Source of the DNA: a virus
Length of the DNA stretch: 64,000 nt
IMG/VR virus record: IMGVR_UViG_3300023215_000707
Location: 1,150 to 65,149 of that record
Strand: one strand, 5' to 3'
Of the stretch, positions 1 through 64,000 are shown one piece after another (the stretch's first letter is position 1; each line of letters opens with the position of its first letter). The notes under the pieces are model-generated. The model made no database searches, was not told the origin of the DNA, and worked only from the letters and a program-made list of their open reading frames with translations. The position numbers and the translations under genes are program-made.

Positions 1-135
1 TCATTCCCCGGCGGAGGGCCGGGACCACCCCCGCCCCCGCCCGCAAATGCAACGTATAGAGTGGTTTGCACTGTTTCGGATAGTGCTGGTGGAAGTGTAA
101 CTGCACAAGATGATTTTATAGTAATTATTATGTGA
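1..135 (+). CDS. 3' end of a probable virion/tail fibre protein (Pro-rich linker plus Ig/PKD-like strands); partial
   Basis: Frame 1 reads SFPGGGPGPPPPPPANATYRVVCTVSDSAGGSVTAQDDFIVIIM*; converges on the terminator at 266-299. Confidence 0.45.
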   Translation, partial: SFPGGGPGPPPPPPANATYRVVCTVSDSAGGSVTAQDDFIVIIM

Positions 136-265
136 AATATCTTCCACCTTGGAACAATATAGAACTTGGAATAAGTAATGTGAAAAATCTAGTCAGTTTA
201 AATCGAATCACTTATAAAGCAATATAAATTGGGGAATAATTATCTACCCCAATAGAAAATAAAAT

Positions 266-299
266 AAAAAAAAGGGAGCAGGGCCGAAGCCCCGCCCCC
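266..299 (-). terminator. Intrinsic terminator closing the minus-strand replication operon
   Basis: Minus strand GGGGGCGGGGC-TTCG-GCCCTGCTCCC then T8; G.U pairs and C(UUCG)G loop; directly after the last minus-strand stop. Confidence 0.8.
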
Positions 300-431
300 T
301 CATTTCCACAAATAACCACATTTGGAACATTCCCAAATTTTGATTATGTTATTAGACCCGATGTAATGGCCTTTAATCCTCTTAGGAATAACATTCCTAG
401 AGCATTCTTTACATTTACGCTTTAACGCCAT
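300..431 (-). CDS. Small zinc-ribbon protein (43 aa)
   Basis: Hand-translated MALKRKCKECSRNVIPKRIKGHYIGSNNIIKIWECSKCGYLWK; two CxxC. Confidence 0.65.
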   Translation of the reverse strand: MALKRKCKECSRNVIPKRIKGHYIGSNNIIKIWECSKCGYLWK

Positions 432-432
432 C

Positions 433-591
433 TTAACTCTTTTTAGGAACATCATCTTTTACTAAATTATTAATATATTCTTCAACTGAATCTTCATTTA
501 CAGATGCTCCGCCAAATGCGGCGAAAAACAATATACTAATAACAATAAAAAATACAAACCATAAAAATACTTCACCAGTAGTTAATACCAT
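433..591 (-). CDS. Small membrane protein (52 aa)
   Basis: Hand-translated MVLTTGEVFLWFVFFIVISILFFAAFGG...; one TM helix; abuts the exonuclease stop. Confidence 0.6.
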   Translation of the reverse strand: MVLTTGEVFLWFVFFIVISILFFAAFGGASVNEDSVEEYINNLVKDDVPKKS

Positions 592-1190
592 TACCAATTC
601 ACCTCTACTTCTATTTCTTTTTCTTCTGCCATATTAAACACTTTTATTATATTATTATCTTTACCATATTTCCATAATTCATATACTAATTGTGAATCTT
701 TCAAACAATAATCCACAACTATATCATATTCTCCCTGCTTCCATAACCTCGGAGCATCCATACTGTTAAGAGTTTTTTGCTTGCCTAATGTGTGGTCCAC
801 TAGATTATTCAAGGCATACCTATCGCCGTAATTTTCAACAAAATATTTACTAGTATCAATATATTGCTTATTAGTGATGTATTTACGAATACAATAAATA
901 TCCATAGCATCTCGTAAAACTGGTAAATCAAACGCTACAATGTTATGTCCTAAGAGAATGCCCCCCTTTTGGAAATGGTCGTCTAAATCAAATTTTAATT
1001 CTCTTAATGGTTTAGTTTGAATGCCGGATTTAGCGAATGTATCGGAAACTGGTTCATCAACATAAACTGTTCCAGTATCTCCATTCCATGTAGTAACTGT
1101 TGAAACTAGAAACATATGGGTGTTGCCCCAACCCCCAATATCTGTTGAAAGGTTTTTTGTTTCCAAATCAATAGCCATAACATTATTCAT
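591..1190 (-). CDS. DEDD-family (DnaQ/RNase H-like) 3'-5' exonuclease
   Basis: ExoI AIDLET, ExoII GHNIVAFD, ExoIII YCLKD. Confidence 0.85.
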   Translation of the reverse strand: MNNVMAIDLETKNLSTDIGGWGNTHMFLVSTVTTWNGDTGTVYVDEPVSDTFAKSGIQTKPLRELKFDLDDHFQKGGILLGHNIVAFDLPVLRDAMDIYCIRKYITNKQYIDTSKYFVENYGDRYALNNLVDHTLGKQKTLNSMDAPRLWKQGEYDIVVDYCLKDSQLVYELWKYGKDNNIIKVFNMAEEKEIEVEVNW

Positions 1191-1422
1191 TTTTGCCGCC
1201 GCTCCATAATTTTAACACTTCATCTTCTTTTTCTTGTTCCGGCGAAGGTTCATCAATAGACTCACACTTCTTTAGAAAGGCGCATAATTTATTACCTGCT
1301 ACACTAACTATGGCGGCTACTTCCCAACCTTCATTGCCTTCTGTATTTAAAGCATCAATCATGGTTTTTGGGCCATCTTGCACATCGAATACTACATATT
1401 TATTTTCCCATATTGCTTTCAT
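1183..1422 (-). CDS. DUF4177-like protein
   Basis: WENKYV...DALNTEGNEGWEVAAI pattern. Confidence 0.6.
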   Translation of the reverse strand: MKAIWENKYVVFDVQDGPKTMIDALNTEGNEGWEVAAIVSVAGNKLCAFLKKCESIDEPSPEQEKEDEVLKLWSGGKNE

Positions 1423-1424
1423 TA

Positions 1425-3170
1425 TTATTCCTCATTTTCTTCTTTTAATCTTACATAGTTATATTTGCCATTTCTTAGTTCTTCAAAATATTCATTTGAT
1501 ATTGCGTTATATTTAGCGTAGGTAGTTACATTAGATACTTTTAATATACTTTCTGCCTCTTCTATGAATAATTTTTTCCAAACATATCCACCTTCTATTT
1601 TTTCATGAGGTTTAGCACTGTTTTTAGAGTTTGCTAACGCTAGTTTGAACTGGGCCATATTATTCTTCTGTTCTACTGCTGTTCTACTTTGCTTAAAAGA
1701 TTTTTCTAACCATTCCACTAAAGCCTCATAACATTGTTTTACTACTTTTTCTCCTTGTTTAACATTTATTTCGGAAACAATGAACCTTTTATCGGGGTTA
1801 GGTTCTCTATTAGATTCAGTTATGCAATTTAACACCGCTAATTTAGCAATGTATTCTATTAGATTCATTTCAAATAACCTAATAATTTTTCTAAAATAAG
1901 GGTCAAGTTCTTTAATATAATCAAGTATTTTAGTGTGTGCTGAATCTAACGCTTCGTTAGAAGATTTGGTATAAGACACTGTTTGTAATCTATCTTTTCC
2001 AACCGATTCATATTTAGTTTTTGTTAAATTAAATATTTCTATTATTTCTTTTTTAAGGAATAATGGTGGGCCTTTTTGTTCCGAAATTATTCCAAATTTA
2101 CTAATTACTTTTTTACGCATATCTGTAAGTATTTTATCAGGAACATCCCATATATAGGGGAGAAACCTTTGAATTACACCTTTTGTTGTTACAGTGTGTC
2201 TTAATTTTTCTGGAATAAAAGTAGCCGCTAGTATAGTAAATTTAGAATCTAGAGCAATAATAGGTTTTCCTGTAAGAATTTTTTCATAAACATTAGCACC
2301 AATATGAAAGTTATTCATAATATGTTGAAAAACAACAGTCATTCCTTCTTTATGTTGTCTCTCTTTAAATACACCGCTATTTTCAAATTCATCTGCAAAC
2401 CAAAAACCTTCACCATGAATGGGTCCAAAATGTATTAACCACGGTTCTTTATTACGTTCTCTTTTTAAACGATTTTGTCTAAGTTCTTCATCTCTCATAC
2501 TTTCTGCTTTAGTTCTTGTTTCCTCATTTCCCCTAGTTATATCCTGTGCGTATTTATTGCGAGTAGTATTATTATCATCTACAAATATTCTATTTAATTC
2601 ATCTTCATCATCAGTATAATTTTGATTTTCCGTATGTGAGCCAATGAGGGATGCTGTGGTGTAATCTGTTAATTTACAAACTTTTCCAGCAACTAATTTT
2701 TTACCATCGTTATCCTCAATATCTCCTAAATCTTTATAAATTTCTTCCATTAATGGTAATAAAACATATTTAATCAAAGTGGTTTTTCCACTTCTTGCTG
2801 TTTGAATATTTAATAAATGAACCCTTGTATCAATAGTAGTTGGTCCAAATGGAATTTCTACCATATGTTTGACTAAATCTCCTAAAATAGAATAATAACC
2901 AATAGTTGCAGGAACATCATTATAACGAGAATAGGTGCAACATACCTTTTTAAATTTTAAAACGGTTTCTGGTAATTTTTTATCTCTTTGTTGTTTTTTA
3001 GAAATTTCATCTTCTAAATGAATCCTTGTATCAATATTTTCTGTTATTTCTTCTGCCTTTCTTAAGAAATCTTCAACTTCTTTATCAAATTCCCCAATTT
3101 CTTCATTATCATTTTCCAATACCTTACCAGTATTTAATTTATAAGGGTCTTGAGTTTCTTCATTATTCAT
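1425..3170 (-). CDS. MCM-like AAA+ replicative helicase
   Basis: Walker A TARSGKTT, Walker B FADEF, sensor-1 AATF, Arg finger IQRF; adjacent to primase. Confidence 0.65.
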   Translation of the reverse strand: MNNEETQDPYKLNTGKVLENDNEEIGEFDKEVEDFLRKAEEITENIDTRIHLEDEISKKQQRDKKLPETVLKFKKVCCTYSRYNDVPATIGYYSILGDLVKHMVEIPFGPTTIDTRVHLLNIQTARSGKTTLIKYVLLPLMEEIYKDLGDIEDNDGKKLVAGKVCKLTDYTTASLIGSHTENQNYTDDEDELNRIFVDDNNTTRNKYAQDITRGNEETRTKAESMRDEELRQNRLKRERNKEPWLIHFGPIHGEGFWFADEFENSGVFKERQHKEGMTVVFQHIMNNFHIGANVYEKILTGKPIIALDSKFTILAATFIPEKLRHTVTTKGVIQRFLPYIWDVPDKILTDMRKKVISKFGIISEQKGPPLFLKKEIIEIFNLTKTKYESVGKDRLQTVSYTKSSNEALDSAHTKILDYIKELDPYFRKIIRLFEMNLIEYIAKLAVLNCITESNREPNPDKRFIVSEINVKQGEKVVKQCYEALVEWLEKSFKQSRTAVEQKNNMAQFKLALANSKNSAKPHEKIEGGYVWKKLFIEEAESILKVSNVTTYAKYNAISNEYFEELRNGKYNYVRLKEENEE

Positions 3171-3824
3171 TGCATCACCTTCTTTTCGGAATTAAAAATA
3201 TCTAAAATTCTACCTGCGGTAGTATTACCAATCCCATCCGATTTACATAACTCATTAGAATTACTATCTCCTATTTCCATTAGACTTCCATGTTCTTTCA
3301 ATAAGGATCAACATATCCACTCTTATATCATCAGTAGTTATTCGCTTAAATAGTTGAGGCTTAATAACAGGTCGGTCTATTGGTTGCATCTTTGCAACAC
3401 TACAAATTATTGAAGAAGCATTAGATTCAGTTAAAACCCAAATGGGTTTTATATCTGTATCTAAGGCAATTCTCCCAATACCCCCATAGAATTTATTGGT
3501 AAGTAATTGTATCTTACGTTTAATAGGTAGTTTATTTTTAGGAGAGTATTTAATATATTTAAAGGCGTCATTTAAAGTTCCATAAATAATAACAATGTTG
3601 GTTTTAAAACATCTATCCATATTATCTAATTGAGTCCAAAGCCTTTTAGAAATGATAGAGGATAAAAAATCATGAGTTGATTTGGCTTCAAAACAAACAT
3701 CACCTATTATGTAATCCCCAACCTCAATCCATTCTTTAGAATATGAGATATTCATTTTCTTACATTTTTTTATCACTAAATCTGTAAGGGTAGATTTCTC
3801 TCGACTATCAATAATTAAAGACAT
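3167..3824 (-). pseudogene. ERCC4/XPF-family nuclease with frameshifted (HhH)2 tail
   Basis: IDSRE and GDY..FEAKS..DF motifs; the tail SLLKEHGSLMEIG...DGIGNTTAGRI is in another frame (3307-3167) whose stop overlaps the helicase ATG. Confidence 0.8.
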
Positions 3825-3915
3825 GATTATCTCCCCCTAAGTTTTTGAATTATAGAATCCCATGTTATTAGTAATACCATAAACCATACCAATAATACTT
3901 CTTTTACTTTTCCCA

Positions 3916-4995
3916 TTATTTCAATCTCCAACATTTGCCTATACAATACCCATCGGATATTAATTTATTACAATTGGGGAAACTATAATTCCCATCTATT
4001 ATATATTTGGTGCGAAATTCAGTTACATCTTCTTTGAAATCCAACCATACATCATGAGTTTCATGTAGGTATTTTATTTCTGCAACGATTTGTTTCACGA
4101 TTTGTTGTCTGGTTTCTACATCGGGGATTATTTTAATGGCAGTGAAAGGCACATTCAAATCACACCATAATAATAAATCTCTATACCAACTAACCAAATA
4201 CATTCGGGCAATATCCGTGGGGTTTTCCACCATAACTGCACTGTGCATACAAGGGGGGATTGGTAATTTGCCCACTTTTATTACATCAACTTCTACATTT
4301 GATTCTTCAATTGGTAGAACTTCCGGCCATTTAACCAAAGTATTACCCCTTATAGTAACAGGTATATTGTTAGGTTTCTTAGCCAATTCCATTATTTGTT
4401 CAGCAGTAAGATTAGAAGACTCTTCAAAATCTAAGGGAATACAATAATAGCACCCATTTTCATAAGCCGCTTTCATATTCATTGTATTGCGAATACGTCT
4501 TAGTCTTCGACTAGAAATAGCGGAACTATCTAGAGTTCCATTTATTGTTAGTTCTTTAACTTCATTAAAAAAGGCAGTTAATCTACGAATATTTCTTGTT
4601 GGTTCTCCATAAACATATACATGAAATCCCCTACCAGAAAAAGACATATCAAATTTATAACCATGATATATTAAATAATGTATAACTGCATCTAAATCAT
4701 CTAAACAATCTTTAATTTGTTGTGCCTTAATCATTTGCGCCCCAGTGTTTTTATCCACTTCTCCATGATGGGCGTCAAAATCTAAGAATATCCTATCAAG
4801 AATAACAGTTGAAGTTACGGCTTGTTTATCGGTGTATTGTTCATAATCATAAACAGAAGTGAAACAATTCATTTTACCATTATAGAGTCTAACAAAATCA
4901 TTAAATTCTTCTTGGTTATGAACTAATTTTCTTTTACTGGCGAAAGTGGTAGTTTGTTTATTAGCACTCGGCCAAACTTCTCTAGGAAATTTCAT
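3916..4995 (-). CDS. priS: Archaeo-eukaryotic primase, PriS domain fused to PriL C-terminal Fe-S domain
   Basis: FLDFDAH, FSGRGFHVY, R..RI.NT motifs; C-terminal PPCM...PNC...YC..KC. Confidence 0.85.
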   Translation of the reverse strand: MKFPREVWPSANKQTTTFASKRKLVHNQEEFNDFVRLYNGKMNCFTSVYDYEQYTDKQAVTSTVILDRIFLDFDAHHGEVDKNTGAQMIKAQQIKDCLDDLDAVIHYLIYHGYKFDMSFSGRGFHVYVYGEPTRNIRRLTAFFNEVKELTINGTLDSSAISSRRLRRIRNTMNMKAAYENGCYYCIPLDFEESSNLTAEQIMELAKKPNNIPVTIRGNTLVKWPEVLPIEESNVEVDVIKVGKLPIPPCMHSAVMVENPTDIARMYLVSWYRDLLLWCDLNVPFTAIKIIPDVETRQQIVKQIVAEIKYLHETHDVWLDFKEDVTEFRTKYIIDGNYSFPNCNKLISDGYCIGKCWRLK

Positions 4996-5198
4996 TTCAA
5001 TAACACCATACCTACTACAATAATAGTCATAATATTAACAATATTAACCATCATAATTATTCTATTACTGAACTTAAGAGTATCGTGTATCTTTTCCATA
5101 ATTTCGGTCAATTTATTTTGACCCTCTAACAATTCATCAAAGACCATCAAAAATCCTCTCCACTTTAACATCTCCGGCTCTTGTTGAAACTTTACCAT
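4992..5198 (-). CDS. Small protein with C-terminal TM helix
   Basis: Hydrophobic C-terminus; overlaps the primase start. Confidence 0.55.
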   Translation of the reverse strand: MVKFQQEPEMLKWRGFLMVFDELLEGQNKLTEIMEKIHDTLKFSNRIIMMVNIVNIMTIIVVGMVLLK

Positions 5199-5643
5199 CT
5201 TTTTCTTCTAAAGAGGGTTCTTCCAATACATCTTTACCTTTAATTAAATCTTTCATTATATCTTTACCTACTGCCATTTCTAGTTTAGAACCTTGTAGAG
5301 AGTCTTTGGGTTTTTCTATTAAAGATGCAGGTTTTTCTGCTGGAATTGAAAGTGTGGGCTTTCCCGCAAAATTAACTGTTGCTGATTCAAACTTCTTTTT
5401 AAAGACCACCATTACTTCTTCTTCTAATTGTTGCATAACTAAAATGTTGAATAATGAACCAAACGAATGTTCCCAAGTTTCTAATTCAGGAATTTGTTTT
5501 TCCCATATCATTTCTAGTTGAGATTCTAAATCTAATTCATGGTAAAGTTCTTCTGCAACTTGTTTAGAAACATCAGGCAATTTCAACAATTCATGGAATT
5601 TCCAATCTTTACTATCTATTTTTTCTTGTATTTTATCTTTCAT
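5137..5643 (-). CDS. Hypothetical protein
   Basis: In-operon ORF, acidic. Confidence 0.6.
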   Translation of the reverse strand: MKDKIQEKIDSKDWKFHELLKLPDVSKQVAEELYHELDLESQLEMIWEKQIPELETWEHSFGSLFNILVMQQLEEEVMVVFKKKFESATVNFAGKPTLSIPAEKPASLIEKPKDSLQGSKLEMAVGKDIMKDLIKGKDVLEEPSLEEKDGKVSTRAGDVKVERIFDGL

Positions 5644-5681
5644 ATATCTTTTTCCCCCCCCATTTTTTCTTATCCATTATT

Positions 5682-6524
5682 TCACCATTCCCACATTCCG
5701 GCGTTTTGTGCAGTATCACAAATTCCAATGAAAGAACAATACTGGCATTTATTATAATAATATTCAGCAGGGAATAAATTTTGTTCATAAGAATATATTA
5801 TTGTTGCAATCCTTTTAACTACATCATTTTCATTTCTAGTCTTTACCTTTTCTACATGGAAATAATTTGCGGCAGGGAAATACCAACCCCAATGAGTCAC
5901 AGGGGAAAGTTCACAATCAGGGTCATTATCCATTAAAATTTTATAGAAAGCCATTTCCTTTCGCATCCCTGTTGCCTTGCGTGGTTTCCAAACACCTGTT
6001 TTAAATTCAACAGGTATGTAACCATCCCCTTCAAGGAAAATTCTATCAATAATACCCTGTAAATGCACAACATAATTTCTAGATAATTCAAATTTAGGGT
6101 TAGCATCTTTAGGGATAATCACTTGAGCATTACATTTTAATTCATTACCAACAGGGAGAAAATCTCCTATTGAATCTTTAGAAGCAAGAAATCTTTCGGC
6201 TTCAAATGTAGCCATTGTTTGATACATTTCTCCATAATCATCTATTGGAAATAACCCCATACAATATTCATATAATGGTTGTTGTGATAACCCTTCTGCT
6301 TTTTTAATATCAAAATTATTATAAAAATGTTCATAAGAATTGTGAATTACTGTTCCCTTTATCATGGCAGGATTAGGTTCTGTTTTTCTACGTTCAATAT
6401 AACTAAATTCATATTGCTTTCTACAAAATTCAAACGTATTCAATGATGATTTCGTAATCTTTAATATGGGCATTGAAGGGTCACTAGCCCATTCATGATT
6501 CCATTGATATGTGTATTCGCTCAT
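5682..6524 (-). CDS. Cas4-like PD-(D/E)xK exonuclease (solo)
   Basis: KSS..TFEFC.KQY, GIIDR..VEFKTG, C-terminal CQYCSFIGIC Fe-S motif; start MSEYT at 6524 overlaps the upstream stop. Confidence 0.85.
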   Translation of the reverse strand: MSEYTYQWNHEWASDPSMPILKITKSSLNTFEFCRKQYEFSYIERRKTEPNPAMIKGTVIHNSYEHFYNNFDIKKAEGLSQQPLYEYCMGLFPIDDYGEMYQTMATFEAERFLASKDSIGDFLPVGNELKCNAQVIIPKDANPKFELSRNYVVHLQGIIDRIFLEGDGYIPVEFKTGVWKPRKATGMRKEMAFYKILMDNDPDCELSPVTHWGWYFPAANYFHVEKVKTRNENDVVKRIATIIYSYEQNLFPAEYYYNKCQYCSFIGICDTAQNAGMWEW

Positions 6525-6691
6525 TTTAATCCCTCTTTCCAATTATTTATCATTTCATCTAACCCTACCATAAAATCAACTATATGATTTTGAATTTTTT
6601 CTATTTCTTTTAATTTCAAAGTCAAAGAATTAATTTTAGATTCTAAATTTTGTAAATGTCTTTTATCAGTTGGTGCTTTTTTCCAAAACAT
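6521..6691 (-). CDS. Small coiled-coil protein (56 aa)
   Basis: Hand-translated MFWKKAPTDKRHLQNLESKINSL...; fills the gap exactly with overlapping start/stop. Confidence 0.6.
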   Translation of the reverse strand: MFWKKAPTDKRHLQNLESKINSLTLKLKEIEKIQNHIVDFMVGLDEMINNWKEGLK

Positions 6692-7611
6692 TAAAACCAC
6701 TCCTTCAATAATTTTTGTTTATCGTCAATTTTACACTTAGATATATCCCAATTCATTGCATCAAAGACTGGCTTTACCTTTTTTATTACTTCGGATTCTG
6801 CTAAGAAAACCCAATCTGGATTAAAATTATCTAATTCGGGCAGAAGCCTTACACCAATATACGATGCTGGTTTTCTTTTCCCGTTCCAATCTGTATATGT
6901 TTCACCATTTAATTTACACTTTAAGTAATAAAATGAATCTGTTAATTTATTGTCGGGATTAATATGTTCATCATAATAAAATTGACCAGCACTACCCCCA
7001 CCAAAAACAGGGTTTTTACCTTCTAAGGTTTTACATTTATTCAATCTAGCATTGCACCTTTCATTTTCACATGATGAATCTGGAATAAGATTGAGAAGCC
7101 TTTTCAAGTAATCCACTTTATATTTTTTCCGACACCTAGAACATTGTAATTCTAATCTATGGGCTTGTATTCTTTTTCTTTTAACTAAATCTTCTTTAGA
7201 TATTTCTTTATCAAGAACAGCATTATACTTTGATTTAACATAAGAAACTATTTCTTCTTCTGTTTTTTGATTAATCCACATTTCTATTGTTTTCTTCTGA
7301 ACTTCTTTACCAGTATTAGATTCTGCAATTCTTTTCAATGAAAAACCAGTGCAGACAAATTCTGGTTCACTAAGATAGATACCATCTTTCCAAATGATAT
7401 ATCCTGCATTTTTATTTTTAGTAGTGCCTACCCCTAATACTGAATAGTATTTTTCAAATTCTAATTCTATTGGGTGAATATCTAAACCCATAACATTTGG
7501 AAAAACATTTTCTTGAATGTGGTTGTTTAATATATCTTTAATTTCTTCGGCCTTTTCAACAGAAGGTATGGGAATATAAAGAGAATCGGTATGAGCATAA
7601 ACTATTTTCAT
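6691..7611 (-). CDS. polB: Family B DNA polymerase, C-terminal subunit (motif C, palm/thumb)
   Basis: YAHTDSLYI (motif C variant), LEFEKYY, K..Y.G, PEF..TGF; own GGTGA RBS. Confidence 0.9.
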   Translation of the reverse strand: MKIVYAHTDSLYIPIPSVEKAEEIKDILNNHIQENVFPNVMGLDIHPIELEFEKYYSVLGVGTTKNKNAGYIIWKDGIYLSEPEFVCTGFSLKRIAESNTGKEVQKKTIEMWINQKTEEEIVSYVKSKYNAVLDKEISKEDLVKRKRIQAHRLELQCSRCRKKYKVDYLKRLLNLIPDSSCENERCNARLNKCKTLEGKNPVFGGGSAGQFYYDEHINPDNKLTDSFYYLKCKLNGETYTDWNGKRKPASYIGVRLLPELDNFNPDWVFLAESEVIKKVKPVFDAMNWDISKCKIDDKQKLLKEWF

Positions 7612-7615
7612 TAAA

Positions 7616-7747
7616 TCACCTATTCAAATATTTACTCAAAGGGCTAAATGAAATACTATTAACTCTATTAATGGTTAAATCAATTGAAGATTCATCCAAT
7701 TGATTTAGAAGTGAGGCGCAATCTCCTTCATGGATAGTATTAATCAT
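7616..7747 (-). pseudogene. Relic of an N4/N6 DNA methyltransferase (43 aa, internal deletion)
   Basis: MINTIHEGDCASLLNQLDESSIDLTI matches the usual MTase N-terminus just before the (T/D)SPPY motif, then runs into NRVNSISFSPLSKYLNR*. Confidence 0.7.
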
Positions 7748-9399
7748 TCTAATTCCCTCGCCTTGAATGCTACTTCTCTAATGGCTTCTCTAGCACTAGC
7801 AGTAATACTAGCCGCCAAATCAATATCATACCAACCAAATCCTCGTAAAGCGGTTGCGCCATAGATTGATGCTAATAATCTTTTTACAGCCATTTGCATT
7901 GAGTTCCATTTAACATATTCTTTTCTATTATCATTTTGTAATGCTTCTAACATTTTAGATTTATATTCTGCTCTTAATGGTTTTAGTGTAAGAATCATAT
8001 TAGGTAGTAATCCTAATTTATCAGTCTTATAATATTTCCAATCATATTCGGTAACTTTAGAAAAATCTCTAGGCGTTTTAATGTTCACTTTCAGTTCAGT
8101 TTCACTTTCACTTTTAGTTTCAAATGAGATGTTCCGAGCCAAAATGCAACTAGGATAAAGAGATGCAAAATCTAACGCCGCTACACCAAGCCACAACCCA
8201 TTAGTTTTTTCATCTAATGGATTGTAAATCATTGCGCCATCATATTTTATTTTATCTCCATATTCTCCAGTTGGTGCTTTCCACCATGCGTTTCTCATGA
8301 AATATACGCTACCCATATGTGATACAAAAAAACAATCTTCAAAAGGGGCTTTAACTAATTTTTGAATTGCTAAAATTCCTTCACTAAGCCCCATCTCTTC
8401 ATCTATCTTATAGAGTAATTCAGCATCTTGAATACAATATTCTAAATAATTTGTAGTATCTTCAAGCCACGCCTTCATAAAAAATTCATTTCTATCTGTA
8501 AATTTAGATTCTTTCTTTTTACCTTCACCAACAGATACACTAGCGCAATATTCTAATGATTGACTAGGTAAAGTTCCCCGCTGAGAATCCATCCATTGAC
8601 GTTCAAAAGCCAAATCAAGATTAAGACAAATTCTTCCCTTGATAGGTTGGTCGATAGACCCATAACTAATATCACCTAATATCTTATGACCTACATTTTT
8701 AACTTCATTATATGGAGATAACTTTCTAGGATTTAGACCATTAGCATGAAGCCTTTCTATTAGTTTTGGAATATCGGATTGAAGCCCCCACCAAGCAATT
8801 AACATATCGGGGTCTTGTTCTTGCATATCCTTTACAAATGCTTCAAGCATTTCTTTTTCGGAATCAAATGCACCTGTGGAATTTAGAGCAATTATTTCAT
8901 CTTCAGGAAACCAAGTGTATAACTTACTTTCATTAGTATAATTATCATAAACAGCAATACAAGTAATAGCCTCTTCATGTTCATGTCCTTCGGGCAACCA
9001 TTCCATATCCCAATACCATTTACGCAATTCATATTCGGGAACTTTCTTTAATTCATCTACACAATAACGACGCAGAATAGGCACATCTCCTTCCCATGTT
9101 GCGGCAAATTTCTTCTTTGCTGAATACATATCCTTTGGGTTGGAATAAAAAACCTTAGTTAGAGATTGCCCTTTTAGATTAATCCATTTCCCTTTTTGAT
9201 ATTTGAAAAATCCAGTTTGTTTAACTGGTTTATGTCCTATCATTTTATGACTAGTTGCATAGGTATCTATTTGTGAATCTATTGCTCTAATAAAAAAATA
9301 GGGCTGAAAATTATTTATTATTTTTTCTTTACGTTCCCTATGCTCATCTCTCCATCTAATCTTAACAGACTTATCAGCATCAGTCCAACAAATAATCAT
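7744..9399 (-). CDS. polB: Family B DNA polymerase, N-terminal subunit (exonuclease, motifs A and B)
   Basis: ExoI WDMEW, ExoIII YCIQD, motif A DFASLYPS, motif B KRLLASIYG; ends before motif C. Confidence 0.92.
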   Translation of the reverse strand: MIICWTDADKSVKIRWRDEHRERKEKIINNFQPYFFIRAIDSQIDTYATSHKMIGHKPVKQTGFFKYQKGKWINLKGQSLTKVFYSNPKDMYSAKKKFAATWEGDVPILRRYCVDELKKVPEYELRKWYWDMEWLPEGHEHEEAITCIAVYDNYTNESKLYTWFPEDEIIALNSTGAFDSEKEMLEAFVKDMQEQDPDMLIAWWGLQSDIPKLIERLHANGLNPRKLSPYNEVKNVGHKILGDISYGSIDQPIKGRICLNLDLAFERQWMDSQRGTLPSQSLEYCASVSVGEGKKKESKFTDRNEFFMKAWLEDTTNYLEYCIQDAELLYKIDEEMGLSEGILAIQKLVKAPFEDCFFVSHMGSVYFMRNAWWKAPTGEYGDKIKYDGAMIYNPLDEKTNGLWLGVAALDFASLYPSCILARNISFETKSESETELKVNIKTPRDFSKVTEYDWKYYKTDKLGLLPNMILTLKPLRAEYKSKMLEALQNDNRKEYVKWNSMQMAVKRLLASIYGATALRGFGWYDIDLAASITASAREAIREVAFKARELE

Positions 9400-9400
9400 A

Positions 9401-18779: not shown

Positions 18780-20271
18780 CTTTCTCACCTACTAATACTT
18801 CGGAAGTCAATGCTAAACAAGTAACTGAAACGGCACTATTCAAAGAAGAAATAGTCACCTTCACAGGGTCAATAATTCCCTTTTTAACCAAATCACATTT
18901 TTTACCTGTTTTAGCATCTCTTTGAAGATATGGTATTGAAATATCCCATCCACCATTCATTAAAATTCTTTTGTAGGGTTCATCTAAACAAGAAGAAAAT
19001 GAGTTTTCACTATTTTGTCTTGCATTTAAAAGAGCATATCCACCACCACAAACAACCCCCAATTCCATTGCGGCTCTAGTAGCATTCAAAGCATCATCAA
19101 CCCTTTCTTTAGTATCTCTCATTTCTATTTCCGAACCTGCACCAATATTCAACACAGCAATACCACCGAGTAATTTAGCAATTCTTTTCTTCATATTATC
19201 TCTAACATAGTCATTAGAAGCATCTTCAAGGTGGCTTTCTATCATAGAGGCTCTTGTCTTGATAGCATCCGAATCGCCGTTACCATCTACAATTAAGGTT
19301 TTAGTTTCCCCAACAACCACCTTTACTGCTTGACCTAAATCTTCAAGTTCAGTTTCTTCAGGTTTAATTTCAGTTTGAACATCTAAAAATTTCCCATTTG
19401 TTAGTATTGCTATATCCTCTAATAAAGAGTCGGACACATAACCGTAGTCTGGAGATTCTATTGCACAACATTGCACTGTTCCATTCATAACATTTACAAT
19501 TAGATTACTAATAGCGTGTTGCTCAAGTGTGCGTGAAATAAGTAGTAGTGGTCGTTTTGTTTCAGCCACCTTTTCCAAGATTGGAATTAATTCTTGAAAC
19601 CTAAGAATATTAAAATTAGAAATAAGAATGTATGGATTCTCCATTTCAGTAATGTTCTTTTCTTTATCTAAGGCTAAATGATGGCTTCTATACCCTCTTT
19701 CAATTTCCATACCTTGAGCAATTTCAATATAGGTATTCATATCTTTAGATTCCGATACAGTAATAACTCCATTTTTACCTACCTTTTCCATTGCTTCTGC
19801 GATTAGTTCTCCGATATATTCATCATTATTTGCGGCTATTGTAGCCACGTTCTTAATTTGTGTAAAATTCTCTATTGGTTTAGCATTAAGCATCAAATTA
19901 CTAATAACTTCATCTCTTAAATTACTCAATTCATTAGAAACTTCAACAGGATTACGGCCACCATTAATTAATTCCATTCCACTTTCACAGAAACTTTGGG
20001 CTAATACACAAGCAGTTGTTGTTCCATCTCCCGCAGTGTTTTGGGCTTGAGTTGCTACTTCAATAAGAAGTTTAGCCCCCATATCAATAAATTCATCTTC
20101 ATGGAAAATTGATTTAGCAACAGTCACACCATCATTAACAATAATAGGTTTCCCTTTTTCTTTTAATATAACTGTTCTAGACATTGGGCCAAGGGTTGGT
20201 TTAACTGCATTTGCAACTAAATTAATTCCTTCTAGAATTTTTTCTCTCGCTTCATCACCTGTTACTATCAT
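18748..20271 (-). CDS. groEL: Group I chaperonin (GroEL-like)
   Basis: TLGP, VNDGVTVAK, GDGTTT, EQV-type apical domain, GIIDP; no GGM tail. Confidence 0.93.
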   Translation of the reverse strand: MIVTGDEAREKILEGINLVANAVKPTLGPMSRTVILKEKGKPIIVNDGVTVAKSIFHEDEFIDMGAKLLIEVATQAQNTAGDGTTTACVLAQSFCESGMELINGGRNPVEVSNELSNLRDEVISNLMLNAKPIENFTQIKNVATIAANNDEYIGELIAEAMEKVGKNGVITVSESKDMNTYIEIAQGMEIERGYRSHHLALDKEKNITEMENPYILISNFNILRFQELIPILEKVAETKRPLLLISRTLEQHAISNLIVNVMNGTVQCCAIESPDYGYVSDSLLEDIAILTNGKFLDVQTEIKPEETELEDLGQAVKVVVGETKTLIVDGNGDSDAIKTRASMIESHLEDASNDYVRDNMKKRIAKLLGGIAVLNIGAGSEIEMRDTKERVDDALNATRAAMELGVVCGGGYALLNARQNSENSFSSCLDEPYKRILMNGGWDISIPYLQRDAKTGKKCDLVKKGIIDPVKVTISSLNSAVSVTCLALTSEVLVGEKDEDLHSQRMF

Positions 20272-20335
20272 TGGTTTTTCCCCCTTATTTTAAATCTAAT
20301 TAAAGTCCATAAATTTGAAATAAATTTTCGCATAG

Positions 20336-20569
20336 TCATTTAGTATCACTTACCATACACAATATACTATTCATGTGAATAACAAAATATTCACCAACAG
20401 GTTGTTTCTTATTAACTTCATAAAAGATAATATCTCCAACATCTATATTTTCAACCTTATCACCATAAGAAATTATTACGGCTTTATTTTGTTCACTTAC
20501 AATTAGTGAACCATGTTGGCTTTTTACAGCCTCACAGACTAACATTTCTCCATATGCTTTTAATTTCAT
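20336..20569 (-). CDS. groES: Co-chaperonin GroES-like
   Basis: 77 aa, KAYGE.LV..., VGDIIFY, ILCMV; directly upstream of groEL. Confidence 0.8.
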   Translation of the reverse strand: MKLKAYGEMLVCEAVKSQHGSLIVSEQNKAVIISYGDKVENIDVGDIIFYEVNKKQPVGEYFVIHMNSILCMVSDTK

Positions 20570-20579
20570 ATTATCATCC

Positions 20580-21140
20580 TTAATTAAGTAGATTCTGTAT
20601 ATCCTTAATACGTTGCTGTAATTTTTGGTTTTCTAATTCAAGTTGTTTAATGTAATCAAATATTGTAGATGCGTTTATTGTATGGCGGCTTATTCTACCA
20701 GAATATTTTATACTCTTTTTATATGATTTTAGACTTGCTTTAGGTTTAACAGATACAGGTCTAAGAATAGCCACAGGTTTATCAGCAGGTAACAATTCCC
20801 TACCAACTTTAACTTGCACTGCTTTTGTTGTCCTCTTTAATTGTTGTGCTATTTTATTTAAAGTAACACCTTTTTTAACCAAATCCATTAACAATTTTAT
20901 ATCGGTATCGGTCCATGATTTATTATTATTTTTTATAATAAACTGCATTTTAATTGCCTTCAATCTTTCTATTCTTGCTTCTTTGTTGTATTTAACACGG
21001 CAAGCCTGATATGTCCTATTTAATATCAAACCAATTTCATCCCAATCTTTGTTGTCTACATTTCTCATACTTGTCAAATTACTTATTTCTTCTTTATTCC
21101 ATCTCATTTTCTTCACCTTTTTTTCTTCTCTTTTCGTCAA
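20580..21140 (-). CDS. Tandem Myb/SANT-like HTH DNA-binding protein
   Basis: Two repeats W..EE/D...L...W/L..IA..L.RT..A. Confidence 0.7.
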   Translation of the reverse strand: MTKREEKKVKKMRWNKEEISNLTSMRNVDNKDWDEIGLILNRTYQACRVKYNKEARIERLKAIKMQFIIKNNNKSWTDTDIKLLMDLVKKGVTLNKIAQQLKRTTKAVQVKVGRELLPADKPVAILRPVSVKPKASLKSYKKSIKYSGRISRHTINASTIFDYIKQLELENQKLQQRIKDIQNLLN

Positions 21141-21332
21141 TCATTCTTCATCACTATCCAATTTATTATATAATGTATCTAAAGAAAGTTGAAGATTATT
21201 TATACATAAGAATAATGCTGTATGGTCTTTAGGGTTATCCGAAGTAATACCTATTTTTTCAAGATACATTTTCATGGCTTTAGGGGTATGCCTTAAATGC
21301 CAAACATACTCTCTAATTTCTTCTTTATTCAT
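21141..21332 (-). CDS. Hypothetical protein
   Basis: In-operon ORF. Confidence 0.5.
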   Translation of the reverse strand: MNKEEIREYVWHLRHTPKAMKMYLEKIGITSDNPKDHTALFLCINNLQLSLDTLYNKLDSDEE

Positions 21333-21823
21333 TCTCCATCACCATCAAAAGTAAAATTATCCCAAATCTTTTCACTATATTTAAAGAACTTCATTTTTTG
21401 ACTATTTTTCATCCACAACATATGTTCATTATTTCCGAGAACAATTGCAGTTAGCATTTGTATTTTCCATGTATTAATAGTTCTTCTATCAGTTTCGGAA
21501 AAATACGCTTTACCAAAAGGATGAGTGTGAATCCAACATTTGACCGGCAGTTTCATTCCCTCTACACTTTCTTCATTAATAAACGACACAAAAGAACCAC
21601 TACCAACACTAATAAATAAATCATTTTTACTATCAATTACAACTTGAATTTCGCTAGGATGAGAAAACGCCGTCAGGCTCATTTCCCAAATTGATTTCAA
21701 AAAATCATTTCTATATGGTTTAAATAAAGACTCAATTACAGAAGAATCAAATTGAGTTCTTATATTCTGCTCCCAATTACCATTTAGAATAGTCTTCGTA
21801 TTACCTGCCCGTATAATCATCAT
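21329..21823 (-). CDS. JAB/MPN+ (JAMM) metalloisopeptidase
   Basis: E58 ... H99-T-H101-x7-S109-x2-D112. Confidence 0.88.
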   Translation of the reverse strand: MMIIRAGNTKTILNGNWEQNIRTQFDSSVIESLFKPYRNDFLKSIWEMSLTAFSHPSEIQVVIDSKNDLFISVGSGSFVSFINEESVEGMKLPVKCWIHTHPFGKAYFSETDRRTINTWKIQMLTAIVLGNNEHMLWMKNSQKMKFFKYSEKIWDNFTFDGDGE

Positions 21824-22032
21824 GCTCCCCCCATAAAACCAACAACCAAATCTTGCTTATTGATAAATTCATGATAGGTTTGATGACCGGCAATGAACCC
21901 CCCTGCATCTCTTTTGAGTCCTTTGAATGATTCCCCACAAGCAGGGCAGGTGACTTTAACTACTTCCGCATCAAAATATGTTCCAATAGATAGTTTAATT
22001 TTTTGAATAATAGTTCCAACTTCTTCATTCAT
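21820..22032 (-). CDS. C2H2-type Zn-finger protein
   Basis: CPAC...H...H; between E1 and JAB genes. Confidence 0.6.
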   Translation of the reverse strand: MNEEVGTIIQKIKLSIGTYFDAEVVKVTCPACGESFKGLKRDAGGFIAGHQTYHEFINKQDLVVGFMGGA

Positions 22033-22592
22033 ATATTCACCACCTTGTAATCCGCAACATCATCATTATCTACAAACCATCGCTGAATCCATTGGGCGGC
22101 CATTCCAGCAATTGCAACATGAGTAAAATGTATGCCTTCTTTTTCACCTTTCCACTCAGTTGTTTGGCAGGAAAAACTACCACTTGGACCTGTTAAAACG
22201 GTATCAAACATATCTTTAGGGGTTTTATAACTAATAAATGCCCCATTTCTCCCCTGCGCCCTCAAATCTAACCACTGCGTTAATGACCTATAAAGTAGTC
22301 TTCGCACATCTAAATTATCTGCACAACATATCACCAAATCATAACCCTTGATTTGTTTTTCAGTAAGAACTAAAAATGGTTCTGCTTTAACCACAGACTT
22401 GTAACGGTCTTGCATTGCAACAACCTTCTTTAGTTCTATTTCATCTATTTCAAAATTTTGATAAGATATATTTTTCTTTTCTATAATGTCGGGGTCATTT
22501 ACTGTAATCTTATACAATCCTGTTTTATTCAAAAGAGGAATAAGAAAACTACCTATTCCCCCTGCTCCTATTATTAATATTTTTCTTTTCAT
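22029..22592 (-). CDS. E1-like (ThiF/MoeB family) adenylyltransferase
   Basis: IIGAGGIG, D.D.IE..N, CADN..R; single candidate Cys142 in FSCQ; no CxxC pair. Confidence 0.88.
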   Translation of the reverse strand: MKRKILIIGAGGIGSFLIPLLNKTGLYKITVNDPDIIEKKNISYQNFEIDEIELKKVVAMQDRYKSVVKAEPFLVLTEKQIKGYDLVICCADNLDVRRLLYRSLTQWLDLRAQGRNGAFISYKTPKDMFDTVLTGPSGSFSCQTTEWKGEKEGIHFTHVAIAGMAAQWIQRWFVDNDDVADYKVVNI

Positions 22593-22801
22593 TCATCATC
22601 ACCCTGTTCTTCAAAATTATGCCATTTTCTTAACCATTCTTTAGTTTGCTCAATAGTCATAGTTAATCCTATCTCCCAATTTTCATGCTTTCTAAATTCA
22701 GTTAGATACCATTCGGGATTTTTAGTTTGCATATCTTCTATTATCTCCATATACACAATCGCATGTCTTAACATGTCTGCTTTCCATATATTCATTTTCA
22801 T
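22589..22801 (-). CDS. Hypothetical protein
   Basis: ATGA-coupled ORF. Confidence 0.5.
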   Translation of the reverse strand: MKMNIWKADMLRHAIVYMEIIEDMQTKNPEWYLTEFRKHENWEIGLTMTIEQTKEWLRKWHNFEEQGDDE

Positions 22802-23163
22802 ATTTTCATCTCCAAATAATCTTCTAGAGTTTTTACATCCTTTTTGACTTCATCTATTTTAAATTCAAAGGGTGAATCGGTTAGTGATTCAGTTGGTGTT
22901 ACTACTGCTATTGCTACAATTGGTTTATTCAACATTGAAAATAGTTTATTTATTATTTTCTTTCTTGCTGAATCAAATTTTAATTTCCCACCTTCTTTCC
23001 AAGCAGTATAATTAAATTCTTCATCAATATATCCTTCAATATACATTATTAAATTAAGTAGAATATTATATTCTGCATCTTTTATTTTAGTAGGTGGATT
23101 AAATTCTTCATAATTTTCCATTAGTGACTCAAACAATTCTTGTTCTTTTACATCTAATTTCAT
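22798..23163 (-). CDS. Hypothetical protein
   Basis: ATGA-coupled ORF. Confidence 0.5.
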   Translation of the reverse strand: MKLDVKEQELFESLMENYEEFNPPTKIKDAEYNILLNLIMYIEGYIDEEFNYTAWKEGGKLKFDSARKKIINKLFSMLNKPIVAIAVVTPTESLTDSPFEFKIDEVKKDVKTLEDYLEMKI

Positions 23164-23378
23164 TCTTCTTCCTCAAGATTTAAACGATACTTTTCAATAT
23201 CAAATTTTACATATTCTTGTTGAGTTATAGTTAAACGATTAAAATGCATGGTGGCTTTTTCATCCATAATTTCCCAAAAATTTAACATCTCTTGTGTGTT
23301 TTCAAAACGATAAATTGTTTCCCTTTTTATTTGCCCAGTTGGATGAACCATTGTTCCCATTTTTATTTCTTTTTCCAT
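23160..23378 (-). CDS. Hypothetical protein
   Basis: ATGA-coupled ORF. Confidence 0.5.
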   Translation of the reverse strand: MEKEIKMGTMVHPTGQIKRETIYRFENTQEMLNFWEIMDEKATMHFNRLTITQQEYVKFDIEKYRLNLEEEE

Positions 23379-23380
23379 AG

Positions 23381-23623
23381 TTATGCCTCTTTTACTTCAT
23401 AATCTATATGGTTTTTAGGAATACGATGTTTACGCCTATCAATCATATTACGAATTAATTGTGCGGCAGAATTGATACCATTATCAAATCTCTTTTCAGC
23501 GACTTCATCCCCTGTTGGGACCATATCTGCTTTTATTCTTTCAATTACCATTCCTATTTCTTTTGATTGTAATATATTTTTTAATATTTCATATTCAACA
23601 TGAACTGTTGTTTTTGCTCTCAT
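23381..23623 (-). CDS. Hypothetical protein
   Basis: In-operon ORF. Confidence 0.55.
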   Translation of the reverse strand: MRAKTTVHVEYEILKNILQSKEIGMVIERIKADMVPTGDEVAEKRFDNGINSAAQLIRNMIDRRKHRIPKNHIDYEVKEA

Positions 23624-24254
23624 TTATATCTCTCCTAAATTCTTTTAATATAGTTTCACTAACCTTTAATTCACATAAAATCTTATAACGATGTTGGGGA
23701 GAAAACGTGTTTCCTTTTCCATCTCGGTCTTCTCTAAGAGAAATAACTCTATCATAGAGGATTCTACACCTCTCCTTACAAAACTTAGCATTTAATTGCC
23801 TTTCTGGTGTTATTCTTTCACCACAAGTTATACATTCATGGTGTTCTCTTAACATTTCTTTACACATAGGACTACAATATGGTTTATGAATTTCTGTATA
23901 TATAGAATTGGATTTATGACCCCAAAATTTCTCATCACAACTAGAGCATTTTATTATACTTTTTTTATTTTCTGGTCTTATTGCAACACAATCATCACAA
24001 GACACCTGATTAGTTCCTTTATGTGGTTTAAATTCATCACAAAAACCACAAATTCTTTCTGGAAAATTAGATTTTTCTTTTATTATTTGGCCTTTATGAT
24101 TTAGAAAAGTTATGGTTTCATATTTTCTTTTAGCCATAGTTCTTTTTAATGAATTTTGGCGAGTTTTATATCTACATTGAGAGCAAATATTTCTTGCGTG
24201 AAAAGTTCCACCCTGAAAAAAACGCTTCTCACAACGACTACAATCTCTCCACAT
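23595..24254 (-). CDS. Multi-zinc-finger (treble-clef/TRASH-like) protein
   Basis: Four CxxC...CxxC or CxxxC units, e.g. CSSC...YCSPMC and CITC...FCKERC. Confidence 0.65.
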   Translation of the reverse strand: MWRDCSRCEKRFFQGGTFHARNICSQCRYKTRQNSLKRTMAKRKYETITFLNHKGQIIKEKSNFPERICGFCDEFKPHKGTNQVSCDDCVAIRPENKKSIIKCSSCDEKFWGHKSNSIYTEIHKPYCSPMCKEMLREHHECITCGERITPERQLNAKFCKERCRILYDRVISLREDRDGKGNTFSPQHRYKILCELKVSETILKEFRRDINESKNNSSC

Positions 24255-25093
24255 TATCTAACCCCTGCAATAATATCACCGATAGTTAGACCATAGGTAT
24301 TTTTAATATTCAATAATTTTAATATGTTATTGTAATGCACCCTTATTGTAACCCCTGATACACTAAGAACTTCTGCAATCATTTTTTGAGTAATGTTCTT
24401 TTCTAATTGGGTTGTTTCTGTGAAATATATCAGGCCAGCCAAGTAAGGAGAAGTAGGGTGTTTAGATTCTAATGAATTAATATATTCATGAATATTAATA
24501 CATTCATTGATGAATTTTCTTGATTTTCCTAACCGCAAACAAAATTTCTCTAATAAAGAACCCACATTAACATTAGAAAATACATATGAAAGACCCAATT
24601 CTCTAGCAAATCCTCTAGAAAGTTTACTAATTTTCTTAGCCGGTAATTCTAACACTTTAGACATTTCTTGCAAGGTATAAGAATAATCATACTGCTTTAA
24701 AACAATATATCCTATTGCGGCGGCTCTAATTTCAAGAGGCATTTTAGTCGAGAAAATACCTTTCTTTATTAGAAGAACATAATATCTTTTCATTTCTTCA
24801 ATAGCAGGTGCGCTCATATTGAACTCACTGGCAACCATATTACAATATCTAAATCCTCTATTAATTGTCCGTTCATTAGAGGGAATGGAATGAATACGGG
24901 CAAGTCTTCTCAATTTATATGCCCCCTTTTCTTTAGAAACAAATCCGCCCAGTGTTTTATCATTATGTCTAACAAGTTCACCATCTTTAAAGGGGTTTTC
25001 TTCCATAATCAAACCATGAACTAAACCACAGTTAGGGCATTCTAGTGCTTCATTTTGTTTCACAATATCTATATTACATTCATCACATCTCAT
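24254..25093 (-). CDS. tfb: Transcription initiation factor IIB (TFB)
   Basis: N-terminal CDEC...CPNCG ribbon, two cyclin repeats, C-terminal ITQKMIAEVLSVSGVTIR HTH. Confidence 0.88.
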   Translation of the reverse strand: MRCDECNIDIVKQNEALECPNCGLVHGLIMEENPFKDGELVRHNDKTLGGFVSKEKGAYKLRRLARIHSIPSNERTINRGFRYCNMVASEFNMSAPAIEEMKRYYVLLIKKGIFSTKMPLEIRAAAIGYIVLKQYDYSYTLQEMSKVLELPAKKISKLSRGFARELGLSYVFSNVNVGSLLEKFCLRLGKSRKFINECINIHEYINSLESKHPTSPYLAGLIYFTETTQLEKNITQKMIAEVLSVSGVTIRVHYNNILKLLNIKNTYGLTIGDIIAGVR

Positions 25094-25133
25094 TGCGTCA
25101 CCCCTTTGGGATAACCGTTTTACTTCTCCATCT

Positions 25134-26357
25134 CTATTGAAACAGCGAAATTCTTTGGTTAGTTTGGTTTAGGGTATGCCTACTATTTAACCTTCCCTTA
25201 ATAGTTGATACCCTTTCAATTAAAAGATTGTCGTTTAACAGCCCTAATGCTCTAGTTACGAATTGGTCGCCAGTAGGTGAATTATTATCAAGATTATCTA
25301 CACAAATAGGCCCAATCCAATTTCCGTCAGTTAAGTCCCTGCTATGCTCCCAAAGAAAGGTAGATACGTTTTGTTGGCCTTGAGATTTCAAGCCTCTATC
25401 CGTAAGTTTCCAATCGGCAAGTTTACCATTAATATACATGATAGTGGGAGTTTGTGAAACATCTAGTAATTTATCTGGTGAACCCCAATTAATCTTAATT
25501 CTATTGGGGTATCTATTAGATAGGTGTATCATTAAATCTCTAGCCCTTTCTTTCACTACTTTTTCTGTTCTATTTTGGCTTAAGAAACAAAGCATTAACT
25601 GTTCTTCACTTTCAGTAAGGTTTCTTTTCATTAATTTGAACCATAGTTCCGAAGGACTTAGATTCGACCACTTACTTTGTTTTCTTTTCTTAATATAAGA
25701 ATTAAGATAAGAGTTGAATTGTTTTATTGTTAATTCACCCCAAACCCCATCGGAGATTTCTAATGCTACATTGTTATCAGAAATAAGATTAGCGTTAAGT
25801 CTGCATTCAATCTTCTTTTGATAACTACCTCTAATATCATCTTCTATATCAATGAAGAAATAATATGGCGCACGATTTTCTAATGCATAAGATACCATTT
25901 CTGGTAATTGAATATGTTTTATTAAAAATCTCTCCAATTCAAAAGAATCTTCTGTAAAACAAGACTTGTATATAGTTCTAGCAAGGGAAGAAATTAATAC
26001 TTCTTTATTAGCCATCATACCATTAATATAATACCGAGTCTTTGCCTTATTAAAAAGAATTACAAATCCTGAATCACCAATATAAATTGTGTGGCTAAAT
26101 TCCACAGGTGCATTTGCGGCTTCTTCTATTGGCCTATAATAACCCCTACGATATGTTTTATTGTAAAGATTTTTACGACTCATTTTCAATTCACCCATTA
26201 ACCAAAGTTTGATAGATTCTATAAGTGGATTAATTGCACTTCTATATCTAGTGGGGTATAAAGTCACTGTATGATAATGACCCTCTTCACCAAATCGTAT
26301 CATAGTTGAATCATATTGTCCTGAATCATCGGGTCTTCTAATTAATAATTCGGGCAT
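25134..26357 (-). CDS. 407-aa protein with C-terminal E2 (UBC)-like segment
   Basis: GPIC352VDNL...SP.....V...L.LL.D resembles the UBC active-site region G.ICLDIL...WSP...LL.D; same operon as Ubl, E1, JAB. Confidence 0.55.
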   Translation of the reverse strand: MPELLIRRPDDSGQYDSTMIRFGEEGHYHTVTLYPTRYRSAINPLIESIKLWLMGELKMSRKNLYNKTYRRGYYRPIEEAANAPVEFSHTIYIGDSGFVILFNKAKTRYYINGMMANKEVLISSLARTIYKSCFTEDSFELERFLIKHIQLPEMVSYALENRAPYYFFIDIEDDIRGSYQKKIECRLNANLISDNNVALEISDGVWGELTIKQFNSYLNSYIKKRKQSKWSNLSPSELWFKLMKRNLTESEEQLMLCFLSQNRTEKVVKERARDLMIHLSNRYPNRIKINWGSPDKLLDVSQTPTIMYINGKLADWKLTDRGLKSQGQQNVSTFLWEHSRDLTDGNWIGPICVDNLDNNSPTGDQFVTRALGLLNDNLLIERVSTIKGRLNSRHTLNQTNQRISLFQ

Positions 26358-26507
26358 TTATCTCACTTCACTTTTGTATGCTCTAATACAAGAATCATGT
26401 AATTCTTGTTGTATTTCGGTAATATAGGTTAATTGTTTACCACAAAGCCTACATCTAGTTGCAACCGGTCCTCTTAATCCTTTAGTATATTGGGGGTTTT
26501 TAGACAT
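26358..26507 (-). CDS. Small Zn-finger protein (49 aa)
   Basis: Hand-translated ...CRLCGKQL...HDSC... Confidence 0.65.
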   Translation of the reverse strand: MSKNPQYTKGLRGPVATRCRLCGKQLTYITEIQQELHDSCIRAYKSEVR

Positions 26508-26799
26508 GGTTATTCATCTTCCAATTCTTTTCTCTTTTCGTATAAGCAATCATATCTATATATGATTCATGTTTATATTCTATCCATTCTGTAATAAATT
26601 TTGGACTTTCTAAACCTTCACGAACCAAAATATTTCTAATTTGTTGGTTTACCAAGTTCTGTTTAGTCTCATCTTTCAAGTTTAAGTTCTTAATCGAATT
26701 AATATAATCAACCAAAAACTGATAATCTTCATTAGACATGGAACTTTCCCATGTTAATATACAATCATAAAATTCATGGATATTCATAAACACTGGCAC
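26500..26799 (-). CDS. Hypothetical protein
   Basis: In-operon ORF. Confidence 0.5.
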   Translation of the reverse strand: MPVFMNIHEFYDCILTWESSMSNEDYQFLVDYINSIKNLNLKDETKQNLVNQQIRNILVREGLESPKFITEWIEYKHESYIDMIAYTKREKNWKMNNHV

Positions 26800-27035
26800 T
26801 ATTTTTCACCTATTAATTTATGAGATTGGCAATGTATTAAATTAGGTAATGCCCATTTTTTACATTGTTTTTTAGTGGACACACTAATACATACACATCG
26901 TTCATGTTCAAGCGGTCCTTCTATTTTACAGGGATAACAATGGGTAGGGGTATAACCCCTTCTTTTACTCCTACGGGTCATTGGGTTTTTACACCTAATA
27001 CATGTCTCAGCATGTAAAGTATGTTTAAAATTCAT
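26799..27035 (-). CDS. Zn-finger protein
   Basis: CxxC...CxxC plus C-x9-C-x9-C-x2-H. Confidence 0.6.
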   Translation of the reverse strand: MNFKHTLHAETCIRCKNPMTRRSKRRGYTPTHCYPCKIEGPLEHERCVCISVSTKKQCKKWALPNLIHCQSHKLIGEK

Positions 27036-27133
27036 ATCATATCTCCCAGTAAAAAAATTACATTCTACTGTCTATATGAATATTATGCAAGTTCGGGGAA
27101 ATCCTATTACAGATACCCCATAAATGAACTTAA

Positions 27134-27334
27134 TTAAAGTCCGCCAACAATAGCGGGAATCAAATCAACTTCAGTCACTTCATCCCAATTTAGCGATGCA
27201 ATATCACTTCGATTAACCATTTCACCATCAGCAAAAACCCAGTGGGTTGCGTGTTCGTTTATATGGTCCATTATTTCGCTAGTTGCAATCGACATTTCAG
27301 TATGTCCTGTTTCGTTTAGTATTCTCAACTTCAT
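27134..27334 (-). CDS. Ubiquitin-like (ThiS/MoaD beta-grasp) protein ending GG-L
   Basis: 66 aa with beta-grasp order, WVFADG strand, C-terminus VDLIPAIVGGL. Confidence 0.8.
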   Translation of the reverse strand: MKLRILNETGHTEMSIATSEIMDHINEHATHWVFADGEMVNRSDIASLNWDEVTEVDLIPAIVGGL

Positions 27335-27588
27335 ATTTCTCTCTCCATTATTTTATTGTTCTGTTCACTTATTAAGGTGTTCTTTTCTTGTATTCTGCCA
27401 CCCATTACGGTTACTGTTTTCTCGTAGTGGGTTGCAAGATTCTCTAATTCTCTAACTCTATTCTGCATTTGTGTAACATATATAGTTAGGGCATTCTTAT
27501 CGGTTAATAATTCTTCTACATTACTAGCCAATACTTCATTTTCTTTAAGTTTTATGTTTAATTCTTTTTCTAATTCTATTTTTTTCAT
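27331..27588 (-). CDS. Coiled-coil protein
   Basis: Heptad pattern; ATGA overlap with the Ubl gene. Confidence 0.6.
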   Translation of the reverse strand: MKKIELEKELNIKLKENEVLASNVEELLTDKNALTIYVTQMQNRVRELENLATHYEKTVTVMGGRIQEKNTLISEQNNKIMEREI

Positions 27589-27730
27589 TCTTCTTCACCC
27601 TCTTGCATTAGGATATTAAATATATGTTTACCAAAAATTCCACACTTTCCATCATGAGATAAATGGGGATATTCTTTTTGAATTGTAGCGAAAATTAATA
27701 GTAATTGTATATTACTCTTTATATTTGTAA

Positions 27731-28993
27731 TCATTCTTCTTCACCACTTGGATTTTTTAATTCATCAATCATTTGACTTGCATCTCGCTTAGTAAGGTCT
27801 GTATTAGGTATTCCACCTAATTTACGAATATAAGATAATTGTTTTTCTGTAGCCTTATCATCTTCACCTTTAACAATCCTAATTGTCCTAAATAATTGCT
27901 TTTCCGACATGAAATTTCCACTGTGAATTTTACCAATCATATCTACTAAAAAGGAGATTTCCCAATCATTATTACCATGCGATTCAGCAGTAAATATTGG
28001 AATATTATGCTTCTCACAAAAATTAGGTATTCGCAATGCTATTTCTTTTTGCTCTTTTTCTATCCTCTTTTGTGTTTCTGCTCGTCGCTTTCGGTATAGT
28101 ATATTTTCCTCTTTTTCTCTAACTCTTCTTTGAGCCTCTTCTGCTTCTTTTCTTTGTTTAATTTCAGCGAGTCTTTCTTTACGTTCTGCTGTTGCAACAT
28201 TTATAGTTTCTTTATGTTTACCAATATTAAAGTAAAATATCAACAAATCATTCCAAAGTCTATTATTAGGATAACCTCTAATATTGGTTTGCGCTTTAGT
28301 ATTATCTGGATGATTCCATCGCCAAACAATTGATGCCATAAAATAATGAGGTGTTCCCATTTTACCTTCTGCTTTCTTACGAATTAATTTTGCATATTCA
28401 GTGCGAGCAGTTTCATAATCTTGATATGGTTTTCCCTGTCGAGTATTTATAAATAAATCTACTTCACGAACAACTTCAAACATTTTTTCAAATTCTTCCC
28501 CATTCTCTTTCCACCACCATTCGGATTTCATTGAATTTACAGCCTCTAGAACCCATTCTTTGACTCTTTCTTCGGTGACTTCATCTTCGGGCATTTCTAA
28601 ATTTTCTATTAAATGTCGAACAATCATCCAAAATCCAATATGTTCACTACCAACAATTTCAATCCTATTATTCTCAGTATTTTCAATTTCAAAATGCCAT
28701 GCGATAGAATGCCCACATATACAATAATGTGGATGAGATTGATTATGAGGCGATGGTAATACATCTTCTGCATCATCATTCATTGGCACATACCAAACAT
28801 TACCAGTTGCTCGCCATTCTTTTCTTGCTTCTTTCCAATTATCCGCTTCGGATAATGCTGTTAGATTATCTTTTAGGGCGATATTATATGCCCCTGTTGG
28901 GTCATCCAATCTCCCTGTAATTGCATCTAATAGAACATTACCTGTTGCTACAAATTCCGCTCCTTGTTCTCTAACTCTTCTTGCTATATTCAT
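27731..28993 (-). CDS. Large hypothetical protein with Zn-binding segment and C-terminal DUF3072-like motif
   Basis: CICGH..W...VGSEH; ATEKQL.YI..LG...LTK..AS..ID.LK. Confidence 0.6.
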   Translation of the reverse strand: MNIARRVREQGAEFVATGNVLLDAITGRLDDPTGAYNIALKDNLTALSEADNWKEARKEWRATGNVWYVPMNDDAEDVLPSPHNQSHPHYCICGHSIAWHFEIENTENNRIEIVGSEHIGFWMIVRHLIENLEMPEDEVTEERVKEWVLEAVNSMKSEWWWKENGEEFEKMFEVVREVDLFINTRQGKPYQDYETARTEYAKLIRKKAEGKMGTPHYFMASIVWRWNHPDNTKAQTNIRGYPNNRLWNDLLIFYFNIGKHKETINVATAERKERLAEIKQRKEAEEAQRRVREKEENILYRKRRAETQKRIEKEQKEIALRIPNFCEKHNIPIFTAESHGNNDWEISFLVDMIGKIHSGNFMSEKQLFRTIRIVKGEDDKATEKQLSYIRKLGGIPNTDLTKRDASQMIDELKNPSGEEE

Positions 28994-28994
28994 T

Positions 28995-29366
28995 TTAAAT
29001 CACTAATCCTAGTATAAATCCTACTATTGGAATGATGGGTAATACCACTAATATCTTATTAAGAATATGTTGTATTTCCCATGAAAAATCGTATTTACAA
29101 TAATGGTTATATTCTTCATTCCCCGACCATCTCGGCATAACACCTTCTCCTATAAAATTTGTAAATAAGTGGTTATATTCATCCAATTTATCCCACGGAA
29201 ATGAAGGTTTGGGAATATCCCAAAATAACTTATAACCTTCTAAATACAAATAAGGCAACACTTCGATTCTTTTTTTTGGTTTCATCCATCCATTTCTTGA
29301 ATCCCAAACATGGTTTACTGTTGGACTCATCATTCTAATCTCTCCTTCCAGCATGGGGTAAATCAA
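28995..29366 (-). CDS. Hypothetical protein with C-terminal TM helix
   Basis: Hydrophobic C-terminus. Confidence 0.5.
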   Translation of the reverse strand: MIYPMLEGEIRMMSPTVNHVWDSRNGWMKPKKRIEVLPYLYLEGYKLFWDIPKPSFPWDKLDEYNHLFTNFIGEGVMPRWSGNEEYNHYCKYDFSWEIQHILNKILVVLPIIPIVGFILGLVI

Positions 29367-29592
29367 TATCTTTAATCTCCCATACTCTATTTCCTAATGA
29401 TTCTAATTCTTCTTGAGAAAAAGAGCCCCATTCATCATAATGACCTTGAACAAATCCAAAATGATAACCATTATCATTTAATTCTGTTGCGAACCAATAC
29501 CAACCACTGAAAGATTCCCAACCCTTCAATACTTTTTTCTTACCAATATACAGCCCATCTTCTCTTGTTTCTAATTTATTCATCTTATTCAC
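29335..29592 (-). CDS. DUF2958-like protein
   Basis: WYWFATE...FGFVQG...EWG.FS..EL. Confidence 0.65.
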   Translation of the reverse strand: MNKMNKLETREDGLYIGKKKVLKGWESFSGWYWFATELNDNGYHFGFVQGHYDEWGSFSQEELESLGNRVWEIKDIDLPHAGRRD

Positions 29593-29673
29593 TCTCTTTC
29601 CAATATTTGTGACTCATATCTTCTTTTCGTATTTGCATATCTATTATATTATATTCTTCTTCATTCATAGCAT

Positions 29674-29814
29674 TCATGCTCCATTGTAAAATAAAGTTCT
29701 ATAACAAGTTGCACATTCAACATGAATCCATGTATATTGGTCATTGTCGTCAGATAAAACACTTGCTTTAAGTTTCTTATGCCCCTTCGGGCATACTAAT
29801 TGTTTACTTCTCAT
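29674..29814 (-). CDS. Small Zn-ribbon protein
   Basis: MRSKQLVCPKGH...CATC; start re-called at 29814. Confidence 0.55.
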   Translation of the reverse strand: MRSKQLVCPKGHKKLKASVLSDDNDQYTWIHVECATCYRTLFYNGA

Positions 29815-29815
29815 A

Positions 29816-29980
29816 TTAATCTCTCCTACCGTATGTTCCATTATCCCTTGCTTCTTCAATGAATAACTCAGCCGCTTTAATAGCATTTATCATATTGTTA
29901 ATTGCGCTATATTCCATCAGCCATTTTGCTAACTCTAGTGCAGTATCTCCATTTCTCAATGCAATATCTATTTCACTCAT
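29816..29980 (-). CDS. Small helical protein (54 aa)
   Basis: Hand-translated MSEIDIALRNGDTALELAKWL... Confidence 0.55.
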   Translation of the reverse strand: MSEIDIALRNGDTALELAKWLMEYSAINNMINAIKAAELFIEEARDNGTYGRRD

Positions 29981-30230
29981 TATTCCCATCTTCATCTTCT
30001 TCCCATAAATCCATTTCTTGTAAGGTATGTTGGTCTGCTAAATAAGCATCTAATAACTCATCTATTTTCTCATAGATATTTTTAGAAATTCCCGCAATAA
30101 TGTTTCTTTTCCAGCCTAGCCAAATTTTGTAATAAGAATTGATTACGACCTTTGGTTCGTTATTATCATCAATTGTAATTACAATTGGCGGCATCTCTTT
30201 ATTATCTATTAATCTAAATTCTATTTCCAT
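29973..30230 (-). CDS. Hypothetical protein
   Basis: In-operon ORF. Confidence 0.55.
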   Translation of the reverse strand: MEIEFRLIDNKEMPPIVITIDDNNEPKVVINSYYKIWLGWKRNIIAGISKNIYEKIDELLDAYLADQHTLQEMDLWEEDEDGNNE

Positions 30231-30272
30231 ATTATCATCTCTTTAGTTGTATTCAGTATGTCGATATATAGA

Positions 30273-30509
30273 CTATCCGAATAGTTGTGACGTATCATTT
30301 TCATTATCTCCATTATATTTACCACTCATAATTCTATGGAGATTTCCAGCCGCAACAGGATATAGTGTTTTCACATTATCCATAATTGCACCACAGGTTA
30401 GCAATACTACTTCCCACTCTTTTTCTTTTACTGCTTGAACCAAATTATTTGATAGTGATTCAATCAGGCCATTAATTTCCTTTTCAATAGATTCAAAATA
30501 ATGCTTCAT
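30273..30509 (-). CDS. Hypothetical protein
   Basis: In-operon ORF. Confidence 0.5.
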   Translation of the reverse strand: MKHYFESIEKEINGLIESLSNNLVQAVKEKEWEVVLLTCGAIMDNVKTLYPVAAGNLHRIMSGKYNGDNENDTSQLFG

Positions 30510-30712
30510 AGAAATCCCTTCCCTTTATCTTCTCGATATTCTTGTATTAATTCTTGTTGCTCAATAGCACCACGGATAGCATCTTCTTCATTCTGTAATA
30601 CCAAATCGCCCAAATAAATTTCACCATCTATTTTAACAGATAGCCTAATCCAGTTCTCTTCTTTTTTAATTATGGTTGCCCATTGCACCTTTTCTTCTAC
30701 ATATTCATTCAT
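30506..30712 (-). CDS. Hypothetical protein
   Basis: First gene of the leftward block. Confidence 0.5.
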   Translation of the reverse strand: MNEYVEEKVQWATIIKKEENWIRLSVKIDGEIYLGDLVLQNEEDAIRGAIEQQELIQEYREDKGKGFL

Positions 30713-30822
30713 ATTATTTCCTCATTATTTTACATTCTTAATCTCTTAAGAACATTTCACTTATGAAACTTCTTTATTATTGGTTAAGTTTGATAACTTG
30801 TATGAAAACGAAGAGTAAACAT

Positions 30823-30970
30823 CTTTTCAATGTTTTCAATGTTTTAACCCCCCCTCTCAACTACTACTCTACTCTACTCTACTCTACTCTACTCTACTAT
30901 ATACTACTTAAATTACTTAAATAACTTAAATAATACTATATTATATTAGTTAGGGGGGATAACCCCCCCA
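30823..30970. repeat. Iteron-like repeat cluster, candidate replication origin
   Basis: (TTTTCAATG)2, C7, (ACTCT)6 at 30866-30895, (ACTTAAATW)3, G6-ATAA-C7 hairpin; in a 750-bp ORF-free polarity switch. Confidence 0.55.
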
Positions 30971-31465
30971 TTTTCTATTTAAGCCGACTTAAAATAACTG
31001 AAAAGATACGACCATATTATCAAATATAACATACACAATATCTAATACCTATATACATATAATATAATATATAGGCAATTGACCTTACCCAATAATACTA
31101 TCATGGATTCTAGGTGGTTAATAATAACCCCGAATGATGTTATGGATATGATTGTGTTTAGGTAATCTTTAGATAAATGGAGTCATTTTCCATGTGAGAA
31201 TAAATGTAGTTGAAGGGTATCACTTCAAGACACCATAGGGGGCTAGGATTCACTTATAAAGTGAGCCGGTAAGCAGGATGCACCCTTATTTATTCCTCTA
31301 ATTAAAATCCATCCTGTTTAACTGCGTAGCAACCATATGGTTTTAAACTGGGATTTAAACAATAACTTTATTCAAGAAATAGAACTGAAGGGAATGTAGA
31401 TATTTCAACCCATATGGAACTAACTTTGTCGAGTTCCTTGAAGAGATAAAAAGAGTTGTTAAGGC

Positions 31466-31669
31466 ATGGGATTATTCAGCAGAAATACCACCATAGAAAC
31501 AGAAATTAAAACGCAGGAGCAACGGTTCGTTATTGAGGTCGGACACAATCGTAACAGTGAATTGATTATCAAGAAGATAAGAGTCAGTGGCGATAATTTA
31601 GAAGAGTGCATCGCAGACCTTCAATTAGCGTTGCAGGATTTTAACATTCTAAGGGCAGGGAATGAATGA
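31466..31669 (+). CDS. Hypothetical protein
   Basis: Starts 22 nt after the CCTTGAAG box of dyad 31410. Confidence 0.6.
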   Translation: MGLFSRNTTIETEIKTQEQRFVIEVGHNRNSELIIKKIRVSGDNLEECIADLQLALQDFNILRAGNE

Positions 31670-31869
31670 TGGTGCATCATACTCATACTTTTACTGGTGC
31701 AGAATGGGCCGCAATTAAAGAAAGCCTTTCGCAAATACAGGGGTTCTTGCAGTTGTATGATGCCAACCCCGACATAAATCACATCAATGAGATTTGCACA
31801 AATGGAGAAATACTATATCGAATATGCCTTCAACCTTTAGGGAGATTTTTTGATAGGGTGGTTGAATAA
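31666..31869 (+). CDS. Hypothetical protein
   Basis: ATGA-coupled. Confidence 0.5.
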   Translation: MMVHHTHTFTGAEWAAIKESLSQIQGFLQLYDANPDINHINEICTNGEILYRICLQPLGRFFDRVVE

Positions 31870-32111
31870 TGTTGTGCCAATGGATGAGATTTCAATTAGA
31901 AGATGTTGCTAGGATGATTGGAGAGGTTGCGAGAGTTATGCACAATGGCGATATATTCAAGGATGATGAAGAACAGTATCTAATCGGTCAATGTATGGCT
32001 TGGGTTATTTTTGAAATGAGAACAAAATTACCAAATGAGGATTTTGATGAAGTGGCTTTTGAAGAAATGATAAACCATGCTTTTGATTCATTCAAGCCAA
32101 AGAAAATGTAG
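31869..32111 (+). CDS. Hypothetical protein
   Basis: Coupled ORF. Confidence 0.5.
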   Translation: MLCQWMRFQLEDVARMIGEVARVMHNGDIFKDDEEQYLIGQCMAWVIFEMRTKLPNEDFDEVAFEEMINHAFDSFKPKKM

Positions 32112-32174
32112 AAAATAAATTTCTATATGGTTATGGGCAAAGCCAAACCATATGGTATTAACTTTGAGTGCAAT

Positions 32175-32186
32175 ACCCCGAAGGGT
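32175..32186 (-). terminator. ACCC-TTCG-GGGT hairpin (related copies at 33211, 33988, 34988)
   Basis: Each lies 0-12 nt after a minus-strand stop and just before the next dyad. Confidence 0.6.
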
Positions 32187-32188
32187 TT

Positions 32189-32365
32189 CTATGATACTGT
32201 CTTGGTTTGCTTCAAATATTGAGATACTGCTTTAACGCCTATTTTTTCAATTGCACATTTTAGACATATTGCTGAACCATCGGAAATCCATATCATTGCG
32301 AATCCGCAACACATCATTTCAATTTGGCTTAAGTTATCTTTTATCTTTGTTCTAAAGTCGCTCAT
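32189..32365 (-). CDS. Small Cys-containing cassette protein (58 aa)
   Basis: Hand-translated MSDFRTKIKDNLSQIEMMCCGF...CLKC...; bounded by dyad 32417 and hairpin 32175. Confidence 0.6.
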   Translation of the reverse strand: MSDFRTKIKDNLSQIEMMCCGFAMIWISDGSAICLKCAIEKIGVKAVSQYLKQTKTVS

Positions 32366-32478
32366 GTCTTAATCAATTATTATTATTCATAAGGTGAACC
32401 AATCTCAAAGTTTGTTACCATATGGTCCGCTTTGCCAGCACCCCAACAAAGGCGGAGATACCCACCAATGTTGCCCAA

Positions 32479-33087
32479 TTACTCAGTCACCGCCGTTGGT
32501 GTTGGGGCGACCAGTGACGGCACACCTGCTTTGTTGAGGGTGCCATCCCACTGAATTGCAGTGGCATTATTGTCGGTGTAGGCTTTGTAGTAGCCGGTGA
32601 ATCGACTCCTGATATTCTTTGACTTTTGATTCCCGTAGGATTCGGCGTCATCGAATTGGGCGTAGTTGGCCTTACCTCGCATCCTCTCAGTTTCACCAAA
32701 GAGGGGGTGACTCGCATAAAGAGCAGTGAGTCCGGTTGCATAAACCGCACAAATCGAGGCTATCGAATCCTGAACTCCTTGGGGGAGTGAACTTTTCGGG
32801 CCAATTGTGATTGGTGAATTTTCCATAGTTGCGAACATATTAGTTATGTTCGCCCAAAATCTCTTTCTAAATTCAGGTTGTATATCGCCTTGCGTCAATT
32901 GATATTGAATTGGTGCGGCGGCATCGCCTAAATCATTTGTTTCCATATGATTAGTGACCAAAGCCTTGCGGCTAGTCCACTTATCGTCATCCATACTGTA
33001 ATCTGCTACCATATTTATCTCTCCGTTATTGGGTTGGGGGTATCTCCATCCAATGACGACAGATTCATTTATAACTGGTTCATACAA
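32479..33087 (-). CDS. Hypothetical protein, GC-rich gene (true start possibly MVADY)
   Basis: About 50% GC in sampled lines; GGAGA RBS before MVADY. Confidence 0.65.
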   Translation of the reverse strand: MYEPVINESVVIGWRYPQPNNGEINMVADYSMDDDKWTSRKALVTNHMETNDLGDAAAPIQYQLTQGDIQPEFRKRFWANITNMFATMENSPITIGPKSSLPQGVQDSIASICAVYATGLTALYASHPLFGETERMRGKANYAQFDDAESYGNQKSKNIRSRFTGYYKAYTDNNATAIQWDGTLNKAGVPSLVAPTPTAVTE

Positions 33088-33233
33088 AGCCGAACCATAT
33101 GGTTTTAGATTAAACTTTCAAGATGAATGAAAGACTTCATCCTTTTTAAAGGGTAATCGTGAAAACAGCAGACATATTTCACAGCATATGGTCTTAACTT
33201 TGAGATTAAGACCCCGCAGGGTGCTATTACCTT

Positions 33234-33425
33234 TCACGCACCGCCTTGCCATCGGCCATCTTCATCCAATAAGGATAAGTTTATGATTTTGGCTCTAAAT
33301 CGGGATTCATTGAAATTTGGATTATCAGATTTTAATACTATACAAAATGAATCAATTAATTCATGCTTCAATTCACCTTTTGCTAAAATTCGGGCAATTG
33401 CCTCATAGTGCCTACGTTGAAACAT
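33234..33425 (-). CDS. Hypothetical phage protein
   Basis: RRHYEAIA...NPNFNESRF motif; followed by hairpin 33211. Confidence 0.6.
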   Translation of the reverse strand: MFQRRHYEAIARILAKGELKHELIDSFCIVLKSDNPNFNESRFRAKIINLSLLDEDGRWQGGA

Positions 33426-33641
33426 TTAATCATCCCTTATCTGTGAAATTGTAGTCACGGCTCTTTCGCCGTCTATTATTTTTCTAATTGCTGAAATACT
33501 CATAACTAATGCAACGTATCTTTGACCGTCTGATGTAGTATAAATCTCACAGTCCTTGAAAGCATCTTGATTTATTGATATTTTGAGGGCGGCACCTACA
33601 TTTGACCTTCTCACATATCCAACTAATAGATTTTCACTCAT
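33426..33641 (-). CDS. Conserved-looking small beta-rich protein
   Basis: MSENLLVGYVRRS...LKISI...YVALV...IDGER. Confidence 0.6.
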   Translation of the reverse strand: MSENLLVGYVRRSNVGAALKISINQDAFKDCEIYTTSDGQRYVALVMSISAIRKIIDGERAVTTISQIRDD

Positions 33642-33915
33642 TTTCATCACCTTTGAAATTTGGAAGCCAATCTTCAGGGCAACCATCATTAAGAGCATCA
33701 GTAAGAGCCTTATTCCATGCTGTGTTGAAATTTTCTTCAATTGCTATTGCTAGATGACCCCAAGTAGTTCCCCACTGAATTTTGACGCACCATTCATCAA
33801 CTCTCGGTTGAACACCAATAATACACTTACCAATCCAACTTTCATCGGGCATACCGTTACGGCTTATCCCCTGTCCTGCTATCCAATCTGTTCCATGCTT
33901 AGTTACCATACCCAT
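33634..33915 (-). CDS. Hypothetical cassette protein
   Basis: Downstream of dyad 33959. Confidence 0.55.
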   Translation of the reverse strand: MGMVTKHGTDWIAGQGISRNGMPDESWIGKCIIGVQPRVDEWCVKIQWGTTWGHLAIAIEENFNTAWNKALTDALNDGCPEDWLPNFKGDENE

Positions 33916-33998
33916 TGAGGATTAAATCACTCTTAAGGTGCGTTACTCAAAGTTTCTTACCATATGGTATTAACTTTGGGGAATAATACCCCGAAGGG

Positions 33999-34328
33999 TT
34001 AATTTGCTACATAATGATATGTCGCAGGGTTCACCTTAATGCGTGAACCATCCCATGCTTCACCATTTAGATACCATACCCAATTTTTCTGCACGATATG
34101 AACATTAGGTAAACCGTTGAGTCGTTCCTTTGTTGTTACTGATTGCCAGCCACCATCACAAATATACAAATCTCCGAAAATATCGAAACGGGCTATACAG
34201 TTACCATGTAAATACAACCCTCGTTCAATGTTACCTATTCCGAGTATAACTTGAGTATTGCCTCTCTTGAATTTATACCTATTTCTAAAAGCCCTTACTG
34301 CATCAATTGTTATTTGTCTTCGTGCCAT
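33999..34328 (-). CDS. Hypothetical phage protein
   Basis: LYLHGNCIA...SVTTKERLNGL motif; bounded by dyad 34379 and hairpin 33988. Confidence 0.65.
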   Translation of the reverse strand: MARRQITIDAVRAFRNRYKFKRGNTQVILGIGNIERGLYLHGNCIARFDIFGDLYICDGGWQSVTTKERLNGLPNVHIVQKNWVWYLNGEAWDGSRIKVNPATYHYVAN

Positions 34329-34405
34329 ATCCTAAGCCTCTATTATTATTCTTAAGGTTCTATTACTCAAAGTTTAGAACCATATGGTTATGCTTTGCTA
34401 AATAA

Positions 34406-34597
34406 CCTTGAAGAAAATTAAACAGGTGGGGGGGAACGCTGATGTGAGCGATAGAAAACAAGCCTGACTGACCAAACTGTTCATTGAAACGCTCCCCCCC
34501 CTTGAATGTCTAATTAATGGGAGAGATTAAGGACAAAAGTAGTTGTGGCCGACACACTACTACTGGATGCCCTTGAATCTCTCCTTGAATGTTTAAT
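34406..34597 (-). ncRNA. Candidate two-hairpin ncRNA punctuated by TTCAAGG repeats
   Basis: GGAGAGATT/AATCTCTCC with inner AGTAG/CTACT and TGTG/CACA; G7AGCG/CGTTC7; repeat at 34406, 34500, 34583. Confidence 0.55.
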
Positions 34598-34847
34598 TGA
34601 TTCTCCTTTCTTTAATAGTCCATGGTGGGTTTACTACCTCGTCTATCATTTCGGCAAATCGTCGTTTGTTGCGACCGTAAATTGCACCAGTCATTCTGTT
34701 CGCATCTAGCATAATTCGGGTGATGGCTGTCTTATTCATTCGGTCGATGTAGTTCTGCGCTTTGGGTTTGTAGCGGTATAGTGGTTGGTAAGAGGGTTTC
34801 CCATCTTGTAGTATTTCATATACTGAATCACTCATGCCCATAGTCAT
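34593..34847 (-). CDS. Hypothetical cassette protein
   Basis: Downstream of dyad 34885. Confidence 0.55.
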   Translation of the reverse strand: MTMGMSDSVYEILQDGKPSYQPLYRYKPKAQNYIDRMNKTAITRIMLDANRMTGAIYGRNKRRFAEMIDEVVNPPWTIKERRIN

Positions 34848-35000
34848 TTAATTAACTTATTAAGGTAGACCACTCAAAGTTACTACCATATGGATTGAAA
34901 TATCTATCGTATAGGAAGTGTTGGGAAGATATATAACATAATGTTGAAAGTTTAATCTAAAACCATATGGTCCGCTTTGCAATTTTGACCCCGAAGGGCG

Positions 35001-35231
35001 TTAATTTCCATATTTCTTCATTGTTGCATCAATTATGCGCTGGATTCGACTATTATCAAACTGCCCTAGTGAATATATCTTGAAATCCTCAAATTTTCCC
35101 GAAATGTAGTCTATCCTATGTTTGGGTTCATCATATATATTTTCAATATCCCATATATCCCTAGCAAACTCAAATAGATTAGTATTCCGAGTATAATAGA
35201 ATAGGTCTATTGCTCCTTGTAATGAAATCAT
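35001..35231 (-). CDS. Hypothetical cassette protein
   Basis: Followed by hairpin 34988. Confidence 0.55.
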   Translation of the reverse strand: MISLQGAIDLFYYTRNTNLFEFARDIWDIENIYDEPKHRIDYISGKFEDFKIYSLGQFDNSRIQRIIDATMKKYGN

Positions 35232-35456
35232 TTACTTCAACACCCCATTAGTCCATGTTCCCCATGATTTACCCATAGGATTGCCAAAAGACATTTTACT
35301 ATAAATGGCTATGATAGTTCCGTTCTCTAGGTTATCATCAAGGCAATAACTACCACCACCACCAAACATTGAGTAGTTATATCCATATATTTCTTCTCCA
35401 GCCTCAAGCCTACGCTTTAGGGCGGCTTTGCTCTTTGCTTCTACATACACCTTCAT
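35232..35456 (-). CDS. Hypothetical cassette protein
   Basis: Downstream of dyad 35495-35529. Confidence 0.6.
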   Translation of the reverse strand: MKVYVEAKSKAALKRRLEAGEEIYGYNYSMFGGGGSYCLDDNLENGTIIAIYSKMSFGNPMGKSWGTWTNGVLK

Positions 35457-35833
35457 GTCCTAATCATTTTATTAGACTTATAAGGAACTTATTGCTCAAA
35501 GTTTAGTTCCATATGGTATTAACTTTGAGATAAATACCCCCATCACTCTTCCTCATCATAATCTCCATCTTCACAGTTACAATATCCTGTAATTATTGAA
35601 CTTTTACATCGTGGGCATATCATTCTTCTTCACCTTCTGCTTCTTCTTGAATTTTTCTTAAATATCTTTTTATCCCTATCCAAAATGGGTGATTCATTCT
35701 ACTTCACCTTTATTTTTGGTAAATCTTGTTAGTAATACTATATGTTCAATGAGACATTTTCCACTACTGCATATGTTAGATACATCGGGGTCTATTACTG
35801 TATCACAATGTAAGCATAATGGGGTAAAATCAC

Positions 35834-36034
35834 TCATTCTTCCTCACCACCAGTTATCATCTTAATATTTATTACATTAGTGCTATTCAAGAGTATTTGT
35901 TCTTCTTTCATTTCTTTTCTATACGTTACTATTACTCTTGCTTGTTGCCATACCAAATATAATTCATGTTCATATGTTCTCAATTCTTCTATACTAATTT
36001 CGTGCATTTCTTCTGTTGTTTTTAATTGACTCAT
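35834..36034 (-). CDS. Hypothetical protein
   Basis: Coupled ORF. Confidence 0.5.
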   Translation of the reverse strand: MSQLKTTEEMHEISIEELRTYEHELYLVWQQARVIVTYRKEMKEEQILLNSTNVINIKMITGGEEE

Positions 36035-36306
36035 TGTTTCACCTTCGTAAATTTACCTTGTTTGTCTCTTACATTGTGATTACAATGTGAGATTGCACCT
36101 TCTACATCCCTCAATAAAACCATAATTGAGGTCCAATACTTCTTTCGCATATCTGCATTTGTATTACCCATTATGATATTCAATGCTACAACAGGGGCAT
36201 AATCATCATCTAGTATATCCGTATTAACACAATCAATTTTTTGAGTCCATTTTTCGTCACTCATCCAATATGGGGGGCATTTATCCCACTGTATGTTTTC
36301 TACCAT
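36031..36306 (-). CDS. Hypothetical cassette protein
   Basis: Downstream of dyad 36354. Confidence 0.55.
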   Translation of the reverse strand: MVENIQWDKCPPYWMSDEKWTQKIDCVNTDILDDDYAPVVALNIIMGNTNADMRKKYWTSIMVLLRDVEGAISHCNHNVRDKQGKFTKVKQ

Positions 36307-36487
36307 ACCTTAATGATTCTTTATTGTTTATCAAGGTTGATGCAAAGCCTACAACCATATGGCTTTGTAGAAAAAAACTAATATTAACCGTCAATAGCAC
36401 TTTAAACAGCATTACGACCAAACAATTGATACCAGCCACCATATCTATTACCCCCCTTGTTATGGGATATGTTGAAGTGACTTTTTC

Positions 36488-36718
36488 ATGGCCGAAGAAG
36501 ATGCAATTTTTACAATCATTAGTAAGATTAATTCCGCCATTGTAAAAGCCCAACGTGATGTTAATTCTGCTAATAAAACCCTGCTAGAGACTAAAGAACT
36601 ACTGCTAGAGGTGTTAGAGTTGTCTAGATTAGATACATCTCAAAGTAGTTTGCAGGATTTCGATAAGAGTGTATTGAGTTTGAAAGTTATAAAGGCAATG
36701 TTAAATGATGTGAGTTGA
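36488..36718 (+). CDS. Helical hypothetical protein, first gene of the rightward block
   Basis: Heptad-like ORF. Confidence 0.55.
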   Translation: MAEEDAIFTIISKINSAIVKAQRDVNSANKTLLETKELLLEVLELSRLDTSQSSLQDFDKSVLSLKVIKAMLNDVS

Positions 36719-36818
36719 AGTTGTATTGGCTGGAAATAGATGAAAAAATAAAAAAACAACAGCAAAGAAAAAATTTGCTGAGACACTATCATAAGCGTTA
36801 TTATTGGAGAGTGTGATA

Positions 36819-36854
36819 ATGTGGAAAGGGATATTGAAAAATGGAGAGAGATAG
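36819..36854 (+). CDS. 11-aa tag-only mini-ORF MWKGILKNGER
   Basis: GTGTGA RBS; contains the GGAGAG RBS of the next gene. Confidence 0.45.
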   Translation: MWKGILKNGER

Positions 36855-36855
36855 A

Positions 36856-37221
36856 ATGGGTTGGCAAGCCATATTAAAGAAAGAACTTGTTTCTTATGTA
36901 GTTAAAGAGTCTATTTGGAAAGAAGCCTATGGATTATTAGGTGCAAATGATAGAAGAGTTTCAACTGGTTATTTTGAGGCATCCTTTGATGAAATAGAAA
37001 AAGTATTAAATAGAAAACTTACTCCACATGATTTTGCTTTCTTTAGTGCAAACTTTGAAGGAGATGTAGAAAGACATTTAGGACTTGCTAATTATAAACT
37101 TATGCTACAATTATTTACTGATGAAGATTATCAAATAGAATCTTTAGAGGGTGAAGAAGATGATAATATTTTAAGACTTTCCCGTAAAGAATTACAAAAA
37201 GAATTGGAGAGGTTAGAATGA
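36856..37221 (+). CDS. W-x-x-I-L-K-tagged hypothetical protein
   Basis: Starts MGWQAILKK. Confidence 0.65.
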   Translation: MGWQAILKKELVSYVVKESIWKEAYGLLGANDRRVSTGYFEASFDEIEKVLNRKLTPHDFAFFSANFEGDVERHLGLANYKLMLQLFTDEDYQIESLEGEEDDNILRLSRKELQKELERLE

Positions 37222-37489
37222 GTTGGTTTGAAATTCTTAAATTTTATATATTTTATCATTCTACTACTGAAGAAGGATTAAATGCGTTTAACAATGGAGA
37301 ACCTATTAAAGAAGGAACATTCATGTCTAAAATTAAAGAGGGTGCAAGGTTTAGGAGAAGTATTGGGATTGGATTGATTCTGTTAATAGAAGTAAAAAAT
37401 GGCCCGGGAAATATTGGGATGAATGGATAGTAACTACTAAGCCTATTATTGATTATAAAATATTAGAAGTAGAAGATGGGTGGGAATAA
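37218..37489 (+). pseudogene. Tagged ART-fold-like protein interrupted by a -1 frame change
   Basis: MSWFEILK...FYHSTT...FMS; -1 frame gives KKWPGKYWDEWIVTTKPIIDYKILEV...* ending 2 nt before the next ATG. Confidence 0.45.
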
Positions 37490-37491
37490 TT

Positions 37492-37809
37492 ATGTCTTGG
37501 AAAAATATACTAAAAATAGGTAGTTGTTATGAAACTGCCTATTCTTATATTCTGGATAAAGCCACGGCAGGTAATGAAGATTTAATTCTTGTTCATGCAG
37601 ATGTTATTGGAACAGGTGGTAAAGTAATGGGTATGTGTTATGGTCACGCATTTGTTTTAGATGGTGATAATGTTATAGATACAGAAACAAATATAACTAT
37701 ACCTTATGAAGAATATAAACAGTTAGGGAAAATAACAAATGAAAAGAGATATACCTTTATGGAAATGTTACAAGCGGCAGTGAAATCTGGTCATTATGGT
37801 CCGTGGTGA
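37492..37809 (+). CDS. Tagged papain/transglutaminase-like Cys-His-Asp enzyme
   Basis: MSWKNILK; GSCY, GHAFV, VID triad pattern. Confidence 0.6.
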   Translation: MSWKNILKIGSCYETAYSYILDKATAGNEDLILVHADVIGTGGKVMGMCYGHAFVLDGDNVIDTETNITIPYEEYKQLGKITNEKRYTFMEMLQAAVKSGHYGPW

Positions 37810-37815
37810 ATAATT

Positions 37816-37851
37816 ATGTGGAAAAGGATATTGAAAAAAGGAGAAATTTAA
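37816..37851 (+). CDS. 11-aa tag-only mini-ORF MWKRILKKGEI
   Basis: GGTGA RBS; contains the GGAGA RBS of the next gene. Confidence 0.45.
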   Translation: MWKRILKKGEI

Positions 37852-37852
37852 A

Positions 37853-38143
37853 ATGGGTTGGTTTGATGCAACGCAAGAATGGGTAGATAATATTAATTAT
37901 TCACATTATAAAAAGGGTATAGTAGAGATTGTTGATAAAGTTCGCAAATTATTACTTGAGGCTGAAGAATCACCCCATCTTAAAGAAGAGATAAAAAAAG
38001 AAATACTTGAAATAGCATCTAAAAGAGAATTTAAACCATTAACGGAAGAATTGCCACCATTAGAAGAAGGTAGATTAATAGATACATATGCCCTAATACC
38101 AACTAAACATAATAAAGATTGGCGAAAGCAATTACGAAGGTAA
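37853..38143 (+). CDS. Hypothetical protein (partial tag MGWFD)
   Basis: In-operon ORF. Confidence 0.55.
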   Translation: MGWFDATQEWVDNINYSHYKKGIVEIVDKVRKLLLEAEESPHLKEEIKKEILEIASKREFKPLTEELPPLEEGRLIDTYALIPTKHNKDWRKQLRR

Positions 38144-38148
38144 TAATT

Positions 38149-38712
38149 ATGTGGATGAATATTCTTAAAATAAATGAGAGTTCCGAATTTTGGTTATATG
38201 ACCCTCAAATAAGTTCTACTGAAATAATTAATATGATACGCACACCTAAAGAAAAAGTAGTATTTGATATAAAAGATAAGGCTAATGGTTTTCCATTTGA
38301 TATAAACAAATTCACAGATTTAGCATGGGAACAAATAAAACGAGAAAAGCCAAAACACTATAAAAGAGAATGGCGAGAAGCAGAGGTTGGAAAAGAATAT
38401 GCAAGGGAAAAAATTATTCACGCATTTTTAAAGAAATATACGGTTATTGTAATAGGTGCTACGGAAGATGATTGGAGAGAAGTATTACAATTTTTAAATA
38501 TGTATCAAGTAAATCCGTGGAATGAGTTATTATGGGGAACTATATTTGCTTGGCCTTATCCTAAAGATAAATTAAAATTTTCTTCAAATCATGATTGGAT
38601 AATTGGTAAAGTGTATTATGTTAATGAAGATAGAAGAATAGATAGACGTTTATGGCAATCGGCTAGAGTTGGCGATAGTGATGAAAATATGCATTGGTGG
38701 AAAAATGAATAG
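38149..38712 (+). CDS. Tagged hypothetical protein
   Basis: Starts MWMNILK. Confidence 0.65.
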   Translation: MWMNILKINESSEFWLYDPQISSTEIINMIRTPKEKVVFDIKDKANGFPFDINKFTDLAWEQIKREKPKHYKREWREAEVGKEYAREKIIHAFLKKYTVIVIGATEDDWREVLQFLNMYQVNPWNELLWGTIFAWPYPKDKLKFSSNHDWIIGKVYYVNEDRRIDRRLWQSARVGDSDENMHWWKNE

Positions 38713-39367
38713 TTGGAAGGATATTCTCAAAGCCCCAGTATGGGATGTTGAATTGCCAAAAGGTAAATATTTCACTTTAAGTATAAATGAAAAAATTGAT
38801 AGAAGTAAATCTTACAGTAAACATGGTATGATGGGGGCCGCAGGTAAACCTAAAGGTTTATGGTTTAGTTTTACTGATAAGCGTAATTGGATTGATTGGT
38901 TAAAACATAATGAACCAATGTGGGAATATCATTATGAATATCTTATTACTTTTGATATTTCAGGTAATATTCTTAGAATAAAAGATAGAAAAGATATGGA
39001 AAAATTAATGGAAGAATATTTAATTCCTCATGCTGAAAGTGGAATAACTTCAACCCTTGACTGGAATCGTTTATCAAAAGAATATGATGCGGCTATTTTT
39101 GAATATCATGGTGTTGGTTGGCAAGGAGAATGGGATGAAAAAGGACTTCCTACCCCGATGCATCAGCAAAATTGGTTAGATGCTATTAGTGTTGGAAGTG
39201 GGGTTGTTTGGAATTTAGATTCTATTACTGATGAAAAGGTATATGCTCATCGTAAACTAAAGAGAGGACATAGACGAACAAGAGCAAGAAGAAATATCCC
39301 CCGTAAAAAACAGAAAGAGGCTGTAACAATAACAGGTAGAGCGCATGGAGATTGGGTGATAGAATGA
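38705..39367 (+). CDS. Tagged Trp-rich protein of an uncharacterised viral family
   Basis: MNSWKDILKA; KPKGLWFS...W..W, DW..L...YD, W...SG.VWN. Confidence 0.65.
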   Translation: MNSWKDILKAPVWDVELPKGKYFTLSINEKIDRSKSYSKHGMMGAAGKPKGLWFSFTDKRNWIDWLKHNEPMWEYHYEYLITFDISGNILRIKDRKDMEKLMEEYLIPHAESGITSTLDWNRLSKEYDAAIFEYHGVGWQGEWDEKGLPTPMHQQNWLDAISVGSGVVWNLDSITDEKVYAHRKLKRGHRRTRARRNIPRKKQKEAVTITGRAHGDWVIE

Positions 39368-39427
39368 TAGATAGAGATAAAAAGTCATAAGGTTGGATTA
39401 TGTGGGATTGTGCAGTGAGGAATAAAT

Positions 39428-39652
39428 ATGGATTGGGAAACCCAAATTAAGAAGGCAAAAGTGCAATACTCAGGCACTTGCCCAATCTGTAAACAATTCA
39501 TGAGACAAGGGCAGGAATGCCCATTAAAATTACCCCCTCAAGGTGAAGGATTACAGGCTAAAGCCTATTGCCCAATGAGAATAAGCGGAACTACAAAAGA
39601 TAATTTAGAAATAACTCCACCAATTACACAATTTAAACCGAGAGGTGATTAA
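39428..39652 (+). CDS. Tagged Cys-rich small protein
   Basis: MDWETQIKKA; CPIC...CP...YCP. Confidence 0.6.
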   Translation: MDWETQIKKAKVQYSGTCPICKQFMRQGQECPLKLPPQGEGLQAKAYCPMRISGTTKDNLEITPPITQFKPRGD

Positions 39653-39653
39653 A

Positions 39654-39926
39654 ATGAGTTGGGAAAATATACTTAAAGGTGAAAACCCTTCAAGATTTGA
39701 AATGGAAATAATAATTCAAACCCACACAACGCTTTCAGAAAATTGGGGATTATTGGCTTTATTTATAAATGATTTAAAAGAATTAAAAAAATTAATGAAA
39801 ATTAGTCAGGAAGATGCTCAATCAAAATGGGAAGAAATGAAAGGTGAGAGATTAGATATAGAAGGCACTTTTGAAACAGTAAAGAAGATGTATGCATATA
39901 TTGATAGATTATTAGGAGAGGCTTAA
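39654..39926 (+). CDS. Tagged hypothetical protein
   Basis: MSWENILK. Confidence 0.65.
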   Translation: MSWENILKGENPSRFEMEIIIQTHTTLSENWGLLALFINDLKELKKLMKISQEDAQSKWEEMKGERLDIEGTFETVKKMYAYIDRLLGEA

Positions 39927-39927
39927 T

Positions 39928-40173
39928 ATGGGTTGGAAATGTATTTTAAAAGAGGACTTAATGCATGATAATATTAAATCTATAATGGATAACCTATCGG
40001 AAAATCTTCAAAAGACAATGGATTTATATACTAAACTAGACCAAAGTATAGCGCAAGAAAACAAAGAGATGTTACAAGTGGAAATGGGTGATATGGCTCT
40101 TGCTTTATTAGATGTGATTAAAGCAAGAGGGAATCTTCAAAGAGCATTATTTAGACAAGAGGAATTAGCATGA
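39928..40173 (+). CDS. Tagged hypothetical protein
   Basis: MGWKCILK. Confidence 0.65.
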   Translation: MGWKCILKEDLMHDNIKSIMDNLSENLQKTMDLYTKLDQSIAQENKEMLQVEMGDMALALLDVIKARGNLQRALFRQEELA

Positions 40174-40367
40174 AATGGGAAAATATATTAAAAGAAGATG
40201 AAAAGTTAGTTCCCGAATTAAAAGAACTTCTTAAAGAATGGGAAACAAAGCAATATCCTTCCGATAAAGCCCGATGGAAGGAATACCATAATGATATTCA
40301 AACACTTTTAGCGAGAATTATTTCATCAAATATTAAAAGTAGAGGTCCATTTACAAGAGAGGATTAG
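40170..40367 (+). CDS. Tagged hypothetical protein
   Basis: MKWENILK. Confidence 0.65.
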   Translation: MKWENILKEDEKLVPELKELLKEWETKQYPSDKARWKEYHNDIQTLLARIISSNIKSRGPFTRED

Positions 40368-40368
40368 A

Positions 40369-42033
40369 ATGGAAAAACGAATTAAAATAATAGAAGGTAA
40401 ATATAGAGTTGAATCGGAAGGTGGTCGTAATATGGGAGAATATATTAGTGAAGAAAAGGCTAAAGAAAGATTAGGCCAAATTGAACATTTTAAGAAACAA
40501 CCACACCCACTTGAACAGACACAATTTGTTAAACAATATCCTCAATATGTTGATGAATTAAAAAGTGAGATACGATTTCGTAATATCGGTCAAAAACAGG
40601 CTGAAATATTATTGGCTAAAAAATATAATTTGCCAATTTTAGATAAATTGCAACCGAAAAGCCGAGCAACAAGAAATAGTTGGGAAAGTGGAACATGGAA
40701 ATCGGATGATAATTGGTTTGAGATGTTGAAAGTTAGTGGTCCAGTTACTAGCACTACTGCTGGTATTGCTACTAGACCACTTTTCGGTAGGAAGAAGAAG
40801 AAAATAATCCTAAAAGCCCCCGTTAAAAAGACTAGATTTTTTCGCTATAAAACTATGTTATTCAATCAAGAATTTGGAACATTACATGATAAAGTTCAAC
40901 AGGAATATATAGATTGGAAAAAGACATTAGAAAGTAAAGGTCTTGCTGATATTGGTATTACTGGTCGGGGTCATAGGAAGGATGGTTCACAGGGAAAAAA
41001 GACATTATTAGAACACATTGAAAACCATATTGAAGCGGCAATTCAAAGACCGGGCCAATCTCAAAGAAAAGGTGTTAATTTTGTATTAACATATCTTGAT
41101 GAAGTTATTTTACATGAAAATTCTATAATTACACAAAAGGATGAGGATAATATGTTGGCATTCATTGGAGATATTAAGAAATTTTGGGAAACTGATTCTA
41201 ACCCTCGTAATATTGTATTTACACAGCCTCGGTCACTTCGGCGTCGTGGTGGAAAATGGATTGAAGTTGGAAAAGAAACGGTTTACGGGCATTATCGAAC
41301 CCCGATGTATATTGATAAAAGGAAAAAAGTTGATGGAAGTGAAAAGGAACTAGATGCAGTTGATAGTTCTTGGTATGATACTGCACCTGATACATCTAAA
41401 CCACCATTCTATCAAGCGATATTCTCTAATTCATCTTTAGATGAAAGTGTTGGCAAACCGATTACTAATGGTATTTTAGGTATTTTGGAAAGGTTTGAAG
41501 AATCCCTTGGCGATGGACTAGGGAAACCACCAACAATAGTTATTATTGAAGATAATGGGAATATGAAAGATAAATTAGACACCTTGAAATTATTGCCTTC
41601 GCTAAAAGAAGAAATAAAAAAGGTAATGAAAAATACTTCTATTTATCGGGGCAATACTGGTAAAGTGATGTATGGTGGTGCAAATCGTCTTATTTCTCTA
41701 ATAGAGAATATTAGATTCAAAAGTAATGAAACCACTACTAAATATTTGGCTAAGATTGCAGAAATTAATTTAGAGGCAGATGAAACCCCAATAGCATTAG
41801 AATCAATTGATTTATTTTCTATTAAGTTCACTAAGGCAACCATTGATAATTTGATTAATGAATGGGTTAGGGGAGAAGGGCAATTCAAATCACCAAACAA
41901 TAGACCAATGATTCTCGCAACAGATACTACTAGTAAATTGAAGCGTTATTCTTGGTATCAGCAATATCTTGATGCACAGAAAGTTGAAAAGAAAGTTGTT
42001 AAGAAGAGTTGGACTGATATGTTATGGGGTTGA
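40369..42033 (+). CDS. Probable virion protein (554 aa)
   Basis: N-terminal GKY.V.SE.GRN.G.Y...E.A..RL.QIE.FK motif seen in phage head proteins; internal WFEMLK and terminal SWTDML. Confidence 0.6.
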   Translation: MEKRIKIIEGKYRVESEGGRNMGEYISEEKAKERLGQIEHFKKQPHPLEQTQFVKQYPQYVDELKSEIRFRNIGQKQAEILLAKKYNLPILDKLQPKSRATRNSWESGTWKSDDNWFEMLKVSGPVTSTTAGIATRPLFGRKKKKIILKAPVKKTRFFRYKTMLFNQEFGTLHDKVQQEYIDWKKTLESKGLADIGITGRGHRKDGSQGKKTLLEHIENHIEAAIQRPGQSQRKGVNFVLTYLDEVILHENSIITQKDEDNMLAFIGDIKKFWETDSNPRNIVFTQPRSLRRRGGKWIEVGKETVYGHYRTPMYIDKRKKVDGSEKELDAVDSSWYDTAPDTSKPPFYQAIFSNSSLDESVGKPITNGILGILERFEESLGDGLGKPPTIVIIEDNGNMKDKLDTLKLLPSLKEEIKKVMKNTSIYRGNTGKVMYGGANRLISLIENIRFKSNETTTKYLAKIAEINLEADETPIALESIDLFSIKFTKATIDNLINEWVRGEGQFKSPNNRPMILATDTTSKLKRYSWYQQYLDAQKVEKKVVKKSWTDMLWG

Positions 42034-42038
42034 TTAAT

Positions 42039-42359
42039 ATGGATTGGAAAGAGATAATTAAAATAAAAGAAGAAGAAAATATAAGAGAATTTGAGGCTAG
42101 ACAATCAGGTTATCCTGCTGGTGGAGAAATATCTCATGAAGATGCACTAGCCCATGATGCAGATTTAGTAAATAGACCTTCGGGTGTTATTGGTATGGAT
42201 GAATGGGAGCGTTTAGCCGAGTATGTTGATGAACCAAAACATTTTGTTGAGGCTCTAAGAAAATTGGAAGAAATTATAAATTCGGCAGAAATGCGAGGGG
42301 GAGAATCAAAGCATGATTTTATTAAACTTCTAGCGCAAATAGTTGGAAAAGTCAAGTGA
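42039..42359 (+). CDS. Tagged hypothetical protein
   Basis: MDWKEIIK. Confidence 0.65.
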   Translation: MDWKEIIKIKEEENIREFEARQSGYPAGGEISHEDALAHDADLVNRPSGVIGMDEWERLAEYVDEPKHFVEALRKLEEIINSAEMRGGESKHDFIKLLAQIVGKVK

Positions 42360-42364
42360 TTAAT

Positions 42365-42817
42365 ATGGGTTGGGAAGAGATATTGAAAACTTCTACTTTA
42401 GAAGTTAAACTAAAACACATGGTAAAAGATGGAGATTATAGTGATAGTAAAATGGCTTGGGCATATAAAAGAATGTGTAAGGCAGGTAAAGACCATATTA
42501 GTGAAGGTCTTAATGGTATAAATTTAGATAAAGATTTAATGTATAGTGCTATTGGCTATGCTCTTGATGCTTATGCTTATGTAAGATTAGATGATGAAAG
42601 TAGAATACCTGAATTTGATGATGAAAGTAGTCAAATATATAAATTACTTCAAGAAGGTTTAGAAATTTGCAAGAAAGCAAAACAAACTAAATTATATGAA
42701 AAGAGAAGTGAAGCGGATAAGAAAAGACAAGAAAGGACTCGTCGAGACTATCCTAATTGGCGAGAAGATGAAACTGAGGCTGAATATATGGAAAGAACCG
42801 GAGATTTTGTGTGGTGA
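42365..42817 (+). CDS. Tagged hypothetical protein
   Basis: MGWEEILK. Confidence 0.65.
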   Translation: MGWEEILKTSTLEVKLKHMVKDGDYSDSKMAWAYKRMCKAGKDHISEGLNGINLDKDLMYSAIGYALDAYAYVRLDDESRIPEFDDESSQIYKLLQEGLEICKKAKQTKLYEKRSEADKKRQERTRRDYPNWREDETEAEYMERTGDFVW

Positions 42818-42825
42818 TTAATATG

Positions 42826-43485
42826 GCTAAAACTCGCAAACATTGTAAATTGTGCCAAAGTGCCGATAGGGAACAATTAGAGGAACGCCTCTCAACAATT
42901 CAAATTACCCCCGATGATTTAGATAATGAAATGAAATGGCCTAGTGGGTCTTCTGCGAGACACTTAAGAAATCACATGGATGGCGATTATGCCAACCAAT
43001 CTAACCCTAGATGTAATCTTTGTATAAGCCCAAAGAGAATAGAATTAGAATTGGCTATTGTTAATGGAGATATTTCTGCAACTGATATTGCTGGAAAAAT
43101 GAAAATTACCCGCCAACAAGTTCTCAAACATATGGATAAACACCTTAAGCCAATTGTTCAACAGTCTGCCGCTTTGGAAATTGTAAAGAGGGATTTAAGC
43201 GAAATTGATGTTTTAGGTGATAATATTGGAAAATTAGAAGGTAAAATAAATCTTCTTTTTGCAGAAGATGATTTGAACCCTAAATATATAGATAGTTTAA
43301 CTAGACTTGCAAAAGAGATTAGAGAGTCTTTGAAATATCTTTTGGAATTTAAAGGGCAGTTGGTTCACAAAAGACAAGATACCGTTATTATTGCTCAAAT
43401 GAATATTGTTCAAGAAGTATTGGCGCAACAACACCCCGATGTTTGGTTAGATGTTAAGAGTAGAATGAAGGAGAGGTTAGAATGA
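42826..43485 (+). CDS. Duplicated Zn-HTH protein with coiled coil; candidate terminase small subunit
   Basis: Two CxxC...HTH...H-x3-H units then oligomerisation helices. Confidence 0.5.
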   Translation, partial: AKTRKHCKLCQSADREQLEERLSTIQITPDDLDNEMKWPSGSSARHLRNHMDGDYANQSNPRCNLCISPKRIELELAIVNGDISATDIAGKMKITRQQVLKHMDKHLKPIVQQSAALEIVKRDLSEIDVLGDNIGKLEGKINLLFAEDDLNPKYIDSLTRLAKEIRESLKYLLEFKGQLVHKRQDTVIIAQMNIVQEVLAQQHPDVWLDVKSRMKERLE

Positions 43486-43976
43486 GTTGGAAAGATATAT
43501 TGAAAAATTCGTCTATACAAGAACTAAATAAAATTTTAGATTTTATTAAATCTAATAGAAGTCTTCTTACAAGAGAATCTAATCAACCTATTGTTGATGG
43601 AAATTTAACAGAAGAAATTGCTGAAAAAATATTAAATGACCTTAAAGGTGGTAAAAGTTCACCATATAATCAAATAGATACTGATAATGTAAGTTTGCAC
43701 ATTGATGATGGTTTTGATTTAAAAATTGGTAGTGGAGCAGACAATTATTTTTATTCTTTTTATACTCAAGATTATATCACTATGATGAAAAATCCAGAAA
43801 AGGTGTATGCCTTTGTAGTTAAATTTATTGAAATGATAGGAAGAACACCAGAAGAAATGGATTTAGATGAAACTGCTATGTCTTTAAAATACATTAAAGA
43901 AGGTGGTGTTCATTGGGTTCCTAAAGACCCTGATTCTAAACCAAAAAAAGCAACACCCACAGGATATAGACCATAG
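43482..43976 (+). CDS. Tagged hypothetical protein
   Basis: MSWKDILK. Confidence 0.65.
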   Translation: MSWKDILKNSSIQELNKILDFIKSNRSLLTRESNQPIVDGNLTEEIAEKILNDLKGGKSSPYNQIDTDNVSLHIDDGFDLKIGSGADNYFYSFYTQDYITMMKNPEKVYAFVVKFIEMIGRTPEEMDLDETAMSLKYIKEGGVHWVPKDPDSKPKKATPTGYRP

Positions 43977-43987
43977 GAGAGATTAGA

Positions 43988-44332
43988 ATGAGTTGGAAAG
44001 ATATACTGAAAATAATAGATTTTGACGCAAATGAGTTTTATGTTGGAAAATATAAACAAATTGAACAATATGGTGGTCCAGAAGAAGGCGGTTGGTGGTA
44101 TTTTAATTACGACTATTTAGGAGAAAGTGTGGGGCCATTACCAAAGAAAGAAGCAATTGACGCACTTAAAGCGTTAAACAATGACCGAAAACCCCCAAAA
44201 GAATTTTATGAAAATTTACCTGAAGAAGATAAAGATATTGCTAGAGGATTTACCATTTCATCTGGAATTGTATATAGGTTAGAAAATAAAAAGGGCGACC
44301 AACAACATATGAAAAGGGAATATTATGAGTGA
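43988..44332 (+). CDS. Tagged protein with YGGPEEGGWWY motif
   Basis: MSWKDILK; motif recurrent in small phage proteins. Confidence 0.65.
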   Translation: MSWKDILKIIDFDANEFYVGKYKQIEQYGGPEEGGWWYFNYDYLGESVGPLPKKEAIDALKALNNDRKPPKEFYENLPEEDKDIARGFTISSGIVYRLENKKGDQQHMKREYYE

Positions 44333-44705
44333 TTACAATTGGAAAAATATATTAAAAATAGGAACTTGGAATGCTTATATTAGAGATTATGATGGGGGTG
44401 GGTATATGAATATTCTTCAATCAATAGCAGACCCTTCATATGAAGAAGAAGCAGAAGCGATTGAAACGGATTCTCAAGATGAAACATATAAAAGATTTAA
44501 GATGATAATGGCTGTTGTAGGTATGACTGTTCAAGGAGATAAAAATGAAGGAGTAACAAGAAATCTTATTAGGGGGTTTCTACAACAGGGTGGCTCTAAT
44601 GCTAATTATTGGTATGTAATTAGTCAAGTAAAACCTGCTGATGATTATAAACCTGATTTTAACCCACATAGTAGTGAAAGTGTAAGAGATTTAACGGAAG
44701 AATAA
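44325..44705 (+). CDS. Tagged hypothetical protein
   Basis: MSDYNWKNILK. Confidence 0.65.
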   Translation: MSDYNWKNILKIGTWNAYIRDYDGGGYMNILQSIADPSYEEEAEAIETDSQDETYKRFKMIMAVVGMTVQGDKNEGVTRNLIRGFLQQGGSNANYWYVISQVKPADDYKPDFNPHSSESVRDLTEE

Positions 44706-44733
44706 TATTTTTAAGAGAACAGGGGAAATTAAT

Positions 44734-44988
44734 ATGAGTTGGCAAGATATACTTAAAATAGACATTACAATGAATTGGCAAGATGTAATTAAAACATCAT
44801 TGCAAGATTTATTTAATCAATTATCTACTTCTCAAAAACAAGAAGTAAATAATCATATTAAAGCGGGTCTTACTGGTCAAAAGGCTATAGAAATAATTCA
44901 AATGAAATATGGATTAGGTAGTTTTAAGGGAAAATATGAGAATAAACCACAACCACCTGAAAGTGCTTGGAGAGAGAAAACATATTAA
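44734..44988 (+). CDS. Doubly tagged hypothetical protein
   Basis: MSWQDILKIDIT-MNWQDVIK. Confidence 0.65.
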   Translation: MSWQDILKIDITMNWQDVIKTSLQDLFNQLSTSQKQEVNNHIKAGLTGQKAIEIIQMKYGLGSFKGKYENKPQPPESAWREKTY

Positions 44989-45000
44989 GGAGAATATACA

Positions 45001-45183
45001 ATGAGTTGGCAAGATATAATAAAAAGTAAATCTCTTGATGAAGTAGACCAAGATATTGCTATGTATATCAATATATTAAATGGTTATATTCCACAGATTG
45101 AAGAAGTCTATAATGAAGATGATTTGAATAAAATAATTAATTCTTTAGTTAGTATGCTACAATCAACAATGAGGGGAAATTAA
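45001..45183 (+). CDS. Tagged hypothetical protein
   Basis: MSWQDIIKS. Confidence 0.6.
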   Translation: MSWQDIIKSKSLDEVDQDIAMYINILNGYIPQIEEVYNEDDLNKIINSLVSMLQSTMRGN

Positions 45184-45198
45184 TAAGGAGAGATTACA

Positions 45199-45516
45199 AT
45201 GAGTTGGAAAAATATACTTAGAAAAGGAACAGCGACAGCGACTCGTTCTGCTGAATTGTGGGCTATGAATGATTATGAACTTTATCAAGATATTTATAAA
45301 TTTATAAAAGAAAAAGCCCGACAGGGATTAGATAAAGATGAAATTTTTAATGCGGTTGTTAAATTTCTTCCTGAGAGAATGGCGCTTTTGGATGGTTTCA
45401 TGGTAGAATTAACTGAATATGAACCCTCTGATGGAATTAGTGATGTAGATTGGGTTGAAGTTGTAAAAGGCTATGAACCTGAGATTGAAGAAGCGATTAA
45501 ATTTTTTAAGGAATGA
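45199..45516 (+). CDS. Tagged hypothetical protein
   Basis: MSWKNILRK; ELW.MND..LY motif. Confidence 0.65.
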   Translation: MSWKNILRKGTATATRSAELWAMNDYELYQDIYKFIKEKARQGLDKDEIFNAVVKFLPERMALLDGFMVELTEYEPSDGISDVDWVEVVKGYEPEIEEAIKFFKE

Positions 45517-45521
45517 TTACA

Positions 45522-45791
45522 ATGGGTTGGCAAGATATACTGAAAAAAATAATAACTGCTAGAGAATTTCTACAATCTATTCAGGAAAAAACAGGTGGAG
45601 AGATTACAGATAAAATGAGAGGAAGGGGAAAATGGAAAATTGATATGATTCTTTCTCATGATGCTGGATATATAAAAATTATACAAAAGGGCATAAGTGA
45701 ATTTGCGATTAATGTTAATGGGAAAGAATATTTAACTACTTATAATTTAAATAAAATCCTTCCTGAAGTTTTAGAAATGATTGGGAAATGA
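45522..45791 (+). CDS. Tagged hypothetical protein
   Basis: MGWQDILKK. Confidence 0.65.
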   Translation: MGWQDILKKIITAREFLQSIQEKTGGEITDKMRGRGKWKIDMILSHDAGYIKIIQKGISEFAINVNGKEYLTTYNLNKILPEVLEMIGK

Positions 45792-45795
45792 TTTT

Positions 45796-47895
45796 ATGAG
45801 TTGGCAATTACTTTTGCTAAAGGCTAAAGTTAAGTTACCTAAAGATGATGATAGTGTTTGGGCAAATCAAATCTTAAGAACTGAGGCTTTAACTGATGGT
45901 TTTATTTCCGATATTAAAGCGGGAAATTTTGACCTAAAGGGTATTGATTCCACGTTAGCAGAATTGCGCTTTTGGAAAGAAAACCCCAATAATGCTGAAA
46001 GTAGAGAAGAGATAAGGACATTGCGACAAGTAAGGGAATTTGATGTTTCTCCCCAACAATTACAGAATAGAATTAAAAGAATAATTACTGAGGTTTTGCC
46101 TGTTTTAGAGGGGAAAAGGAAAGGTGGTAAACAAAAAGCAGGGCAAAAAGGGGGAAAGGCCCGAAAATATGATATTTCTAAAGAAAGCATTAGTGAAGTA
46201 TTAGATACCTTTGAGGAATTAACAGAAGAAGAACAACATTTTTACATTAAATATTGGAATAGGGTATTTATAGATAAAAGGAAACATGATGAGTATAAAC
46301 CATTTTTAAGTCATAAATATTCTACAATGATGAAGCCAATATTAGAAAAGATTACTCTTGCTGATATTGATATAGAAGGGGATTTATCTTTATTAGATGC
46401 TAGAGTTGTAACTGTTAAATCTAAAGATGATTTAACCCGATTTGGTTTTAGTGAAGAAAAAGGATTTTGGAAGAAGATTGTAGATAAAAAACAAACGATT
46501 AGCACTAGAGGAGAACTTGTAGATAATGTTAGAATGGAAAAACTGCCCAATTTTGCGCCGCTACCAATTACTAAAATCTTTGGTTTGGTTAAGAAAATTA
46601 AAGATGATATTACAGTAGAAGAATATACCATGCAAGAACCCTTTACTGCTGGCACTGCTTTAAAATATCTTAATACTATTGAACATCATACAGAATTATT
46701 TCTTACTAAAAATATAAAAGAGGCTAAAAAGGCCGCAGGTGTGGGAAAAACTGTTCATTTTGTGGATAAATATTTACGGGGGATTCTAGAGTTAGAAGAG
46801 GAAGATTTAGATAATTTTGCAGAATCTTTTATCAAAAGTATGGAAACCAAAATTGTTTCAACTGCTAAGTTGCAAGGCTATTATGCTCGTATGATTCATA
46901 ATGCCTTAAAAGATAGTAATTGGTATTGGAAAGATTTTGGGGAAGAATCTTATGATTCCGTTAAACACGCTATTTTCAAAGAATTGACTGGAAGAGATGG
47001 AATATTTAAGGATAAATTTAACGAAGTTAAAAGGAAAATTGAGGAAGGTCAAAAAAGAGAAAAAAGGGCAGGTGTTACCCCTAGTCAAAAGGAATTTATA
47101 GAATTAATTATAACAACGGATTTAGATAATAATTTATTTGAGAGCATAGATGATGTTGCAGAAGAGTTGATTGAAAAATTAAAAGAGGCTTCTCCTACAT
47201 TTAGAGGAGATGAAATAAAAATAGGAGAGCAATCTTTAGAGTTTTTTACAACTACTCAAAAGGATTTGATATTAGAAGTTTTAACGATGGTGGATTCCTT
47301 ACCCGATAGTGCTAATTTAAAAGAAGAATGGGAAGAGATACAAGATGAGAATGAAGAGGTTGAAACTCAACTACGAGATTTTTTGGCTCAACAAGAACAA
47401 GAATATGAAGTTGAATTTAATAAGGATGTTTTTTCAACCACGTTAGAAAAACAATTTGCTGAAATAATTTACAAAGTGTTACAATCGGATGAACGTCTTG
47501 ATGATGTATTAAGTGGAGAAGTAGTATTTTCAAAAAATGTTATGGCTGGTTTCAATTTCACCGATATAGTTAATGCAATTATTGTTCTTGATGATATTTA
47601 CCATACTGGTAATAATTTAGGTCAAACTATTATAGAATTGGAAGAGGGAAGAGAAGAAGATTTGGATTTTAATGTTGATTCTCCACCATTAGTAGAAGAA
47701 ATAAAACAATTTACTGGGCAGTTCGTTAATGCTATTCCCCAATTACGCACAAAAATTACTCAAGATGTTGAAGATAAAGTTAAAGATATTATTGCACACC
47801 CCCTACATTATAAGAAGGAAGCGGCAAAGGGGAAAACAATCTTTAAAGAATTAATTAGGAAGGGTATTATAGAGGTGAAATCTAATGAAGTATGA
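45796..47895 (+). CDS. Large acidic probable virion protein
   Basis: MSWQLLLLKAK; about 700 aa, helical. Confidence 0.6.
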   Translation: MSWQLLLLKAKVKLPKDDDSVWANQILRTEALTDGFISDIKAGNFDLKGIDSTLAELRFWKENPNNAESREEIRTLRQVREFDVSPQQLQNRIKRIITEVLPVLEGKRKGGKQKAGQKGGKARKYDISKESISEVLDTFEELTEEEQHFYIKYWNRVFIDKRKHDEYKPFLSHKYSTMMKPILEKITLADIDIEGDLSLLDARVVTVKSKDDLTRFGFSEEKGFWKKIVDKKQTISTRGELVDNVRMEKLPNFAPLPITKIFGLVKKIKDDITVEEYTMQEPFTAGTALKYLNTIEHHTELFLTKNIKEAKKAAGVGKTVHFVDKYLRGILELEEEDLDNFAESFIKSMETKIVSTAKLQGYYARMIHNALKDSNWYWKDFGEESYDSVKHAIFKELTGRDGIFKDKFNEVKRKIEEGQKREKRAGVTPSQKEFIELIITTDLDNNLFESIDDVAEELIEKLKEASPTFRGDEIKIGEQSLEFFTTTQKDLILEVLTMVDSLPDSANLKEEWEEIQDENEEVETQLRDFLAQQEQEYEVEFNKDVFSTTLEKQFAEIIYKVLQSDERLDDVLSGEVVFSKNVMAGFNFTDIVNAIIVLDDIYHTGNNLGQTIIELEEGREEDLDFNVDSPPLVEEIKQFTGQFVNAIPQLRTKITQDVEDKVKDIIAHPLHYKKEAAKGKTIFKELIRKGIIEVKSNEV

Positions 47896-50374
47896 TAAAG
47901 AATTTTTAAATTCTCTTAAAGATGATATAAAACAAAGTGGATGGACTAGAGATATTCGTATTAAATTACTCGACCATTTGGCTCAACAAAATCCTCAAAG
48001 CGACCCTACTGAAAGAAGGGAAAAGATGCGTGAATTAAAACAATATATCCTTTCACCTTCTAAAGCCCATCCAATAGAAGAAATGTTACCTATTGAGGAA
48101 GAAGAAGAAAAGAAAGTATTTCAGGAAGCCACCTTTGATAGAAAATTTAAAACATATTTTCTGTATAAAAATGCTCCTTTGAAAATTGCTGATATGAGAC
48201 AAGAAGGTTTCAAATCTTCTCTTGTTAAAACTAAAGGTGAAGCGTTGCGACAAGATTTAGGAGATTTCTTTAGAAATGTTGCTGAATTATTGCAATCGGA
48301 TGATGTTGCCTTTGAAAATTTAAAATCATTAATTGGAATTTATAATAGAGATAATGAATTGAAGACTAGGGCAGATAAAGAAGCCCAAACTTATGTTGAT
48401 ATTGGATGGGCAGATGAAATTGGAGATATGCAATTAAGTAGATGGTCTTCTAGAGATAAAATTTACAATTATTGGGCTAATATATATGGTAGGTTTGATG
48501 ATTTAGAAACATCAGTAAAGGAATTTTTGCAACAGGCAGAACTGTTAGAAGAGTCGGACTTTAATAAAGATAAAAAGAATGCATTTAAGGAATTTCATGC
48601 TGATGTTGATAAATTGAGTCGATTTGTAAATGAAAAGCGTTTGAATAATTATGTATTACATTTATCAAAGTTTGAAACTTCTACCCCTGATACTTTAACT
48701 AAAGCAATTAAAATAATGAATTTATTTAGTAAATTAGGGGGGGTAATTAAACCCGAAAAGGAAAAAGGAAAAGAAAAGGGAGCAGATTGGTCTAAAGACC
48801 CCGAAGGCGCAAGGGTAAGTGGGTGGGTTGACCCAACTCAAGAAAATCTAATAGAAGATTTACTTGATGATTTTAAAGAGCGTAAAGGTGGGATGGTGAA
48901 AATTGAACTAGACCCTATTCAATGGTATGAAAACCATAAAGATTTTGAAAGTATTAAAATTTCCGAAATTGAATTACACCAAATAGAAGAGTTGATTACT
49001 GGTAGTGAAGATAGGGGTGGATTAAAGCATTTCCTTTTTGACGAATATCCTCAATATAAAGCGTCTTTTGAAAAATGGTATGAAGATTTTAAGAAACAAA
49101 GTATGTTAAGTGAGGAAGATAAAGAAGGATTTTATCTTCCAGTATCTCCATTTATTATTGAGCAGGGTAGAAAAATTGGTTATGATAAAATAGAAGATGA
49201 AAAAGGTCGAAAAAGAGCAAGCGCAATGGATAATTTAGAAGATGATACTATTGAATTTTTAGAATTAGTTGTGGAAATTGATAAATCAGCCACAGATTCT
49301 TTTTCTGTATATCAAAGAAAAATGACTGGTAAAAACCCCGATAGAATAATGGTTGAAACTTTTAAAGAAAGAAAAAGACCGGCAGTGAGAGGTAAAGGAA
49401 CAAGATATATACCGGAAAAACTTGATGGTGCTTGGAATAATATGATAAAACAAATTAATTTATATTATTTAATGCCAGCAAGTAGTAAATACGTTGTTCA
49501 ACAGAAAGAAAGACCGAGATGGGTTAAAGGTCGTCAAGGGTTAATATTGGCTCTTAAGGAAGCCAAATTAAATCCAATAGGGGCATTTCTTGACCGAACT
49601 TTAGATTATGGTTTAGAAGGAATTACTGCTAGGCAAATAAATAATTTAACTGATTTTATTGATATGGTTCGTCAAGGTGGTGTTAAAAATTTCCGCCAAA
49701 CGGATATATATAGAAGTGCTAAAAGAGCAGTAACTACTTTGAATAAATTATTTGGGAAGGAATTTTCTCAAAAGAATAAACAATCTATTGGAAGCCTTAT
49801 TTACGATATAGGAGAAAAAACTGGCTATATTGATAAAATGAGAGAAGAAGTTAAAGAAATTCCATTATTTATGGGAGAAGATTTAGCAATTCTTGATGCT
49901 GAATATCAAGAACAACAAGGAAAACAACATCTTTATCCAATTGATATGCTTAGATTTGCTGTTGAATCTCCAGAATTTACTGCATGGCTTGGTATATCGG
50001 AAGATAGAGATATTTGGGAAGAAAAACTAGGTCAAGAATCAATGTTACCACCAGCCACAGTTAAAGCCTTAATTAAATTAAAAAATACATTAGAAACATT
50101 TCACAATATGGATAGAATAAATGAGAGTTTATTATATGCTCACGATACTATTAGGAAAATGGAGAATAGACCTATATTACATGCTTCTTTATCATTAGTA
50201 GATATTACACATATGGATAAAATTCTCACTAAGATGGAAATTGAATATGATTTAGATTTAACTGTAACTGAAATTAATAAAATTGTCGATGCAGTTGCTT
50301 CTTATGATTCTATTGCTAGAAATTATGGTATTAATGAAGATGCCGTTTATACAATTAAATCAATGTTTAGGTGA
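47885..50374 (+). CDS. Large probable virion protein (829 aa)
   Basis: Long ORF in the head module. Confidence 0.6.
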   Translation: MKYDKEFLNSLKDDIKQSGWTRDIRIKLLDHLAQQNPQSDPTERREKMRELKQYILSPSKAHPIEEMLPIEEEEEKKVFQEATFDRKFKTYFLYKNAPLKIADMRQEGFKSSLVKTKGEALRQDLGDFFRNVAELLQSDDVAFENLKSLIGIYNRDNELKTRADKEAQTYVDIGWADEIGDMQLSRWSSRDKIYNYWANIYGRFDDLETSVKEFLQQAELLEESDFNKDKKNAFKEFHADVDKLSRFVNEKRLNNYVLHLSKFETSTPDTLTKAIKIMNLFSKLGGVIKPEKEKGKEKGADWSKDPEGARVSGWVDPTQENLIEDLLDDFKERKGGMVKIELDPIQWYENHKDFESIKISEIELHQIEELITGSEDRGGLKHFLFDEYPQYKASFEKWYEDFKKQSMLSEEDKEGFYLPVSPFIIEQGRKIGYDKIEDEKGRKRASAMDNLEDDTIEFLELVVEIDKSATDSFSVYQRKMTGKNPDRIMVETFKERKRPAVRGKGTRYIPEKLDGAWNNMIKQINLYYLMPASSKYVVQQKERPRWVKGRQGLILALKEAKLNPIGAFLDRTLDYGLEGITARQINNLTDFIDMVRQGGVKNFRQTDIYRSAKRAVTTLNKLFGKEFSQKNKQSIGSLIYDIGEKTGYIDKMREEVKEIPLFMGEDLAILDAEYQEQQGKQHLYPIDMLRFAVESPEFTAWLGISEDRDIWEEKLGQESMLPPATVKALIKLKNTLETFHNMDRINESLLYAHDTIRKMENRPILHASLSLVDITHMDKILTKMEIEYDLDLTVTEINKIVDAVASYDSIARNYGINEDAVYTIKSMFR

Positions 50375-50378
50375 TTAT

Positions 50379-50912
50379 GTGGTGAAGGAACTTCCCGATG
50401 GCATTCATCATATGACTATGGATAGTGCCGTTGAATTATGGAATGAAGATAATCCTAATGATTTATATTCAAGAGGGGGAACTTTTCATTCCATTAGTGG
50501 GGATTTAGAAAACTGGTTAATTAGAGTAGTTAATGGAGAAGTCATTGGTCTTTCAGGTTTTACTATTCAGGGTTCTTTTGCTTATGTTGGTGGAAATAAA
50601 GCAAGAGAAGGAACTAAAGGAACTATGGTGGCTATTACTGAAGAAAGAGAAAAATGGATTCAAAAAAGACCTAAAGTTGCTGGTTTTAATGCTAAAAGAG
50701 GTAGTCAAGAAACATGGATGGCGAAATTAAGAGAGTGGGAATGGAATATAAATCCAGACCAATATGAGGGTGTTCCTGAAGAAGTTATTACTACAATGAA
50801 AGAAAAATATGGGGAAAATTGGGGTATTAAAAAGGGAATATTTTGGAAAGATATTCTTTTTAAAGATGAAATATTAATTAGAAAAGATTGGAGATATGAA
50901 ATTTTATTATAA
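50379..50912 (+). CDS. GNAT-like acetyltransferase
   Basis: WLIRVVNGEVIGLSGF...AYVGG..AR..GTM strand pattern; GTG start after GGTGA; C-terminal WKDILFK. Confidence 0.45.
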   Translation: MVKELPDGIHHMTMDSAVELWNEDNPNDLYSRGGTFHSISGDLENWLIRVVNGEVIGLSGFTIQGSFAYVGGNKAREGTKGTMVAITEEREKWIQKRPKVAGFNAKRGSQETWMAKLREWEWNINPDQYEGVPEEVITTMKEKYGENWGIKKGIFWKDILFKDEILIRKDWRYEILL

Positions 50913-50915
50913 GGG

Positions 50916-52370
50916 ATGAATATGTTAGAAGAATTAGATTTTGGGCAAAAAATGGATATGGAATTATCCAAAACTTCCTTTCCATATTTTTTTACAGAAG
51001 TTCTTGGGTTTGATTTTACCCCATTTCATGAAGAATGGTTGGAATTAGTAAATACTACTGATAGGACTGTTATTGTTTGTAGTCGTGATTTTGGTAAATC
51101 AGTATTTATGCATTCATGGGCAGTTTGGCAATTATGTTTCCAGCCGCCGCCATATCAAATGTTATACATTTCTTCTAATCATAAACAGACTATGGTTCAT
51201 ATGAGAGAAATAGATAAGATGTTTAATAATCCAATAATTACCCATTTTAAACCTTCAAGGGGGTGGGCTGTGGGAAATATTACTCTTACAAATGGTAATT
51301 CAATTCTTGAAAGGTCAATTGGTTCTCAAATTCGTGGACTTCATCCACAAGAAATTATTATTGACGACCCTCTAAAAGAATTTAATTTAACGGCCATTAA
51401 AAAAGTAACTGATTGGTTCTTCGGAGATATGATTCCAACTCTCCACCATACAGCCTCATTAAGAATGATTGGAACACCATTTACTTATACGGATATTTTT
51501 TCATTATTAGCCAGTGAAGAATATTCTAAAGCCTATACTGTTAGAAATTATCCTTGCCTTAATCAAAATAATGAATCTCTTTGGCCTAAAAGGTGGTCTT
51601 ATGAAAAACTCATGCAAAGAAAGGCAGAAGTTGGTTCATTAAAATTTACAAGAGAATATCTTTGCATTCCTATTTCAACTGGAACAGCATTATTCAGTCA
51701 AGAACATATAGATAAATGTAAGAAAGCAGGGAAGAAAGATATTTTACATCTACGTCATAGGAAAGACGCTGGTTACAAGTATTATGCAGGAGTGGACCCA
51801 GCCATTTCAACTGATGGGGATTACAATGTTATTATTGTTCTTGAAGTGGATGAACACCGCAATAAACGAATAATTTATGTTGATAGGCAGAAAAATGTTG
51901 AATTTAGAGAAAATATCAATAAAATAAAATTTATTGGAAGATTATTTGAACCAGATATTATTTATTTTGAAACTAATGCTTTTGCTAAATCATTTACTCA
52001 AGAATTACGCAATGAAACTGATTTAAATGTTAGAGATATAACTATGACTCGACGTAAAAAAGAAGAAATTATTCTTAATCTTCAAATGAATATCGAAAAT
52101 ACTAAAATTATTTTTCCTAGAGGTAATGACGAATCTCGTAAAGTAACTGATAATATAATTGAAGAGTTATCTATGTTCAGTATTACAGATACGGGAAAAT
52201 TTGAGGGGGTTGGGGCGCATGATGATTTAGTTATGGGGTTGGCTTTAGCCAATTCTGCTACCCATGATATGTTAGAATCGTTTGTTTTGTTGGAAGACAT
52301 GGGAATATTTGATAGCCCTAGTCCACAGGAACAGATATTGGGGGGTGGATTATTTGGTCTTAATTTCTAA
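50916..52370 (+). CDS. terL: Terminase large subunit
   Basis: SRDFGKS, IIIDDP, coupling motif GTP, nuclease GVDPA, FETN, HDDLVM. Confidence 0.92.
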   Translation: MNMLEELDFGQKMDMELSKTSFPYFFTEVLGFDFTPFHEEWLELVNTTDRTVIVCSRDFGKSVFMHSWAVWQLCFQPPPYQMLYISSNHKQTMVHMREIDKMFNNPIITHFKPSRGWAVGNITLTNGNSILERSIGSQIRGLHPQEIIIDDPLKEFNLTAIKKVTDWFFGDMIPTLHHTASLRMIGTPFTYTDIFSLLASEEYSKAYTVRNYPCLNQNNESLWPKRWSYEKLMQRKAEVGSLKFTREYLCIPISTGTALFSQEHIDKCKKAGKKDILHLRHRKDAGYKYYAGVDPAISTDGDYNVIIVLEVDEHRNKRIIYVDRQKNVEFRENINKIKFIGRLFEPDIIYFETNAFAKSFTQELRNETDLNVRDITMTRRKKEEIILNLQMNIENTKIIFPRGNDESRKVTDNIIEELSMFSITDTGKFEGVGAHDDLVMGLALANSATHDMLESFVLLEDMGIFDSPSPQEQILGGGLFGLNF

Positions 52371-54141
52371 AAATGAAGAAGGTGAAGAAGGTAAAAAACT
52401 TCGCTTAGAAGCAGAACATATTGGAGAATTAGCAATTTTGGCAGATAAAAAAGACGAAGTTAAAGAAGATTTAGATAGTGTTCGTAATTGGATAAGCACC
52501 CTTCCAATTAATGATGATTATGAAATAGCCATTGGAATTTCTAAAAAATATAATGTGAATATTTCACAAGCGAAACGCTCTTTAGAATCATTTCCTAAAG
52601 AATATGTGATTAAAGAGAAAAAGATTCCAACACTTGTTAAAGATTTAAAGAAATTTAGAAGAACCCTGAAAGGTGAAGAAAAGATAGAATTTAGTAAAGG
52701 AATTGATAATTTAATTATGGCTTATTCCGACCACCTTTCAAATTGTATTAAATCAATATATTGGTTATCTCCATATGAAACCCCATTACGGCAAATGCGT
52801 TATACAGAAGCAGATTTAAAGAAAATACATTCAATTAAAGATAAAACAAATAGACGGGAAATAATTGAAAGCCTCTGTAAATATTGGGAAGCAGAATTAC
52901 ATAGAGGTGTAAATTACAATGAAGATTATTCTAAATTAAGTAAGAAAATGACTAAGGCTAAAAGAGAATTTAGGAAATGTATTAATAAAATTCCAATTCA
53001 CTCTATTAAGAAAAATATTTCTTCTCAATTAGATGATTTTGTATTGAAGTCAGTATGTGAAAATCAGGGAATTTCCGCAAGAAATATTTATGATAAATTG
53101 CCTTCTAAATTGCATCGGAGAAGTTCTACACAGATGATTTGTAAGGTTGCAGATAGGTTGGATATTACTAATATTGAAGGTGAATATTATAAATTAACAG
53201 ATGAAATTAAAAAAGACCTGTATGCCTATACTGCCGCTTTTATAGATTCGGATGGTTATATTACAATGGATAGAAACCACAACCCAAGAATAGGTATGGT
53301 TGCTACTGGAAATCGTGGAAAAGCCTTCGTTACTGAGTTACACAAAGAATTAGGAATTGGTAAATTACATTTAGACCAAAAATCCCCACAAGGAACTCGC
53401 CCTGTAAATAGACTTAATTTTTATTCACAAGGAGATATTACAACATTAATTGGAAAATGTAGACCTTATTTTCGTATGAAGGGAGCCAATGCTGATATTC
53501 TTACAGAATTAATTCGTATTAAGAAAAACCATAAGAAAGAGCCTTGGGCTAAAGAAAGAATGACTGAACTGTTTAAATTAATGAAATGGGCTAATCATGC
53601 AGACCATGTAAATTATGATTTTTCTAAAGATGATATTGATATTGAAAATATTTCTAAATATAAAGATAATTGTAAAATGAATACTATGACTGAATTAGAA
53701 AGTATTGTTAAATCGGATAAAGTTAATCGAGCAATTAAAGAATGGATTATTGAACCTTCAGTCAATTTGTCTGCCGTCCCTGCTTATTTTAAAGATAAAG
53801 TGCATTTCATGTATATACCAGATATGGTTAATACAATTGTTAATCAATTAACAGATAAGGAAAAAGAAATAATTAATAATTTAAACGAGGATGAATCTGG
53901 AATTTCTTTTGTTAGATTTCCACAATCAGTTATAGATAAAATAATGAATGTTGTTAAGTTATGGGAAGATAAATGGGATAAATGGGCAGAAACAAATAAA
54001 GGTAATGTCGATGAAGTAATAAATGACCTTGAAGAAATTGAAGAGGAAAATGAACTTACTGAACATGAATGGTCTAGTGTTGATGATGCAAGTGATTATT
54101 TATTTGAACATAAAGGGCCAAAAGGAGATGAGGGAGAATGA
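52345..54141 (+). CDS. Multidomain protein with wHTH and LAGLIDADG domain
   Basis: YTAAFIDSDGYITM at 53227-53268; GTG start overlapping the terL end. Confidence 0.75.
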   Translation: MDYLVLISKNEEGEEGKKLRLEAEHIGELAILADKKDEVKEDLDSVRNWISTLPINDDYEIAIGISKKYNVNISQAKRSLESFPKEYVIKEKKIPTLVKDLKKFRRTLKGEEKIEFSKGIDNLIMAYSDHLSNCIKSIYWLSPYETPLRQMRYTEADLKKIHSIKDKTNRREIIESLCKYWEAELHRGVNYNEDYSKLSKKMTKAKREFRKCINKIPIHSIKKNISSQLDDFVLKSVCENQGISARNIYDKLPSKLHRRSSTQMICKVADRLDITNIEGEYYKLTDEIKKDLYAYTAAFIDSDGYITMDRNHNPRIGMVATGNRGKAFVTELHKELGIGKLHLDQKSPQGTRPVNRLNFYSQGDITTLIGKCRPYFRMKGANADILTELIRIKKNHKKEPWAKERMTELFKLMKWANHADHVNYDFSKDDIDIENISKYKDNCKMNTMTELESIVKSDKVNRAIKEWIIEPSVNLSAVPAYFKDKVHFMYIPDMVNTIVNQLTDKEKEIINNLNEDESGISFVRFPQSVIDKIMNVVKLWEDKWDKWAETNKGNVDEVINDLEEIEEENELTEHEWSSVDDASDYLFEHKGPKGDEGE

Positions 54142-55784
54142 CGGAAAAGCGACGATTTTCAGTTATGAATTTTTTTAGGAAATCTACACCTGTTCCTTTA
54201 GACAGAGAAATTTATCAAATGGGCATTCAAGAACAGCATCATCCTTTAATGATGACTGGGCCAATTATTTACCATATTTCTCAAAGTTCTGTAATTTTGC
54301 GAACTTGTATTACCCAATTAAAGAATGAAATATTTAGAAGAGGATATGAATGGTCGTCTAAATTTGAATTGAAATGTGAAGATTGCGGAAAAGAACATGG
54401 TAATATTGTGGATAAATGTGCTGAATGTAAATCTAATAATTTACGAAAACCTGACCCTGCACAAAAAATATACGCAGATACTTTTCTACATTGTGAATAT
54501 GTAAATGAATCGGAACAAATGTTTATTGATATTCTTAAGGAATTAGAAGATGATTTGAATATCATGGATGACGCATATTTAGTTCTAGTCAAAGAATATT
54601 TCCTTGATGGCAATGGGCAGATTAAGGCGCATAGAATTAAACAATTATATAGGGCTGACCCAGTAACTATGGCTATTGTATGTGATGATGATGGCAATAA
54701 GGGTGGAAATGCTTTTACTTGTATTAATCATAGAGATATAATAGTTACAGAACCTTTTGAGAAATGTGATGAATGTGGATGTGAATTATTCCCTGTTCAT
54801 TATACTAATAGAGCGCATGGAGAAGAACAACATTTCATTAAAGGAGAAGTTCTTCATTTTAGTAAATATTCTCCTAGTAGATTATATGGGTCAAGTCCAA
54901 TCATTACTATGTGGAATCACTTAACAACTCTTATTGCTATGGAGAATTATATTAATCAAGCCTATACCAAAGCAAGAATGCCTAGAGGATTATTGGCTGT
55001 TCAAACTAGAAATATTGAATCTATGCGAACATTTTGGCGAGGTGTTAAAGAAAAGATGGAACAAGATGCCCATTTTATTCCAGTGATGGGTATTGAAGCA
55101 GAAAATGGGAAAGGTTCTGTTGAATGGATTAAATTTATGGATAGTTTAAAAGAAATGGATTATATGGCTGTTAAAGAAGATTTAAGAGATAGGATTTCAG
55201 CATTTTATGGTGTAAGTAAAATTTTCATGGCTGATAGTTCAACTAGTGGTGGATTAAATAATGAAGGTATGCAAATTCTTGTAACTAATCGTGCAGTTGA
55301 AATGGCGCAGAGTGTTTGGAATAAGTATGTATTTACATTTATTGTTAAACAATTTGGAATTACTGATTGGAATATTGTGCTACCACCTTCGGAAGAAGAA
55401 GATGAAATTGCTACAATGAGAAAGCGTGAAATTGAAGTTAATATTGCAGGGCAAATTAAGAATCTTGGATTTGAGGTAGATATGGATGAAGAAGGTAAAT
55501 TCATTTATACAAAACCTGAACCCCAACCCGAAGGAGAAGTTCAAGAAGAGGAAGAAATAGAACGTGACCCTTATGCTGGAACAGATATAGACCAATCACA
55601 ATTAGGGCAAATGATGGAAGCCGGAACTAAACCAACAATGGCCGAAGCAGGGCAACCAGCCAAAGTAAAAGCCGCAAGTCCTAAACCTAAAATGAGCGTA
55701 GGGCCACCTAATCGGAACAAAGGTTTACCAAAAGAAGCCGCAAATAATAATGTAGATAGAAGGACTGAAAGAGGCGGAATTTAA
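54138..55784 (+). CDS. Portal protein with Zn-ribbon insertions
   Basis: EVLHF...LYGSSP, P.GLL, I...YGV; CEDC..CAEC and C..H..CDEC inserts. Confidence 0.88.
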   Translation: MTEKRRFSVMNFFRKSTPVPLDREIYQMGIQEQHHPLMMTGPIIYHISQSSVILRTCITQLKNEIFRRGYEWSSKFELKCEDCGKEHGNIVDKCAECKSNNLRKPDPAQKIYADTFLHCEYVNESEQMFIDILKELEDDLNIMDDAYLVLVKEYFLDGNGQIKAHRIKQLYRADPVTMAIVCDDDGNKGGNAFTCINHRDIIVTEPFEKCDECGCELFPVHYTNRAHGEEQHFIKGEVLHFSKYSPSRLYGSSPIITMWNHLTTLIAMENYINQAYTKARMPRGLLAVQTRNIESMRTFWRGVKEKMEQDAHFIPVMGIEAENGKGSVEWIKFMDSLKEMDYMAVKEDLRDRISAFYGVSKIFMADSSTSGGLNNEGMQILVTNRAVEMAQSVWNKYVFTFIVKQFGITDWNIVLPPSEEEDEIATMRKREIEVNIAGQIKNLGFEVDMDEEGKFIYTKPEPQPEGEVQEEEEIERDPYAGTDIDQSQLGQMMEAGTKPTMAEAGQPAKVKAASPKPKMSVGPPNRNKGLPKEAANNNVDRRTERGGI

Positions 55785-56074
55785 TGAATTGGAAAAATAT
55801 ATTAAAAGAAATTACACCACCACAATTTAATAATATTGAAGAGATGGTTTTATGGATGTTGAATAACAACATTAAGAATGGTCGAGAGATTTCTAATAAA
55901 TGGCATGAAAATGTGGGTCAAAAGACGCAATATAGAGATGTAGAAACGCAGGGTTCGGTAACAGATAATGCAGTTATAATTCTTGAGCCTTTAACTAAAT
56001 ATATTACTAGAGATATGGGATTAAGAGAACAATGGATTAGTCTTTTACAACAAAAAAAGATAATGGGTGATTAA
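55784..56074 (+). CDS. Tagged hypothetical protein
   Basis: MNWKNILK. Confidence 0.65.
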   Translation: MNWKNILKEITPPQFNNIEEMVLWMLNNNIKNGREISNKWHENVGQKTQYRDVETQGSVTDNAVIILEPLTKYITRDMGLREQWISLLQQKKIMGD

Positions 56075-56075
56075 A

Positions 56076-56339
56076 ATGACTTGGGAAAAAATACTTAAAG
56101 AGAAAGTGCCTACATTTGAAGAAACAGGGGCCTTTGATGGGCCTTGGGAAGAGGATGAAAAAGAAACTATAACAATAGATAATGTGAAAGATTATTCACC
56201 AAAAGATATTTCTTCTTTATATTATAGTATTAAATTAATTATGCATAATGCGATGGGAAAGGGAGATAAAGCATTAGATATGAATAGTGCAGTTGAACTA
56301 ATTATTGGACAAGTAGAATCGTATCAAAAGGGGAAATAA
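56076..56339 (+). CDS. Tagged hypothetical protein
   Basis: MTWEKILK. Confidence 0.65.
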   Translation: MTWEKILKEKVPTFEETGAFDGPWEEDEKETITIDNVKDYSPKDISSLYYSIKLIMHNAMGKGDKALDMNSAVELIIGQVESYQKGK

Positions 56340-56340
56340 T

Positions 56341-56562
56341 ATGGTAACAAGAGAAGAAACGACAAAAATGAGAAAAAAACTAATGCAAGCAGAAAGGATT
56401 CTTACTCAGCAAGAAAGAGCGAAGATGGAAAATACTGATTACAGGCCAATGAATTTATCTAAAGAAAAGGATAGACCAGAACCTAAAACAAATGAAATTC
56501 CTAGTGTGATTCATTTGCCTAAACAAAGAAAACCTAAAAAGGAAAATATACCATTTTATTGA
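56341..56562 (+). CDS. Hypothetical protein
   Basis: In-operon ORF. Confidence 0.55.
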   Translation: MVTREETTKMRKKLMQAERILTQQERAKMENTDYRPMNLSKEKDRPEPKTNEIPSVIHLPKQRKPKKENIPFY

Positions 56563-56571
56563 GGGATAGTT

Positions 56572-57936
56572 ATGACTTTACTTAAGGCATATTTAATGGG
56601 AATAGATAACCCCTTTCTTTTGCTTAAGCATTATCTTAATGAAATTAAAAAGCAAAAAATAGGTGATTATGCTACTCAATTAAGGTCTAATTTAGATGAA
56701 TATGAAGAGAAAGTTCATGGTGAAAGATTAGAAAAGTTGAAAGAGGCACTTGATAAATTATTAGAAACTTATCCTGAATTAACTGAATTTCCAAAGGGTG
56801 AAACTGAAAAAACATTTCCTACACTTATTGAAATGAATATACGAAGAAAAAAGATTAACTTAAAAAATAAAATTAAGATAGGAGATAAGCCCCCTGAAAT
56901 AGAAAGGAAAAAGGCACACAAATATAAACAACCACTAACTGAAAAGCAGTGGCAAAAAATAAAAAATGAATGGATTAAAGAAAGAGAAGCAGAACCTAAA
57001 CGTATTCCCGCTGGAAATTTATTTACAGATAGTAAACGATTATCTAGTTTAAGAAAGTTCAAAAAATTATTAGATAACGTAAAAGATAATATTCAAATTT
57101 CTAGAATAAAACGAAGGATAGATAACTTCATTGATATTGAGAATGAAAGACTTAGTGAAGCCAAACTTCGTAATATTACTGCTTATGAAGGTGCATCAAC
57201 AATGGCCCCAACTAGTGTGGGCCTTGCACCAGTTAAAGGGCAAAAGACCAAACTTAAAGCCTTTAAACGTAAATTAGTGGAAATTAGAAGTTCATTAGTT
57301 AAAGATAATGTTCTTGATTATGCAGGTCGATTAATTTATAATGAGGATATTGAATCTTTAGTCTTAGAAATTATTGATAATCCAAAAAATGCACAAATAT
57401 TTGAAAATGTAGAAGTGGGGGCAAAAATAGATATGACGGCAGAACCCGAAATCATAAAACTACATGAAGATATTTACAATTATCTAACGAAGGACATTAC
57501 TTTCCCTGATAAATATGGTAAAGAAATTACAGAATCATTAGGTAAAGCCATAATGTATGTTTATGAACAGAAAACAGGTGTAGTTAGGGCGGAAATTCAA
57601 CATAGGAAGGAAATACTACGAAGATTGCAAGAATTACAAAATATTCCTAGAGAAAATTTATTGGGTAGATTAGGAGAAGAAAGGTATGTTAGTCAATCTA
57701 GAGCAGAAAGACACGCAAGAAGACAAGGCGAACCCGAAGTAGAAGAAGAAGCCGAAGAAGAAGAAGCCGAAGAAGAAAAACCCAAAGTAGAAAAACCATC
57801 TAAAGCCGAAGTTGCTGATAGATTAAATATAATAGAAGAACTACTTAGTGGTAAAAAAGACCCTAAAGGTAAAAAACGTGAATTGGGTAGTTTGAGAGAG
57901 AAAGAGGAAGAGAAAGAGGAAGAGGGGGGTAATTAA
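56572..57936 (+). CDS. Charged helical probable virion protein
   Basis: MTLLKAY start; Glu-rich tail. Confidence 0.6.
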   Translation: MTLLKAYLMGIDNPFLLLKHYLNEIKKQKIGDYATQLRSNLDEYEEKVHGERLEKLKEALDKLLETYPELTEFPKGETEKTFPTLIEMNIRRKKINLKNKIKIGDKPPEIERKKAHKYKQPLTEKQWQKIKNEWIKEREAEPKRIPAGNLFTDSKRLSSLRKFKKLLDNVKDNIQISRIKRRIDNFIDIENERLSEAKLRNITAYEGASTMAPTSVGLAPVKGQKTKLKAFKRKLVEIRSSLVKDNVLDYAGRLIYNEDIESLVLEIIDNPKNAQIFENVEVGAKIDMTAEPEIIKLHEDIYNYLTKDITFPDKYGKEITESLGKAIMYVYEQKTGVVRAEIQHRKEILRRLQELQNIPRENLLGRLGEERYVSQSRAERHARRQGEPEVEEEAEEEEAEEEKPKVEKPSKAEVADRLNIIEELLSGKKDPKGKKRELGSLREKEEEKEEEGGN

Positions 57937-57937
57937 A

Positions 57938-58393
57938 ATGAATTGGCAAAATATACTTAAAAACCAAAGACCCGATTACCCTGATTTAGATGGTGATGGT
58001 AATACTGATGAACCAATGGTTGATGCTCTTGCAACTGTTGAGCAGGTTGAGTCTGTTAAGAAAGAGTCTTTATTAAAAGAAGAGAGTAAAATTCTTAATG
58101 CTCTCGATTCTAAAAAGAAGAAAAGCCTTAAGAAAACATTACAGGCGGCAGAACCAACAGAATATTTCGGTCAAGATTATACTAAGTTAGGAGAGTTAAT
58201 TGATATGATGGAAACATTGGATTTGGTTAAAGATGATTCCAAATTAAAGAAAAAGATGAAATCCATTAATGAGCAAAATGTTGATATGATTGCTACTGCC
58301 AGCAAACTTCGTAAGCAGTATGAACAATTGTATCGTCAAATTAGAAAAATAGTATATCCAAAAAGTGCAGGTAGTTTGAGGGATAAGAAATGA
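57938..58393 (+). CDS. Tagged protein with DxDxDG Ca-binding-like loop
   Basis: MNWQNILK; PDLDGDGNTDEPM. Confidence 0.65.
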   Translation: MNWQNILKNQRPDYPDLDGDGNTDEPMVDALATVEQVESVKKESLLKEESKILNALDSKKKKSLKKTLQAAEPTEYFGQDYTKLGELIDMMETLDLVKDDSKLKKKMKSINEQNVDMIATASKLRKQYEQLYRQIRKIVYPKSAGSLRDKK

Positions 58394-58641
58394 GTTGGAA
58401 AAATGAATTAAAGAAAGATGCAGAAGACGAGATTTGGCAAGAACAAGAAAGACGCCCTAAGCAAATAATGGGTGATAGTGAATTAACCATAAAAATATTA
58501 GCCGAGTTTCTTTTGAAATATAATACAACACCCGATGAGTTAGATAATCTGTTTATAGATAGTCCAGATTTTAAAGAATTACAATCTACATTTGGAAAAT
58601 TTTATCAAGAAAAATTTAAACATTTATTAAGAGATGATTAA
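58390..58641 (+). CDS. Tagged hypothetical protein
   Basis: MSWKNELKK. Confidence 0.6.
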   Translation: MSWKNELKKDAEDEIWQEQERRPKQIMGDSELTIKILAEFLLKYNTTPDELDNLFIDSPDFKELQSTFGKFYQEKFKHLLRDD

Positions 58642-58642
58642 A

Positions 58643-58879
58643 ATGAAAAAAGAAAATAATGAAATGATGGATTTACTGAAAGAATTAGTATCTCGCATAA
58701 AGCAAATAGAGCAGACGGTTTACAATAGTGATAACCTTTTAATGAAATCAGGTATTGTGAAAGTTGAATCTCCTACTCCTATTATCACTAAACATGATAC
58801 TATTCCAGATTCTAACAGTATCGCAAATATGAGTTGGAATGATATTAATACTTTAGTTGGAAAATTAGGTGGTGATTGA
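58643..58879 (+). CDS. Scaffold-like small protein
   Basis: Coiled coil, LMKSG, C-terminal MSWNDINTL matching the protease-scaffold C-terminus. Confidence 0.6.
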   Translation: MKKENNEMMDLLKELVSRIKQIEQTVYNSDNLLMKSGIVKVESPTPIITKHDTIPDSNSIANMSWNDINTLVGKLGGD

Positions 58880-59146
58880 ATAACTTGGGAAAATACAATT
58901 AGAAAAGAAAGTGTAGAATGGAAAGCAGTTAATAATGTATTAATGCTATTATGGAATAATCATCCACCAACATTAATTATGAATATTTTTAATAAAGACC
59001 CTGATAATTTTGAAGAAGAGAATCAATTTGGTTATTATGATAAATTCTTACAGGCAATTTCATCTAGGCCGGATAAAGTTTGGTCTATGTTAGATAAAAA
59101 TAATCAAGAAAGATTAGTAGAACTTGCTATGGAAAAATATGGGTGA
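58880..59146 (+). CDS. Tagged protein with ATA in place of the start codon
   Basis: GGTGGTGA RBS, TGA-ATA-ACT-TGG-GAA; (I)TWENTIRK in frame with the ORF at 58943. Confidence 0.45.
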   Translation: MTWENTIRKESVEWKAVNNVLMLLWNNHPPTLIMNIFNKDPDNFEEENQFGYYDKFLQAISSRPDKVWSMLDKNNQERLVELAMEKYG

Positions 59147-59151
59147 TTAAA

Positions 59152-59604
59152 ATGACGAATAAAGAAACAAAATACGCAGAACAATTAATGAAATTCATCA
59201 TTGGTGAAGAAGTTAAAGTTAAGAGAACAAAAGGTGAAAAGGTCAAATTGAAGGAACTTGGCGTTGGACATCTTTCTTCGGATAAAAGTCAAAGTGTGAA
59301 GTTAGGTGAAAGAGAATATGCAAGTGGAACTATTTCTAAAATTAAAAAGGATTCTGCATGGTCAAGAAAACGACTTGGTTTAGAACCAGATGATACTGAA
59401 CCTAAAAGATTAGGTGGAGCAAAAAGATTAGGTGGAGCAAAACAACCTAAAAGATTAGGAATGAATATAAATGTCTTTAATAAAAAAGTTGATGAAGTTT
59501 ATACTATTATTAATCATTATGTTGAAAAAGGAATTTTAGATTATGATAAGGATTTAATGGAATTTACAAAAGTTATAGATGCTATTGCTGATAAAATAAA
59601 TTAA
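59152..59604 (+). CDS. Hypothetical protein with KRLGGA duplication
   Basis: In-operon ORF; 18-nt tandem repeat near 59404-59441. Confidence 0.55.
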   Translation: MTNKETKYAEQLMKFIIGEEVKVKRTKGEKVKLKELGVGHLSSDKSQSVKLGEREYASGTISKIKKDSAWSRKRLGLEPDDTEPKRLGGAKRLGGAKQPKRLGMNINVFNKKVDEVYTIINHYVEKGILDYDKDLMEFTKVIDAIADKIN

Positions 59605-59615
59605 GGTGATTTTGT

Positions 59616-62093
59616 GTGCCACTTTCCGTTGAAAAAGAGAAAGACCCTTTAACTATTAGGATTATTCATTTTTTTGAAGACTTCCGAATGGGTTATCTTT
59701 CTGCCCTATCCGACCCAAAGGTATATGCTAAAAAATGGATGAGTAAAGTTAAGACTTTAAGAGAACAATGGGATAATATTGACGATTTTAGCAAAGTAAT
59801 TAAAGATGTAATTGTTGAAAAGGATTTATTTTCTAATGAAGCGGAAAATGTTGAAAGTGATACTGCTAGGCATCTTTATGAACAGATTAAAGATTTACGT
59901 TATTCTTCCGAGAAAATAAAAGACCCTTTCGTTAATAAATTCAAAACAGAAGTTTTAGAAAATTTATTTGAAGACGTTTCTATTTTTGCTAAATTTATTC
60001 ATTGGGCCATTCGTCGTCATGGAAACGCATTATCCGAAGATGCGTGGAAATCTAAGGATTTAGAACCAGATATTCTAACTGATGGATATGTTGGCCTTAA
60101 TCTTGCAGAATCGGATATTGCAAATTTTATTGTTGAACATTATGGTGATGATAAAGATACTAAACGTATCAAGGGAAAATATTTAGCGGCTAAAAAATTA
60201 CTTGAAGAAATTTACATTGCTCAACATAGTTCTTCTGCTTGGAATAATATCATTAGTTTAAAGAAAGCAGAAAAGTCAGCCATGCATTTTCTAATTCCCA
60301 ATAAACCAATGTATCGAATTTTCGACATTGATGATTTAAAAGAACTTAAGGGATTCACTGGAGATTATGTAGTTCAAGAAAAATACGATGGTATGAGGAT
60401 TCAAATTCATAAAATAGATAATAAGGTCAAGATTTATTCTTTTAATGGAAAAGATATAACCAAGTATTGTCCTAAACAAATAGAAATTATGAAGAAAAAA
60501 CATTTTGGAGATTGCATACTTGATGGTGAATTAATGTTATTTGATGGGGAAACTCCATTACATCGAGCAGAAGTAGTGGCTCGCATATTCAAAGGTAAAA
60601 AATCCAACGGTGTTTTGAAGGCTCATGTATTTGATATTATGAGAAATGAGAATACCGAATTACATGATGCCCCATTATCCGAAAGATTGCAAATTCTCTT
60701 CAATAATTATTCCATCCATTCGGATGAATTTTTGGCCTTTCCATCTAAAAAAGATACCCGTTTTGCGGATTCAATAAAACAAGTTGAAGATTATGCAAAA
60801 GAAATAATGGAAATTCCCACGGCAGAAGGTGTGGTTATTAAAGACCTTACTTCTACTTATTTTATAGGAACAAAGAAAAACCCCAAATGGATTAAATGGA
60901 AAAAATTTGTAGATTTAGATTTAATAGTATTAGAAAAGAAGACAACCAAATCTAATATGTTCACCTATACTTTAGGTGCTGGTCCTGTTGATGAAGAATA
61001 TAAGAATACTAAAACCATTAATGAAAAGATATATCTTAATGTTGGTAAAGCCCTTAATACTAAAACAGAAGTGGATATTGGTGATATAATTCGGGTAAAG
61101 GTAGATGAAGTTAAGAAAAATAAAGATGGGAGTTATACTTTGTTTTCTGCTAAGGTAATTGAAATTCCTGAAGTAGAAACACCAGATAAATTAATTACTT
61201 TGGAAATGTTATCTAAAGATACTAAAAAATCATTAAATTATGATGTTAAGGCTTTAGAGAAAGGATATTCTATTACTGATTCTATTCATGGAGAGGCGAC
61301 CGTGATAATAAAAGGAGAGATGGATGGGTTTACATTTTATGGTTTTGAAGAAAATAATTTAATGGCTAAAAATGCATTAATAGATTTAGATGTATGGAAA
61401 ATCCAAATAGAAGATATGCTCAAAGAAGAAAAAGCCTATTTAAGAGTCTCAATTAGAAATTTTTTACTTGAAAAAGATGGGGAAACTCTGTTTTCTGAAA
61501 TAGAAGAATATGTTAAAAAGAATAATCCAAAGGAATTTAATAATGTATTTGGTAGTGATTCAAAGAAAATGATGAATTGGCTTAGGCATCAAGAAGATAT
61601 TGATTATTTAGGTAATGGGAAATTTATTGCTAATGAAGGAACATTAGAAAAAGCATATAAAACCCCTGATAAATATAGAAAAGGGGATTTTAAAATTTAT
61701 CATAATAATGATACTCTTTCAATTCTTTTTAAATTACACGATACTACAATAGGATGGGAAATAAAAATAGAATCCGAAGATGATATATTTTCTTTATTTG
61801 GCAAATCTGGTAAATTCCCTGCCCAAATTCAAACTAATTTCCGAAAAGGGAAATTAATAGATTCTGGAGATGTTGAATTAGGGGTTCAAAGAAATGGTTA
61901 TCATGAATATATTTTACAAGGTAATAAATTCGATACAAAATTTCATGTTAGAGTCATACCTGTAAAGGATAAAAAAATATGGTTGGCGTGGACTGGATTA
62001 GAAACTAAACCTGTTGATTCTAGTAGTGATGATGGTATATGGGATATTACAAATGATAAATATTCGGATTTAATGCCGGAAGAATTAAAATAG
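59616..62093 (+). CDS. Head-module protein with ATP-dependent ligase (NTase-OB) domain and C-terminal LigD phosphoesterase-like fold
   Basis: EKYDG.R, LDGEL, VFDI, EGVVIKD, WIKWKK; OB strands; GW.I...ID.G..ELG...L.G.K....WL. Confidence 0.8.
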   Translation: MPLSVEKEKDPLTIRIIHFFEDFRMGYLSALSDPKVYAKKWMSKVKTLREQWDNIDDFSKVIKDVIVEKDLFSNEAENVESDTARHLYEQIKDLRYSSEKIKDPFVNKFKTEVLENLFEDVSIFAKFIHWAIRRHGNALSEDAWKSKDLEPDILTDGYVGLNLAESDIANFIVEHYGDDKDTKRIKGKYLAAKKLLEEIYIAQHSSSAWNNIISLKKAEKSAMHFLIPNKPMYRIFDIDDLKELKGFTGDYVVQEKYDGMRIQIHKIDNKVKIYSFNGKDITKYCPKQIEIMKKKHFGDCILDGELMLFDGETPLHRAEVVARIFKGKKSNGVLKAHVFDIMRNENTELHDAPLSERLQILFNNYSIHSDEFLAFPSKKDTRFADSIKQVEDYAKEIMEIPTAEGVVIKDLTSTYFIGTKKNPKWIKWKKFVDLDLIVLEKKTTKSNMFTYTLGAGPVDEEYKNTKTINEKIYLNVGKALNTKTEVDIGDIIRVKVDEVKKNKDGSYTLFSAKVIEIPEVETPDKLITLEMLSKDTKKSLNYDVKALEKGYSITDSIHGEATVIIKGEMDGFTFYGFEENNLMAKNALIDLDVWKIQIEDMLKEEKAYLRVSIRNFLLEKDGETLFSEIEEYVKKNNPKEFNNVFGSDSKKMMNWLRHQEDIDYLGNGKFIANEGTLEKAYKTPDKYRKGDFKIYHNNDTLSILFKLHDTTIGWEIKIESEDDIFSLFGKSGKFPAQIQTNFRKGKLIDSGDVELGVQRNGYHEYILQGNKFDTKFHVRVIPVKDKKIWLAWTGLETKPVDSSSDDGIWDITNDKYSDLMPEELK

Positions 62094-62115
62094 TTGTTTT
62101 AATTTAAAGTTAAAT

Positions 62116-63411
62116 ATGAGTTCTGCTGTTATGCTCAAAACTATTAATCCCTTGCGGCGAGATTCTTTTGATATTCTTAAAGCAGATGATTTGGTTATTG
62201 GTGGTTATGCTTCTATTGAAATGGTGGATAAACAAAATGATTTAATCACTTTAGAAGCATTACACGAAGCAGTTAAGAAATATATGGTAACGCCTAAATT
62301 TAGAAATGTAATGACTAATCATTCTAATGTTCAAGTAGGAGAAGTTGTTCCCCAATATAGAGATAAAGAAGGTAGATTATGGAAAACTGAGGTTGATGAT
62401 GTTGGGTTTTTCGTAGTAATAAAAATAAGAGAAGATATTGAAAAGGCCAAAGAAGTTAGTCGAGAAATTAGAGATGGGTCTTTGCGCTCATTTTCTATTG
62501 GGGGTCAAGCCTTGGAAAAGAAAAAGAAAACTCATAAAGAATATGGAGATTATAATGAAATCTCTAAATTAGAATTACATGAAGTAACTGTATGTGAAAA
62601 GGGAATTAACCCCGAAGCAAGATTTGATATTCTAAAACAAGATAGAGGTAATGGTATGAATGAAATTGAAAATGCATTAAACGAGTTAAATAAGACTTTG
62701 GATAAGATTAATAATAGCGATAATTTGGCAAAAATAGAAGAATTAACAGAAAACAATATAAAGAACCTTAGAGAAAATACAGAAACAGTAGAGGGGGCAA
62801 TTGAAATGTCGGACTTAGAGAAAGATGAAGAAGAAGAAGAAATTGTAGATGATACCATAGATGCATTAGATACAGATGTTGGTGATGATATAGAATCCAT
62901 AGAAGGAGATAATCCTAATATACCCGAAGAAGAAACTTATAAATCGAAACCAGATTTGCCTACGGGTCAAATAGAAGCCGGAAATGCTGGAGAAATGGTG
63001 TCCGATGCGCACCCACAATTAGATAGTAAATACATGGCTAAATATGAAGACCAATCGACTTTAGATTTATCAGTTGAAAATCTAGAGAAGGCTTATACCC
63101 AATTTAAGGCAGAACAATTAGAAAAGTTGGCCTATGATAAAATTAAGGATGGCTTTCAATCACGTTTTGATACGGAAATGGTATCAAAGACTGATGAAAT
63201 TGAAAGAAGTAATTATGATGCTAAGTTAGAAGTGGATTCACTTAAGAAGCAATTTACTGACCTATTAGATTCACTTAAAGAAGAAGAGAATACCATCATC
63301 CAAAAACAAGAAGAGGTAATTGCTGAATTAAATATCCCTAGTGGAGAAGAAATTGGTAATATGGATTGGAATGATATTAATGCTCTAATTGAAAGGTTTG
63401 AGGGGGCATAA
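62116..63411 (+). CDS. HK97-type prohead protease fused to scaffold
   Basis: GYAS..D...D, catalytic His in NHS, Ser in SFSIGG, E.TVC...NPEA; acidic linker and coiled coil. Confidence 0.88.
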   Translation: MSSAVMLKTINPLRRDSFDILKADDLVIGGYASIEMVDKQNDLITLEALHEAVKKYMVTPKFRNVMTNHSNVQVGEVVPQYRDKEGRLWKTEVDDVGFFVVIKIREDIEKAKEVSREIRDGSLRSFSIGGQALEKKKKTHKEYGDYNEISKLELHEVTVCEKGINPEARFDILKQDRGNGMNEIENALNELNKTLDKINNSDNLAKIEELTENNIKNLRENTETVEGAIEMSDLEKDEEEEEIVDDTIDALDTDVGDDIESIEGDNPNIPEEETYKSKPDLPTGQIEAGNAGEMVSDAHPQLDSKYMAKYEDQSTLDLSVENLEKAYTQFKAEQLEKLAYDKIKDGFQSRFDTEMVSKTDEIERSNYDAKLEVDSLKKQFTDLLDSLKEEENTIIQKQEEVIAELNIPSGEEIGNMDWNDINALIERFEGA

Positions 63412-63413
63412 AA

Positions 63414-64000
63414 ATGACTACATATATTAATACAATTAAAGACTTAGAGGCGGCTACTTATGGCTATGGATTGAATGTAACTGGGGGAAATGCTCTTTTG
63501 AAGAGTGCTGGTGGTGTATTTCAAATTGGTTCTGGTTTTGCTGGTTCTAGTGCTGATGCTCTTAGTTTAAATGGAACTGCGGGCAGTAATCTAACTGCAC
63601 TTTACAATATGGTTTACGGTCAAAAAGTATGGTCGATGCTTAATCAAGAAATCAACCCACTTTCAATTCTACCTAAGCGGCCATACACTTCAAGCGGTTG
63701 GAGAGTAATGACCGCCCGCCCTCAAGGTGGGAGTGGTGCGGCATTCTCCGTTAATACAACAACTGGAAATGCAATGGGTGATGACCAACCTGATGGTGAT
63801 TTGTTAGGTGGCGTTGGTGAAAACGAAGAACTTGCATCAACATCTCTTGTAGCACTAGCACCAGAATATGCAACTCTTTACATGAATCCAAAGATTGTCG
63901 CTCATATGTTTGATTACAGCGAATTGGCGGCAGAAATGGCAAAGATTGATGATGGTGTTGGAGACATACGAAAATTGATTCGTGAAGATATGGGTAAATT
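63414..64000 (+). CDS. Major capsid protein (HK97 fold), 5' partial
   Basis: Hand-translated MTTYINTIKDLEAATYG...NALLKSAG...YGQKVWSMLNQE...LPKRPYTSSGWR...; follows protease-scaffold. Confidence 0.85.
   Translation, partial: MTTYINTIKDLEAATYGYGLNVTGGNALLKSAGGVFQIGSGFAGSSADALSLNGTAGSNLTALYNMVYGQKVWSMLNQEINPLSILPKRPYTSSGWRVMTARPQGGSGAAFSVNTTTGNAMGDDQPDGDLLGGVGENEELASTSLVALAPEYATLYMNPKIVAHMFDYSELAAEMAKIDDGVGDIRKLIREDMGK

Follow-up and report, generated by a model that had tools for sequence, protein, structure and literature searches.

The genome of a magrovirus, a virus of ocean archaea, encodes 20 open reading frames (ORFs) of 60-220 aa that share the N-terminal peptide M-x-W-x-x-[IV]-[LI]-K, and we consider the chances roughly even (about 0.5) that this tag is a portable capsid-targeting and processing peptide, acting like the capsid-targeting sequence (CTS) of T4 or the tail of the HK97 protease. 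Magroviruses, which rank with the most abundant archaeal viruses of the surface ocean, carry mostly genes without a known function. Should the tag serve as a capsid address, it would imply a virion-packaged and probably injected role for about one fifth of the genes of this genome, and the same location and role for hundreds of orphan families across magroviruses. These would form a natural set of capsid-targeted cargo larger than any known so far, show the origin of such a signal by copying of the scaffold's own docking peptide, and offer an eight-residue handle to load proteins into HK97-type shells. We found no paper in the literature describing the tag. New here are its likeness to the scaffold C-terminus, to the F-x-I-L-K sequences flanking the protease and to the L-L-K of the major capsid protein (MCP) leader, as well as the organization of the tagged genes as variable cassettes with indel junctions at the Shine-Dalgarno (SD) sequence and ATG.

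Distribution of the tag

The DNA analyzed (the window) comprises 64,000 nt, positions 1,150 to 65,149 of IMG/VR record IMGVR_UViG_3300023215_000707. The general form of the tag is W-x-x-[IV]-[LI]-K, and the usual one M-[STN]-W-[EKQ]-[DEN]-I-L-K, at the extreme N-terminus. Six-frame scans of the window for W-x-x-[IV]-[LI]-[KR], 1-5 residues past an ATG, located tag Trp codons at 36822, 36862, 37224, 37498, 37819, 38152, 38714, 39660, 39934, 40176, 42045, 42371, 43488, 43994, 44340, 44740 (second copy 44776), 45007, 45205, 45528, 55790, 56082 and 57944. All copies lie on the plus strand, together with terminase, portal, prohead protease and MCP, and the replication strand has none. The original prediction of about 27 tagged ORFs holds loosely: the 20 ORFs of at least 60 aa are joined by a variant, MSWKNELK (58390), two 11-codon tag-only mini-ORFs (36819, 37816), one tandem copy, and degenerate starts at 37853 (MGWFDATQ), 39428 (MDWETQIK) and 45781 (MSWQLLLLK). 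Internal copies also occur.

The recurrence of the tag is real and far above chance. A DNA pattern strictly encoding M-x-W-x-x-I-L-K was observed 14 times, against 0.06 expected from shuffles, and TGATTA-NN-ATG-NNN-TGG, which had been noted as recurrent, occurs five times (39646, 42031, 42357, 45514, 56068) against 0.03 expected. A position-specific scoring matrix (PSSM) derived from the tags of relatives, applied at a threshold of 12 bits, matched 22 plus-strand ORFs of the window and nothing in its minus-strand ORFs (13,439 aa), which bears out the claimed absence from the leftward block. Among called genes of at most 230 aa the tag is present in 20 of 51 on the plus strand and 0 of 44 on the minus strand (Fisher p = 9e-7). 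On the capsid-building strand roughly one gene in three is tagged, and in the whole genome about one in five.

Restriction to the plus strand was foreseen correctly, but the description of the tagged region as a head module was imprecise, as 17 tagged ORFs lie in variable islands 5' of the terminase gene and three between portal and second ligase. TerL, the portal and a set of 12 conserved genes beyond the MCP all lack the tag; the 12, none of which has a family match, are probably neck and tail genes. This confinement to one strand and one module, and the absence from the 12 post-MCP genes, argue that the tag is not a general late-gene or translation signal.

As had been claimed, the sequences downstream of the tag are unrelated: each tagged ORF body of this genome stands alone in its own blastp cluster, no Pfam families were found among these ORFs, and the tagged bodies of the relatives form 144 unrelated clusters. 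A motif scan over 83 related sequences, of the kind originally proposed, recovered 421 tagged ORFs on the portal strand and two, both spurious, on the other. Tags also occur on large proteins of 650-869 aa, and in fusion proteins of the relatives internal tags are located at module junctions. Within families W, I/V, L/I and K are conserved and the x positions vary.

Tagged genes and their neighbors

Upstream of the terminase gene, on the plus strand throughout, a tag-only mini-ORF (MWKGILKNGER and stop, 36819..36854), the 3' part of which provides the SD of the next tagged ORF, precedes ORFs of 121 aa (MGWQAILK, 36856..37221), 70 aa (MSWFEILK, 37218..37430; 49 extra nt at 37360 in three metagenomes) and 105 aa (MSWKNILK, 37492..37809). 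The second mini-ORF (MWKRILKKGEI and stop, 37816..37851) is followed by the ORF with the degenerate MGWFDATQ start (37853-38143). Further tagged ORFs encode 187 aa (MWMNILK, 38149..38712), 220 aa (MNSWKDILK, 38705..39367; tag retained in four metagenomic homologues), 90 aa (MSWENILK, 39654..39926), 81 aa (MGWKCILK, 39928..40173) and 65 aa (MKWENILK, 40170..40367). They are followed by a core protein of 554 aa (40369..42033) that contains a tag-like NWFEMLK internally, at residue 116, and whose orthologue in relative G001 begins MNWASLLLK. Tagged ORFs beyond this gene encode 106 aa (MDWKEIIK, 42039..42359), 150 aa (MGWEEILK, 42365..42817), 164 and 114 aa (both MSWKDILK, 43482..43976 and 43988..44332), 126 aa (MSDYNWKNILK, 44325..44705), 84 aa with tandem tags (MSWQDILK, and MNWQDVIK at residue 13; 44734..44988), 60 aa (MSWQDIIK, 45001..45183), 105 aa (MSWKNILR, 45199..45516) and 89 aa (MGWQDILK, 45522..45791). 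The core protein of 704 aa (45781..47895) starts with the variant MSWQLLLLK, and its distant homologue in L001 has the canonical MSWMQILK.

Between portal and second ligase, on the same strand, are tagged ORFs of 96 aa (MNWKNILK, 55784..56074) and 87 aa (MTWEKILK, 56076..56339), a Lys/Glu-rich core protein of 454 aa (56572..57936) with N-terminal TLLK and PFLLLK motifs that are also present in G001, and a tagged core ORF of 151 aa (MNWQNILK, 57938..58393). In most relatives an insert of 8 residues divides the tag of this last ORF into MTW and F-I-L-K. An 83-aa ORF with the variant MSWKNELK (58390..58641) and an 81-aa core protein with a scaffold-type C-terminal motif, M-S-W-N-D-I-N-T-L-V (58634..58879), follow.

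Resemblance to the protease-scaffold and capsid proteins

The suggested link of the tag to head assembly finds support in its likeness to sequences in two head proteins. The prohead protease (62116..63411, plus strand) is fused to a scaffold and ends in M-D-W-N-D-I-N-A-L-I. Its protease domain (Pfam PF04586, Peptidase_S78, residues 27-175) is flanked on both sides by F-D-I-L-K; across 72 orthologues the two flanking sites, F-x-I-[LI]-K and F-D-I-L-K, never vary, and a C-terminal M-D-W-x-D-I, separate from the catalytic domain, is conserved. The tag resembles the conserved form of this C-terminus, M-D-W-S-D-I-H-K. In 49 of 59 distinct protease-scaffold proteins (~400 aa each) the best match of the tag PSSM was the C-terminal M-D-W-[SNA]-D-I-[HN]-[KA], with a median score for the C-terminus of 10.2 bits, compared to 3.4 at best for 18 control proteins. 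Against this resemblance, the scaffold tail in the clade of this genome ends I-N-A-L and not I-H-K.

The I-L-K end of the tag matches the protease-flanking sites as well as the L-L-K of the MCP leader. The window contains the 5' part of the MCP gene (63414..64000, plus strand), encoding a leader of 30 aa whose last residues, L-L-K, precede S. The length of the leader is variable but the terminal L-L-K is invariant, and hydrophobic-x-K is found at the leader end of 45 of 47 MCPs, down to 30% identity. In an AF2 model of the MCP (pLDDT 75) a leader helix and the HK97 fold are joined by a disordered linker that contains this L-L-K, and Foldseek matched the model to Mic1, SU10, T5, HK97 and encapsulin shells (E-values 9e-11 to ~8e-7). 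However, the tag has its aromatic residue at P6 and the protease-flanking sites have theirs at P5; tag and sites are therefore not one identical motif.

We infer docking, cleavage, packaging and injection of the tagged proteins. The short tag, amphipathic with W, I and L on one face, would dock its carrier into the procapsid during head assembly, at a receptor shared with the nearly identical peptide that ends the protease-scaffold. The likeliest receptor would be the HK97-fold MCP, by its inner face or its leader. The S78 prohead protease might then cleave after the tag Lys, as it would likewise cut F-x-I-L-K around its own domain and the L-L-K closing the MCP leader. The cargo would remain in the head and enter the host along with the DNA, and the cargo genes would represent swappable cassettes amid conserved morphogenesis genes. 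Only tentatively do we extend this to a general programmable capsid-loading code of magroviruses, in which scaffold-tail mimicry would pack whatever protein begins with the peptide, Lys trimming would follow and delivery would occur with the DNA, and which would serve an arsenal of injected effectors, about one third of the late-strand genes, rapidly exchanged as start-to-start cassettes.

Several observations count against capsid loading. More than 20 cargo species are many for a head holding ~90 kb. The 17 ORFs 5' of the terminase gene open the rightward block close to its promoter, a place that early or middle genes could also occupy; among RNA runs, none was found to contain the region. 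Many conserved tagged families in the relatives consist of small, strongly basic proteins, a trait that they share with the DNA-associated internal proteins of T4 and that favors capsid loading, but the tagged proteins of this genome are mostly acidic, with a median pI of 5.2, unlike classic internal proteins.

Comparison with known systems

T4 gp21 cuts after Glu, whereas the cut predicted here is after Lys and the protease is of the S78 (HK97) type. As on the T4 proteins IPI-III and Alt, a short N-terminal peptide is common to otherwise unrelated proteins of one virus, and their genes lie beside head genes; by its I-L-K the tag may also finish, as the T4 peptide does, in a motif cut by the prohead protease. 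The tag has no sequence similarity to the T4 consensus. The T4 CTS binds the scaffolding core, while the tag copies the terminal peptide of the scaffold itself; T4 has about six carriers, compared to at least 20 here and more than 140 unrelated families added by the relatives; and the host is an archaeon. Given the S78 protease and the lack of resemblance to the T4 CTS, we regard the tag as an analogue and not a member of the T4-type system. The T4 CTS is an N-terminal propeptide of ~10-20 aa, removed by the prohead protease, and its cargo, like that proposed here, is thought to be injected (PMC7411985).

The HK97 system shares with this virus an S78-family protease (PF04586) with a conserved terminal peptide apart from the catalytic domain, and in both this short peptide is the likely anchor that keeps the protein within a prohead of HK97 fold. 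Duda, Oh and Hendrix reportedly showed in 2013 that gp4, the maturation protease of HK97, has a C-terminal tail that directs proteins into the prohead and can be moved onto foreign ones. In HK97 the peptide is known only on the protease, whereas here a scaffold-tail look-alike is N-terminal on dozens of other proteins, apparently joined to a cleavage site.

The encapsulin peptide consensus is Gly/Ser/Leu-rich and is not known to include Trp. Like the tag, encapsulin cargo-loading peptides are short, terminal and carried by diverse cargo, binding the inner face of an HK97-fold shell (PMC7355545), and the matches of the MCP model include both encapsulin shells and phage capsids. Encapsulin peptides are mostly C-terminal, in contrast to the tag, and encapsulins are cellular compartments without DNA, protease or maturation; TerL, portal and S78 protease rule out such a DNA-free compartment here. 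The first 30 residues of P1 DarB send a reporter protein into the capsid, an N-terminal signal sufficient to load a foreign protein for host delivery (PMC9024508). The P1 signal is known for DarB alone, with no consensus described across unrelated proteins.

Alternative readings

The tag could instead be a docking or recognition peptide for another common partner, such as the group II chaperonin encoded by the virus, its likewise virus-encoded ubiquitin-like conjugation system using the invariant Lys as acceptor, or a host factor, which we consider rather unlikely. The virus and its relatives G3 and G5 do encode a Cpn60/TCP-1 chaperonin, a ThiF E1, a JAB peptidase, a 66-aa protein ending V-G-G-L and a conserved 407-aa partner, and the near-absence of Arg at the tag Lys (245 K vs 6 R) suits an acceptor Lys and a Lys-specific protease equally. 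Another partner would leave unexplained the match to the scaffold C-terminus and that to the Lys sites of MCP and protease; a SUMO-like acidic residue two positions past the tag Lys was looked for and is not conserved, and absence from the post-MCP conserved genes and the replication-strand proteins is not what one would expect of a general signal for folding or modification.

That the tag is a mere propeptide or polyprotein-type cleavage site of the prohead protease, without targeting, seems improbable. The I-L-K does match conserved sites in protease-scaffold and MCP, internal copies lie at fusion-protein junctions, and in the family of the ORF at 57938 the W can drift off while F-I-L-K remains. 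Trimming of eight residues would nevertheless have no obvious purpose unless the peptide acts before the cut, and a binding role is indicated by the W, which is invariant at P6, and by the likeness to the scaffold C-terminus, which is not cleaved. Moreover, prohead proteases of known systems work inside proheads, so that their substrates must reach the prohead anyway.

Selection and cassette exchange

The tag is a peptide-level signal, as judged from codon use: at the conserved Leu all six codons are in use, and 211 unique tags draw on codons much as control Ile-Leu dipeptides do, so that synonymous codons are free at the conserved Ile and Leu and selection acts on the peptide. This speaks strongly against conservation at the DNA level only, which had been raised as a possibility.

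The tagged genes are variable, rapidly exchanged cassettes set between conserved core genes, as would suit the variable cargo set that had been inferred. Close relatives differ by indels of whole cassettes; 12 of 19 begin -6 to +21 nt from a tag ATG and three span tag to tag. Junction microhomologies of 6-14 nt cover SD and ATG, and include ATG-xxx-TGG at two of the seven junctions read out. The idea of a recombination handle has some support from these junctions, but junctions of the same SD/ATG kind occur at untagged gene starts, so that any handle would be gene starts at large and not the tag as such.

It is very unlikely that the tag is a nucleic-acid element (translation-initiation context or recombination handle) or a functionless scar of cassette duplication, its peptide conservation a by-product: these junctions, the use of ATA for the tag Ile in 16 of 20 tags here against 34% genome-wide, the two mini-ORFs and tandem tag, and an SD-like GGTGAT or GGAG ahead of the ATG would fit, but synonymous sites vary as in control dipeptides, internal copies exist without ATG or SD, the motif is kept with changed x positions in relatives with a portal only 66% identical, and small accessory genes on the minus strand are untagged.

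PeSL elements of T4-type phages, consisting of a promoter and stem-loop upstream of genes, are mobile regulatory cassettes. There, and possibly here, a repeated short DNA element at gene starts bounds shuffled small-gene cassettes; unlike PeSL, the repeat in this virus comprises SD, ATG and the first codons, and its conserved part is peptide-constrained.

Genomic setting and distribution of the tag

The virus record is 72.8 kb long and ~78% complete; the window covers 64 kb of it, at a GC content of ~32%. Its gene content is that of the magroviruses, viruses of marine group II archaea. The leftward block (minus strand, 1 to ~36.5 kb) encodes a split PolB, RFC, an ATP-dependent DNA ligase, a Cpn60/TCP-1 chaperonin, a ThiF E1 and a JAB peptidase, and the rightward, plus-strand block encodes TerL (50916-52370), the portal (54138-55784), a second ligase, an S78 prohead protease fused to an acidic scaffold (62116-63411) and, directly after it, the major capsid protein (MCP, from 63414). 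A 619-aa plus-strand ORF with an HNH endonuclease-like region (52282-54141) separates TerL from the portal; as called, its first ~90 nt overlap the 3' end of TerL, and a conserved counterpart is present in the nearest relative. The MCP fold is of the HK97 type (AF2 model, pLDDT 75), with Foldseek matches to Mic1, SU10, T5, HK97 and encapsulin shells. IMG/VR contains 235 relatives of the portal, several of them on contigs of 90-96 kb, as large as the complete relatives compared.

On the minus strand, the ThiF E1 (22029-22592), the Prok-JAB peptidase (21329-21823, scoring just below the Pfam cutoff), a 66-aa protein ending in V-G-G-L (27134-27334) and a conserved 407-aa protein of the same region are all kept in two relatives' genomes (G3 and G5), which makes a virus-encoded ubiquitin-like system at 21329-27334 plausible. 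There is also a weak TFIIB-like match at 24254-25093.

Six-frame scans of the window placed the motif W-x-x-[IV]-[LI]-[KR] within 1-5 residues after an ATG in 23 places, all on the plus strand between 36.8 and 58 kb, and the strict DNA pattern for M-x-W-x-x-I-L-K was observed 14 times against 0.06 expected. The tag, an N-terminal M-x-W-x-x-[IV]-[LI]-K peptide, is carried by 20 ORFs of 60-220 aa. In addition, a variant (MSWKNELK) starts ORF 58390, degenerate forms start at 37853, 39428 and 45781, an internal copy lies inside the 554-aa protein, and one further tagged ORF is found beyond the window, close to the record end. The original prediction that the tag is restricted to rightward genes was borne out: it is present in 20 of 51 small genes on the plus strand and 0 of 44 on the minus strand (p = 9e-7), a bias repeated in two complete relatives. 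Across 83 related sequences, 421 tagged ORFs compare with 2 on the opposite strand, both spurious, and a profile (PSSM) built from relatives' tags only gave no match in 13.4 thousand minus-strand ORF residues. The DNA pattern that had been noted ahead of tagged starts was also seen more often than expected (5 observed, 0.03 expected) and corresponds to an SD-like GTGAT plus spacer. The tagged block recurs nearly unchanged in contigs of several independent marine metagenomes and is therefore no assembly artefact; the runs found to hold it include no RNA run.

Some tagged loci are irregular. Two tag-only mini-ORFs of 11 codons each, 36819-36854 (MWKGILKNGER) and 37816-37851 (MWKRILKKGEI), share ~80% DNA identity by eye, and each stops just ahead of another ATG-GGT-TGG start. 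Such mini-ORFs are rare (3 among 311 distinct tag-started frames from all sources, two of them in this genome); they may be scars left by deletions or may yield free tag peptides. ORF 44734-44988 is the only one in the data set with tandem tags, MSWQDILK and, 12 residues apart, MNWQDVIK (at 44776). Compared with the window, contigs of three independent metagenomes (X3, X4 and X6) are longer by ~328 nt at 36753-36756 and by 49 nt at 37360; as the latter is not a multiple of three and falls inside tagged ORF 37218-37430, this assembly or strain may have a truncated or frameshifted form of that ORF.

Resemblance to the scaffold tail and to lysine sites of head proteins

The MCP leader, the protease-scaffold sites and the tail motif were compared over 80 loci. 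In 72 protease-scaffold orthologues, two invariant sites closely flank the S78 domain: F-x-I-[LI]-K precedes it and F-D-I-L-K follows it. The C-terminus of this protein is conserved as M-D-W-[SNA]-D-I-[HN]-[KA], in register with the tag M-S-W-K-D-I-L-K, and it is the best match to the tag profile in the whole protein for 49 of 59 distinct sequences (median 10.2 bits; best control score 3.4). A motif of this type also ends a conserved 81-aa protein (58634-58879).

HK97-type MCPs are cut at the end of a leader, HK97 itself after a Lys. At the loci compared, the MCP leader begins with a conserved helix; a linker whose length varies comes next, and then an invariant L-L-K with S, A, Q or T after it. 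In the wider MCP family (P0008-P0157, alignment A2; 365 representatives at E-values up to 0.001), a Lys after hydrophobic residues ends the leader in 45 of the 47 MCPs aligned, down to 30% identity. The AF2 model places this Lys in a disordered linker that precedes the HK97 fold. From these sequences, the hydrophobic-x-K looks like a lineage-wide maturation site. The helix reads [IF]-[KR]-T-[IM]-x-[DE]-[LM]-E-x-x-Y-Y-G in ~100 full-length N-termini listed and in the 47 aligned, and after it hydrophobic-x-K precedes [AST]-D-[AD]-P; one family member matches Pfam SU10_MCP.

The tag looks like the terminal peptide of the scaffold joined to the Lys site. In most relatives of ORF 57938, the core tagged 151-aa ORF, it is split into M-T-W, an eight-residue insert and F-I-L-K, which suggests two sub-elements. 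Neither TerL nor the portal carries the tag, nor do the conserved genes downstream of the MCP or any of the replication-strand genes, many small accessory ones included; this distribution fits a head-interior signal. Between portal and ligase, a conserved Lys/Glu-rich 454-aa protein (56572-57936) has N-terminal T-L-L-K and P-F-L-L-L-K, which the nearest relative shares; the protein is a candidate for a second scaffold, or for an internal protein, bearing the same Lys sites.

Possible function of the tag

The most economical reading, to which we give a probability of about one half, is that the tag would dock its carrier in the procapsid at the place where the scaffold tail docks, that the prohead protease would then clip it after the Lys, and that the cargo would be retained inside the head. 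A complex prediction pairing the full-length MCP with residues 1-30 of tagged protein 43988-44332 reached a score of 0.20 (median of 0.38, 0.20 and 0.01; mark 0.34), which weighs neither way.

The HK97 protease tail follows the logic proposed here. So do the capsid-targeting sequence of T4 (PMC7411985), the DarB signal of P1 (PMC9024508) and the encapsulin targeting peptides (PMC7355545). We would class the tag with such capsid-targeting peptides, as a variant form unusual in its scale, its apparent origin as a scaffold-tail copy and its archaeal-virus setting. No description of it was found in the magrovirus literature or in general literature searches. It is absent from loci with distant MCPs (L100-L104, GC 40-48%), from HCTV-1, which has the closest cultured MCP (26% identity), and from the Methanofastidiosa virus vir519; for co-variation of tag and MCP cleavage site among distant MCP relatives, the encoding contigs retrieved span only 1.6-2.1 kb.

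The tag may instead address another common partner, such as the chaperonin or the ubiquitin-like conjugation set. Both are conserved in all relatives checked, and the near-exclusive Lys would suit an acceptor site; this proposal leaves unexplained why the tag matches the scaffold tail and sites in the MCP and protease, and we consider it rather unlikely. That the tag acts purely as a cleavage site, without any part in targeting, is possible though less likely still.

A DNA-level element, or an effect of translation context, is largely excluded by codon usage and by internal copies. All six Leu codons are used at the conserved Leu in the window, and the Ile and Leu codons of 211 unique tags of relatives are used much as in 1,450 control Ile-Leu dipeptides. 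In orthologous families W, I/V, L/I and K are constant and the x positions change, and relatives have internal tags with neither ATG nor SD, where an N-terminal module of 40 residues meets a basic body. Constraint therefore acts on the peptide, which rules against the DNA-only conservation that the original prediction had named as fatal to it. Ile is ATA in 16 of the 20 tags of this genome, possibly a sign that the tag DNA has a recent common origin.

The 40-residue module (MPITKKKDGYYWGSKGPF...YVKK) precedes an internal tag and differing basic bodies in G3 (70541-71095) and at two related loci (L004:5049-5513 and L066:6136-6825), and in other genomes it stands alone as an untagged gene start. 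We read this pattern as evidence that genes fuse and split at tags in a modular way.

Carrier proteins and cassette exchange

The sequences downstream of the tag are unrelated, as had been proposed: 420 tagged ORFs fall into 144 blastp clusters, with each carrier of this genome in a separate cluster. Paralogy of the carrier bodies was rejected by all-against-all blastp. No credible Pfam family was found for the 20 tagged ORFs of the window or the 10 largest tagged proteins of relatives. The ESM Atlas held no match for a 164-aa tagged protein and, for a 220-aa one, only a weak ADP-ribosyltransferase/AcrIF11 lead (0.82-0.84); the AF2 model of the latter, from a 5-sequence alignment, was unusable (pLDDT 35).

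All core genes are common to the nearest complete relative (portal 80% identical): those for the 554-, 224-, 704- and 829-aa proteins, TerL, HNH, portal, ligase, protease, MCP, the 73-, 454-, 151-, 81- and 153-aa proteins, and the conserved genes downstream of the MCP. Of the tagged ORFs, only 57938 has a homologue in that relative, where other tagged ORFs occupy the matching slots between core genes; the tagged genes are therefore variable cassettes of the morphogenesis strand. Several conserved tagged families of relatives are small and very basic; the carriers of this genome are mostly acidic. The tag also occurs on proteins of 650-869 aa, one of them distantly homologous to the 704-aa core protein, whose start in this genome is MSWQLLLLK. 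Right after the tag, the core tagged protein (57938-58393) has an EF-hand-like D-x-D-x-D-G loop (DLDGDGNTDE), and the largest tagged family of relatives (L010:5810-6163) has one as well (DADGDGKISGKDF), which suggests possible Ca-binding cargo.

Between close relatives (flanks at least 88% identical) we found 19 distinct pure indels; in 12 of them the start lies -6 to +21 nt from a tag ATG, and 3 have both ends exactly at tags. The repeats at the junctions, 6-14 nt long, span the SD and the ATG, reaching through ATG-AGT-TGG or ATG-ACT-TGG in 2 of the 7 junctions read out, and untagged gene starts show the same pattern. These sequences support a turnover of cassettes from start to start via microhomology. 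The proposal that the tag DNA acts as a recombination handle has some support from the junctions at tagged starts; untagged starts behave alike, so the handle would be the start region in general rather than the tag itself.

Tag-to-tag contig joints in metagenome run X7 were not used as evidence: their sides are only 21-45 nt, and the joints are probably due to cross-alignment of related viruses. In X3 and X4, low-depth variant contigs (36500-46500), short and weakly supported, join 39927 to 45001 and 43457 to 45186, in each case gene start to gene start, and suggest co-existing strains with different cassette sets.
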